Source: Bugula neritina (lineage: Eukaryota > Animalia > Bryozoa). From it: a stretch of DNA of 64,000 bases. Both the position numbers and the translations under genes were made by a program. The notes beneath the pieces were generated by a model. It ran no database searches, had not been told where the DNA came from, and saw nothing but the letters and a program-made list of their open reading frames with translations. Shown piece after piece: positions 1 to 64,000 of this stretch (position 1 is its first letter; each line of letters opens with the position of its first letter). The stretch spans positions 3,639,929-3,703,928 of the forward strand of contig OZ037769.1 of assembly GCA_964035545.1 (NCBI GenBank), read 5' to 3'.

Positions 1-46
1 ACACACACACACACACACACGTATATATGAATATTTTAACATGTAG

Positions 47-3000
47 CTTCCACTTAGACTTGGCGGTCGAGAAACAATCATTAAGGCTCCTGATGGGCTA
101 GATGTATACTATGCACCTGCAACTGAAACAAAGTGGGACAGTGAGTGTTTATACTGAAATAATAGAGATACAATCTTTACTGGCCAATCTCTTCATCCAG
201 CTATATTATATCTTGTTTGGCCAGTCAGCAAATCGTCAGATTGACTTTTTTTAATGGCATGACAAGCGTGCATATCAAGAATGTCATGAGTTTGTGATGT
301 CATAGAATAATGTGTGTCACTACCGGTTGCATGGCTGAGAAAGTGTGTTTAAAGCTTCAGCAAGAGTACTAAATGTAAGCAAATGTGTCAAATAGGTCTC
401 AGGTGATGTGATAATTTGAGCCAGATAGGTGTCCATGTTTTACCAATATACTTCACAGAATTTTTCTTGAAGTATTGTATTAGGAATTGCTTTATGTTGC
501 TTTGTAGATATGGGGACTTATGTTGGCTGTTTTTACAACTCTCCGAAGTTGTTTAGCGAGCCTCCAGTAACCTTAGTAGAATCATCTGTATACTCATGTC
601 TATCGAATTGTTCTTTTAGTGGTAGGTATATAGTATAAGCTAGTATATACAACTGTAAATAAACTACTATATATAATTACAATGAAATATTTTGCTTAAA
701 TTAATTCAAGTGACATGTTTTGAGTGTCTAAGTTTCTGTATACGCAGTAGCTAGTTATTATAGGCAGTAAAACAAAATGAATTTTATGGTGAACGTTATG
801 GTAGAGTATAAAATGATTAAGTATGAGTTTGAAGGTTTTTTTGTGGCTTGTAAATTATATCAACAGCTTGGTTTTTACTATACAATTGGTGTGGCTTGTT
901 TCTTTTAATGCTTTAATACAATTTGCTCTTCTATTTATAATTTCTTATTTAATGTCTTGAAATATAGCATTTCTGTAATGAACTTACTTTGAACTGAAGC
1001 AATTAAGTTTCAACAGTTAAATATTACTAAAAATGAATATCTTTTCAAAATTTTACCAAGTGCGTGCTTTTAAAGTACGGTATATATTGTAATATTTCCA
1101 TTAAATGCAACGTTGAAACAAATTCTAGAATTAAAAAACCATGTAAAAAAGATTAATTGAGTACACATTTATTATGCAATGTGAAGTTTATATGGTATTG
1201 AAACTTGAATTTCTAAATTTAAAAAATTGCATCTCATCAAATAATGAAGCTCAACATAATTACTAAAAAGCAAGCCCAGTGTGAAAAATATAAAAAAAAT
1301 GTAATACAGGCCTATAATATAACTGGTTAAAATGAATTAATTATTACTTTCCATAAGAATTTAATAATTAATGTATAGTATAACATGTATTTGATATAAG
1401 TAAATTCTGACATCTGTTTTTCTCCTAGGCTATAGCTATGCTGGACTAGAGGACTCAAACAAATGTTATTGCGGGGACTCTTACAACTATCAGGCGGTGA
1501 AGTTGGAGAATTACGAGTGTGACTCTTATTGTTCTGATAAGTCATATGGATGTGGGGGAGATAACAATCAAATCACTATATACAACACAAATTATCTAGG
1601 TCAGGCAAAGAACTATGCTATTTATATAAATGTCACCCAAAAGCACGTTATATCTTATTATGATGTTTTTTTTATTTTCAGTAAAATATTACAAACCTAC
1701 AAACACAACTGCTATATTTTTAAATGTTTTTTACATGAATTTTAATAGTTGAAAATTTTCACACCAAAACACTCAATACTACTGACTCTAGATGATGAAT
1801 TCATTAGTTTGAAGTCATAAATTTTGCGCAGAAAATAAAATAACTGACTAGTTTTGCATATATAATCTTTGCAGGTGTGCTAGCTATAACTTTCTTTGCT
1901 TTAATAAGCTTTTTCCTCTACCTAAAAAGTTTTACGTTGAACATTTTTACAGAACAAAAATAACATAATTACTGTGCAGTGATTACGTGCAATGTCTGCA
2001 ACAATTATAAAAACTATTTGCAAAAAATGTTTTATTTCTCTTTGCAATATATTGACTATGATTGCATAATTACCAGAACAGGGTTATACCTATATTTTGC
2101 TTTATAGTTTGCTTTGATAAATTATGAAATTATATGAACCAACTGTTGATTTACCGCATGCTTGATAATTATAGGCTGCTACAGTGGAAGTCTGGCACAT
2201 AAAATGGACATAGGAGATAAAGTTAAGCCGGAAAAATGTCTGTTGGCGTGTCAGAAAAAAGGTGTGATAAAAGTTATATGCATAAACATATATTTTGTCA
2301 ATTTTAGGTTTGAAATTTTAGAGTAATAAGTTTATAAGACTATAGAAGGGTGGCATAAGCTAATGTTACTAATGATACTAATTTTTCAAATCAATAAGAA
2401 TTTTTTTACTTTCTTATATCAGTTGAACACAATAGTACAAGTATATAGTACTTCTTGATAGTAAAAAAAATGTTTTATCAAAAAGTATTCATTGAAGAAA
2501 ATGTCTATTATTTATGTATTATTGTTTTTTTTGTCCTACAAAATTATGTGAAAATTCGAAAAAACTATTCTGGATAATTCATAATTATATTAACTATTAT
2601 TTCATGTTTAGCAATCAATACAACAGTTATATAGGTAAACATAAGTATATCAATATAAACAATATTGTGCAAAAATAAAAATGGCATCTGAGTGGGAAGA
2701 AACCTATATTAACAGAGCTTGCTGCTAATTAGAGTCTAGTTGACTTAAAGTGCAGCAACTAACTTGAGCAGCTTTAACCTAATTTTTCCAACATATAAAA
2801 AATAAAAAGTCATTTGTGTAGACTTTTCTAGTCATATAAAAATAATTGTCTTTAATTGTACTGAAAAATGTAGGAGATGCATACATAATGATCAGACTAA
2901 TTTTATTTGTTGCAGGATATGATTATGTTGGCCTAACAGATGGTGGAAAATGTTTCTGTGATTATTCCCTCTATCGGAATTCACAAATAAATGATAACTC

Positions 3001-3079
3001 CTGCAACTACACATGTATAGCTAGCCCCAGCAGCATTTGTGGTTCAAAGACAGCATCAGTTGTTTATAAAATACAATGA
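47..3079 (+). CDS. Gene A1 (5'-partial): linker + 2 WSC domains of a CD225-WSC fusion protein; upstream exons lie before the window
   Basis: Exons 47-140 (LPLRLGGRE...KWD, phase 0 to 1), 508-621 (MGTYVGCFYN...SCLSNCSFSG), 1429-1599 (YSYAGLEDSNKCYCGD...CGGDNNQITIYNTNYLG), 2175-2261 (CYSGS...CLLACQKKG), 2916-3079 (YDYVGLTDGGKCFCD...ICGSKTASVVYKIQ*). All GT-AG and in frame. WSC signature YxGC..C..C..YAG..CxC..C..C..CG..VY. AATAAA near 3216. Confidence 0.88.
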
Positions 3080-5394
3080 ATATACTAACATATAATATAG
3101 ATTGGTTTTATGCCAGTTTAAATGTCAAAGTTACTCAAAAATCTATCTATAACGTTTCAATTTATTATATTTTTATACATTTTATTTTTATTTACTTTAG
3201 AATAGTAAAATATACAATAAAAGTTAGCAAAGTCAGTTTGTATTGTCTTTATAAATAGAATTGTGCTGCAGCGCATTATCATAAACAAAAACAAATTTAG
3301 CTTTTCTAGCAAATCTAACATATTTAATTAGAGAACTTTATGATTGAGTATTTGCTATGAAGCTATGTTCATTACAGAATACTGGTTTTACTTGTATATG
3401 ATATAATTTTTTCTCATTAAAGCATTTGCTGTGATAGCAATCCTCACATGCGGCACATTCATTTTTTACCTCTCAATTAATACTTTACTCTGCAATTGAA
3501 AACTCTACTGCTTTAGAAGCTTTGAAATTCTACAGTAGGCAATGTTTTAAAATAATATACTGTGCCATTAAACTTCAATAATGTATTTTGTATATTCATA
3601 ATAGTATTTCTTTAACATAATAATGATAATAAATTTGATAGTGCCAACACATGCATATAATTATAAATCTTTTGTTTGCAAAACAAAAAGAAAATTAAAA
3701 AATTTATTTGCAGCAAAAAAATCAAAATCAGCTTTGATCTCCACAATTTAAAAATATTCAGTATTTCAAAATAATGCTTTAAAATATTATTGTATACAAA
3801 AATAATATTTCTCAAACCTGTTAAATGCTAATTTTCAGAATCCTTGCCCCATTATTAGTAAATTCACCAAAGTGAACAAAGTAAAGTACACAATAGAGAT
3901 TTTTGTAAAATTAAACAAGGGTTGAGAGTTTTTGCACCTGAAGCAAATTATAGTCAGTGTAATAACAGAGAAGTTCTTAATTATTACATAACATCAGCAA
4001 AAAATCTGAGAAGTAATTGATGAATCACCACAAAATTGTTTAAAGTGTATGCAAGCCTGTGTTAGAGAAATGTATATATAAACTTAGTTAATTAAGTGCA
4101 GCTTTTCTTATAACATCTATATATTGCTATTATAATGATCAGCATGCGTGCTTATATACCTATTTTTTAAGCTGTGAGTAATTTATTCTGACTAAATTTA
4201 AGCAAGTATGAAATAATTTATAGAAATGCATTAAAATATTTTTATTTTTGCTAAATATATTTTGGTTTATGTAATATTTTCAATACCAAGTGCAGATAAA
4301 ATAGGTATTATACATTGCTAGATATCTTTTATTGAGAATATGAGTGCCGTATTATTGCTAACCATGTATTAAAAGTTCTTAAATCATTATCAAATTGTGA
4401 AAATTCTTGACTTTCTGAGCATACAGCCAAGTCTAACAAATTATTTAGAGCTGCTAAAAGCTACCCTTCAATTATCAAAATAGTTCATACTGCTCTTGCT
4501 GCCAGCTGCATGCAGTCTTTGTATAGAAATAGCAAGTGTTTTAGAGATTTACTCACCATTTTTAAAAAAGCACATGATAGAATAAAAACATCAATATAAA
4601 ATACTCATTGGATGTTAAATTATATACTTTATAACTATAACGTTCATTTTAAATTCGGCGTCTTGCTATACTCAAATAAGTTTTAGTTGGAATTCACACT
4701 GCAGTTATATAACTTAAGGAAACTTACTTTTTGTTTCAGTCAAAACATTAGTGGGTTAATAATATTTCAAACTATAAGGGAATACATTATAATTACAGTC
4801 TGTCTCAAAAACTAAAACTGTAATAATGTAATCATAAGAAATAGAAACCAAAACAAGATATGCCAACAGAATAATATTGTTCCAAAGAATAATGAGGCAA
4901 AGCATGCTACTCTGTAATAATAATCTTCTTTGAATTCATGATTGGATATTATATAATCAATTTTGGAAAAAGTATAATGACTATTGCAATAAGTATAGAT
5001 TAGATATATGGAAAACAACAACAGTTATATTGACACGTTTATTATACTCAGCCGCACTGAATACATTCAGCTACATGTGACTGCAAGTGATTAGAATATC
5101 TATGAAATCATATCGTAATTTTAATACAGATATTCTATTGATTTTTAACTCTTGTGTAAATAGAGATGATTCAGTGTTAACTGATTAAAATACCTTTAAT
5201 ATAAGATATGCAGACATATGTATGTATAATGTCCTATATGTGGTAAAAGCTATATATAGGTATATATTATGTCTAATTGGTATAAAGCTATAAGCTATGT
5301 CTATGTGTGTGTATGTCTATGATATGCAGAGAGTAAGATAACTCTTGAATCACAGATAAGATAAATATATTATAGTTGTTGACATTGTGGCATA

Positions 5395-5404
5395 ATCACG
5401 TGAC
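5395..5404. promoter_or_regulatory. TCACGTGA E-box (CLEAR-like) about 70 bp upstream of the A2 first donor; paralogous site at 12921-12930
   Basis: aTCACGTGAC is a 9/10 match to GTCACGTGAC. ATCACGTGAT sits at the equivalent position of A3. Motif match only. Confidence 0.35.
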
Positions 5405-5953
5405 CAGCTCTCTATATTACACTGATGCAGTTAGCTATAGTTATTAGGTCAGTGATTCCTCAACAGTGTGGGTAAGTAATGCAATTTCACATAAAATAGT
5501 TACAACAGGCTGTATATTATGTATGTTATATAATGGAGTGACAAATATCACTGATAAACATGACACAAAAATAATGTTGTTATAATCACTTTGTTTTTAC
5601 AATAATTATACTTATAGTTTCTAGTAATTAGAATACATAGATTCATACTATTAAAATGTTTAAATAATATAGTACGTCATTTTCAAATTTGAATTTATAT
5701 GTTCTTCAGGTAGTTGCAGCAATAATTTTTTTCTACCACTAATTTTACACAGAATATCAATCTTGAGACACTCTAATGCATAATAACTTGATGTAGGTGC
5801 TAAAGTTTTGTTACACTTTTAAAGTTATAAGTTAAGTTACATCTGCATGCAAATGTAAGTTGTGCTAATATATCTATACAGTTTTATGTTCAGCATATAA
5901 ACTGTGTTGAAAAATTACAAACAGCTGCAGCTCCTTATCAAGGTTTCCCAGCA

Positions 5954-8900
5954 ATGTCTGAAAAGAATCAGTACAACACCGACCTTCCCCCCTCTTATGA
6001 GGTCAGTTCTGGATTCTCCCAGAATGCTTATGCCACACCAGGCTCCGTACAAGCTGGTTATGCCACACCAGGCTCTGTACAGGCTGGTTATACTTTGGTT
6101 GGATATTCCTCCTCCTCTGATCATGTGACCACTCCGCCCACTTCCTTTCCGGCATGTTCTCCGAGGGTAGGGATGACTCATCAGCCAGGAGGGCCCTTGC
6201 CAGAGGTGAGCTAATATATGATATACATTGCATGCTGCTGTTGACCAGGAAACAGCTGCGGTATACGGGTTAGAGTTTTAGCGTAGTGAACATGAAGTCA
6301 TGGGTTTGATCCCCAGTAATTGCCATTAGTGATGTTAGAAAGAGCGTCCAGTTATAATTGCTCCTATGCCACATATGAATAAGTCCTTAGCTTGCTATAA
6401 AAATAACCTTTTTCATCAAGGGTTCTTCAGGAGATAGTGACTATAAACTCATGACCTTGACCAGCTAGACTCATTTTTTACTACAGACAACATGCAAATA
6501 AAACAATGGATATTAAACATTATTCATTTTTTGTAGTTTTTATTTTGTGGAACTAATACTTTTAGATACAATCTTCTGCAAAGCTCAGCATCTTTTATTA
6601 ATTTCAGAATAAGTACCATGCAGCTTTGAAAAACATATTACATCAGTTTAATATTGTACATATTGAAAATCTAAAGCTATATACAATAAGATACATCTAT
6701 AATTACATTTGATATAATAATTATATGGTATAGTAGGAGGCTAAAGCCACTGGAACAGAGTTGGTGATATGCCATATGAACATGGAATAAAAATTATTAG
6801 TTATAAATAATAAAACTCTCAATATGGATAAAATGTTATAGAGAATATATATTAGTAAAATCTTTATATTGTAGAAGTATGCAAGTTTTAGTAAAAATCC
6901 TTTTAATCAAAACAATTGTTAAAGGTAATTATAAGAAATAGACTGCAGTTTGCCGTGACTTTGATAATCAATAAAATGCTAGCGCAGTTAACTATAGCAG
7001 TTTACTAAAAATATGAAGATAAAGGAATACAGGTTTGTGCTATGTAAACAGTTGAAGCAGATAAAACTAAGCCAGTGTTTGCACTCTGGTTGAAATGAAT
7101 AATAAGCACTGCTAAATTATTTATCAAGATAATTATTATGCTGTTGACATATAAAATGCTCAATATGCTCTTTATTGAAAACTTAAAACTTTTTCTTTTT
7201 CTATTTTAAGGCATATCAGAAAATGGCTCAGTGCTGGTTTATTACTGCCATTGTTACCTGCGTATTCTTCTTTCCTCTTGGAATTCCGGCAGCAATATTC
7301 TGTCACAAAGCAAAGAAAGCAGCAGAAAGAGGAGACAACTTTGAATATCTCAAGTACCTAAAGATTGGTAGAGGTCTGGCGGGAGCTGGTATTGGTTTAT
7401 CCATAGCTGTTATAATAAACTTATCAGTTCAAGTGAGTGTCAATAAATTAGATTTAATATGAGTGTATGTTTATTAAATGGCTGAAGCTATCTCTCTCTA
7501 TCGCCATATATGCAACTCTTTATGTATACAAAAATACAGGCTCAAGCCTGCACGCGCACGCACATGTATATATGAATATTTTAATATGCAGCTTCCACTT
7601 AGACTTGGCGGTCGAGAAACAATCATTAAGGCTCCTGATGGGCTAGATGTATACTATGCACCTGCAACTGAAACAAAGTGGAACAGTGAGTGTTTATACT
7701 GACATTATAGAGACAAGGTATTTACTGATGGAGGATTAACATCTAGTTATCTGTATATCTTGTTTGACCAGTCAGCAAATCGTCAGATTGGCTTATTATT
7801 AATGGCATGACAGTGTGCTTATCAAGAATGTTATGATTCTGTGATGTCATAGAATAATGTGTGTCACTACCAGTTGCATAGGTGAGAAAATGTGTTTAAA
7901 GCTTCAGCAGGAGTACCAAATGTAAGCAAATGTGTCAGATAGGTATCAGGTGATGTGATAATGAGCCAGATATTATAGGTGTCCATGTTTTACCAATATA
8001 CTTCACAGAATATTTCTTGAAGTAATGTATTAGAAATTGCTTTATGTTGCTTTGTAGATATGGGGACTTATGTTGGCTGTTTTTACAACTCTCCCAAACT
8101 ATTTAGCAAGCCCCCAGTAACCTTAATAGAATCATCTGTATATTCATGTCTCTCGAATTGTTCTTTTAGTGGTAGGTATATGATATAAGATAGTATATAC
8201 AACTGTAACTAAACTACTATATATATAATTGCAATGAAATATTTTTCCTTAAATTAATTCAAGTGATGCGTTTTGAGTTTCTAAATTTCTGTATATGCAG
8301 TAGCTAGCTATTATAGGCAGTAAAACAAAATGAATTTTATGGTGAACGCTATGGTAGAGTATAAAATGATTAACTATGAGTTTGAAGGTCTTTTTGTGGC
8401 TTGTAAATTATATCAACAGCTTGGTTAATACTATACAATTGGTGTGGCTTGTTTCTTTTAATGCTTTAATACAATTTGCTCTTCTATTTAATTTCTTATT
8501 TAATGTCTTGAAATATAGCATTTCTGTAATGAACTTACATTGAATTGAAGCAATTAAGTTTCAACAGTTAAATATTACTAAAAGTGAATATTTTTTCAAA
8601 ATTTTACCAAGTGTGTGCTTTTAAAGTACGGTTATATATATTGTAATATTTCCATTAAATGCAACATTGAAACAAATTCTAGGATTCAAAAACCATGTAA
8701 AAAAGATTAATTGAGTACACATTTATTATGCAATGTGAAGTTTATATGGTATTGAAACTTGAATTTCTAAATTTAAAAAATTGCATCTCACCAAATAATA
8801 AAGCTCAACATAATTACTAAAAAGCAAGCCCAGTGTGAAAAATATAAAAATAATATAATATAGGCCTATAATATAACTGGCTAAAATAAATTACTTTCCA

Positions 8901-10657
8901 TAAGAATTTAATGTATAACATAACATGTATTTGATATATGTAAATTTTTGACATCTGTTTTTCTTCTAGGCTATAGCTATGCTGAACTAGAGGACTCAAA
9001 TAAATGTTATTGCGGTGACTCTTACAACTATCAGGCAGTAAAGTTGGAGAATTACGAGTGTGACTCTTATTGTTCTGATAAGTCATATGGATGTGGGGGA
9101 GATAACAATCAAATCACTGTTTACAACACAAATTATTTAGGTCAGACACAAAACTATGCTATCTGTATAAATGTCATCCAAAAGCACATTATATTTTATT
9201 ATGCTGCTTTTGTAGTTTTAGTAAACTACAAACCTACAAACACAACTGCTATATTTTTAAATGTTTTTTACATGAATTTTAATAGTTGAAAACTTTTCAC
9301 ACCAAAACACTCAAAGCTACTGACTCTAGATGATGAATTCATCAGTTTGAAGTCATAAATTTTGTGCAGACAATAAAATAACTGAGTAGTTTTGCATGTA
9401 TAATTTTTGCAGGTGTGCTAGCTATAACTTTCTTTGCTTTAATAAGCTTTTTCCTCTACCTAAAAAGTTTTACGTTGAACATTTTTACAGAACAAAAGTA
9501 ACATAATTGCTGTGCGGTGATTACGTGCAATGTCTGTAGCAATCAAAAACTATATTTACAAAAAATATTATATTTCTTTTTGCAATATATTGACCATGAT
9601 TGCATAATCACCAGAACAGGGTTACACCTATATAGGTGTATTTTGCTTTATATTATATATATTTTATATTTTGCTTTATAATTTGCTTTGATAAATTATG
9701 AAATTATATGAACCAACTGTTGATTTAGGGCATGCTTGATAATTATAGGCTGCTACAGTGGAAGTCTGGCACATAAAATGGACATAGGAGATAAAGTCAA
9801 GCCTGAAACTTGTCTGTTGGCATGTCAGAAAAAAGGTATGATAAAATTTATATGCATAAACATATATTATTTTGTCAATTTTAGATTTGAAATTTTAGAG
9901 TAATAAGTTTATAAGACTATAGAAAGGTGGCATGAGCCAATGTTATGCTTAATAATACTAATTTTTTCCGAATCAACAAGAATTTATTTTCTTTTTTATA
10001 TCAGTTGAACACAATAGTACAAGTATATAGTACTTCTTGTTGGTAGAAAATAATATTTAATCAAAAAGTATTCATTGAAGAAAATGTCTATTATTTATGT
10101 ATTATTGTTTTTTTGTACTACAAAATTATGTGAAAATTGGAACACTATTTTGGATAATTCATATATTAACTATTATTTCATGTTTAGCAATCAATACAAC
10201 AGTTATATAGGTAAACATAAGTATATCACTATAAACAATATTGTGCAAAAATAAAAATGGCATCTGAGTGGGAAGAAACCTACTAATTAACAGAGCTTGC
10301 TGCTAATTAGAGTCTAGTTGACTTAAAGTGCAACAACTAACTTGAGCAGCTTTAACCTAATTTTTCCAACATATAAAAAATAAAAAGTCATTTGTGTAGA
10401 CTTTTCTAGTCATATAAAGATAATTGTCTTTAATTGTACTGAAAAATGTAGGAGATGCATACATAATGATCAGACTAATTTTATTTGTTGCAGGATATGA
10501 CTATGTTGGCCTAATAGATGGTGGAAAATGTTTCTGTGATTATTCTCTCTATCGGAATTCACAAACAAATGATAACTCCTGCAACTACACATGTATAGCT
10601 AGCCCCGGCAGCATTTGTGGTTCAAAGACAGCATCAGTTGTTTATAAAATACAATGA
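5954..10657 (+). CDS. Gene A2: Pro-rich tail + CD225/dispanin + linker + 2 WSC, about 367 aa
   Basis: Exons 5954-6205, 7211-7432 (CD225: WFITAIVTCVFFFPLGIPAAIFCHKAKKAAERGD...TM2), 7592-7685, 8058-8171, 8970-9140, 9749-9835, 10494-10657. Total 1104 nt, one open frame, intron phases 0,0,1,1,1,1. Probable non-coding first exon ends at the GTAAGT donor at 5472. Confidence 0.88.
6249..6456 (+). mobile_element. tRNA-derived SINE, family 1
   Basis: Homologous to the copies at 15623 and 26672. Degenerate A/B boxes. Flanked by a TTGACCAG direct repeat (6241-6248, 6457-6464). Confidence 0.78.
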
Positions 10658-13473
10658 ACTTACTAACATATAATATAGATTGGTTTTATGCCAGTTTAAC
10701 TGTCAAAGCTACTTAAAAATCTATCTATAACATTTCAATTTATTATATTTTTATACATTTTATTTTTATTTACTTTAGCATAGTAAAATACACAATAAAA
10801 GTTAGCAAAGTCAATTTGTTTTGTCTTTATAAATAGAATTGTGCTGCAGCGCATTATCATAAACAAAAACAAATTTAGCTTTTCTAGCAAATCTAACATA
10901 TTTAATTAGAGAACTTTATGATTGAGTATTTGCAATGAAGCTATGTTCATTACAGAATACTGGTTTTACTTGTATATGATATAATTTTTTCTCATTGAAG
11001 CATTTGCTGTGATAGCAATTCTCACATGCGGCACATTCATTTTTTATCTCTCAATTAGTACTTTACTCTGCAATTGAAAACTCTGCTGCTTTAGAAGCTT
11101 TGAAATTCTACAGTAGGCAGTGTTCTAAAATAATATATTGTGCCATTAAACTTAAATAATGTATTTCGTATATTCATAATAGTATTTCTTTAACATAATA
11201 ATGATAATAAATTTGATAGTGCCAACACATGCATATATTTATAAATCTTTTGTTTGCAAAACAAACAAAAAATTAAAAAAATTATTTGCAGCAAAAAAAT
11301 CAAAATCAGTTTTGATCTCCACAATTTAAAAATATTCAGTATTTCAAAATAATGCTTTAAAATATTATTGTATACAAAAATAATATTTCTCAAACCTGTT
11401 ACATGCTAATTTTCAGAATGCTTGCCCCATTATTAGTAAATTCACCAAAGTGAACAAAGTAAAGTACACAATAGAGATTTTTGTTAAATTAAACAATGGT
11501 TGAGAGTTTGTGCACCTGAAGCAAATTATAGTCAGTGTATGAACAGAGAAGTTCTTAAATATTACATAACATCAGCAAAAAGTCTGAGAAGTAATTGGTG
11601 AATTACCACAAAATTGTTTAAAGTGTATGCATGCCTGTGTAAATATTATAAACTTAGTTAAGTACAGCTTTTCCTATAACATCTATATTGCTATTATAAT
11701 GATCAGCATGCGTGATTATATATCTGTTTTTTAAGCTGTGAGTAATTTATTTTGACTAAATTTAAGCAAGTATAAATTGTGTTAGAAATTCATTAAAATA
11801 TTCTTATTTTTGCTAAATATATTTTGGTTCATGTCAATATTGTCGACTAGATATTGTGAGTAAACAACTGCACATTTTGTTCAGTTATTTTAGCCAGCTG
11901 ATATTCACATAACCAACAGGAAAAATTGAAAATGTAATATTTGCGATACCAAGTGCAGATAAAATAGGTATTATAGCTAACGGCTACTTTCCAATTCCCA
12001 TTACCTATCCAAATGGTTCATACTGCTCTTGCTGCTAGCTGCATAACAAGTGTTTTAGAGATTTACTCACCATTTTTATAAAAGTACATAATATAGAACA
12101 AAAACATAAGTATAAAATACTCATTGGATGCTACATTATACACCTTACTACATGTTCCATTTCAAATTGTGTTTTGCTATATAACTCAAATAGGCTTTGC
12201 AGTAACTGGAATTTAAACTGCAGTTGTATAATTTAAGGAAACTTACTTTTTGTCGCAGACAGAAAATTAGTGGGTTAATAATATTTTAAACTATAACGAA
12301 ATACATTATAATTACAATCTGTCTCAAGAACTAAAACTGTAATAGTATATATGATCATAGGAAATAGAAACCAAAACAAGATATGCCAACAGAATATTAT
12401 TGCTCCAAAGAATGATGAGGCAAAGTATGCTACTCTGTAATAATAATCTTTTTTAAATTTATGATTGAATATTATAATATAATCAATTTTGGAAAAAGTA
12501 TAATGACCATTGCATTAAATATAGATAAGATATATGGAAAACAAGAACAGTTATATTGACACGTTTATTATACTCAGCCGCACTGAATACATTCAGCTAC
12601 ATGTGACTGCAAGTGATTAGAATATCTATGAAATCATATCGTAATTTTAATACAGATATTCTATTGATTTTTAACTCTTGTGTAAATAGAGATGATTCAG
12701 TGTTAACTGATTAAAATATCTTTAATATAAGATATGCAGGCATATGTATGTATAATGTCCTATATGTGGTAAAAGCTATATATAGGTATATATTATGTCT
12801 AATTGGTATAAAGCTATAAGCTATGTCTATGTGTGTGTATGTCTATGGTATGCAGAGGGTAAGATAACTCCTGAATCACAGATAAGATGAATATATTATA
12901 GTTGTTGACATTGTGGCATAATCACGTGATCAGCTCTCTATATTACACTGATGTAGTTAGCTATAGTTATTAGGTCAGTGATTCTTCAACAGTGTGGGTA
13001 AGTAATGCAATTTCACATAAAATAGTTTTAACAGACTGTATAATATGTATGTTATATAATAGAGTGACAAATATCACTGATAAACATGACACAAAAATAA
13101 TGTTGTTATAATCACTTTTTTACAATAATTATAGTTATAGTTTCTAGTAATTAGAATACATAGATTCATACTATTAAAATGTTTAAATATAGTACACCAT
13201 TCTCAAATGTGAATTTATATGTTCTTCAGGTAGTTGCAGCAATCCTTTTTTCTACCACTAATTTTACACAAAAATATCAATCCTTAGACACTATAATGCA
13301 TAATAACTTGATATAAGTGCTAAAGTTTTGTTACACTTTTAAAGTTATAAGTTAATTTACATCTGTATTCAAATGTAAACTGTACTAATATATCTATACA
13401 GTTTTACATTTAGCATATGAACTGTGTTGAAGAATTACAAACAGCTGCAGCTCCTTATCAATGTTTTCCAGCA

Positions 13474-16400
13474 ATGTCTGAAAAGAATCAGTACAACACC
13501 GACCTTCCCCCTTCTTATGAGGTCAGTTCTGGATTCTCCCAGAATGCTTATGCCACACCAGGCTCTGTACAAGCTGGTTATGTCCCGCCAGGCTCTGTAC
13601 AAGCTGGTTATGCTTCAGTTGGATATTCCTCCGCCTCTGGTCATGTGACTACTCCGCCCACTTCATTTCCGGCATGTTCTCCGAGGGTAGGGATGACTCA
13701 TCTGCCAGGAGGGCTCTTGCCAGAGGTGAGCTAATATGGTATACATTTTATGCTAATCTTAATTTTGCATTATGTGATGCATTAATACATGATAAACAAA
13801 GATTATGTTTAGAGCATAATTTTAGTAATAAGGTGTTTTGAAAACTTGATTTTGTAAAGATAGCCTTTTGCCATTTTAAAAGTATGTATTGCTTTGAAAA
13901 CCTTCCTAGCTGCAATAGTTCACGGAAGTTTTACAAACTCTTGAAGCATACAGTAAACTTGGTGCTAGATTTATACTCTATCAATTAATATACTTGACAC
14001 ATTGAAAGTAGGATATATAAAGAAACAACACCCTCAATGTGTGAGCAACATTTTGATATGAGCAAAACTTTTGTAAAAAAGACGTATTTGTAACAAACTG
14101 GTTTTATAGCATTATAAATATTTTTTGATAATTTGACAGCTGCATTGCTGCATTATTATATGGCATTTAGGTGTAAAATGCATGCTTATTATCTTTATTA
14201 CATTGTTTCACAAAGATACTATAAATGGTGGTACATTGTGTCCGTGCAAGTCTGTTCTGATAAGGCCAGATTATATAATAGTAATATTATATCAATTACC
14301 ATAAATAATATATCAATTAATGAAAGCAAAAGTGCGAAGCATTTGAGTAATTTATAATAATATGTTGACTACTATAAATTACACTAGCTGCTAAGTATTT
14401 TGCTACTCATATCATACTATTTCAACCAAATTGAAGTATGACCTATTTCAAAGACTATATACGAAGGAAATTTTGAACTGAGTATAATTAAATTTTGTTT
14501 TAAATTATACATTCAATTACTCTTCTAGCCAACTAAATAGTATTGTTTACTTATAGCTGCTATATAGCTAACTAAGTTGCTGGCTAATTTATAGTTGCTA
14601 GATACTATTATAGTTAGTAGTTACTAGTTACTATAAGTTACTATAGTTACTAGTAACTAATTACTAGTAGCTAGTAATTATAATAACTAGTTACTATAGT
14701 TACTAGTTACTAGTTACTATAGTTACTATAGTTACTGACCAGTTGCAAACTAATGGTGTTTTGTTCTGAAAAGAAATGACTGTTTTACACACTTAAAAAT
14801 ATGACAAGCATATAAGCAGTTATAGAATATAAACTGTAGTTTGCCATAGTATTGATAGTTATCAGTTTACTAAAACGCATGATAAAGGAAAACAGGTTCG
14901 TGCTATGTAAACAATTGAAGCAGATAAAACTAAGCCAATGTTTGCACTCTGGTTGAAATATGTATAATAGGCACTGCTATTATTCAGCAAAACAAGTGCT
15001 TTGAATCTATGCCTTCTATATTTTTAATTTATAGCATTCGTGGGAAATTTGAATAAATCAGCTCAGAATATTTTTTATATGTTTAGTTATAGTTTACAGC
15101 AAAATAATATGCTGTTGATATACGTATATATGTATAAAGTGGTCAGTGCATTGACAGATTGAAACTAATTTTCAATTTTATAATTTTCAAACTGGGTAAT
15201 ATATTAGATGTCTTTGTTAACAATTTAAAAGGAAATAAAACTAACAAAAAACAAAACCTGCCACATAAAGAACTGAAATAACGCAACAAAATTGATGTTT
15301 TTTTATTAATGCAGGACTTTTATCGTTGTGAATTTATTTTTTGTTTAAAGGCATATCAGAAGATGGACCAGTGCTGGTTTATTACTGCCCTTATTACCTG
15401 CGTATTTTTTTTCCCCCTTGGAATTCCAGCAGCAATATTCTGTCACAAAGCAAAGAAAGCAGCAGAAAGAGGAGACAACTTTGAATATCTCAAGTACCTA
15501 AAGATTGGTAGAGGTCTGGCAGGGGCTGGTATTGGTTTATCCATAGCTGTTATAATAAACTTATCAGTTCAAGTGAGTGTCAATAATTTAAATTTAATAC
15601 TAGAACATTTAGTGTAGATAAAAAAAACTCATGCGAGTTTATAGTCACTCTCCCTGTGAGAAACCCCTGATAGAAAGGGTTTTTGTTAAAGCGGGCTAAG
15701 GACTTATTTAAATGAGGCACAGAAGCAATTATAACTGGATGCTCTTCCTAACATCACCGATGACCTTGGTCTGATCTCAAACCCATGACTTGGAGTTTAC
15801 TAAGCCAGCGTTCTAACCCCTAGACCACGGCTGCTCCCTATATTATAGTGTAGATAAAGAGGGACTAAATAGTTTTAAAAAATAATTAGCATATATACAG
15901 TTAAATAATGAATAAATAAAACAATTTTAGATGCTAAATTGTGTTAAATTGAGAAACATAATTTACACTATATACTATCTACAGAATGCTTTTTTATTAG
16001 TTATAAAACACTGCTTATTATTTGTTTTGGATATATTTTAATAGCTTATAAATTGAGTCAACAACTTCGCATGTACAAAATTGCCAAAATCTCAAAAAAA
16101 GAAAAAAATTAGTAAAATAAGAAATAAAATGAATATAGCTAGCCCATTAGTAAAATTAAATACCTTCTCTATTTTTGACATATGGCATTATATTCAACAA
16201 ACTTCTACCAAAATCTTAGGTCAACTAGCTTACTTTAGATGTTGATCAGCTAATCAGAATTCTTTTAAGAAGTAATAAGTTCCAATATTTGCTAGAGTCG
16301 TTAGTAAATTATTAACGTATTTTGATATGCAGCTCCCACTTAGACTTGGAGGTAGAGATGTTAACATTGACGGTGCTGACGGGATATATCGATACTCTAC

Positions 16401-19327
16401 ATCTGCGCCTCAAAAAAGGTGGAAAAGTGAGTATTTATACTAATATTAGAGACAAACTGGTTACTGATTAAAATTCAGCATTTGGTTAGATATGTGTTTT
16501 ATCAATTTCATAGTTGAACAAGTCATCAAGCTGGCTCATAAAAAACACCTCGTTTTATAGGTATGGGAACTTACATCGGCTGTTATCCCAATCCCCCGGA
16601 GCTGTTTAGCAAACCTCCAGCCGCCTTAGTAGAATCATCTGTATATTCATGTCTATCATACTGCTCCTTTGGTGGTAAGTATGAGAGCTTATAGTATATT
16701 GTTACTGCAAATGAACTACTATAATTACAACGAAATAGTTGGCTCAAACATTATGTGATATGGATTTTGGTTTTCAAGTGTTTTCATATTCATAGTAACT
16801 AGTATATAGCTGTTAAAGCACGAAAAGTATTAAGAACTCTAAGATCTTTAATAGTTGACTTCATGTTTTAAAATTGTTTGCCTATAAAAAGACCAGTTTT
16901 TATTAATTTTTCACCATTTGTATTGAAAATATGGCTTCTCATTGTTTTATTCTGCTTTATTAATTCAACCTCTTCCATGTATTTCTTCTGTTGCCACATT
17001 ACACAACTTTATAAGACAATCATCATAGGCATTGTGTATAATTGAACATATATTGATACATAGTTTTTGAATAACCAAATATTCGCTTTGCCTTGTAAAG
17101 TAGATTATATAATATTACTTGAGTCAGCTGTATAAGCAACAAAATAGTTTCAATATGCCCAGACATGCACAGACTAAAACAAATTGAAATAAATCTTAGG
17201 TTATTTAAAGTTCAGGATAAAACAACTCAAACTTTTGTATTTTAAAATGTTCAGTGCAAAAATTTAATGAAAACAAGAATAGAATTATTTAAATAGCTGT
17301 GGTTTAAAAATTTAACTGCAATGAAACATTATACTACATGTAGAACTCATTGCAGAAGTAGTGTGTTATTACAGTATCACTCTCTGCATGTGACAATTGT
17401 GTATATACAGCTATGTTACATATATTTAAGGTTACACTTACGCTGGAATAGAGGACTCAAACAAATGCTCATGTGGGGACACATATGGCTACGGAAATTT
17501 ATGGCTCGAGAATTATGAATGTGACTCATACTGCTCTGATGAGTCATATGGATGTGGGGGAGATAACAACCAAACATCTATTTACAGCACAAAGTATCTC
17601 GGTCAGAAAAACTATCTTTGCTCCAAAAATGCTGCCCACAAACATTTAAACATCATCCTCTATTTATCTTCGTTTATTAAAATTTTAAAGCTATAACACA
17701 ACCTCTAAAAGTGCCTTATTAAATGAATATAGTTTTAATATTAAGTTTTATTATAAGCTAAAATAATTAAATAAAAGAATGTTAATTTAACAAGACTATA
17801 TATAGTAACATAAAATTATTGTATAGCTGTAAGTGAGTGAAGAACAAATATATAGGCTGCAGTAAATCAAAAATATATTTACAGTTTAATAGCTGTTAGA
17901 CTGTCATTTGCAAATGTTGAAGTGTCTTGAATTACCAAGATAATAGTTGGGTATACATACTATACTTTGTAGGCATGCAGACTAAATGTTGTACTTGCTT
18001 TTTAATTTAGCAACTAAGATATTTGTTCAATCTCCTACATTAAAAGCAAAAATAAATAAATTTATTACTTTTGTGTGCAATAACTAGTATAACAAAAACT
18101 TGCAAAGATAGGGAACTTTTTGAAACTTCTGCAATGATAGAAAAACCAGTTTTACCTAAAAGAATTAAATGAGAGAATGTAATTAAGCAAGACTATATAT
18201 AATAGCATAAAATTATTGTAGCTGTAAATGAGTGAATAATAAACATATTATAGGCTGTAATTCATAAATTTATTTACAGTTTAATAGCTATTATATAACA
18301 CTTATATTATTTTCAAATGCTTAAGTGCTGTGAATAAACAAAACAATTATAATTATATTTCGTAAGTATGCAGAATAGACCTTAATTTAGCAACTGAAAC
18401 TTTAGTTTAATCCTCTGCATTAAAATGTTAAAGAATATGTAATTTATCACTTCTAATATGTGATAATTAGTATATATATTTAAAACTTGCAACAAATAAT
18501 TATTTTTTTTGTAATCTCTATATTACGATGATAAAAAACTTATAGCAATCACTTTTACCTTGTATAATTTAAAAACTTAGTAATTGTAGTTAGTAATTGC
18601 TTACAGACATGAGCTTATAACAATATTAACCAATAACAACTTTAAGAATTGCAGTTAACTGTATGCATATTTAATTATCTAGGCTGCTACAATGGAAGTC
18701 TGGCGTATGAAATGGATCACATGGGAGATGCAGTAAAACCAGAAACATGTTTTTCAGTGTGTCAAAGAAAAGGTATGAAAACATACAATTTTTGTTGTTT
18801 TGGTGTAATTAAGCTTTAGATTTTGGTCTAAAAATATACTAATTATATAGAGTGAGCTATTATATAGTGTGGTGTTTAATAATACTGAGAATTGACAAAA
18901 CTTCTGTATGCATCTCATTATACCATGAAAATTAATAATGACGACTGTCACTAACTAATAATATCGCTAATTACTTCAAAGTGTAGCAACTAACTAAAAT
19001 ATTTGAGCAATCCTTATTGAATTCTGTCAACTTCATAAAAGTAGAAAGCTAATTATAATACAAATTGTATCAATTTAACAGTAAAGCCTATTCATATGAC
19101 TTTGCATTAGTAAGATATTATGTGTTATATACAACAGTCATGCTGAATTATTTATTGCAGGGTTTGACTTTGCTGGATTGATAGATGGGGGAAAATGCTT
19201 CTGTGATCTTTACTATATTCTTGCGAGTAGAAAACTGCATGATGACCTCTGTGACTTCAAATGTAAAGCCGACCCAGACAGTATTTGTGGTTCAAAAACG
19301 GCATCGGTTGTTTTTCCAATACGTTAA
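13474..19327 (+). CDS. Gene A3: Pro-rich tail + CD225 + linker + 2 WSC, about 369 aa (alternative upstream ATG at 13417)
   Basis: Exons 13474-13725, 15351-15572, 16333-16426, 16561-16674, 17431-17601, 18683-18772, 19161-19327. Total 1110 nt, open frame, same phases as A2 and same or +3 nt exon sizes. Non-coding exon donor at 12998. Confidence 0.88.
14610..14737. repeat. AGTTACT/AGTTACTAT simple repeat
   Basis: Direct observation in the A3 intron. Confidence 0.85.
15623..15845 (-). mobile_element. tRNA-derived SINE, family 1
   Basis: Minus-strand head gggagcagccgtggtctaggggttagaacgctggcttagtaaac...gggtttgag. TSD TAGTGTAGATAAA at 15610-15622 and 15846-15858. Confidence 0.85.
17790..18495 (+). 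repeat. Intronic tandem duplication, period about 400 bp, in gene A3
   Basis: caagactatatata..taaaattattgta..gctgtaa.tgagtgaa occurs at 17791 and 18188, with colinear similarity downstream. Confidence 0.75.
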
Positions 19328-20353
19328 ACTTACTAAACTGCATGTATTGCTTGGCAGCCATTCGAATTTTATTTTCAGATGTGATTTTTCAGCAATTTGA
19401 ACTGTTATTTTTTATACTTTTATTCCATTGCTTGTATTTTATCAAAATTAAAATATAAAGAGCACAAACCTGTTCACCATCTTCTTAAACAGTGGTTTAT
19501 TAAGAGATTTAAATAAAACATTGAATCTAATTGCCTATTTCTTTTATACATGATTAAACCTTACAGCTTTGATATGTAATGAAAGAAATTTATATGTATT
19601 TGCTATAATATATACACATGATTAGACTATGACATCTAACTGCAAATATTTGCTAGAACCATAATCCCATGATAACTTCTTTTTTATATAATAATTGGTA
19701 ATTGATAACTGATAATTGATAATTGATAATCAGTGATTGCCAAAAATAATTATCACCTCATCTTTAATGAAACAATTGGAATCTTTGACTTGTTTTGCAA
19801 CTACAGTGAACAATGTTTTAGATAAATCATATGAATATTGTGTAATATTGAAATATACAAACAGCGATATGCCGGCTTGCAAGACATCTTAAGTTTTAAA
19901 ATATTGACAGCATTGTTAATAAATTCAGCAAAGTACTACAATACTTATATGCAATGTTGGCTTTTGCAAACACATTTAATTATAATATTATAAAATATAG
20001 TTTATATAATTGTTGTTGAAGGTTTAATGAACAAGCTCTAAATTGGTGGTTGATGTAATTACATGAGTCCATTTTTTTTCTATAACTTGTTTCCTATTTG
20101 TTGTAGTTTAGAAGTTGTTCTCTCTTATTATGTTTTGATATGTATACTTCTAACTTAAGTAGTTTATGATTTTATAGTACTCTTTCCACTGTAAAAAAAT
20201 AATTGCAAATTATTGCAATTATTATTGCTACAATTGAACCAATGATTTTTGTGTTGTTATATTTGCCTCATTACTACTTTGTTCTACCATACTAAATAAT
20301 GATGTTTATTGAGTGTGGAATCATGACTTTTATAATTTTATAGAAGACAAGTA

Positions 20354-21244
20354 GGGGAAACCTGGGTGATATGGGCCACTTAAGCCCACCGCCCAGGCTG
20401 ACTATGGTTGATTGAAAATTAGTATTTCATCATGTGGGTGCTATCTTTACTGACACACAAACAGAGTTTGAAGCTCCTATACAGATGCTTGACTGAGCTA
20501 TATGGGCCACCACAGACTCCGTCACATAAAGTCAGCTTTTTTGTGTTGAAAATGCATTTTGCTATATTAAAAAGTAACATAAAACAATATATTTAAAATA
20601 AGTGTGTAACAGCTTCTTTTAATGCCTCCTAACTCCAAGCATTTCAAATATTTTTGAAAAAATATCTTGGCATCTAAAATACATTGCATGAGTATGAATA
20701 TTTCAAGCACACATTCTACGGCAACTGGCTATATTGTTGTCTAATCAATATTTAGAAGTTTAATGCTTCATCATTTTTTGAAACACTTGAGAAATAGTAT
20801 TATTTTTCTTCAAACAAGTATATGAACAGAAAAATTCACGGTCCATATCACCCCCCAAGTGGCGGTCCATATCACCCAAAAATCATGTCACCAAAAATTT
20901 TGAATTCCTACAGGCAGAGAGTGGACAAGTATTATATATACTATTTGGGTATTTATACATACCTTCCACACATTATCTTTAGATACAGGCCCCTTACTTC
21001 AGATAATTTTTTTCAATGAAAATATATCCACAAAATTTGTGAAAAGTTATAAGAAAATGAGCAAAAAGAGAAAATGTGTCTTTATTTTCTAAGACAAAGA
21101 GACAAGTCTAAAATATGTAGACAGGAAGTTAGATATTCCTAATTCTAAGCAATGAGACACTTTCCAACTTTCTAGTAACCTTGGATACTGCAAAACATGC
21201 ATGGTCCATATCACCCGGGTGGTTCATATCACCCAGGTTTCCCC
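20354..21244. mobile_element. Non-autonomous DNA transposon (MITE), TA target site, Tc1/mariner-pogo-like
   Basis: TA|GGGGAAACCTGGGTGATATG ... CATATCACCCAGGTTTCCCC|TA, a perfect 20-bp TIR. Internal ccatatcaccc repeats near 20843, 20867, 21206. No transposase ORF. Confidence 0.9.
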
Positions 21245-21593
21245 TAACAATTATAGTGCATTATATAATTTATACTTACAATTTCTGTATGTGTGTGTCA
21301 ATATAAAAATTTAAAAACATATATACTTTAACTCAATACAACAAAAAGCCTTGATTTTTTAAAAATATGTCTTAAAAACTGTGTATTCATTTTGTCTTGC
21401 TATTAGACATTATAGTTTCAACTGCAATATTTTTTCTGTAAACTGTTAGTCTAATAAAACTTTAATTCATCTTATTAAGTTATGTCACAAATCAAGCATA
21501 AACATAATGTTGCATTTAAAAAAATTTCAAAGTAATATTTTAGTTGAAACAAGCAAACATGCAATTGAAACGCAGCAAAAGATACTATAATTG

Positions 21594-21956
21594 TTAGTCT
21601 TTCGAAGATTTGTAAACATCTCCAGTTTTGGTGTCCACCGAGCGAGAGAATGGATTTTGAGGGAGATACTTCCAAATACCTTGTGCTTCATTTCTGCAAT
21701 AGAAATATCTTATATATAGTTCATTATCACTATAAAAACAACTTAATCTCTAAAATCTGATCAGTTATAGAATAAAATCAAAGCTATTACATAATCATGA
21801 CTTAGATGTTTAGCATCTGACTTACTCATTACGAAGGCAGCATCCACTGCCTGTATGCTCTTTTTCCACGCATGTAGTCCTACGTGAGGGTTGATTAGGA
21901 GCAGAGTCACGACTATCTGGGTAACAGTCACGCTCAGGACGAAGACCTTTATTCAT
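21594..21956 (-). CDS. Gene B1: 76-aa divergent member of the small His/Cys protein family
   Basis: Exons 21956-21826 and 21693-21594 with a phase-2 GT-AG intron. MNKGLRPERDCYPDSRDSAPNQPSRRTTCVEKEHTGSGCCLRNENEAQGIWKYLPQNPFSRSVDTKTGDVYKSSKD. Same 131-nt first coding exon and ag|aaATG context as B2. Shares NxGxR, YPD, H-x4-C and DxKTG motifs but lacks the CxC motifs. Confidence 0.62.
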
Positions 21957-24900
21957 TTCTAAAGCATAAACAAGTTTAACAACTTGGAAAAATTAATGAT
22001 ATTAACATGCAATTCAAGTTTGCCTATACTGAAAAAGCCCTGTCTGACTATCACTGCGGGAGTGATTGAGATAAAAAATCTCCGAGTTTCACTATTTTTA
22101 TTCACAAATGTAGAATGTGCGAGTTTCTTTTTAAATTGTTCTCAATTAATAAGATTCGTTTATAATTAAAAAGCATGAGTATAATATTTAATATGTTAAC
22201 TCAGCACAATATTCTTTATTTAAAAAAAATATTTATATCAGTTTTTCAAGAACTTTATACAAAGTTCTGCAAAGTGTTTTTAGTATAATAAGCTTCAGTG
22301 CAAATCTTACATAATTACTTGCTTGCATATGATTTATAAAGAGCACACTTATAACAGTTTATATATGCTATTAACTTAGCATGTTACTGTTTTAGATTTC
22401 GTTCAAGTAAAAAAAATATAATTAATTAACAAATAAGTTTGTAAGATTTGCACTGAAGCTTATTACTGAAAACGCTTTTGCAAAACTTTATATAATGTTG
22501 GTGAAATAATATGAAAAACATAAGAAACATGTGTGATATTTACTTAAAAAGTTAGATGCCAAAAATAATATATTTAAAGTCTATAAATTGCTGATTTTAA
22601 CAATTGCAATACACTTACTGATTTGTAGTTCACACTTTGTAAGACAAATTAAAATTACTATAACCTTCTTCTACAGCTGTCACTGTTGTTTATGGGTTGC
22701 TCCACTATATGGTGTGCTTTATATATAGAAGCAAAGATTTTGTCATGCTGATGAAAACATATATGATCGTCAGCATTCCATCAAACTGCTTATTCTTTCC
22801 TTCCACTGGATTTTTTTATTTCCTGCAACTTTAAGTTTAAAAAAACAAGTTTTCAAAGAGAATTAATAAAATCTTTTGTGTTTAGCTATTATATCTTATT
22901 CACACCCCAGATCTATAGCTGATTCACATTTACATAATAATTTTTATTCCACAACTCAATTCTGGGGAAATTGAAAGTTCCACACAACTACATCATGATT
23001 TGACATCTTATGTTATTCAACAACAAAATTAATGCTAGCATTGATATTAAAATGTAACCAGTTTTGACACTTTAATGCTGAAAATGATTTTGATTATTTT
23101 AATTAAAGGCAACTTAATTATACATGAAATTAACTGATAGTAAATGCTAATGTTATAGTATATGTTCATCTGTTAAATAAAATAAAGCACGAAGCTATGA
23201 ACCCGCTGTTTTATTCATAGTTAAATGTATATTTTTTATGATATAAATAATAGTTTACTCAATGGCCATGTATGTCATGAGGTACAACTATGAACATATA
23301 ATAGTTCTAAGTTTTAAAGTAGCATCTATTTAACTTCATTAACCTTTTGGATAAATCTTTAAGTTGTATAAATTGAAACACATGAGAGTTTTGTTAAAAA
23401 ACTAGATTTGCTAGGGTACATGTTAAGGATTTGTCAAACGTAAGTTGTTATTCTTTTAAAATATAATCTGATATAAAGCTTATTAAAGTACTTGTAGACT
23501 AGCTAACATTTCACTTACAAAATATTTGCGCTAAAAACAAGCCAACCTTATGTATGAGATATGATTGTCGCTAATTTCAAGCATGGTATTATGTATATAT
23601 GTATATATTATGGTTATTTAGGATTGCTGTCAACTTTAACTTTTCTATCATAAAAATATTCTTTTCTAATTTCATTTTAATTGTAAAATGCATTAAGAAT
23701 ATAACAGTGGTTAACCATGGCATGCTTGGGATGTGTAAATAAAGTCACACATATCAAATAAAAATAAATGCAACTGAAATAGGTTTGGTTGACACTAACT
23801 GTTCACCACAATTATTATAAAACTTTTAAGATGTTTAAATAGCTATATGCTAGCCACCCTCTCTAAACCTTTTACATTTGTAGATTATTTTTGATTTAAC
23901 TGCTGTTCAATGATTGAATAAATTGTAAAACTATACTAGAAATCAAATATATCTACTATAGAATAATAATTTTATAGTTGTAATTGGTCGGCAATAGCTA
24001 TATATATGACTTCTTTTTCGCTTTTATCTATAACAGTAACACTGTAAAACACCAGGCACTGTTTGATTTGGTTATGATTATTATTTTATGTTGGGTAAAC
24101 ACGCTTTGAATTAAAGCATTAATCATCTTATGTTTGAAACTCCAGTAAGCATAATGTATAGCATATAATGCTCACTGGTAGGGGTAGGAATTAAATGACC
24201 TCAGTATAGAATCAATAATATAATTCAACTGTTATGTCAGCAAGTTTTGAAAGTTGGAATTTCATCTGGAAAATATTTGCTGAGTTTTTGGAAAGAGCAG
24301 TAGTTTCCATTTTCCTAAATTCAACAAAAAGAAATTAGTCAACAATATTTAATTGCAGTTTCAGTTAATCAATTCAATATAGGTATCTACCTATGATTAT
24401 ATATAGCTCAATGTGTGCATGCTTGTAGCTATTGTTTTACTGTTATTGCTATAGGCCTAAATGTTGTATGCTTATCCATTAATTATTCACCGTCTTTCCA
24501 TGATTCATTCTCAGATCGCTCTATAGTGAGATAGATCTACGGAAAGAAGTAGGAAAGACAGTCTTCATAATATGTTCTCTGCTAATAAAAGTGATAGCCT
24601 AATTTATTGTTAATTACTAAGCAAAGTATTGAATAATCTCTATTGCTACCTTTTCAGATGTCAAAACTTTGACTTTCATCGCAATGATGAAGAAAACTCA
24701 TTTATATAAAATTATAGATAGTATAAGGAGGTGCAAAAATTGAGAGCAATTAAATTGAATTTAAATGTGCAGTAAAACTTGCTAGCTTTTACTAGTTATT
24801 TGCTGCATAATTTAAAGCCTAACAATCATCTAGGTGTAGGAATAATTTGCAAGACAGCTATTAATTTTATATAAGCTGTCAAGCTAAAATATTAAAACTA

Positions 24901-25439
24901 GTTACTTATCTTAAACAGGCCAAATTACTTTGCACTAAAAGCTTTGCTGCGTATAGTTTATATATAGCTGGAGTTAAATTTTAGACTTCAAAAATCTTGT
25001 TTTTCAACAAATCATAGTATTAAAGTACCCTTCACTTAAGAGGAGGCAACTATAATTTATATGGGCTATAATTATAGCTATAAGCACATTAGCTATTTAG
25101 CAATCAATACAACAGTTATAGCCTATAAGTACCAAAATAAAAAATGGCGTCCATGTGAGAAGCGTCTAAGAGGGAAATTTAGCCTAGCGTCTAACTGGGA
25201 TGAAACCAGCTATATATAATAGCAAATGGACAGACCAATCAATAAGTTTGCTGTCGTGCTGCAAACTGTAGCTATTTAAAAACGGTTAAAAACAGAAACC
25301 TATTATACAAAATTTAGCTTTTTTGAAATTAAAATTACCTAAATATATTTCAACTGTAAATTAAAGCAATCATACAATGACATAAAAAACTCATTATAAA
25401 AACTAGAATTATATTTATGCAATAATTTAGAATTAGTTG

Positions 25440-25850
25440 AAATACCAACAGAACACCAGAAAATAATTGTTCACTCTAAAAGTCCATCCTTATCTCCAAT
25501 GTTGAACAATAGACAAAAAACATGACAGTAATTTTGATGTCACTATGGGAAGCTATGACAGTGCTGAAACCTGCCAACTAATTGGAATCTATCTGCTTAA
25601 CCTAGTAACTACTGAAATGAATCTAGAATGCAATTTAGACCTATATAGAGATGATGGACTTATAGTTTGTGAAGGAACACCTAGACATATAGAACAGAAC
25701 AAGAAACAAATCTGCAACTTTTTTTAGAAAATTTAATCTCTCAATCACAATAGATGCCAATAAGAAAGTTGTAAACTTCCCAGATATAACGTTCAACCTA
25801 ACTAACCAATCCTACAAATCCTATACAAAACCAAAAAACACTATCCTACA
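25440..25850 (+). mobile_element. Penelope-like retroelement reverse transcriptase relic
   Basis: FDVTMGSYDSAETCQLIGIYLL...LYRDDGL...EQNKKQICNFF, then after a frameshift NLSITIDANKKVVNFPDITFNLTNQSYKSYTKP. These are motifs typical of Penelope-type RT, here disrupted. Confidence 0.85.
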
Positions 25851-26671
25851 ATACAAACCCAGACCTCAGCAAATCACGGCTGACATGCTATCTCCCGTGC
25901 ACCCATTCATACACCAACTTCACAGAAGTTTTCTGACGATCAAATATTTCAGATAGAATCTTAATTTCTGTCTGATCTATCTATACTGTCTATCTACATG
26001 TGACTGCTCCACATAACTAAATAAAAGGAGATGTTGATAGCTGTGAGTAACATCATTACATCTAACAGAAGCCATATCTTACAATCCATTTTAACTATTC
26101 AAATTATGTTTATATTGCTACTCATACACATGTACCATACAACTAAGGCCACTTTTTTATATTCTCTCTGGTTAGAGAACAACACTCATAGTCCTCATGT
26201 AAATAAAGGCAGTAATCAGGTGCAGTCATTACTAAGCAACTCACACCAACATAAACAAAATAACCTCCATCAGTATAAAATAAATGCAACTTAACTGTGA
26301 GCAAGTTTTAAAAATTGAAATTTTACTGTAGTAATTGGAAAATAAACTATTTTGACGTTGTGGAAAGAGCAGTAGTTTCTATTTTCCTAAATTAAACAAA
26401 AAGAAATTAGTTAAATGCACTTAAACAAACAATATTTCACTGCTGGTTCAGTTAATCAATTTATTAGATATTTACCCATGATCGTAGCTCTATGTGTGCA
26501 TTATGCTTATATAGCTATTGTTTTATTGAATAAGTCTATCTATTGCTAGCTTAATTAAATATCTTGTATAATATTATTACACAATCTTTATGCAAACTAA
26601 ATCTTTTTACTTCATATAAGTTGAAACTCATATTTTATCACTTACATAACGATGACTTATACTGAGCAACT

Positions 26672-26893
26672 AAAAAAAAACTCACGCAAGTTTATAGTCA
26701 CTATCCTTGTGAAAAACTCCTGGTGAAAAGGGTTTTGTTAAAGCAGTCTAAGGACTTATCTAAATGAGGCACAGGAGTAATTATGACTGGATACTCTTTC
26801 TAACATTACCAATGGCCTTTGTCTGGGCTCGAATCCATGACCTCTTGTTTACTAGGCAAATGCTCTAACCCTTAGACCACGGCTGCTCCCTAC
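26672..26893 (-). mobile_element. tRNA-Thr(AGT)-like SINE, family 1
   Basis: Head ...gcctagtaaacaagaggtcatggattcgagccc resembles the tRNA-Thr(AGT) anticodon and T arms. TSD ACTGAGCAACT at 26661-26671 and 26894-26904. Confidence 0.85.
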
Positions 26894-27893
26894 ACTGAGC
26901 AACTCAAAGCTGCATAAAAGTGTTTAGATAAAACCAGCTATACAAGTGTTATAGCGCTTTAAAAAATTGTGTTAAGACTAGTCGACATTAAAATTTGTTA
27001 TTTCCGAACATTTTTTGTTTAATATTCATAAAATTAATGAATCAAGATGATCACATTTGTACATGATTGTTATAAATATTGCAATGTAACGTATTGCTCA
27101 CTCTAAAATCTGTGTTAGAATTAATCATGCAATAAATTAGAATTAGTTGAAATATAAATATCCAAAATGTGTTATACATATATGTATTTAGAGTATTTTA
27201 TAGTCCACTTTAATTTCAACAAAAAAAATACTGCAGTAAAAAATAAAATCTAAAACTTTTATTTATTTATTCATACAAAACGAAATTTTGTTTTCATTCT
27301 ACTGCCTGATGAATGTAAATGCATACTGCTAAATGTAAGCATAGACTGTTAAATGTAAGTAAATTTAGATAAATCCAAGTGTACATATATTATATAGGTA
27401 TAGTTGATTGCAAGCTAGATACTACAACTCCTAAGTATATATACTGCTGAGTGTAAGCATATACAGTTGAATCTAAGTTTATAGATAATACTATGTGTAA
27501 ATATATACACAGTGAGTGTAAGTGTATATATACTACTATATGTAGGTATATATACTACAAAGTGTAAGTACGAGGTATATGCAGTTACACCTGTCATCTA
27601 TTGAGAGCCTCATAGGTTATTTAACAAGCCTCATTCTATGATAATATTACATACTCCATTGCTTAGTTATCCTCTCTCAAATTTCAATGAAGAGGAAAAC
27701 TTATTGGAATCTTAAATTACAGTGAATCAGCAAAATTGTGGAATATTGCAAGAGCGCATGCAATACTTTATTGCTTATTGTTTTTACATTATATGTGTGC
27801 TTATTGTATACTGAGTTTGATTCAGCAGTTTCATTAAGGATTTGATGTTTGAATAAATTACTAGCTGCAGAAACATGTGAAATAGATAATACA

Positions 27894-27933
<40 letters not shown>

Positions 27934-27936
27934 CAA

Positions 27937-27983
27937 TCTGTGGACAGCAGCTGTTTCGGGATTTGTCCCCTCATCAGCACAGA
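27937..27983 (-). ncRNA. Minimal type I hammerhead ribozyme
   Basis: Minus strand: UCUGUG-CUGAUGA-G-GGGA(CAAA)UCCC-GAAA-CAG(CUG)CUG-UC-CACAGA. Intact core, 6-bp stem I, stem II, short stem III, GUC cleavage triplet. Confidence 0.88.
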
Positions 27984-28117
27984 ACAGAGTACCATGGCCC
28001 ACACCTTCGCAATAGTAGAAACTTATAGTTTTACTAAAGCATATTTAAAAGGTGTGTAAACCCAAGCCAGAGTGCTCAAGTGACTCTAGGGGTCACCTAG
28101 GAGTCACGAGCATTGCA

Positions 28118-28630
<513 letters not shown>

Positions 28631-29520
28631 ATTATATTATTTCACAACCACATAAATTATATTGTTGTACATTTTAATTTTTTGTCCCGTTACAAGACAA
28701 CAACGCAAACAGAAATTAGTCTTTTGTGAAGCTATATACAGCATATTATGTACAATATTGCGTATAATATTGCTAAGCAAATAATAATCTAATGCTTTCT
28801 AATAGCATTTGTAAGAAGCCCCAGGACTTTTATTTATTACTAAAGTTTGTGGAGTTGAATGTTGAAAGAAAATTGGAAAAAAGCTTGTGTTTGAAAGACT
28901 ATAGATTAAAATTATTTTTGTGTATTTTAAAACTGTCTATTTTATCCGAGGCAAAGTTCAAAAAATTGTAAATTTACCTTCATAGAGTTTATAAAATATT
29001 ATAAACTATATAACATAACTGATGAAGTGTTGAAATAGTTTATGGTATAATAAATAATTGAGTTGGTAAGCATCAAATGAATATGCTATGAATTTGCTGG
29101 GCTTGCTATAATTATTGTGTTTATAAATCTTAGTTATTTCATTAGTTTTATGAAATCGGAAATCCCCCTTCGAATTTCTAATCATGAAGTAACAATCATA
29201 AGATCAGATAACCCTAAACCTATATACACTGATTGCACCAATAATTTATTACAGAGTCTGCATGTATAGTTAGTGACTTGGCCTTAAAAACAACTTATTA
29301 TAGGAGATTTTCATCTTCTGAAACATATTTGAAATTAGTTGACGGTATAATATGTTTTACTATGACATTTTATTGAGAAATAGATAAGATTTTCTATTTT
29401 ACAAATTATATTGTCAAATAGTTAACTATGTCATAATTGTTGCAAAAGCTGCTGTTTTGTGATCATGACAAAACTACCAGTGTGCTAAATTAAAAAGAAA
29501 AAGTTAACATGTGCTATATT

Positions 29521-30040
29521 TTAGCAAAAGCATTTAAGAATAAGACAGACAACTCCTGTTTTAATATCCTTCCATCTTGCATAGTGGCATCTCCAATCAG
29601 TATGCTTGAGCCAAGCTCCATTTTGATACTTCCCACAGTTGCAGTTTCTTACTAAATAATCTCCACTGCAACAAATTTTAGGAATATAGGTTGTTCTAAG
29701 TCAAGCACTCGTTACTTATCTTCCATTGTAATTATGAGGCATTATAGAGGTTGTCATACAACCACATTACAATATAACAGTGCACTATACTATAGTGCAC
29801 TGTTAGAGTTTTCGTACAACATCATATACTATAGTGCACTGTTGTATAGTTGTCATGAAACAAATTATAAGACACTCTAATTTTTTCTTATATATAAATA
29901 TGCACTCACTTTCTAGCAAATGTACAGTCAGATCTTAGATGCTTAGGCTCAATACTAAGAGATTGATGCAAATGCGGGTTTCCAAATGAGTCGAGATCAT
30001 CTGGGTAAAAATGGTGGCACCGCGGACCAGGGTTGGTCAT
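29521..30040 (-). CDS. Gene B2: 91-aa His/Cys-rich protein with two H-x4-C...CxC repeats
   Basis: Exons 30040-29910 and 29665-29521 with a phase-2 intron (GTGAGT...TTGCAG). MTNPGPRCHHFYPDDLDSFGNPHLHQSLSIEPKHLRSDCTFARNGDYLVRNCNCGKYQNGAWLKHTDWRCHYARWKDIKTGVVCLILKCFC. Clear paralogy with B3. Confidence 0.78.
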
Positions 30041-31117
30041 TTCTGAAACAACCAAACAGAGTTTATTAAAAACATCTGCTGCATGTACACAAATATATTT
30101 TTGAAAATTTAAATATTTATCTGATGCACCTTTTTATCACTGTTTGTTTATTATTTATTGTATAATCTATAGCCTATCTAAAGATCATAAGCAGTTAACC
30201 ATAGCATGATTTTTTCAATTCTTCTTTCAAGATTTTTAAGGCAACGATATAAAATATGTATTTAAATATAATTATATTCTAATACGCTAGAGTTGAAAAA
30301 TTGAATAATTTAAAAAAAGTAATTTGCTTCTTGTTAGAATGACAATTGCTGTTTGCTGTGCAAATATAATGTTAACAGTTTTGACTTAGTATACCTTCAA
30401 TAAGATATTAACTACAGTTTGTTACAATTTTAAATTGACGCATGGAATTAAATAAGAAATGATAATCAGAATTTGTACTGAAGCCAAGCACTGACAAAAC
30501 TTCGAAAACATTTTTAAAATGTTATTAAAATTTTAGAGAGTTATAGAGAAAAACAAGTAAAACACTTTTTTAATGTTTTATTAAAATGCTTAGTTTAGCC
30601 ATTGTATTATAGACTTACCACAATTTGCAAGTTGCACTTTATAAGAAGAAATAAACCTATGACCTTTTTATATAACAGCCACTCTTGCTTATGAACCGTG
30701 CCATTATAAGGTAAGTTTATATATAAGAGTAAAAACCTAATCATGCTGATGAAAGCATTATTTAGTATTGCCCTATGCAATCTATTGATTTTGTACTTTC
30801 TTTTGTTGGTGTTATGATTTGGAAATTTTCGACACTAATAAAAAAAAAAATTGCTGTGCTGCTGTGTTAAAAAAATTAATTTTGGAAATCTAGGTTTTGC
30901 ATTAGAATTACAATCTTTTAATCATATTTTAACATCGTATATATCATGATGCTCTCACTTTATGCTCAGAAATGACATTTTGGGATTGAGCACTTTACAA
31001 AACTATTATAGTTGATTGCCAACCCCATTACTCTTAGAGCTTCTTAATGTTATAACGGCGTAAATTTATACACATTTTAATATTTATTCTTTAGTAAAAA
31101 CATAGGTATTTGCTATT

Positions 31118-31182
31118 GGCCATGTTACTCTGTTCTGTGCTGATTAGCGGACAACGCTGAAACAGCTGCTGTTTATTAGATT
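31118..31182 (+). mobile_element. Degenerate second copy of the hammerhead-bearing repeat
   Basis: ggccatgttactctgttctgtgCTGATTAgcggacaacgctGAAAcagctgctgtt matches the reverse complement of about 27935-28000. Core G8 is mutated and stem I is lost. Confidence 0.75.
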
Positions 31183-31186
31183 TAGT

Positions 31187-31271
31187 TCTGTGTGTCTGTG
31201 TGTCTGTGTGTCTGTGTGTCTGTGTGTCTGTGTGTCTGTGTGTCTGTGTGTCTGTGTGTCTGTGTGTCTGT

Positions 31272-31308
<37 letters not shown>

Positions 31309-31345
31309 TGTGTGAGTGTGTGAGTGTGTGAATGTGTGTTTGAGT
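31187..31345. repeat. (TGTGTCTG)n + (TG)n compound microsatellite
   Basis: Direct observation. Confidence 0.97.
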
Positions 31346-31364
31346 GTCATCTAGCTTGGAAAAT

Positions 31365-34300
31365 CATACCAAATGCTAAAGATTCACTATTACATCATCT
31401 AGCTTGGAAAATTGGAATTCCACTTGTAAAATCCTGCTGACTTCATGGAAAGAGCAGTAAGGATTCATTGTTCTAAATTTAGCTGCAAGACAATAGTTAG
31501 ATGCATTTCAACAGACAATGCCATGACTCACGTGTTAAGTTAATCAATTGAACAAGCTTACCAATGAGCTTCATGCGTGTGCCTGCTAAGTAACGTGTTG
31601 TTGATTGAATAGTTAGCCTCAAATATTGTGTAATATTATTACAAAATCCTAGCTTACACAATTTGAAAAAAATATTTTTAAGCAAACCTAATTGAACTAC
31701 AAGTTGTGCTAGAGATATTTAGTCATATGCTCATACTATAGCTCTTATAATAGCAAATAGGTAAACCTTTTAATAAATGTGCTGTAGTATTACACATTGT
31801 ATTTATACACTGTAATGACAGAAATTTATGATACAGCATGCAGCTTGTTAAAACTAAAATTACTTGAATAATATACTTCAGCTATACAAAGACTAATCAC
31901 AAAACTTTTTACAAGACAACTCATTAAAACTAAAGTTATTCATATAAACATGAACTTGAATTCATTAAAAACATTAACATTCCAATTTGCTTCTAACACT
32001 TTATGTCACGTAAATTTTCAATCCCAATATAAGAAATGTATCAAAAACTGTAATACTGCATTTACACAAAATATGATATTATACTCCCTCTGCTGACGAA
32101 TATGAGTGTAATGAGTGTAAGTCTATACTGCTAAATGTAAGTATATATACAGATAAATGTAAGTGTATACTATAAATTATAAGTGTATACTATAAACATA
32201 TGTAGTTGTAGCTGTTAGAAAGCCTCTCAGGTATTTGACAAGTTTTGTTTTAGGGACTGCTTATATACCTCACTCCTTAGTTACCTTATCTTGTATGCCA
32301 ATGATGATGAAATGGAAATTTTTTGTAATTCCGTATTCCAGCGAATCAGCAACATTTTAGAACTTTCATGATGTCTGCAATTGGTAATTTATCATATATT
32401 AATTGGTTGTAACTTATGTGTGCTTAACGTATAATACTGATTTCTAGTAGTATTAAAGGACTTGGTGTTTGAATAATGCCTTTGTTACAGAAACATGTTA
32501 AATAGATAATATAGTTAAAGTGAGTATTAGCATTAAAACATAAAGAGATGATGGACTCAGAAACTTTGGGTCTTATAAAAAAACAGTGTATACCGAGAGA
32601 CAATGTACAACATTATCAGATTGCAAAAAAGGCCGGCTTTCCAAATATTGTTATATACTTTTATATACTTTCAGTGCAGTTGCTATTCACACAATTGATA
32701 TGAAATTGCTGGTTTCATGCAAGTCATAAGCTGTACATCTACTAACGAGTTCTAGTTTCATGTGAAGTCATTGAAGCCAATATATTTTATTGTGGCTGAA
32801 AATCGAATGACGAAGACTCAAATTTCACTCTGGGAATTCCTACATCATTGGAAGATTTACTGTACGTAACCAAATATTTACTGTGATAAGCACTCAATGA
32901 CAAAACATCTTTATGTTACAGCTAAATTACAAATAACAACAAAAGTATTTGCATATACAAATTTATACAATATTTATTTATATTTGAGAATTCTATTTAA
33001 TACAATGGGATATATTTTGAACGGTTTTCAATGCTGATCTAGGCAAACATAGAATATATACAGTACTTTATTTTGTTATTGTTGCGAGCGATGAAAGCCA
33101 GAGAAGGCTTTTGTCTCTACTGTAAAAGTGTGCTGATTAGCGCTACTAATTAAAAACATGCAATAATCTTTGAAGCCATTACGGACACGCGGACGTAGTT
33201 ACTTGGCAACTATAGAAGATATACAATACATTACAAGCATCACGGCGCGCGTGGAAATGTTGAGTGGGATTTCCCAGACTCGAATAAAGCTGTAATGTAT
33301 TTTAATAAGGCGCACGCAGGGTGTCCGTATTGCATCATGTAAATACCATTAATTATTGATTTTTGCTAATCTTCCCAAGTTATATGTGAAATTTTATACG
33401 GCTAATATTACAGTTTTACTCTGATAGTTTTACAAGTATAAACTTTTCACACAACTGTCAGTTTACACAACAAGACTATAGTAAAAGGCTCAGTTTTGTT
33501 CTACTTGTTGATAAAAACTTCATTTACTTTCAAACCTATATTATATTCTAATAAAACTATAAAGTATTTTAAGCAAAAAAGCTTATTTATGCAACTACCA
33601 AGGGTTTTAACTAATCTAGCCTCAGTTGAACAAATTACATATTTAAACAAGTTTTATTTTTAGTTACTAAACTTGCAACTTAATACTACAATATCCACCT
33701 ACTAGTCTTACATACTGCTAAAGGTTATAGTCAATGCTCAGTGATATATTATATGCTACACAAGGCAGTTGTATTGTGGCATATCCTATGACTAATGTGC
33801 CAGTTTATTTATATGCACTATTATTAAAAGCAGGTGTGTGAAATAACATTTGTGATAATATTATAATATTATGGCATACTGCTGATGATTTAGTTAAGAA
33901 ATAGCTTGATTGCATAATATGTAAACTAATCTATATTGAGAAACTGCTGTTCCAAAGAACAATCTAACGGAAACTGTTTTAAAGCGATTCTCACTATAAT
34001 ATAATATACAAGTAGCTTTCCATATAAATTGATTGTAAACCAGTGCAAAAAGGCGTATACTTTTATAATGTCACACATTTGAAGCTTAGAAATTTAGAAA
34101 TATAGAAAAAATTAGCATTGTTATACAGTTTAACATTTCTTAAACATTTTTAAAGAGAACAAAGTTACTGCTGCACAAATTCAAAGTCACATGAATACAT
34201 ATTTTTATTGAATATAAGTTTAAATAAAGTAAATTGCAGTAGTCATATAGTAATGAAAATAATAAAATGTAGCAAATTATTATTTAAAATCAAGATTAAA

Positions 34301-37300
34301 AAGTTGCATACATTTGAAGGTCTAGTAGTGTACTTTAGGTATTGTATAAACTGAAGATCATATTGTTAAAACAACTTTGAGTTGTTATTACTTGCTTCAA
34401 CTTGGAAAGTTGGAATTCCATTTTGGAAAGAAAATTGCACAATCATTAGATGAAAGAAGTTGCTAACAAAAAGTTTTACACCTTTGATGACTCATTTACT
34501 GCTAGTGATTAGCCATCTTTGGGAACGTAAATGGCAGGCAGTAACAGTAGATTATAATTGCTTAGAGATAAAATATATTTCTAGATGTAAGCAAACCAAT
34601 AGTACATGAACTATATGCACATGTGTTGTCAACTAAACTACATTATAGCTTCAGTAGTTATAGCTTTTTTAGGTTTAAGTTTGATATCGATTTTGAAAAT
34701 CTTTTCAAAAGATATTTTGCACTTTGAATTAAAGCATGAAAGTAACCTATTATAGCAACTGAGATATGATGCAATGTAATGCATTCTCTAAATTTGAAAA
34801 GAATTTATATATACTGCTTAACTATAAAACAAACATTTTTCTCAATTAAAAGAAGTTTGATTTTGAAATCAGAAATATTATTATACTGTGAATACAATGA
34901 ATACTGTGTTCAAAGTTGTATATATATACACAAGTGTTAATTGAAACTGCTCTGAATATATGGAGGAATAACATATAGCACATGCCAGTTATAGCAGTAA
35001 AAATTGAACTATACCTCTAGCTAGCATAGTATTACTAGTATAAAACCATACCAAATGCTAAAGATTCACTATTACATCATCTGGCTTGGAAAATTGGAAT
35101 TCCACTGGAACTATCCACTGACCTCATGGAAAGAGCAGCAGTATTTGTATTTCTAAATTTAGCTGCAAGACAATAGGTTGATGCATTTTAACAGGCAATA
35201 TTTGTGACTCACACGTTAACTTAATCAATTGAACAAGCTTATCAATTAGCTCCATGTATGCTTGCCAAGTAACATGTTATTGATTAAATCTTCAGCCTCA
35301 AATATTGCGTAATATTATTACAAAATCCTCGTACAATTTGAAAACTTATTTCTAAACAAACCTAATGGAACTACACGCTGTGCTAGAAATATTTAGTCAT
35401 ACGATCATAGCTTTTATGATAGTAACTAAGTATAAGAGCTTTAATAAATTTGCTATAGCATTACGCATTGTGTTTACGAACTGTAAAAACAGAAAGTTAC
35501 GATACAGCGCGTTATAGTTTGTTGAAACTGAAACTGCCTGAATGATCGCAACAGACTTCCGCTACAAAGACTAATCACAAAACTTTTTAAAAGATGACTC
35601 ATTAAAACTAGAGTTATTCATATAAATAACCTGAAGTCATTAAAAGTAGTAACATATGCCAAGTTGTTTTTAACACTCTCTGTCACGTCAGTTTGTGACT
35701 ATAGAAGCAAACATTCCAATAACAAATGTATCAAAGGCTCCAAGTCCTGCATTTACACATAACATGATATATTATACTCCCTCTGCTGATGAATATGAAT
35801 GTAATGAGTGTAAGTGTATACTACTAAATGTAAGTATATATACAGATAAATGTAAGTGTATACTATCAAGTATAAGTGTATACTGCTGAAGCATTATACC
35901 TACTATAAACATATGCAGTTGTAGCTGTTAGAAAGCCTCTCAGGTATTTGACGAGTTTTGTTTTAGGAACTGCTTATATACCTCACTCCTTAGTTACCTT
36001 ATCTTGTATGCCAATGATGATAAAGTGGAAAATTTTTGTAATTCTGTATTCCAGTGAATCAGCAAAATTCTAGTTTGAAGGACTTGATGTTTGAATAATG
36101 CTTTTGTTACAGAAACATGTTAAATACATAATATAGTTAAATTGAGTATTAACATTAAAACATAAAGAGATGATGGACTCATATACTTTGGGTCTTCCAT
36201 AAAAAAGAGTGTAGACAATGTACAACAATATCAGATTGCAAAAACAGGACAGCTTTCCAAGTATTGTTATATACTGTTATATACTTTCAGTGAAGTTGCT
36301 ATTCACAAAATTGATATGAAATTGCTGTTTCTATGCAAGTCATATAAGCTTTACATTTACTAACGAGTTCTAGTTTCAGTTTTAGCCACAATAAAATAAT
36401 ATTTTATTGTGGCTAAAAATCGAATGACAAGACTCAAATTTCCTTCTGGGAATTCCAACATTATTGAAAAACTTACTGTATGCAACCAAATACTTACTGT
36501 GAAAAGCACTCTATAACAAAAAAAATTGTATGTTACTGATAAATTACAAATAACAGCAAAAGTATTTGCATATACATATTTATACAATATTTATTCATAT
36601 TTAAAAACTTTATCTAATAAAATAGGGTAAATTTTGAACGGTTTTCCATATTGATCTAGGCAAAAATAGAATATATACTGTACTCTATTATACTACTTGC
36701 GGGCCGCGAAGGCCAGAGCAGGCTTTGCCTCTACTGTAAAAGTGTGCTGATTAGCGCGACTAATTGTAAACATACGTAATCTTTAGAGCCATTACGGTTA
36801 TGCAGTGAATAATTGGCGTATTTACTTGGCAACTATAGAAGATATACAATACATTACAAGCATCACGGCGCGCGTGGAAATGTTAAGTGGGATTTCCCAG
36901 ACTCCAATAAAGCTGTAATGTATTTTAATAAGGCGCACGCAGAACGCTGTATTGCATCATGTAAATACCATTAATTATAAATTTTTCCTAATCTTCCCAA
37001 GTTATATGTGAAATTTTATACCACTAATATTCCAGTTTCATTCTGATAATTTTACAAGTATAAACTTTTTTCACAATAACTGTCAGCTTAAACAACAAGA
37101 CTATAGTAAAAGGCTCAGTTTTGTTCTACTAATAATTGTTAAAAATAACTTCATTTACCTCCAAACCTATATTATATTCCAATATAACTATAAAATATAT
37201 TAAGCAAAAAACAGCTTATTTATGCAGCTACCAGGGGTCTTAACTAATCTAGCCTTGGTTGAACAAATTATAGACTTGAACAAGTTTTATTTTTAGTTAC

Positions 37301-38109
37301 TAAATGTGCAACTTAATCACTACAATATCCCCCTACTAGTTTTACATACTGCTAAAGGTTATAGTCAATGCTCAGTGATATATTATATGCTACAGAAGGC
37401 AGTTGTATCGTGGCATATCCTATGACTAAGGTGCCATTCTATAAACAAGTGTATGAAATAACATTTTCAATATAATGTAATGTTGGCATATTGATTCAGT
37501 CGAATGATTTAGTTAAGAAATAGCTTGATTGCATAATATGTAAACTAATCTATATTGAGAAACTGCTGCTCAAAAGAGCAATCTAACGGAAACTGTTTTA
37601 GAGCAGTTTTCACTATAATATATAAGTAGCTTTCCACAAATTGATTGTAAACCAGTGCAAAAAGGCATATACTTATGTAATGTCACATAATTATTTAAAA
37701 ATATAGAAAATATAGCATTGTTTTACAGCTTAACATCTTTTAAACATTTTTAGAGGGATCAAAATTACTGCTGCACAAGTTCAAAGCCAATTGAAGAAAT
37801 ATTTTTTTTAATATAGGTTTAAATAAAGTAAATTACATTAGAGATAAAGAAAATAATAAAATGCAACAAATTATCATTTTTAATCAAGTTGCGTACATGT
37901 GAAGGTCTAGTAGTCTTCTTTAGGTATTATATGAACTGAAGATCGTATTGTTAAAACAACTTTGAGTTGTTATTACTTGCTTCAACTTGGAAAGTTGGAA
38001 TTCCACCATGAATCGTGGAAAGAAAATTGCACAATCATTAGATGAAAGAAGTTGCTAACGAAAAGTTTTAAATCTTTGATGACTCATTTAGTGCTAGTGA
38101 TTAGCCATC
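31365..38109 (+). repeat. Tandem duplication of an apparently non-coding 3.1 kb block (31365-34517 vs 35047-38109)
   Basis: Both copies begin cataccaaatgctaaagattcactattacatcatct and end tagtgattagccatc. Older, more diverged partial copies at about 24245-24470 and 26300-27890 share ggaaagagcagtag and downstream blocks. Confidence 0.92.
33266..33275. promoter_or_regulatory. Consensus kappaB site GGGATTTCCC (second copy at 36889-36898)
   Basis: Exact match to GGGRNWYYCC within a CpG-rich patch retained in both duplicate copies. Motif match only. Confidence 0.3.
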
Positions 38110-39542
38110 ACCCACACAGAGAAGTATGATAATAAATTGTATATGTATATTTGTAATCTAAACTACATGATGGCAAAATGCGCTGGAGTTTGAGATTTTA
38201 TCTAGGTGATGCTCAACAAGTAATTTTCAACACTTTTCAGCATGTATAGCTCTACGCCTGTCATCCTACATAAGCAAGGCTATACAAGATACATCTGACT
38301 GTCCATATACTCACTCAATTATGTAGTCATTATTACAACAATTACAATAGATATGGATCTATAAGACACAGTTAAATTTCTGTCCCACCCTGCAGTAATG
38401 GTTATGATGTTAGTATAGGTAACCCCAGCTACCATTTTTGATACATTTTGAACTTTAGAATGACTAATTTTCGGCAGCTAATCTTTTTGTCTTAAACAGC
38501 CGCTTAGTCAAAAACCACTATTTACTATTTTCATCTTGTTTACCTTTTAGCGCTATCTTAGCTAATATAATCAACTGGAAAAAGCAAACGCTTTTATATT
38601 TAGCTTTGCTAGAATATGATACAATATGATATGAGCCTCACATTCACGCGTTTCCATGACTGCTCATTATTCAAATGGATACCCGTAAAGATTAGTAATT
38701 GTGGTTTGCACTAACTTATAGTCGGGTTTTATTCGGTGTAACTATTCCCTTTAGCCAAATGAAAAAATTCATTCGCCTAATGCAATAATGGAAACGTAGT
38801 GATTATTCATAGCTAATCTATTTGTCTTAAACAGCTGTTTATAGTCAAACATAATCAATGTAAATAAAGAAATGCTTGCTTAAATTTAGCTTATCTAGAA
38901 TGACTGTTTAGTCCCATATTAAAGGTTATTTCACAATATTTTTCAACAGCAACAAACACACAATAATAATGACAGTTTATGGTTCTCATATATCGTGCAA
39001 TTATTGAAGTTAAAACAGAATAGGTAAAATAAGTTAATAATTTGCACTATTGTAATGGTATATTATTATGGTAATATTTTAGCAATGAACCATTATCAAA
39101 GCTGTACTATATAAGAGTAATACAGGAATAAGTCTTATATTCCTTACAACTATAAATGATTAATATATCAAGGCTTGAAATAGAAGATATACAGTACATG
39201 CTTGCTCACCATTTTTTATTTCAGAAAATTCTTTGAAATTTTAAACTTCGAAGTGAAATAACTTGCTCCTATCAGTTATTCATTTGGTTAATATGTTGTA
39301 GTTATTGTTACTTAAAATTATCACATTCAACATCCACAGAACAAAGCACAATTTGTTTGATTTTTTAAAACAAACATAGTTTTGCATAGGTACACAATTA
39401 AATAATTAAAACAGTATATTATTTCAAGCATTGCAATTAGAATTAGTTATAGGAGGGATTGAATGAATATTTTATTTTATTCAATAAAACAAAACAGTTC
39501 AAATAAAATTTTGTATTTGTTGTTACACAAAAAAGCTTTAAT

Positions 39543-40325
39543 TTAAAGACAAGAACACTTAAAAACAAGATAAATTTTTGAAGTTTTTTGGTCTTTTTTT
39601 CTAGCATAGTGACAAATGAGGTTCTGGTGTATAATCGAACTTTCACTACGACGTCCAACTTTTTCACAGTAGCAATAACGAATCAGTTTGCATCCTCTAA
39701 AATTGCAATGCATGTGTGTTATCATAATACACTTTCAAACTATATTTACAAAGTATAATATAAGCTATAACTAATCTTGTAGCTTATACTGTATATAGTT
39801 CATAAAATGAAAAAAATGACTTTAAAGTTGGCAATACTCTTTTACCCTGAAGGAATTATGCGTCTCAACAAAATACTAATAATGCATCATGCCAGTATAA
39901 TTGACACCTTGCACTAAAAGCACTATCAAGAGTACTGAAACAGCAATGCACAGTGACACATTGACGCTATATATAGCAGGTGTCAATCTGTCAGGTTTCA
40001 TTTTTTAGTTTATAGCTAGATCTCAAAGCGAACTTTAAATTGTCAATAATTCGATTAAAGAAGAGTTAAAACAAAATACCAACATTAATACTTTTCAACA
40101 TACATATATACAGTAGTTGTTATGAGATTTCATAACAAAATTCATCAGTTAAACTGAGACTATTATGACGCATATTATTTTGATTACGTACTGGCGTACA
40201 TATCGACATCTGACATCCCGATGCTCTTCAATATTCTTGTACGTGCAAAGTGGCTGTTCAATGCCACCCATTGGAGTATCATCATAATGCAGGTGATCAC
40301 GAATTCCTCGATTTGTTCCCGCCAT
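39543..40325 (-). CDS. Gene B3: 95-aa His/Cys-rich protein with two H-x4-C...CxC repeats
   Basis: Exons 40325-40192 and 39696-39543 with a phase-2 intron (GTACGT...TTTTAG). Start context ag|ccATGg. MAGTNRGIRDHLHYDDTPMGGIEQPLCTYKNIEEHRDVRCRYVRQGCKLIRYCYCEKVGRRSESSIIHQNLICHYARKKDQKTSKIYLVFKCSCL. Candidate upstream UTR-exon donors near 40503 and 41654. Confidence 0.78.
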
Positions 40326-41911
40326 GGCTAAAAGTTAGAGATTAAATTTTTGGAATGATATTAAATCCTATCCTAGATTATAGGTTAATTCAAATTAAAA
40401 TTATTTTATTTACCCTGACAACATTACTGTTACCCTGCATGGTGACATTTTATTATCATTGTACAATTTAGTTACATGATAAGCTATAAAATATGTTACT
40501 CACCGGATAGAGTGTTGATACAATAATATTCAGTTTTTCAAATAAACTACCTTGTTCTCTCAACAGTTGCTAAATGAGCTAATTTGCAGTTTATTCTTGA
40601 CTTCATTCTACTCACTGTGTCAAATATTGCATCATATTGCAATAACAGAAACTGAACATGATAGGACAATTCCATCTGTAACACATCTAAAGGTGGAACA
40701 ACTCATCGATAGTTAACTACTGATACCTATGGAGAGTATAGAACATACAATTCATACAAGTTATATATTTTGTTGAAACCTGAAAAATACTGTTCCATAA
40801 GGTTGTATAAAAAGACTCTGTAATTTCAATATGGTATAGCATACAGAAATAAGGAATTCATTCAACAAGAAATGCATTTAGTTGATAATTGTGCATGGGA
40901 ATAGATAATGATGAAGTTAAAGAAATTTCACTATGTTGGAAGTATTAAAAGCTGCACATTTGTGTGCAATTTTGTTGCATAAATGTATAAAAAACACTGC
41001 TACAAAAAACTTTATTACTGTATATAATACTTACTTTAATATAGCCTTTCTTTGTTTATATTATAATTATAGATGCCCTTTTCTAAGTAACAAACTGCTG
41101 TCAAATTGTGGGGAAAATCTTCTAAATTTGGAATTTTCGCATGAATAAATTAAAAAGTAGAAAAAATTCATCTGCTCAAATTAAATAGAAATTCTTGTTC
41201 AATATATATACGTATATCTGGCGTTGTGACACTGATAGAGTGTCTACAAGCATTGTAACAGATGAGTATATATACTTAACTGTATATATCTATAATACTT
41301 ATATATTAATAATATATAAGCTCATATGCTTGTTGGGGCCTAATATTATAACATTTTTGTATATATATGCTATATAGACTTTTAGTTAAAAAATACAAAT
41401 TGGGATCTAATATATATTTTTTTATTATAGCTTGTCATTATATTGTATTTTTTAATTAATAAGACATGCACATAAAAATAATATTTAAAGCTTAGTATTA
41501 GTGGCACAGCAAACCATACTGTTTAACATGAAGGAGTGAATTTCAGCTAAGATGGGTGTCTAGTTATACATAAATGTTTCCAGATCAAATTGAAAACCTC
41601 CCAAACTATATGTGACTGTCATGTTTAAAATTTGCTATCATCAGGAGTACTCACTGGAAGTAAAGACTTTAGAGCTGCGAACCACGTATATAGTTTAAGC
41701 ATATGCTTATGCTCTATACACAGAGAGAAATATTAGTGTTAGAGTGAACATTAGCTGACAACTAAAACAGCTCGTTTTTTGGATCCCTAAATTGACCAGC
41801 AGTGAATAGAAATTAGTGTCAGGTACTGTTCACAGTGAATAGTATGTTAGATCAATGTTGATATAAAGAGTTGTGAAGTTGATTCTTTGTATTTATCACA
41901 ATGAGCCAAGT

Positions 41912-42320
41912 TATGTTCAATGGTGATCTTATATATGTTCAATGGTGAGCTTATATATTTTCAATGGTGATCTTATTTATGCTCAATAGTGATATTATAT
42001 ATGTTTAATAGTGATCTTATTTATGTTCAATAGTGATACTATATATGTTCAATGGTGAGCTTATATATATTCAATGGTGATCTTATTTATGCTCAATAGT
42101 GATATTATATATGTTTAATGATGATCTTATTTATGTTCAATAGTGATACTATATATGTTCAATGGTGAGCTTATATATATTCAATGGTGATCTTATTTAT
42201 GCTCAATAGTGATATTATATATGTTTAATAATGATCTTATTTCTGTTCAATGATGATCTTAGATATGCTCAATGCTGAACTAAGTTATATTCAAAGCTGA
42301 ATTTATAAATGTTCCATGCT
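41912..42320. repeat. 22-bp minisatellite with a 110-bp higher-order period
   Basis: Unit approximately tatgttcaatggtgatcttata. The variant atatatgttcaatggtgagc recurs at 41931, 42041 and 42151. Confidence 0.93.
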
Positions 42321-42608
42321 GCTCTAATTTTTGTTGGAAATAAGCTTCTGCAAAAATTATTACTGATCACTCTGAACTAACTTGTCATAACTTCTAACCA
42401 GTATGAGAGTATAGTGATGTGGATTTTATTGTATATGATAGTTGAATATAAGAAATGCAACAAAAAATAACTTCTAAAGATTAAAATAAGAAAAAAAACA
42501 TGAAAATAAACATTTGCAGAAGTTTTCTACGACTGTAAATTCAGTTAACTTTTCTCAATATTAGCAGAACCTGCTAAGACCATAGTGTGTGTCATTACGT
42601 TCTTGCTC

Positions 42609-42945
42609 TGTAGTGTAGCGTTAACCAAGCAGTTGTGGTGTGTAATGGTTAGCACACCTGTGTTCAAGTCCGAGGTCTGTGATAGTAACCCAAGTACAGG
42701 AGGGAGGGGAGGGGGAAGTTTTATAACTAATTCCAGCAGTTAGTAAAGTGTGGTAGTATTCCGAGAAGAGTTGAGTGGTCAGGGAAGCTTGAAGGAGTAG
42801 TATAAAGAAAGGCAGCTGAGTTCTTGAAAAGTGGGTAAGGTGTAGTGTCGAGAGCACCCAGTGACGCTTGTAATGTAGTGGTGAGTATGCTTGTAATGTA
42901 GTGGTGAGTGCGCTTGCTTGCAGGCTGAAGGTCTCAGCATGATTC
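42609..42945 (+). mobile_element. tRNA-containing direct-repeat element (two TGTAGTG-headed units 232 bp apart)
   Basis: Units start at 42609 and 42841. Each has a leader of about 22 nt followed by a tRNA-like segment (gtgtaatggttagcac in the first). The spacer is homologous to 57075-57194 (minus) and ends in a purine-rich tract. Confidence 0.65.
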
Positions 42946-43099
42946 AAAGTTTTGTAGCGGTCAAATTCTTTTTTGTGCTCCTATTCAGCATCTTTGACTG
43001 CATGTTTTTAAAAAATGTTATGGGATCTACAACAAAAGATAAAAGTTGGGTAATATTTAAACTGTATTAGTATGAACAGTAAACATTTGGTTAAGATAT

Positions 43100-44800
43100 A
43101 CAATCACAAGCAGCGTAAATAAATTAAGTTCAACTTTGAAAAAGCTGAAGTCTAAGGCCAAAACTAATAGTACCAATGATGTTAGCTATGAATCTTTCAA
43201 CATATTTCCAGCACCATCGTACCAATCGTTTGATGCTGAATAACCATACAGGCTTTGGCAAACTTATGATCATTATGTTGCGTAGTGTTTGGGTTAGTTT
43301 GAGCTTATCAAAATTTAGTAACAATTATGGCCATCATTTTATTTTACTTCTTTCTTAATTACAAATGCAAGAGCTGTTGGGCATATTTAGTTTAGTTAAT
43401 AGAAGCTTCTCTGCATTAAAATTATCTCAAAATGTCAGTGAACCACAATTTAAGCTAGATTCAGCATTTTATATGGACCCCTCATATCGAGATAACAGAT
43501 ATTGATAAGTTTCAGTATGTCTATAAATTGAAAAACAAATAAAGTACTACCAAGAAAAATATTGCTACTTAAACATGTTTTTATATTTAATTGTGCTGTG
43601 CAAAGATGAATAAAAGAATAAACTGGTAGCACGGAAGTTAATAAAAGATTTTGCCAACTTTGCCAACTCACCACTAATATTGGCATTTTGGTACTTAGCT
43701 ATAAAACAAGAAGCTAGCTTGGCAGCTGCTTAAGGCTAATAACTACTTGTAGGCTGCTAAACTGCATTATTAACAATACTTCTACAATGGGGGGGGGGAA
43801 TTCAAATTGATGAATTTACCACAAATTGCTAGAAGGTGAAGTGGAAATAAAACGCTAATTTTTTTGAAAATAGATTGTTAGAGGAAAACTCGTATCAAAT
43901 TGATATAGGAATAGAGTAGTTTGGGAAATATCAGTCAATGTGGTCTCTTAAAAGTTATAGTTGCACAAAATCAATTATCTGTCTACAGCAATAGTCATAC
44001 TGTCATTGTGATATAAAATGACAACGTTAAGCAACTGATTGAGCTTACCTTTTGCTGATATGACAACTTCAGTTCTTAACTCTGAAAGAAAGTGATCATC
44101 TTCTATCTCTGAGAGGTAGCTGCAATCTTTACCCATGTGATGAAATGATTTAATGTTTTTCATGTTGTGAGGTTGTTTGGAAGCACAAATTCACTGAATC
44201 TCAAAGCACAACCTCTTAGTCTGAGCCTCTGGTGTTCACTATGCCGGCAGAATATTTCTTCTGTCAACAGCCGTAAATGAAAACTATGTGCTGTTATGTA
44301 ATAACCTTTGTTTTGCTCTTTCAATGCTTGGTAAGCCAGTTTCTTGCCTTTGAATTACAATTTAAATATTTCCTTACTATAGCTCTGTTATGCAACATCT
44401 TCTTTTGTTCCACCAGGTAGTTTACACAAGTTACTTGGGCTTTTGAAGTGGTTCACCTGATCCACAATTGACTATTCAGTAGCTTGTTTCATTGTTAATT
44501 TTAAGCTTCTTGTTTGAAACACATTTGCTGATAACTGAGTACATTGGAGTTTAATGGTGTATCTCCCTGATTTCTCTTTTACACACATTTTAAATTAGTT
44601 GGCTTTCCTTTCCATGAATGAAATTGACTAGTGAAGCCTAAACTACCCATGCAAGAGATATGTACAGTTGAGATTTTTTGTTGATAAATTCAACTTAAGT
44701 CTTTGATAAACGGAGTGGGGCAATGTTTAATAGTAGTCTGGTAACAAGCTATTTGAAAATGTCTTGAGTTCAAAAAAATTTTGAAATCATAAACAGCTAG
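43100..44800 (-). mobile_element. Highly decayed CR1/L2-like LINE fragments
   Basis: Minus-strand peptides PVWLFSIKRLVRWCWK (PVW..K.LE.VQRR-like) and NIFLGSTLFVFQFIDI (GS.LGP.LF..YINDL-like) occur in LINE ORF2 order. Many stops; boundaries approximate. Confidence 0.42.
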
Positions 44801-46793
44801 TAGGTTGAAGGAGCTTCATTCCACTTATATGCTCTCCAGTTAGGTTGTATTTTTTGTTTTGGTACTAAGTATTATATACCTATATACCCTTTTATAACTT
44901 TCATATCGATTGCTAAACATAAAATAACCATTGATATGATATATTTGCAATAATATTTAAATTTTCCCAAATTTGTGTTGAGAAAAAGCATTAAATGCAT
45001 TAATAATAACATTTTTTTTAAAAAACAAAAAATATAGAAAATGCAAAATTAATAGGTTTATGCAGAGCAAAGAAATTTATTTGTGTGCCAATTATAAAAA
45101 GCAATTGACTCAAATTTATTTAAATACACATATATTTCAATAGTGTTCAAATAAATTGCACGTAAAATGTATAAATAGCATCTAACTGGGAAGCACCAAT
45201 TGAAATGACCCAAATGTAGGGTTCAACTTTATCCTAGCTTCCTATAAAGGTTTGTGATCATCATTAGTGCACATGTGAACGAATAATGTTGTTAGGTGAA
45301 CAACTGCCAATTGTTCCATAATTCTTATGTAAATAAAATTTTGCTTGAACATACGTAGTTGTAGCATTGATCTCACTTTCTGCTCCTATCAACTACTGTT
45401 TAGCTTCATTCAGACCTAGGGATGATGATTACGTAATACTTGTGAAAAGTAGCGTTGACTTAACAACTAAGTGGTTTCAGAGCTACTACAAAATATTTTT
45501 CAGCTTACACTAATCGGATTAATTTTCAATTTCATCAAAATAAGTGCAGGTCTAACAACTATTAGAGGTGTGGTGTAGGCTATACCGACAATAAAAGGCT
45601 CTTTGAACAACTTTAGTGCAAGCGCTGCACTAATATTTCTCTCTGTGTATATAATGTTGTCTGAAATACAAAATGGAAAGGAAAACCAATTGTGAATTTT
45701 ATTCATTTGTTTTACAAAATATATAAATCTACTCAGCTACCTACAGGCAGTTACGAGTAAGTGGAAAACTAAAAGAAATATTTTTGAACTCTTTACCTAG
45801 TGCCTACAAGAACTGCACCGATGCAGATGTGTTAAATGTTGGGGATGCTTTGCCTAACTTGCTTTGCATATAACAGCTGGTATATTTATATTATTAAAAC
45901 TGCGGTCTGTTGAACTGTTTAGTTGTAAAATAATTTCTAGTTATTTTTTTTTCATTGCTGAAAGCCAAGCCAATACTAGCACTATTTTGCTAAACTTAAT
46001 ATTTACTAATGTATATTATACTGGCCTAGTTCATCAATTGCGATCAATTGCGACTCGGTGCGTTGACCCTTGATTCAATTATTTTATCGACTCACTGAAG
46101 CGTATCAGTGTGCTGAATGGGCTAGTAGTGTTACTAGTTTACTTTGCAGTTACTAGCCCTGTGCACTCTCATGCCGCATTAGCAACTATCTGAAGTCCTA
46201 CGGCTACTCCGCATTCGATTTAGGTCACCCTATTAGTTAATAATTTGCTAGAGTATTGATCAACATTACGGCTGTATCTTTCAGGCAAGCATCAACTGGA
46301 GTTTAGCCGCATAGTGATAGAAGTTGAAGACTAGTAGTTCAACTACTAGAAGTAGTTGAAGGGCTTCTATTTGCTATAACAAATCACTTGGACTTCCATC
46401 GCCTTATTTTCCCATAGCAACTGCCCTGCTTAAAACTAGAAGGAACTTTCCAAAGGTAAATGAACATAGAATTCTTACTCAACTCGCTGTAAAGTATATG
46501 AAATTATAGCAGACTGATACTGATGTTGTAAGACTAGGTGCATGCAGTAAAACTAAATGGGTATACTGATGACACTGAGACTAATACTGATAGTGATACT
46601 GTAAGTATATATGCATTAAGTCATAAGTTGTCATACTTAATCAGTTAATCTTATACTATATAGTTATACTGATAATGATACTAATATAGTAATACTGTAA
46701 CCGCAGTAGCCTAAGTGTATACTCATAGTGTTAGCAAAAGTACATACTCATACTGTAAGTGTATACAGTACATATATACTTTTAGTATAAATT

Positions 46794-46796
<3 letters not shown>

Positions 46797-46876
<80 letters not shown>
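46797..46876. repeat. (TA)n microsatellite
   Basis: Direct observation. Another short tract lies at 47258-47281. Confidence 0.97.
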
Positions 46877-46878
<2 letters not shown>

Positions 46879-47335
46879 TCATATTGATATAGGAGGTGTA
46901 TACTCATAGTAACACTGTCAGTACATATACATGTAGTTAAGATGTATTTTAACTGAGGACTACAGCAGTAAAACTAGATAGAAATCAGATACAAGGAATG
47001 GATAACTAACTTTGGTACACTTTAAGTTTCTAATTATTTTCTGAGTAGATGGTACCTAAATTCAAAGCTAGAAATTATAAAAAATTATCTGCAGTTTGAT
47101 ATTCTACCAGTACAGTTGTTTATTATGCTATTTTGTTTATATCTTTAGTCATTGGTCTGAAATATGGGTTTAAAATGCTCTAAACCAGAGGTGCTCTAGA
47201 TTCCATGTTTGTATATACACAAGACCCTATATTCATATACATACAATATGTATAATTATATATATATATATATATATATAATGTGAGAAATTAGGGTATT
47301 ATGTGTCTTTAAGAAGTTAATCTCAAACCTACACC

Positions 47336-50300
47336 ATGAATGAAAATGCAGACCCCCTGCTACCCAACTACCCGCCACAACCAGGTGCACCTGGACAACC
47401 ATCTCAAGTAGTCTACCAGCAAACCCCTCAAGGTCAACCTCAGGTCATGTATGTGATGGCCCCACAAGCTCAACCTCTTTCTCAGGTATTCTAATATAAC
47501 AAAATCAATATAATTCTTTAAAATTATTTAGCACCTAAAAGCCTGCAATTTTAAAACTGCTTTCCATGCATATAACATGTTAATCAAACGAAGAAAATAG
47601 CTGAGAATGTAAACTATATTATAATGATATATTGTTCTTACACTGTTGTATTGAATATTCCTATACATGCTTGTAGATGACATATATAGCACTAGTCACA
47701 GGGCATGTAATTGTGTCTCAAAAAGTAGACAATTACCGGTATCATATGGAATACTTTAGAATACTTTTAGCCTAAATGTTTAATAACTTATTAGATAATC
47801 ACCACAGTGGTAATACACATGCAGCATACGCATGCAGCTATTGTGTCACAGAATTCTTAATTAACTTATGGTGTTTATATTGTTTACGAGGAAGAATTTC
47901 CTTGTAGAGTGAACAGTCATCCTCAACTTGCTGGTTCATTACTGCCCTAATATCCGCCATATGCTGCTGCCTGCCCCTAGGAGTAGCTGGTGCCATCGCT
48001 GCCTCTGCTTCTAGGGAGGAGGCTATGCGGGGGAATGCACTTGCTCATCAACAGAAGCTCAAACAAGCTAAAGTTTTGACTGTCCTATCTTTTCTTGTAG
48101 GAGCTGGTCTTATTATTGGACTACTAATGTGGGTAAGATTTTACACTATCAGAGTGTTGTTGAATACTACTACACTGGCTGTGTCTGCTCTGTATTAGAT
48201 TGCGATGTGTTTCAATGTACGATCCAAAAGATACAACACTTTTAAATCCCAAAACCCTAAACATATGTCTAAAAATTTAACTACTCTGAAAAATGTAATA
48301 ATATGCAAAATTGTTACTAAAAGCTTAAAGTAGGTTGAAGTAGTAGTAGACAACACCATGTCTGAATCTCTGTTGAAATTCTGACGGAAAACTGTTTTAA
48401 CTTCTTTTCTCCTGATTACAGGCGTTGCCATTCTTCTATACACCAGGTTCAATTAAATATTACGATGAAGATCCAAACGATGTTGGAAAATGGTCAGGTA
48501 AACAGCTATAACATGTCTATAATAGCTTGTTTAAATCAAACCAATATTTCTTAAGTTGTAAAGCTGCGTTTATACTTGTGTTTTCATATAATGGGTGCCA
48601 TCTTGTCATATAATAGGTGCCATCTTGTATCATAGTGTGCATGTTTTAGATAGAGGAGTATACATAGGATGCTATAACAACCATTCTCCGGATCCAGACC
48701 TCAACAGCTCTTCTGTATATTGGACTGACAACAATGTGGACAAGTGTGTTAAATATTGTGCTGAAAAAAGTTAGTTTTAAATCACTTGTCACTTGTAAAT
48801 TCTTAGCACTAATTTGAGATGTGCTTATAAACTTGTTTATATTAGTAACAGTTAAGTTTGTGTAGAAATTAGTACTACTGTAGTCTATATACTGAGCTAA
48901 CGAACTTACATGCTGAGTTGATGCAGTTGTATGGGAAAGGGTGACCTGTTCATAAAACTGTTCATTGCCTACTAGTCATGTTTCGTTAAAAAAACTATAA
49001 CAGCATTACAATGCATTTGATTAGAAAAAAATAGATTATGTTCAGTTTACAGTAAATTAGGTTGGTGATTAGTGTGAATCTTCCCTGGTGTTTATTTTAT
49101 TATTTAAACTTGGCTTATATACTGGGTTTACAACCTACACTTCTACACCATCAAGATTACTAATTTTGTTAACCAACTTAATTTTTTTATTATATGATAC
49201 ATATATCTATGCCAACTGGTTGTACTTGAGAGCTATAAGGAATTTGCTGTAGGCACAGCTTGTTTTCAAAGGTTAAAGAAATAGCGCAAAGTAAAAGCTT
49301 GGCACTTGTAATGAGTCATGCTAGATGAAAATTGATTGGCTACATCATATATTGTTCAAAATCTATTCCATTTTAAACTTATTAGTGTTATTTCATGTTT
49401 GCCACAGGAACAAAATACGCAGGATTGTCTAATGGCTACTGTTATTGTGGCAATTCCTACGGCAGGTATGGAAAAGCCGATGCGGATGACTTTTGTTCTG
49501 ATCCATGTCCTGTCCCTCACGAGGATGAGATGTGTGGAGCATCTTACCTTGTCTCTTTGTATAGGACTAATTATCTAGGTCAGTATGCTATAACTGAACA
49601 GTGTTTTATGTGCAAATCTGTACTACTAAAAGTAGTAAATTTTACTTGTTTAATGAAATATATTCCAAGAGGCTAATTAGTAAAATTATCAAAATGATCA
49701 AATTTTCACTCAACAACCAACCAGCAACAGCTGGAACAATACTTTTTGAATAATTTATATATTTGAGAAGTAGTGCTTGCATATATAATAATTATTTTGA
49801 TAAAGTAAATTAACAAACTTTGAGGTGGTATATGATGACTTTTTTCTATCTCTAAGCATTATGATAACATATTGTGCCAGTCAATATACTACCTCATTGT
49901 TTTTTCATAATTTTATGATGTAACAGCGTGATGTGACTTACTTTAATGTGTCACACTATGCCATTGTCATATGATCTGGGTTGATGTGTCACAGGGTGTT
50001 ATGTGAAAGATAATAGTTCACTGGAAGGTAACCCAATAGAATATGTGACAGCTGAAGAATGTACAGAAGCATGTGGCTATGCAGGTTAGTGCATGTTTCT
50101 ATATTCCAAGTAAGTTATGAAAATTTGATGGGAAGACAAATCTAGTTGTACCAAGTATAAAGTTTTTAGAAGATGTCTTTTTAAATATTGTAGGAATACT
50201 GACACTTAAATAAGATGTTTTGTGGCAGCCTGACAATAATGTGCATGCAATAAATGTTTTCGTTTTAACTTTTCTGGTAACTCATCTCTATGAAATTATT

Positions 50301-53300
50301 TTTAGCATTATTTATGTTTTAACAATGAAATATATTATAGTATAACATTGAGTAGGGATTTGGGTTTTGTAATTTTACTTTTTTGAAGATGGCTCATTTA
50401 GTGCCTCTTTTCAATGTCCAACAGAGCAATTTCGTTATTCAAATAAAATGTTAATGTTTTCATTGCAGAATTTAATATAATGATGTAATGTAACATCATG
50501 GGTTTATAATATATATTGCAGACTACGATTTTGTTGGCGTAGCGCTAAATCAGGGTTGTAATTGTGACAATGACTTCAACAGATTTACTGAAACTAGTAA
50601 CGAAAATTGCGCTGCTGCGTGTCCCAGCAACAGTAGTCTGATTTGTGGAATTCCTGGTGTGAAGGCAGTATATAAGACATGGGTGTTTACCAGAGGTAAG
50701 GGTCTGTTACTATGCTAATTTTAATACAATAATTACTTATCACATTTGATAATATATTTAATTTCTATGATGTACATTTTTCTGGAATTTGCAAAAATTT
50801 TTGTATCTTGTGTCGATTGCAAAAATTTACACTAAAGGAGTTGAACTCATTTTTTTTATCTTTACATAATTTAAACTCTTTTTCTACAAAATTTATCAAT
50901 TTTTCTAGCTAAATATTTCTTTAAATTTAATCTGTCATACCTTACAAAGTTTAATAAAATGTTTACTTGTAATGTTTGATATTATGTTGAAATTTTCAAT
51001 GATCTGAAATTACTCATTACAAATTTCTAAGTGTATAGTCTCATTGAGACTGAAATGTAAAATACAATAAAATAACTGAGGTTTACAAAATGTTAATTAT
51101 ACTTTTTACTTTATATTTCGATTTTGATGATATATAAATGTTTACCATGTATGAGTTAGATTTCATTTTTAAGATCTTTCTCACGAAGTTTGTTTTGTTC
51201 AAAATTTTTTTTTACAAAATATAAGGAATAACATTTAAAATCTAACTTAACTTAACATACCTCAGCATATAAGTCATAATGTTAATTTCCATCAAAATGT
51301 TTTATTTTATACAGACATCGTATTTGGATACTCCCGCGGCTGTTATCTAGAGAACGCATCAGACCCTGACATGGACGATACTCCAGTTACTCTCAATCCG
51401 GACACTGCTTTGGAAGATTGTACAGAAAGTTGTGTCAACAGAGGTTCGCATCTTTGCAATTGACCCTTTGCATTGTGTTGGAAAAGTAAAATATCATTTT
51501 ATTAATAATATAGAAATTATCCTAAATAATTTTATATATAAATTATTTGGACCATAATATACAACATCATAGTTGCAACTACTATTGTGGTTATTTGATA
51601 AATATATTCCAATAACTTGAGCAATGTGCAAAAACTTCCGTTTTATTGCCGTTGCATGCTTTACAAAAAAATTAAGTTTTCAACTCAAAATTATATTGAG
51701 AAAAAGTATCTTCTAACAGTTTCAAAACCATCTAATTTTAAACAAGCAGCCGGTGTTATCATGCAACTAAATATTTGTACAGTTATTTTGTTAGCTTTCA
51801 AGAAATTATGACTTCAAAAAAAATATATATCTATTATACACAACAGGTTGTAAAATTTGGTATTTAGTCTCTATTATGGCAATAAAATGCTGTACAGAAC
51901 AGCACCACCCTTCAAGATGTTTACTGGTTTAGAAAAAGTTTTTAATACAAAGTTAATATACTCGTACATGAACATACAACACAAAAGCATGTCTATAGTT
52001 GAAACGGCCTGAGGCACCAAACAATATGGGTGTCTGTTAGTCAGTCAGTTATTTATCTCTTTGAACATTCATTCTCTGCATTGCATAGTTTTGCTATGTC
52101 ACTACTTATAGGATTCAAATATGCTGGAGTACAAGAGACTAGTTGTTTCTGTTCTCAAACTTATGGCAAGCACGGTGAAACCTCGGAGTTTGATTGCAAT
52201 CTATGTGAAGACGGCTCATACATGAGATGTGGCGCTCAGGAGAAAAACTCTGTGTACCGCACGACTTTTCTAGGTAAGAGTAGAATAGAGGAAAGCAATT
52301 TATTCTGTGTAGTGATGAGTTTAGCCAGTGGTCCCTGTGGTGTAATGGTTAGCACCCTTGCTTGCATACCAGAGGTCTCAGGTTCGATTCCCAGTGGGAG
52401 CAATTATTTTTCATTCTGCACTCCAATAAAAAAAAATTATTTACTTCTGAAATTGTGGCGAACTTTCAAATGACAAGTTAAACAAATTCATGCAAATACC
52501 AGTGTTAAAAAATAGCATTTCTGTTGATATGAATTAATTATACTGTCTCAGATTGAAACCAAAATTTTAAGCCCATGTTATGTTTTTGAACTATAGGTCT
52601 TGCAAAGTTCTACCATTTTTTTCCATGTTTAATATATTTCATTGCTAAATCATTGAAATTAGAAAAGTATTTTTAAGACTAGAAAAATTATGGCAATTTT
52701 TAACTTCTACAGTTATTTTAGTTCTCTGGTAAACAATGTTTCAATCATTATAGCTGCTTTTAACATAAATGATGCCAAAAATCTCGTGAGAACATATGCT
52801 GATTATACAGTATATCCAAAGGATTGCTGCTCAAGTGCGCTTCTTTCTAGTAGATATCAATTTTCAGTATAAGATCTTTAAAAAAAACATTGGGACAGTA
52901 AATTTAACTATTTTTTTAGTTTTATTATTTGAAATGACCTACTCAAGGTTTTGAATGATATAAAATTTACATAATATATTGTATTGGTAATTCTAAAACT
53001 ACAACGAAATACTTTGTGTTTCTTTAAACTATATGGATTAGAATGAACTTTTGGCTAATAAATAGTAGAAAAAGAGGTAAAAATTAGTTTGTTTCCTGTG
53101 GGCATAATTTGCTTTTGTTTCAAAAATATGTGATAGATTAAATATTTTTCCAAACTTGTAAAAAACTTGTTTGACTCCAAAAATGTCCCATACTTTCATG
53201 CTGAATCTGAATAAAATTGTTTGGAAACCTTATTATTTAAGATTGTAATTTACAAGCTTAAAAATATAAATGTGAAATTATTTTTTATTATATTTTTCAA

Positions 53301-54403
53301 TAAACTTTTTAAATGTAAATGTTTGTGTTTTGCAGGCTGTTACATAGAAGATATGTTTGTAAAGACATTTGATCACTTTGCTCATTTACCTAGTTATGAT
53401 ATCACTCCAACTGAATGCATATCGAAATGCAGAAAAGATGGTGAGTTAATTAACTTAATTCTACATACTTATTTCGTAATAAGGAGACAAGATAGCCTGG
53501 TTTAAATATATTTAGAAGTTATCAATTCACCATGTCAACCTATTTGACCTGTAGAATTTTAATCCTAAAACACAATAACTTTTAATTTCAGAAGATTTTT
53601 CAAAATTTTAAAAGTGATGCTCAATTTTTTTGTTGCTGCCGCTGCTGGGTCTAGCAATGTATTTGGTCGAAATTTATAAGTAGCATATGTAAATCATATT
53701 TGCTACACGTTTTATATAGTGTTGCAATACATATAATAAAGCAAGCTCAACATTATACTGTGTGAAATAGCAGATGGCATACTCATATTTCTTTTAAAAG
53801 GCAAATCATTCGCTCAAGGTTGCACATTTTATCTAATATATAGTATTGATTATAGTATAATATGAACTATACTAAAATATAACTTTAACTAGAGTATCAT
53901 ATGAACTACAGTAGATTATAACATATAGAAAAGTATAACATAATATTTACTAGAGTATAATATAATATTAATTAGATTTTAATAGCAACTATAAAGTATA
54001 ATATGGTATGTAGCAGAGTATATAATTCATGATATTTACTAGAATATAATATCTAAAAAACAATCCGAATTTTCCTTCATTATTCAGTGTATGGAAAACT
54101 GAAAATTAGTAAGGAAAGCTTATTTTTCAAGCCTTATAAATTTTATAGAGATGGTATATTAAAATTATATTTTCTATAAGTACATAAACGTTTTAAGACA
54201 CTTTTATAAATATTTTAGGATTTCTTTTTGCTGGAATTCGAAATGGACAAGATTGTTACTGTGGAAATGAATTCAACAGATACGGTGAAGCCCCTGTGGA
54301 TGAATGCAATCTCCCTTGTTCTGGCAACCCTCAGGTTACTTGTGGTGGAATCCTTCGTAATTCTGTTTATAATACTCAGTTTGACTCTCAAAGATACAAT
54401 TAA
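47336..54403 (+). CDS. Gene A4: Pro/Gln-rich tail + CD225 + linker + 4 WSC, about 528 aa
   Basis: accATG at 47336. Exons 47336-47485, 47908-48132 (CD225: WFITALISAICCCLPLGVAGAIAASASREEAMRGN...), 48422-48497, 48650-48769, 49408-49578, 49995-50084, 50522-50695, 51315-51443, 52112-52273, 53336-53440, 54219-54403. Total 1587 nt, open frame, all GT-AG. Confidence 0.88.
52308..52413 (+). mobile_element. Single unit of the tRNA-containing repeat (tRNA-Gln-like, solo-LTR-like) in an A4 intron
   Basis: TG...CA unit containing ggtccctgtggtgtaatggttagcac...ggttcgattcc (A and B boxes). TTCTG on both sides (52303-52307, 52414-52418). The anticodon stem does not pair. Confidence 0.7.
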
Positions 54404-56872
54404 TAGTTATATATAATATTATAGTTGGTTATGTAAAATTTATTTTATATTTACCAGCATTATATATTTAGGTTTCAATAGTACAATGTTACTTTGAAAT
54501 TTCAGGCTGTAGCTTTATCTAGCAATTCAAACTTTCAATTTGAGTTTAGTATATTGTAAGAAATGGTGTTGTGTACACAAACTGGGAAAATTAGAGCTTA
54601 TTTTGTAAACTATATAAATAGTTATTTTATAAAAAGTTTCTAACTTGCATGTATGGAAATTGTCACAAATCACTTATTTTACTGCAAATGTTAATAAATA
54701 ATATAGAATGACTTTTATTCTGGTCATGAAATAGTAGTCACACTGCCAGATCTTAGCCAATTATTAGAAAATCAATTTTATATGATTTCATTTGAATTTT
54801 TGTAAAAACTTTATGCTTCCATTGTTTTCAGTAAAACAAAACGTATTATGATCATTAGGATAAGAGACAGTTTTGCCATGCTTTGCAATTGATGATAGTT
54901 TAAGAATTTTAGATTAACTTTTGTCTGGAATTATTGTATGATGGATGAGAATTGTATCTAAGTTAGAAATGTTTTCATACCGTGAACTCGATATGAAGAT
55001 TGTAATTAGATCTGATCAATTTTAAATTTTATTGATAAAGATAACTAAATGTATAAAACAATATACGACATGTACTCCATGCCATCGATTTCTCTTTGAT
55101 TTTCTAATTGTAAATCATAATGTTAGTTCTATACTCAGCATAATGTACTTTGTAGCTTAATATAGTAAGAAGTTCTTCTTGCACCTCTGTTTTTCTGTTA
55201 GTACATTTACAAACTAGATAAAAAGTAATTACTCAAAATTCAGTGAAAATGTACATGTTTAGAAGTTATCTGCTCCTAACAGTGTCCAGTTTACACACAC
55301 AGGGAGCTTTGTAAACAATTATTGTATTATGACTACCAGGTGGTTGACATAATAACATACTGATTTAGTACCAGCTAGTACAGCTACGGCCATATTATTA
55401 TATCACTACATAAATAAGCTCTTTTGTTCAGTATAATATTATATCACGTATTGATCTTTATATATATTTTAGTTTACAAAGAGATCCAATTGCATTATCA
55501 ATGGTTTGTGAATAAGAACAATAAACTTATTCTTGGAAACTATTCACCTATATCTATTTCATAAACCTGAATTTGAAAACTGACACACTTTATAGAAGTG
55601 GTGGCGACATCATAATATGATATTGCAGCTCATGTCTTCATTTGATAGAGTAAATAATTTATTTCTTTAACATTAGCAGTTATTAGCTAATGTAACGCCT
55701 CAGGATTAAAAAAATAACAATACTGCTGTATAGAACTGTATACTTGTTGGGTGTCACAATGCAAAACTACAAATATGGTGCAGCCAAACAACTTAAATAA
55801 AAACAATCAAAATAGGAGAATGTTGGTTTATGACATTAGCACCTTCTCAGCCATGTTACAGCTACATGCTGTTTATATATAAAACAAACATTCCCTTGAG
55901 GCCACATAAAATCGATTGGTTTTTCTAAGCTTATTTGAATAGGTTTTACCTATACTTATACTAATGATGAATGCCATTAGGTAATATTATTCAATTTTTT
56001 CGCTTGACTTAAGCCTTTGTGAAGCAGTGTAAAGAATTCTTTGCGTGTCCTACTTTTGTTCAATAATCACAGAGTCATAGCTTAGGTAAGTGTGATCTTG
56101 CTATAGGGCGTAGTTCGTATTGATTTTCAGTTGATGACATAAGGGAAAAGCTGCCAATACATATAAGCATTATACTGTATTGTATAATAGTTTATATAGT
56201 AGAAGCTTTAATTGCTTGTTTAGTTGCAGCATTGTAAGCTGTAAAATCACGAAGTGAGGCTAGTAAACTAACTGGTCAAGTAAAATTTTATATATTGTCA
56301 GAAGAGGGTGAGTTTATGTCACATTTTCATCAGTTAATCTGTATATAAACTTCAAGGAATTAGTTGATATTTGCTCTGTGTAAAAAGTCCACTTGAGTTA
56401 TAAAAGCTAATTTGGCATTCAATATTTGCAAGGATAGTTTAGTAAACTATAACTAAGAGTTAGAAAAAGCAACTTTTGAAACTTTTGATGTTGGATTATA
56501 ATTAATCTTTGATTCAAGCTAAATAATACTTTGTGAAACATATTGCGCAGGATTATACTTTTGCACACTGTCTTATGTACGCCATATATATATGTAAGCA
56601 TAAGCTAAGCACCTACTCTTTTAAGTGCGTTGCTTTTAAACTACACTGATTCAATGTTTACACCTTCTAAATGTCTCTTATAACCTGCAAAATGGCAAAA
56701 ACCATTTAACTACTATTAGGTATCACCGTGTGACAGTCTTGCAGTCAATTGGGGGGGGGGGGGGGCGAGACTAGTTTCAGACTCTCAGTCTGGTTGAACG
56801 TTACTCAGGCAGTTTCTCTATAAATAATTATATATTTTCGAAATATCAACAGAAATTTCCACTTGGGTGTAA

Positions 56873-57386
56873 ATAAAAAGACTCCTACGGATGTTTATAT
56901 AGTCACTATCCTTGTGAGAAATATCTGATGCAAAATATTTTTAAATGGAACTTTAAACACTTATTAACATGTGGCTCAGGAAAAATTATGACTGGATGCT
57001 TTTTCAAACAAATTGGTAAGCAGGCGCCTTTACCAATTACACCACGGAGGCCACTGGGTAAACTCAACACTACATCCCACCCAGTTCTCTGAACTCCACT
57101 TGCCTATCTACTACTCTTTCAGTCTTCAGGCTCCCCTGGCCTTTCCACTCTCTTGGAGTACTACTACTACACTTTATTAAAGGCCAAAATAGCTTGAAAA
57201 ATAAATGCCCCTATCGGGATTTCAACCACAGACCTTCGGTCTGCAAGCAGGCACGGCAACCAACTAAACCACAGGGAGGGGGGGGGGGGCTGGGTAAACG
57301 CAACACTACAGACTTCTACTGAAGTTGTAACTCAGCATGACTTACTAAGCCAATGCTAGTAGCCCCCAGATTACAGCTTATTCCCA
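56873..57386 (-). mobile_element. Decayed family-1 SINE interrupted by a nested tRNA direct-repeat element
   Basis: The 3' part at 56873-57010 (tatagtcactatccttgtgagaaa...attatgactggatgct) and the head remnant at 57340-57386 flank the insert at 57012-57310. Confidence 0.6.
57012..57310 (-). mobile_element. tRNA-containing direct-repeat element (two units 236 bp apart, second truncated)
   Basis: Minus-strand TGTAGTGTTG.GTTTACCCAG heads at 57310 and 57074, each followed by a tRNA-like segment. gagaactgggtggga directly precedes the second head. Confidence 0.68.
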
Positions 57387-57456
57387 GTGCCAATGATTCT
57401 TAAAACCTGATCTACTGAAGTGAATATAAAAATATAAATTAGGGCTCAACTGAATA

Positions 57457-58765
57457 GGGGTAACGGGGGCACAACGGGCCGAATTTCGCATTTTTTGCTC
57501 TCATTCGTCTGTTTTTCAAGTTACTAGTTCAATAATCTGTAGTCTTAATGCTGCATCTGTTGTCTATTACAGGTATCAGTTTGCTGTTTCTATCTCTCTC
57601 ATAATTTTCAGAATAATGAAATTTTCATGAGGAAAAAATCGGCCCATTGTGCCCCGGTACCGGGGTACAATGGGCCACTGGGTGGGACACAACAAATATA
57701 TTGAAACTTGGCAGATTTTGTTGCATCTGATCTTTATTTATTTAATATTACAAATAAATAAACATATTCTTTCAGATTTAAAGCAAAATTCATGTTTTAA
57801 CTGTACAGTTTGTGCCACCAGGGGGAGGCAAAATCAAACGCACATCACTCGGTTCTACGGTGCCATTATCATTACTGTTTGAAACTAAAAATGTTTTTTA
57901 TTTACACTTTAGAAAAACTTTTATCAGAAAAAAAAACTTTAGTAACATGTGCTACAAAATTTTAAGTGGACTTTTTTCTATGAACTGCAGTTAAGGTGCA
58001 TGGCTTCGATTTGTGGCTGGAGTACGGAAGGGAGGGGGGGGGGAGCGAATAAGCAAATCACAATTTATTTTAGTCAAATACATGTATATTCCCTCAATGA
58101 TATAATGTATAATGAATATTATGACTATCTACTAGTAGCAACAGCAGAGTGTTTTGTATTATGTATAAAATAGCATAGCTTTAACCTCGCCAGATGTATA
58201 TATTAGGGGAGCTTCACCTTGTAGTTTTGTACTCTTACCATGATGTCTTTGATATTTTACAAAAAGGTCAGAAATGGCTCTATCTATAGATTTTAGTAAC
58301 ATTTCAACCAACTTTTTGGGCAAACAACCCAATAACAGTGATCAGAGTACAATAATCAGGTGGCCCATTGTGCCCCGGTCAGCGTGGCCCATTGTGCCCC
58401 GGATGGCCAAATTGAACAAAAATGTGCCTCATGGAAAATTTATTTTAGAGTTTGCTGTTATACTAGTTAAGCAATGTAGAGACAAGCAATGGCAACAATA
58501 TCAGTAAAATCTAGGCTTGTTGCCTTTGAGTGTAAAAAGTTATAAAGCCTTAACGACATCTTAAAAAATTTACAAAAAGTAGGTAAAAACAGTTTTTCAC
58601 TCGCCTTTTCAACATGTATGTTCCGCAAATGTTGAAACTACAGTGGCTGAATATTTATGTCAATACCTTTTTATGAAAAAAAAATTCACAACTCTAAGTC
58701 AATAAGTTCTCTCACAATTTGGCCGGCTTTTTGTACCCCTATGACCGTTGTGCCCCCGTTACCCC
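57457..58765. mobile_element. Non-autonomous DNA transposon (MITE), TA target site, in the probable first intron of A5
   Basis: TA|GGGGTAACGGGGGCACAACGG ... CCGTTGTGCCCCCGTTACCCC|TA, a perfect 21-bp TIR. Internal ggcccattgtgccccgg repeats at 57641, 58362, 58386 and an inverted copy at 57660. Confidence 0.92.
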
Positions 58766-58933
58766 TATATCTGAAATGAAAACTCAGACTAGCAAACTTA
58801 AACTTAAACCATGCAGCTAAAAATAAATAAACTGTGACTGTACTATATAATACTCAGGTTGCTATGTAGTTTATTTTTATATGCACCTTCAGCTTAACAT
58901 TGGTCAATATTTACACATCTGCTGCAGGTCACA

Positions 58934-61900
58934 ATGGCTGAACCGGAAATGAATGAATATGAATATGTTAGTACTGAAGATCAAAAGACTGGTACTTACC
59001 AGGGTTTATCAGCACCTCGGCCAATTGAAGCTCAGCCTGTGGGGAAAATAAACCCTCAACCTGGTCAACAAGGTGAACATCACTATGAGCAGCTGCCTAC
59101 AGGGAACCAGCAGCAGTTTTTACCTCAACAAGGATATGCCCCTGCACCTGGAAATGCCTCTTATACACAACCTCCACCTGGATATGCCCCTCAAACACAG
59201 CCACCACCTGGAAATGCCTCTCATACTCAACCTCCACCTGGATATGTTCAACAAGGATATTCTGCACAACCACTTGCTTATGGATATGTCACTGGTCAGC
59301 AGGTGATTGTACAGGCACCACCGCCTCTGCCAGTCGTAAGTTTATTTATATTATCCAGTGAATGCATACTTACTCAATTTTTTCTTCTTAATTTGCCGCT
59401 TTTATTTTTATATGATAAAATTCTTTGAGCTATCCAAATACAAATAATATAATCATCTACAAATAGCTGAAGAATATACTAATCATTATGAAATATGAAT
59501 AGGAGTATAATAACTACTATAAAACTTAATACTAAAACACCAATATAATATGAATGCCTTGTACAGAATATGAAACATGTTTGATGCATAAAAGTTGTAA
59601 GCATTTCAACAGGTCATTCTATACAGTTTTATTTGGAAGTTAAAATGACATCCATGTTTGATGAAGTATAATATGATGCTAGAGCTTTAAGTATAAAATT
59701 TTTAGATTTAGTTCAGAGTCAGGTTTAAATAAATTATAAATTAGACAAAGTGCCTATCTGTAGGTAACAGAAACAAGTTCAATATGCTGGATGGTTTTTG
59801 GAATTCTGACGGCCATATGCTGCTGCCTGCCACTGGGAATTGCTGGTGCTGTCCTGGCATATTTATCTGGTGAAGATGCTAGAAGAGGAAATGCTGCTGC
59901 CTACAAGACAAAGATCTGTCAGTCTAAAGCTCTCACACTCACAGGACTAGGAATTGGGTTGCTGATCGTTATAACTGTAGTATGTGCGGTAGGTGGCTGT
60001 TCATGTTGCATTATACAACCGTTGATCCCAAATGTATATATTATTAAACATGAAGACATTTTAACATATGCTATTATAGAATGTTGAACATTTGTTTAAT
60101 TCCTGTGTTACTTATAATTTACCATAATAACTACTTTTAATCTGAAAACCCGATAATATATCTTCATAACCTTCTTAGAATCTATATAGGTTTAATATAA
60201 ATTGAGATTTTTGATTTATAGAAAGAAGAAAACTCCATTTAGTATAGGTAAAAAACAAAGTCATGCTATTTTAAAAACTGTACTTTAGTGCATTTTTTGC
60301 AATATATTTTATTATTGATCTTTTCAGATTTGCCATATTTATAATCTCCTAAATAGTTTTGTGTTCTGTCAGAGATATTCTCATCATTTTTCTATTTGAA
60401 CACATCTCGAAATTGCCCAATTTCCTATAAACTCGGTTCTATCTCCGCTCTGTTCTGTTCGGGTAGCGGGTGGCTACTAGAGGCCTAGCTCAATTAGGCA
60501 TCTCCACCTAACCCTGTCTTAAGTATCCTCTTCATTGAGGGAACATGACTAGAGATCTTTTCTGATTGTATCCCACCATCGATGCTTTGGGCGGTCACAT
60601 GCAGTTTCTCTTTTCGTTAACTGTCATCTTATGCAATCTTCTGATATCATCTTCTTTCTTTCTTCTAATAATATGCAAGTCACCATTTACAGCTGATTTA
60701 CTCTGTAAGTTTGTATGCTTATTATGTTTTATGTCTATGCTATTGATTCATTATTAATTGATTATCTCCATATATCATGATATTAATTCTCTAGTTTACG
60801 ATGATTATGTTTGTCAACCACTGCCTAGTAATATTTTAGAGTAACATGTGTAACTGGCATTATTGTTCAATCTTTCTTGGATTCAATATTAAATTCCTAT
60901 TCTAGGGACAACTCAGAAAAAATAGGTTGTCCTTATTTGAAGGAGAAGATAATTTCCTTACACCAGCTAAAATTGTAATGCTTGAGTTTTAGATGACAAT
61001 ATGGTGCATCGACTGTTATAAATAGTAAAATATTGTAGTATCTGGTACCAATATATTCTATTGGTCAAAGCTATAGTGTCTATTCTGGAAACTCTGTTTA
61101 TCCAACTTCTGGAAACTGGGGTTATCGGACTTCAACTCATGGATATCCAGGCACTCTGCCTGGTAAGTGCATAAATGACTAATACTTTTAGGTTTTGTAA
61201 GTTGTTCATAATATGAGTGTAAAAATATCCGCTAAAATATATGTTTGTATATTACTATTAGTAAATGTTTGTTTAACATAATTTTCAAATTTGGCTTGCA
61301 AACTGCGTTAATTATACATAAATTCATTTATATTATTATAAAATCTTTTTTGTTGAATAAAGTTGGGAAATAATATTGTCATGTACGCTATAAAAATTGT
61401 TGTTATAGCTTATTTAAATTACATATATATTCAATAATTTTATAATACAGTCAGCATTAGCATAAACATAGTTTCAATTTAGATTAAAGCAAAGATTTTA
61501 ATTACAACGTTAAACGAAACAATAGGCCCCCTACCAGTTTTTAACTGTTATTTTTACTTTGAGCAGTTGGTGTGAGTTATCTCGGATGCTTTGATGACAG
61601 TGCAGTTTCTCGAGATCTTGATGGCGATGACTACGATTTTGGAGCTGGTCTTTCTGTAGAGAAGTGTACAGACTACTGCTCTGCAAGAGGTGGGTGTAAC
61701 TTTAGTTTATAGCTTTACTTCCAACTTATCTGTTATAGTGCAAACTTGCATACATTATATTAACATTCACATTATATATGTATATTAAAGCAGCAGGTGT
61801 GACACAAACTGTAATATATTAAAACACAATGTGTCTGCTACACCTTTATGATGACAACTTCAGGTGCTCTACCCTGAAAACAATTTTCGTCTCAAACACT

Positions 61901-62420
61901 AAATAAATAGAGTGACAGAGAGAAACCCTTTGCCTTTAACATAACTAGCACAGCACCAATTGATGATTTAGGCAATTATTTCAAATATGATACTTCTTAT
62001 ACTTGGCAGTAAAAAAGGAGTGTAAATTTCAGTGGATTTTAAGCCAGTTACAATTCAGAAGTTTAAATTTTGCTTAGTAATATATTAGTGATGAAATAAC
62101 ATGGGCTTCTTGTATAGGTGAATGGTGAGTAAAAGCTAGCCTTAGTATTAATTGCTGAGCAAACTTTAGATTACAGTCACATGTTATGCTTCAAGAAAAA
62201 ATTCATTATAATATATTTTAAAAATTTACTTATAATGTTTTTTTTCAAAGATTACTTATACGCCGGTCTACAAGATGGATATCGCTGTTATTGTGGGAAA
62301 TCCTATGGTTCATACGGAGAGGTGAATCAGTACAGGTGCAGTTCTGTCTGCTCTGCTGATGGCATGGAATGTGGTGGATTTTACGCCAACTCTGTTTACA
62401 GAACTAACTATTATGGCTAA
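58934..62420 (+). CDS. Gene A5: long Pro/Gln/Tyr tail + CD225 + linker + 1 WSC, about 347 aa
   Basis: Exons 58934-59335, 59764-59988 (CD225: WMVFGILTAICCCLPLGIAGAVLAYLSGEDARRGN...), 61039-61162, 61567-61689 (SYLGCFDDSAVSRDL...VEKCTDYCSAR), 62251-62420 (DYLYAGLQDGYRCYCG...CGGFYANSVYRTNYYG*). Total 1044 nt. Probable non-coding first exon donor at 56086. Confidence 0.84.
60430..60720 (-). mobile_element. RTE-clade LINE 3' fragment in an A5 intron
   Basis: Minus-strand translation DRPKHRWWDTIRKDL*SCSLNEEDT*DRVRWRCLI matches the GRP..RW.D....D......A.DR..WR C-terminus of RTE ORF2. Confidence 0.72.
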
Positions 62421-64000
62421 AGACTTTATAGTACTAACTCTTTTCTACTCTGAGTGTTTTAAACTAATAACTTGAAGTATTTGTTTTTATTTCAACAAAT
62501 AGTTTTAATTTAAGTTATGCAAAATGATAATTGATCTGCTTTTCCCACTGTTATGGGATTGCTATAAATTACAATCCAACTTCAGTTGTTATATTTTTAT
62601 ATTTTCTTGTTTATAATTTGTGATAGATAATTATATTATTAGAAATATTTCGTTCGAACGGCATTTATCCAAAAGGTAGTATATAGCCTTATATAACTGT
62701 AATAAACTTTTTAAAACTAAGCTGAAAGTTTCTTGCTTATCAAATAAAAGTTTGCAAATTTATGAAAACAGTCAATTCAATAAGGTTTTTCAAGACCACA
62801 CTCTGTATAAACTATAACACACGCATACTGGATAACAACCTCTACTTTATGTTAAAATAAAGATGCTAATCACCGTCAACTATAGTGAAAAATAACAGTA
62901 AAAGGCAGATCACAATTGCACTTATACTGAAATTATTATTTTACACTCTATATATAATACTGCCAACAAATCATGCATTATAGATATGTATATAAATACT
63001 GTACTTTACAAAGTTGTCAAAACTAATAAAAACTCTCCGAAAGTCTCACTAAATGTATTATAAGAATTCTTGAGATTCCAATTTAGTTCCTTGCGTCTGT
63101 ATATAATTTGATTCTGTAAATGTCAGCTGAGTATCAAATTGTACAGCTTGTTGAGATAAAATCGATTGTTTGTAAGCTTCTTTAAATAGATTCATTAGAT
63201 ATTCTACACTAAACCTGAACTTGTAATATTATTCGTTTTCTTTCATGAATTGCAGCTTTTGTATTAAATCGATGTATGAAATGCTTTGTGTTTTGAGCTG
63301 TTCAATAACTATATAACCTCAGCTCATGTAACTGTATTCTTATTACAAGGCGTGGTTTATATTGTTTTCCAGTTATAATTTGGCAGCTCAAAACGCTAAA
63401 AGCACTAAATTGTTTAGAGTTAAGTAGGTGGGAACATTATTTACTCGTTTAGTTACAGCACAGCAAACCTATAAGTACTAAATTTTTGAAAAGAGCGGAA
63501 TAAACTAACAAGTCATTATCAAAAAAAGGTGGGTTTATTTCACACTTTAGTAAGATTATAGTCTGTGTTATAAGCTTCAGTGAATTATTTGATAGCATTA
63601 TATATAATGTTTAGACTTTAGAGTATAAAAACAGGTTCTTAATTATACATGTTTTGTCTATCTGAATATTGACAAGGATAATCTAGTACCATATATGCAA
63701 TTGTGTACACATTGGTTGCTTTCAGTGCATATTATTTACATTTACATTTACATTTATATGTTAGTTTTATGTGCTTTGGTTTAGAATGTTTAGTGGATAG
63801 GGATTGTTTTAAAAACTGCAAATAAGTGTTAGAAGAAGGGAATTTCTAAAACTGCAAATGCTGGATTCTTATTTGCACCAGAACCTAAATTGAACAATAC
63901 TTTATAAAACATGACAGCATAATAGATTACAATAAGATGCATACATAATATAGGCCTACTTTGAAAGTTCGGGGTTGGAACCATCTTCAAAATTTCAAAA

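What the first reader, a model, noticed from the sequence alone, without database searches (positions are those of the whole stretch)
47..62420. A family of CD225/dispanin (IFITM-like)-WSC fusion genes: candidate glycan-sensing membrane receptors or restriction factors
Seen: in four complete genes the CD225 exon ends at a canonical phase-0 GT donor at the end of the second hydrophobic helix. The next exon is a phase-0 linker that continues the helix (Q|LPLRL, W|ALPFF, A|YLVPI), and phase-1 exons for WSC domains follow. No signal peptide precedes the WSC exons. The same exon and phase layout is kept across strongly diverged paralogs. Established: characterised CD225 proteins (IFITMs, PRRT1/2, SynDIG, TUSC5) are small, have a cytosolic N-terminus and at most a very short luminal C-tail, and regulate membrane fusion. 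WSC domains are extracellular, bind glucans in fungi and occur in KREMEN, WSCD and polycystin-1. Inference: CD225 acts as a type II anchor displaying a lectin-like ectodomain, which could couple glycan or microbe recognition to an IFITM-type membrane effector or to endocytosis. N-glycosylation sequons in the WSC part (NCS, NYT, NGS, NSS, NAS) fit a luminal location. I know of no functional description of this architecture, but I could not search.
Basis: partly seen in the sequence, partly recalled or inferred. Interest (0 to 1): 0.92.

Follow-up and report, generated by a model that had tools for sequence, protein, structure and literature searches.

The report
Dispanin-anchored WSC membrane protein family
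In the bryozoan Bugula neritina, about twenty genes attach one to eleven or more WSC domains (a fold that binds sugars or proteins) to the small membrane anchor of the IFITM/dispanin family; we found no paper on this combination, which probably makes cell-surface or endosomal binding receptors, but no RNA or functional data confirm it yet.

Summary
Four complete genes (and a fifth that starts before the window) splice a CD225 exon at a phase-0 donor to a linker exon and then 1-4 WSC domains. Splice sites are canonical, there are no internal stops, all 11 WSC domains have 8 Cys, and dN/dS is mostly 0.1-0.4. The genome is Bugula neritina. The family has 22 CD225 exons at two loci, 19 followed by complete WSC domains. 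An older assembly keeps the structure, and its automatic UniProt models already join CD225 and WSC, undescribed. Two controls explain the origin. Watersipora CD225 genes have the same three-exon scaffold, but exon 3 ends in a stop. Neighbouring WSC-only genes use a signal-peptide exon at the same phase-1 acceptor. So CD225 probably replaced a signal peptide as membrane anchor. No clear CD225-WSC protein was found outside Bugula, and no paper. The IFITM restriction-factor reading is weak: the nearest solved relative is PRRT1, and the GxxxG, A-x6-A and loop-intron features are mostly missing. Glycan binding is unproven, and junctions lack RNA support. The scan noted this family before in neighbouring windows and at a second locus of this genome.

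The parts
47..3079 (+). Gene A, 3' part: linker 47-140; WSC1 exons 508-621 and 1429-1599; WSC2 exons 2175-2261 and 2916-3079 (stop). N and CD225 exons lie about 1.9 kb and 0.6 kb before the window
5954..6205 (+). Gene B exon 1: Pro/Ser/Tyr-rich N-terminus with PPSY motif, phase-0 donor
7211..7432 (+). Gene B CD225 exon (both hydrophobic segments), phase 0/0
7592..7685 (+). Gene B linker exon, phase 0/1, only 159 nt after the CD225 donor
8058..10657 (+). Gene B two WSC domains: exons 8058-8171, 8970-9140, 9749-9835, 10494-10657 (stop)
13474..13725 (+). Gene C exon 1 (N-terminus, PPSY)
15351..15572 (+). Gene C CD225 exon, 96% identical in protein to B
16333..16426 (+). Gene C linker exon, phase 0/1
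16561..19327 (+). Gene C two WSC domains: exons 16561-16674, 17431-17601, 18683-18772, 19161-19327 (stop); only 74-85% DNA identity to B
47336..47485 (+). Gene D exon 1 (Pro/Gln-rich, LPNY)
47908..48132 (+). Gene D CD225 exon (PF04505, 39.5 bits)
48422..48497 (+). Gene D linker exon, phase 0/1; 73 nt in the older assembly, frame kept
48650..54403 (+). Gene D four WSC domains: exons 48650-48769, 49408-49578, 49995-50084, 50522-50695, 51315-51443, 52112-52273, 53336-53440, 54219-54403 (stop)
58934..59335 (+). Gene E exon 1 (Pro/Gln/Tyr repeats, two PPGY)
59764..59988 (+). Gene E CD225 exon (PF04505, 29.2 bits)
61039..61162 (+). Gene E linker exon, phase 0/1
61567..62420 (+). Gene E single WSC domain: exons 61567-61689 and 62251-62420 (stop)

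Best explanation
An expanded Bugula family of membrane-anchored multi-WSC proteins. It arose by exon shuffling: exon 3 of a bryozoan short-tailed CD225 gene gained a phase-1 donor and took the place of the signal-peptide exon of a secreted WSC gene. SHOWN in DNA: exon structure, constraint, conservation in a second assembly, both precursor gene types. INFERRED: CD225 works as an uncleaved anchor (re-entrant helix pair, cytosolic basic loop, one long transmembrane helix) that displays 1 to about 11 disulfide-bonded WSC domains on the cell surface or in the lumen. The cytosolic PPxY/LPxY and Yxx-hydrophobic motifs would recruit NEDD4-type ligases and endocytic adaptors. Most likely job: a binding and uptake receptor (scavenger or pattern-recognition-like) for microbial or extracellular glycans or glycoproteins, varied by duplication and by recombination between anchor and ectodomain halves. 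I put the fused architecture at about 0.9 and this functional reading at about 0.45.
For: Models. Domains: (WSC model pLDDT 81; KREMEN1 E 1.5e-7, rmsd 1.4). Eight Cys in 11 of 11 domains. More Lys/Arg before TM2 (4-6) than after (0-3). Predicted helix spans the splice junction. Family map. dN/dS 0.15-0.49 overall. Second assembly keeps frame while the intron grows from 289 to 923 nt. Independent annotation joins CD225 and WSC (383, 312, 368 aa models). Watersipora precursor scaffold. Signal-peptide sister genes. Mosaic B/C (dS 0.19 in CD225, 0.87 in WSC). The roles of PY and Yxx-hydrophobic motifs rest on my own knowledge of NEDD4 and AP-2 biology.
Against: No RNA run holds this DNA and the one read-laying run failed, so no junction is seen in a transcript. 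No ligand evidence; yeast Wsc1 aromatic clusters may serve protein clustering rather than glucan binding (PMC9024836). No excess of amino-acid change in the WSC exons (dN/dS 0.13-0.28), which a fast-evolving immune receptor might show. No signalling domain.
Confidence: 0.45

Rival explanations
1. Same fused proteins, but structural or secretory-pathway roles: cell-cuticle or cell-cell adhesion, or Golgi-resident glycan or cargo adaptors like the type II WSC proteins WSCD1/2 and xylosyltransferase.
For: WSC occurs in sulfotransferase and xylosyltransferase clusters. CD225 proteins control Golgi exit (PMC8994042). Purifying selection dominates. Up to about 11 tandem WSC domains suit a rod-like tether.
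Against: No catalytic domain and no mucin stalk. Copy-number change between assemblies, truncated copies and mosaic genes are more typical of recognition families (inference).
Confidence: 0.27
2. Ligand-gated IFITM-like restriction factor or SNARE regulator: WSC captures a pathogen or symbiont and the CD225 domain blocks or redirects membrane fusion.
For: CD225 proteins bind SNAREs through an R-SNARE-like motif (PMC11730294). Gene D has Arg six residues before the loop Gly, and its orthologue in the older assembly also has GxxxG. D and E keep the Cys cluster.
Against: B, C and E lack that Arg; none of the four window genes has GxxxG; B and C lack the double Cys; A-x6-A is absent. The only solved match is PRRT1, not an IFITM. 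Invertebrate dispanins resemble the C/D subfamilies (PMC3282796).
Confidence: 0.13
3. The main products are short stand-alone CD225 proteins (read-through into the intron and early polyadenylation); WSC exons are a minor isoform or separate genes.
For: Read-through gives a 9-25 aa tail and a stop. B has AATAAA at 7442 in that intron. Some database models stop there (P0002) or split gene D.
Against: The intron is only 159-289 nt in B and D. The linker has no start codon or signal peptide. AATAAA is not conserved at that place in C, D or E and occurs at 1.7 per kb by chance. The phase-0 donor is kept across paralogs and in Watersipora. In the copy of the older assembly behind one split model the WSC1 exon changes frame.
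Confidence: 0.1

Closest known systems
CD225/dispanin family (PF04505), nearest solved member PRRT1 (PDB 9zks)
   Same: Pro-rich N-terminus, two hydrophobic segments, Cys cluster with Pro-x-Gly in the first, basic loop with G-D or G-N; profile match E 2.8e-4.
   Different: C-tail of 140-400 aa in the window, and longer at the second locus, against under 10 aa (PMC3282796; median 10 aa in 156 relatives). No intron in the loop. A-x6-A missing.
Bryozoan short-tailed CD225 genes (Watersipora subatra XP_067933731, XP_067934107, XP_067934423, XP_067934123; Bugula KAF6026954)
   Same: Same N | CD225 | exon-3 scaffold with phase-0 introns; exon 3 continues the helix and is rich in Tyr, Trp and Asp.
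   Different: Exon 3 ends in a stop and no WSC exon was found within about 10 kb. These sit beside a RecQ helicase gene in both species, a different locus, and group apart in the tree (92/84).
KREMEN1 and yeast Wsc1 (WSC receptors)
   Same: WSC fold with four disulfides (PMC9024836).
   Different: Those are type I proteins with a signal peptide and C-terminal anchor (own knowledge); no kringle or CUB domain here. The database name KREMEN1 for KAF6029935.1 is a mislabel.
WSCD1/2 and xylosyltransferases (N-anchored WSC proteins)
   Same: WSC domains C-terminal to an N-terminal membrane anchor (clusters; topology from own knowledge).
   Different: They are enzymes with a simple signal anchor; here there is no catalytic domain and the anchor is CD225.
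Unreviewed B. neritina models A0A7J7J7V0, A0A7J7KU28, A0A7J7JVQ3
   Same: The same genes from an older assembly, with CD225 and WSC in one chain.
   Different: Automatic, often truncated or split, named only WSC domain-containing protein or KREMEN1; no description found.

Membership tests
CD225/dispanin | Pfam PF04505 above gathering cut-off | tested here: met
   D 39.5 and E 29.2 bits; B and C 26.2 and 24.9, just under 27.1 but clear homologues
CD225/dispanin | Two hydrophobic segments around a Lys/Arg-rich loop with G-D | tested here: met
   G-D in B and C, G-N in D and E
CD225/dispanin | Double cysteine in the first helix | tested here: inconclusive
   present in D and E, absent in B and C
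CD225/dispanin | A-x6-A loop motif | tested here: not met
   first position is Tyr or His in all four window genes, as in Watersipora
CD225/dispanin | Conserved intron in the loop between the helices | tested here: not met
   both helices are in one 222-225 nt exon, also in Watersipora
CD225/dispanin | C-terminus under 10 residues | tested here: not met
   138-403 residues follow the CD225 exon
IFITM (dispanin A) restriction factors | Loop GxxxG and R-SNARE-like central Arg | tested here: not met
   GxxxG in none of the four window genes; Arg only in D
IFITM (dispanin A) restriction factors | Inhibition of membrane fusion, interferon induction | not testable with these tools
   needs experiment
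WSC domain (PF01822) | Profile match, eight cysteines and Kremen/Wsc1 fold | tested here: met
WSC domain (PF01822) | Carbohydrate binding | not testable with these tools
   not universal for WSC (PMC9024836)
KREMEN | Signal peptide, kringle-WSC-CUB, C-terminal transmembrane helix | tested here: not met
   only the WSC stretch aligns; no C-terminal hydrophobic segment

The most novel reading that the evidence does not exclude
A lineage-specific, recombining receptor family in which a CD225 membrane-trafficking module is controlled by ligand binding to a swappable WSC ectodomain, used by Bugula for non-self recognition (microbes, its bacterial symbiont or other colonies). It would be the first ligand-sensing CD225 protein.
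Probability: 0.15. Interest if true: 0.85.

Novelty: new variant of a known kind. Interest (0 to 1): 0.55.

Why it matters
Described CD225 proteins are small, with almost no luminal tail. A natural family carrying large disulfide-bonded ectodomains extends what the fold can do and offers a built-in reporter of CD225 topology (glycosylation of the tail). Both precursor gene types survive, one in the same cluster, so this is a clear case of a new membrane protein arising by exon shuffling. It also gives concrete candidates for recognition receptors in a colonial, symbiont-bearing animal whose immune genes are little studied. The limits: one species complex, no expression data, function inferred.

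Tried and rejected
RNA evidence: no RNA run found. Joined spliced models were built only inside scripts for frame, hydropathy and divergence checks; the joined search was left out, and searches used single exons by reference or public protein ids. Metagenome scans found no transcript contigs. Homolog searches found CD225 plus WSC only in B. neritina; these have limited sensitivity, only 150 of 406 representative hits were seen, and clustering can hide fusions. Atlas feature searches were blank. Fold searches of the CD225 model gave only generic helical hairpins. Alignment A4 mis-aligned and was discarded. The automatic motif table picked the wrong Gly in several rows, so motifs were read from the alignment. 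The bacterial promoter scan is irrelevant here. The C4 CD225 cluster could not be fetched. Positive selection on WSC was looked for and not found; linker dN/dS above 1 rests on too few sites. KREMEN and IFITM orthology were rejected.

Full report
Source. The window is G000:C5:3639929-3703928 of a 216.0 Mb, 321-piece genome. Window proteins are near-identical to Bugula neritina entries, and the size matches assembly tzBugNeri2.1, 216.00 Mb in 320 scaffolds plus mitochondrion (PMC11480708). It is a cheilostome bryozoan.

Observation. I rebuilt the genes from splice sites. B (5954-10657, 367 aa, 2 WSC), C (13474-19327, 369 aa, 2 WSC), D (47336-54403, 528 aa, 4 WSC) and E (58934-62420, 347 aa, 1 WSC) are complete, with GT-AG introns throughout and no internal stop. 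A (47-3079) is the 3' part of a fifth gene whose first exons lie just before the window. The layout is constant: Pro-rich exon, phase 0; CD225 exon, phase 0/0; linker, phase 0/1; each WSC domain split over two phase-1 exons. Pfam confirms both domains exon by exon. All 11 WSC domains have eight cysteines. A predicted two-domain model (pLDDT 81) matches KREMEN1 (E 1.5e-7, rmsd 1.4) and yeast Wsc1. The CD225 profile matches PRRT1 (E 2.8e-4).

One gene or two? No transcript could be examined, so the case is indirect. (i) The CD225-linker intron is 159 nt in B and 289 nt in D, and no signal-peptide exon could feed the WSC exons in B, C or D. (ii) The family has 22 CD225 exons, 19 at C5 3.607-3.819 Mb and 3 at C5 0.243-0.270 Mb; 19 are followed by complete WSC domains (1 to about 11), one is truncated, one degenerate and one has none. 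Most keep a phase-0 donor after the second helix; it is weak in five of them. (iii) In eight paralogs outside the window, seven best linker exons have Trp second from the end, against 0 of 95 in shuffles. (iv) An older assembly from a diverged individual (dS about 0.18, introns about 88% identical) keeps D and E; the linker of D changes by one codon while its intron grows from 289 to 923 nt. (v) All exon classes are mostly under purifying selection (overall dN/dS 0.15-0.49; the CD225 exon of E and several short linkers are about 1 or higher on few sites). (vi) The independent automatic annotation of that assembly joins CD225 and WSC in 383, 312 and 368 aa models. I put the fused architecture at about 0.9. 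A short read-through isoform remains possible (AATAAA at 7442 in B only).

Origin. Watersipora subatra has four CD225 genes with the same three-exon, phase-0 scaffold, but exon 3 ends in a stop after a short Tyr/Trp/Asp-rich tail, and no WSC exon was found nearby. Bugula has the matching cluster beside the same RecQ gene. Two intronless contigs of such short-tailed proteins suggest that scaffold is really spliced. Inside the main cluster, five WSC-only genes carry a 22-residue signal-peptide exon with a phase-1 donor ahead of the same WSC exon pair. The simplest history is that a CD225 exon 3 gained a phase-1 donor and replaced the signal-peptide exon of a secreted WSC gene; tandem duplication followed. 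The direction is inferred: the tree is too poorly resolved to test a single origin. The array is still changing. A and B are a recent duplicate (92-94% DNA identity) where the older assembly shows one copy. C has a B-like upstream region and anchor (93-94%) on an older ectodomain (74-85%; dS 0.19 against 0.87).

Topology and mechanism. The model gives two short helices broken at the Pro of the Cys cluster and one long helix that crosses the splice junction (the WSC part of that model is unreliable). There are 4-6 Lys/Arg before the last helix and 0-3 after it. With a cytosolic loop, WSC lies outside the cytosol in either published CD225 topology. The N-termini carry PPSY, LPNY or PPGY and Yxx-hydrophobic motifs, which by established knowledge bind NEDD4-type ligases and endocytic adaptors if cytosolic. 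The best reading is a surface or endosomal binding and uptake receptor (0.45). Rivals are adhesion or Golgi adaptor (0.27), IFITM-like fusion control (0.13), and mainly separate products (0.10). Glycan binding is a lead only: WSC also mediates protein contacts (PMC9024836).

Comparison with what is known. By profile and anatomy the anchor is CD225, but it fails three of the family's listed features: A-x6-A, the loop intron and the short C-tail (PMC3282796). The first two are shared with other bryozoan members. It is not an IFITM: no GxxxG in the window genes, and the R-SNARE-like Arg only in D. It is not a KREMEN. Among 156 CD225 relatives the median tail is 10 aa and only B. neritina entries carry WSC; none of 86 WSC hits from other species has CD225. 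One Mytilus model joins a truncated CD225 to a faint WSC-like region (E 0.008) and could not be checked. Paper searches for the pair returned nothing.

Limits set by the operators. Joined spliced models were not sent to any search tool; that step was left out. 

Verdict. Real, apparently undescribed, so far confined to B. neritina: a new variant of a known kind, with a clear origin but unproven expression and function. Interest 0.55.

Noticed in passing
L013:2321-L014:4482 and L018:3700-4700 (C5 3.785-3.795 and 3.827 Mb): Five near-identical WSC-only genes with a signal-peptide exon: secreted counterparts and possible donors of the cassette.
   Followed up: partly
L025-L027 (C5 229-244 kb, minus strand): A divergent CD225 exon followed by about 11-12 WSC domains; two more CD225-WSC4 genes at 260 and 270 kb.
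   Followed up: partly
L004:1399-3800 and L005:1202-3420: One degenerate and one truncated copy of the A/B/C type, also present in the older assembly (L038); probably pseudogenes or short forms.
   Followed up: partly
   Followed up: partly
window 31360-34517 and 35042-38109: A direct duplication of about 3 kb (82-86% identical) in the gap, without CD225 or WSC exons.
   Followed up: no
window 28118-28630 and 41911-42325: A 510-nt AT microsatellite (source of spurious Ile/Tyr ORFs) and a 22-nt minisatellite with a 110-nt higher-order period.
   Followed up: no
window 57449-57680 and 58356-58770: Related sequence in inverted orientation flanking about 1.3 kb upstream of gene E, seen by eye; possibly a small DNA transposon.
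   Followed up: no
P0034 (Mytilus galloprovincialis VDH99158.1), residues 295-611: Model joins CD225 with a cut second helix to a faint WSC-like stretch, a lectin-like stretch and a C-terminal membrane helix; probably a chimeric gene model, possibly an independent fusion.
   Followed up: partly
G000 C3 15.15-15.90 Mb and C4 23.06-23.12 Mb: Other large WSC exon arrays; at least 146 WSC matches genome-wide, so WSC is broadly expanded in this animal.
   Followed up: no

Follow-up and report, generated by a model that had tools for sequence, protein, structure and literature searches.

An undescribed multigene family of small bryozoan proteins with a doubled, putatively zinc-binding His+Cys3 unit

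[quoted passage not shown] An initial annotation described them as a hidden three-gene family that expanded inside a CD225-WSC cluster and encodes a two-site zinc-binding domain. Are these working genes of a genuine family, and what might their products do?

Structure of the B2, B3 and B1 genes

B2 and B3 are predicted to be intact genes with two coding exons, each encoding about 90-95 amino acids with two E-x-H-x4-C...C-x-C units, and all eight ligands of the family are present in both. The first coding exon of B2 (29910-30040, minus strand) begins with the ATG at 30040 and extends for 131 nt to the phase-2 donor AA/gtgagt. It is followed by a phase-2 GT-AG intron (29666-29909, minus strand; gtgagt...ttgcag) and by the second coding exon (29521-29665, minus strand; acceptor ttgcag/T), which includes the stop codon at 29521-29523 and gives the protein the C-terminus K-C-F-C. 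An AATAAA is located 147 nt past the stop (29369-29374, minus strand), and an acceptor-like AG (tgtttcag; 30043-30044, minus strand) lies 2 nt upstream of the ATG. The B3 gene has the same layout. Its first coding exon (40192-40325, minus strand; ATG at 40325; 134 nt) ends in phase 2 at the donor CA/gtacgt and encodes a disordered N-terminal tail together with the E-x-H-x4-C of unit 1. After a phase-2 GT-AG intron (39697-40191, minus strand; gtacgt...ttttag), the second coding exon (39543-39696, minus strand; acceptor ttttag/A; stop at 39543-39545) encodes the C-x-C of unit 1 and the complete unit 2, i.e., H-x4-C, hairpin and C-x-C. A possible polyadenylation signal, AATAAA, is found 62 nt past the stop (39476-39481, minus strand), and an acceptor-like AG (ttttag; 40328-40329, minus strand) precedes the ATG by 2 nt.

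In all three genes, the first coding exon of 131-134 nt, the phase-2 intron and the acceptor before the ATG (a pyrimidine tract and AG, at exactly 2 nt) were found as initially annotated. The quoted motifs, including all four H-x4-C...C-x-C strings of B2 and B3, also read exactly as given. Because the N-termini are hydrophilic, reading of the sequences likewise agreed with the absence of a signal peptide from B1, B2 and B3.

B1 is a decaying copy of the family. Its first coding exon (21826-21956, minus strand; ATG at 21956; 131 nt; donor GA/gtaagt, phase 2) retains the Y, E, H and C positions of the family. The second exon (21594-21729, minus strand) is degenerate, with a premature stop at 21594-21596 and most metal ligands lost. 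Two in-frame acceptors are present, one at the ancestral position, 21729, and the other at 21693, the one chosen in the initial annotation, whose ctattgcag derives from former C-Y-C codons. Both C-x-C motifs and the second H-x4-C are missing; of the eight ligands that mark a family member, the H and C of unit 1 and at most one more Cys are left, and the common ground with the family is limited to exon 1 and the D-x-K-T-G turn. With most ligands gone from its second exon, and no sign of purifying selection in that exon, B1 cannot be kept as a working third member.

Family members within the genome

Peptides of the B2/B3 exon-2 type match 10-12 more loci in the same genome, the matches of B2 exon 2 to its paralogues having E values of 2e-7 to 3e-3. 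A profile search with exon 2 revealed 20 loci in this genome, 12 of them strong (E 5e-16 to 7e-23) and 8 weaker; the profile matches at the B2 and B3 loci have E values of 1e-20 and 5e-16, respectively. Tandem clusters of the family were found on C2, C6 and C7. The donor is in phase 2 and lies at +131 to +143 from the ATG in all 12 copies examined in this genome. The family intron is placed a few codons past the C-x-Y of unit 1, in phase 2, and a matching structure is found in a sibling Bugula species. The arrangement AG-NN-ATG was seen in 8 of the 12 copies, in the two copies from the sibling species and in two from Watersipora. An acceptor in this position points to a spliced leader or to a further, non-coding exon upstream. 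As most copies, and also two other species, have a canonical 3' splice site 2 nt upstream of the ATG, such an exon is very probably present.

The idea that three genes expanded within the CD225-WSC cluster was not supported, as there are at least 20 loci, mostly clustered on other chromosomes, and no CD225 or WSC matches were found near those clusters. Adjacency to CD225/WSC genes is confined to the window's copies. Because the family mostly sits elsewhere, away from such genes, this local adjacency gives no evidence of the functional link to the neighbouring family A that had been speculated upon.

The copies are divergent and intron-bearing, with a conserved intron phase, and lie in tandem gene clusters; a repeat-like copy structure was not seen. 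No transposase, integrase or other mobile-element domain was matched in Pfam, where a match to a transposon protein or a known domain, which the initial annotation had counted as evidence against its proposal, was sought and not found. The resemblance among B1, B2 and B3 exceeds chance, given the further loci, the invariant residues and the match between the two units described below.

Relatives in other genomes

A profile search of 1.84 billion representatives returned 17 matches. Seven of the 17 are nameless, and the named sources are only Bugula neritina and Watersipora subatra, so that named members are so far found only in cheilostome bryozoans. The relatives deposited under Bugula neritina, from the sibling Bugula species, are KAF6029933.1, KAF6039735.1, KAF6039737.1 and KAF6034952.1; those from Watersipora subatra are XP_067949236.1, XP_067949187.1, XP_067949371.1 and XP_067950020.1. 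These proteins have profile E values of 1.8e-17 to 6e-5 and are labelled only 'hypothetical' or 'uncharacterized'. They are true homologues, with the same intron position as B2 and B3, all eight ligands and an AG that precedes the ATG by 2 nt. The Watersipora members differ in the longer, variable spacing of unit 1 and in one extra Cys; two Watersipora proteins have no His residues other than the two ligand His.

KAF6029933.1 (P0005) shows exactly the splice structure proposed in the initial annotation and is 59% identical to exon 2 of B2 (E 1e-18) and 56% to that of B3 (E 5e-16). It sits in a syntenic locus of the sibling species. The genes had also been expected to be missed by annotation pipelines. 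They are not hidden, because spliced models with exactly matching exon structure have already been deposited for the sibling Bugula species and in RefSeq for Watersipora subatra.

One intron-less homologue (ENA) is located on a compact, virus-like metagenome contig, beside a histone-fold gene, which leaves a viral link open as a possibility. Furthermore, in one Watersipora RefSeq model the domain forms the C-terminal end of a TRIM-like protein with RING and coiled coil. In TRIM proteins, the target-recognition domain is the C-terminal one. The bryozoan domain resembles the C-terminal domains of TRIM E3 ligases (PRY/SPRY, NHL) in its position after RING and coiled coil in this one model, but it is unrelated to them in sequence and size, and most family members are free-standing. 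The single predicted fusion is one gene of 27.5 kb with long introns and may be a chimeric gene model.

Conservation and selection

In exon 1, the residues Y, E, H and C are invariant. In exon 2, an alignment of 12 sequences with a mean column identity of about 40% has R, C, C, H, C, Y, D, C and C as invariant residues. The family unit consists of E-x(1-2)-H-x4-C, a beta-hairpin and C-x-C, with the ligand spacing H-x4-C-x12-20-C-x-C. Members follow the pattern E-x(1-2)-H-x4(+)-C...R-x-C-x-C in unit 1 and E-x-H-x4-C...C-x-C in unit 2. The eight His/Cys positions do not differ between paralogues or between species, and are also retained in the Bugula, Watersipora and ENA homologues; nearly all other positions vary. 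Profile-profile comparison (hhalign) of unit 1 with unit 2 gave a probability of 94% and an E value of 9e-8. Therefore, the internal doubling is real, and the doubled H-x4-C...C-x-C motif noticed in B2 and B3 stands. The family proteins have 82-114 residues with 6-8 Cys (about 7%), a pI of 8.4-9.6 for most, and CaaX-like boxes at the ends of some.

A dN/dS near 1 had been named as a sign against the proposed genes; seven close paralogue pairs gave 0.26-0.42. B3 is fast-evolving, with dN/dS of 0.38-0.50 for exon 2 against the sibling-species copies and 0.57-0.90 overall against its nearest relatives, the latter over few sites. The high overall value for B3 and the clear decay of the neighbouring B1 would suit the view that B2 and B3 are themselves silent relics or prediction artefacts that make no protein, their reading frames having survived by chance in a recently duplicated region. 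However, both frames are intact, with canonical splice sites, the eight ligands and a downstream AATAAA, and the invariant residue set is kept even though synonymous sites are saturated in B2 and B3. Orthologous or co-orthologous copies are also intact in the sibling species, whose DNA is only about 80% identical. We consider it very unlikely that B2 and B3 are relics.

Predicted fold and metal ligands

An AlphaFold2 model of P0005 was obtained with moderate confidence (mean pLDDT 70, from a shallow alignment of 28 rows). The pLDDT is 79-88 across residues 31-90 (means of 10-residue blocks) and falls below 50 only in residues 1-26. Strands are predicted at residues 39-43/46-50 and 70-76/81-87, and C38, C51, C69 and C88 flank the resulting hairpins. 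When B2 exon 2 was modelled by itself, a matching hairpin was predicted, flanked by C26 and C45; the predicted hairpins of both models have a pLDDT of about 80-90. In these predictions, H-x4-C directly precedes each beta-hairpin and C-x-C directly follows, such that the pre-hairpin Cys of each unit lies opposite the first post-hairpin Cys at the open end of the hairpin. This predicted topology fits two sequential His+Cys3 metal clasps, as argued from hairpin geometry alone, and the two units probably hold zinc. The doubled HCCC unit of the initial annotation, read as two metal sites, agrees with this prediction. Zinc-ribbon and rubredoxin knuckles are very small Cys-rich structural domains in which zinc staples the ends of beta-hairpins, a likeness to what is predicted for the bryozoan family; their paired C-x2-C knuckles lie at turns, whereas in the family the open end of the hairpin carries the H-x4-C and C-x-C ligands.

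Because metallothioneins typically carry C-x-C motifs, a role as metal buffers or chaperones that sequester zinc, copper or cadmium was also considered for the family. Small size, the absence of a signal peptide and tandem gene amplification are further points of likeness. In contrast to metallothioneins, which are very rich in Cys, with little or no His or aromatic content, and lack regular secondary structure in the metal-free state, the proteins have a low Cys content (only 6-8 Cys in 82-114 residues), His ligands and aromatics, and the conserved non-ligand R, Y, D and L, together with the confidently predicted beta-hairpins, point to a stable folded domain with structural sites. The family was not placed among the metallothioneins, and a buffering role seems highly improbable.

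The domain could not be assigned to any known family, as the initial annotation had stated. No match to WRKY, FLYWCH, GCM, THAP, BED or any transposase was found in Pfam at lenient thresholds (E up to 10 for exon pieces, up to 1 for full-length relatives), and none to the domain among PDB sequences or in the ESM Atlas. Foldseek and VIA-align against the PDB revealed no matching family and listed no zinc-finger or zinc-ribbon chain. These searches bear on the alternative that the proteins are DNA- or RNA-binding zinc fingers of the WRKY/GCM1/FLYWCH kind and act as transcription or chromatin factors, with a possible origin in a virus or mobile element. Proteins of this kind have a beta-sheet with a [C/H]-x4-C ... 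[H/C]-x-[H/C] site; in WRKY-type fingers the pattern is C-x4-5-C-x22-23-H-x-H, and the final ligand pair alternates along a strand. The H-x4-C-x(12-20)-C-x-C spacing mirrors this pattern, with ligands four residues apart before the hairpin and two alternating at the end of the second strand of a small beta domain, and we take it as a lead only. The basic character of the domain and the histone-fold neighbour of the only homologue outside the named bryozoans would also suit such a role. However, the ligands come in the order H,C,C,C and not C,C,H,H, the unit is tandemly duplicated, 12-20 rather than 22-23 residues separate the ligand pairs, the hairpins are shorter than those of WRKY, and a WRKYGQK-like strand is absent. 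The CaaX-like ends of some members suggest membrane rather than chromatin targeting. Neither profile, fold nor ligand pattern places the family in this group, the resemblance being one of spacing logic only, and we regard a nucleic-acid-binding role of this kind as unlikely.

A proposed role for the family

The family is real and undescribed. Our preferred reading, to which we give a probability of about 0.62, is that B2 and B3 belong, as intact members, and B1, as a decaying one, to an unnamed multigene family whose small intracellular double zinc-hairpin proteins act as a recognition module. The N-terminal tail of each protein, about 25-30 residues long, would be variable and disordered, and a further 60 or so residues would form a basic, all-beta domain built from two tandem copies of one unit. 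With one Zn(II) bound by the His+3Cys of each unit, every protein would have two structural zinc sites. As a rigid, basic pair, the hairpins would then present a recognition surface for a macromolecular partner, more likely a protein than a nucleic acid, and the family may have diversified by tandem duplication and rapid change outside the ligands. We infer a function as a zinc-stabilised recognition module from these features.

A bolder version, which we consider improbable, holds that the domain is a new zinc-clasped hairpin fold common to bryozoans and large DNA viruses. It would be a fast-evolving intracellular recognition module whose free-standing members, some of them prenylated, serve as decoys or adaptors, with the domain forming the target-binding end of the TRIM-type E3 fusion and the gene clusters recording a host-virus arms race.

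The window itself holds two ordinary members and one decayed copy, and the main clusters lie elsewhere in the genome, so the gain from this locus as such is smaller. Bryozoa are poorly studied, and a family of at least 20 copies is found here whose domain matches neither a solved fold nor a described family. Should the two His+Cys3 clasps be confirmed, the catalogue of small zinc-binding modules would gain a new entry, and there would be a handle on lineage-specific intracellular biology. A connection of that biology with immunity is conceivable in view of the virus-like homologue and the fusion to a TRIM-like protein.

Gene models in the window

The three minus-strand gene models of the initial annotation (B1, B2 and B3), with the peptide motifs quoted for them, were all present in the AT-rich window (about 30% G+C) as written. 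The observation is confirmed and its interpretation supported in part. B2 and B3 are intact and ordinary members of a real, undescribed and probably zinc-binding family. Its members carry two tandem units, each running from E-x(1-2)-H-x4-C through a beta-hairpin to C-x-C, with eight His and Cys residues as the putative ligands. B3 starts at the ATG at 40325, and its 134-nt exon 1 ends in CA before the donor gtacgt; exon 2 starts with A at 39696 after the acceptor ttttag. In B2 (ATG at 30040), the 131-nt exon 1 ends in AA before gtgagt, and exon 2 starts with T at 29665 after ttgcag. The exon 1 of B1 (ATG at 21956) is also 131 nt long and ends in GA before gtaagt, and the acceptor proposed for this gene is attgcag, followed by A at 21693. 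The intron is in phase 2 in all three genes, and an AATAAA signal was found 62 nt past the B3 stop and 147 nt past the B2 stop. The exons of the window genes were searched singly and never joined; the deposited full-length protein P0005 (KAF6029933.1, 90 aa), from a sibling Bugula species, stood in for the spliced product. In a public sequencing run, the whole stretch including the intron and flanks was found in one contig at uniform depth, with no joints, so this run represents DNA.

A pyrimidine tract and an AG located 2 nt before the ATG were found in each gene (AG at 40328-40329 in B3, 30043-30044 in B2 and 21959-21960 in B1). With a canonical 3' splice site in this position, the genes should have either a non-coding first exon that is missing from the annotation or a spliced leader; to our knowledge, the latter has not been reported for bryozoans. 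The AG-NN-ATG arrangement is common to the paralogues, the syntenic locus of the sibling species (L028) and one Watersipora subgroup (L030). This sharing suggests that an intron in the 5'-UTR is conserved, with a spliced leader as the less likely alternative. Comparison of B3 with the sibling species revealed no conserved upstream non-coding exon.

Several ORFs of 68-172 aa reported by the ORF lister at 28052-28631 and 31144-31350 were rejected as genes. The former interval is a long simple repeat that translates as I-Y-I-Y, and the latter is an AC-rich repeat with the minus-strand translation H-T-H-T/Q-T-H-R.

The sibling-species locus and the decay of B1

The L028 locus belongs to a GenBank draft labelled Bugula neritina (GCA_010799875.2, VXIV02001775.1). 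It is syntenic with 22.8-40.3 kb of the window at about 80% nucleotide identity (about 76-88% over 22855-40256), and its copies are arranged differently, with an extra inverted family member. B. neritina is a known cryptic-species complex. Because the identity at this locus is only about 80%, the older draft probably represents another member of this complex. The adjoining window segments 31360-34878 and 34931-38109 both match the same L028 stretch (about 11.2-12.5 kb and 15.2-17.7 kb), which indicates that a segment between B2 and B3 has been duplicated locally in tandem.

The sibling-species copy at the B1 position still encodes C-Y-C, H-x4-C and K-C-W. Base-by-base alignment to this copy showed that the former C-Y-C codons of B1 now read ttctattgcag, which is the very acceptor proposed for the gene. 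In addition, the second His is lost, the next Cys is deleted, and a stop comes before the last C-x-C position. Upstream, a second acceptor in the same frame occupies the ancestral position, with the exon starting at 21729. For B1 against the sibling copy, dN/dS was 1.9 in exon 1 and 1.2 in exon 2, with no sign of constraint, albeit on small site counts. We therefore rejected B1 as a working third member, and on this alignment it is best read as a decaying copy.

Conservation and predicted fold

In the alignment of exon 2, which has a mean column identity of 40%, the residues R, C, C, H, C, Y, D, C and C are invariant; those of exon 1 are Y, E, H and C. By hhalign, unit 1 is a homologue of unit 2 (probability 94%, E 9e-8), and E-x-H opens both. 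Across the seven closest paralogue pairs, dN/dS was 0.26-0.42. When exon-1 fragments were mixed into the full-length alignment, their H-x4-C-x-Y was misplaced on unit 2, and that alignment was not used for folding.

The AlphaFold2 model of P0005, built from a 28-row alignment, has a mean pLDDT of 70, with 10-residue block means of 79-88 over residues 31-90 and values below 50 only in the disordered tail (residues 1-26). Strands were predicted at residues 39-43, 46-50, 61-63, 70-76 and 81-87, and the ligand positions are H33, C38, C51, C53, H64, C69, C88 and C90. In the model, the first hairpin is bracketed by C38 and C51 and the second by C69 and C88. Given the antiparallel pairing of the strands, the two residues of each pair would face each other at the open end of their hairpin, a predicted geometry consistent with two H,C,C,C sites in sequence. 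The same hairpin was obtained when exon 2 of B2 was folded alone; here it lies at 27-32/39-44, between C26 and C45, with pLDDT of 79-90.

The claim that the domain belongs to no known family held throughout our searches. Pfam gave no match to the domain for either the exon pieces (E up to 10) or the full-length relatives (E up to 1), and a search of PDB sequences using the family profile gave zero hits at E up to 10. A Foldseek search of the PDB returned only noise-level rows (best E 0.075, ribosomal uL6), as did Atlas searches by shape (TM ≤ 0.45) and by features. The wide VIA-align search gave a best Z of 4.6 with alpha-crystallin/CS sandwiches, which is noise level by the tool's own note.

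The family in the B. neritina genome

The genome searched has 321 sequences totalling 216,009,554 bases, which matches the 216.00 Mb, 320 scaffolds and mitochondrion described for the Darwin Tree of Life assembly of B. neritina (PMC11480708). When it was searched with the exon-2 peptides of B2 and B3, 10-12 additional loci matched. A profile built from 12 exon-2 peptides revealed 12 strong loci (E 5e-16 to 7e-23); a further 8 scored more weakly, matching unit 2 only. The exon-1 peptides of B2 and B3 found just themselves in the genome; exon 1 is too divergent for such a search, and that of the paralogues was therefore placed by pattern and splice logic. In every copy examined, the ATG-proximal exon is 131-143 nt long and ends in phase 2 at a GTRAGT donor, and a good acceptor lies a few codons ahead of the first C-x-C.

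Tandem clusters were found on chromosome C2 (six genes at 26.262-26.277 Mb) and chromosome C6 (three genes at 14.532-14.536 Mb), with one gene at 6.04 Mb on C5, the chromosome of the window. Five copies of a longer subtype form a further tandem cluster on C7 (C7:11382925-11428606, 11.38-11.43 Mb, L034-L039). They resemble B. neritina KAF6034952.1 (225 aa), and their last exon, nearly identical in three of the five, contains C-x-C, an insert of about 20 residues and a complete unit 2. Further copies lie at C7:14.73 Mb and C2:26.56 Mb.

The initial annotation described an expansion of three genes inside a cluster of CD225 and WSC genes (family A). This description does not fit the 12 strong and 8 weaker loci, whose clusters lie mostly elsewhere. 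CD225 and WSC matches are densely spaced in the region of the window (C5, 3.6-3.83 Mb) and absent near the other clusters of the family, and the neighbours of the Watersipora loci are further family members only. Co-clustering with CD225/WSC genes was thus rejected as a property of the family; the genes adjoin family A only locally, and this proximity does not support a functional link.

Relatives in other genomes

A search of 1.84 billion representative proteins using the exon-2 profile gave 17 hits at E ≤ 1e-3. The ten with a source name are all Bugula neritina "hypothetical" (GenBank) or Watersipora subatra "uncharacterized" (RefSeq) proteins. The seven unnamed hits are four JGI metagenome single-ORF fragments, one protein from a Logan run assembly and two ENA proteins, P0017 and P0016; P0016 was judged spurious, its match being limited to a repeated H-x4-C-K-Y motif. 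A word-index protein search using B3 exon 2, scored within the listed ORF, returned nothing, and one using the full-length family alignment returned four proteins, all found already. A literature search revealed no paper naming the accessions or describing the family.

P0005 shares 56-59% identity with exon 2 of B3 and B2, and its gene agrees with the window genes in donor, acceptor and phase. Gene-calling pipelines had been expected to miss such genes, but the deposited P0005 model with this same splice structure shows that they find them.

P0017 is an intron-less 82-aa homologue (E 4.7e-4) with all eight ligands, encoded at positions 4466-4714 of a 5352-nt contig (L032, ENA ERZ13706889 NODE_7641). 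The genes of this contig are tightly packed, with gaps of 9-100 nt and 38-44% G+C, and lie nearly all on one strand; their products include a 236-aa histone-fold protein, an ankyrin protein and one with DUF5662. This gene layout resembles that of a compact genome, whether of a large DNA virus or of another kind. IMG/VR scans using P0017 and the DUF5662 neighbour found no relatives, and the homologues retrieved with the latter were one protein of a pearl oyster and others without a name. For the 394-aa neighbour, the Atlas offered a weak ZP-like lead only, below the tool's recognition level.

Clues to function

Most family members are basic. Three copies of the C2 cluster have C-terminal extensions ending in CaaX-like boxes, all on the minus strand: C-I-I-S (L022:4604-4828), C-I-L-L (L022:1825-2028) and C-E-I-M (L005:1447-1638). 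The C-I-L-L and C-E-I-M ends are kept in the sibling-species proteins P0003 and P0001. These ends suggest prenylation and membrane targeting of some members.

The Watersipora RefSeq model XP_067948808.1 ("TRIM5-like", 376 aa) combines a RING finger and a coiled coil with the family domain at its C-terminus, and contains a Cys/His-rich stretch that looks like a putative B-box. Its domain exons retain the family intron position. The nine exons span 27.5 kb (L029:10001-37581, Watersipora subatra OY755167.1), and the model may be a chimeric prediction or a real exon-shuffled fusion.

We infer that the domain would act as a zinc-stabilised recognition module, for which protein binding seems likelier than nucleic-acid binding, in a family that appears to be fast-diversifying and tandemly amplified.
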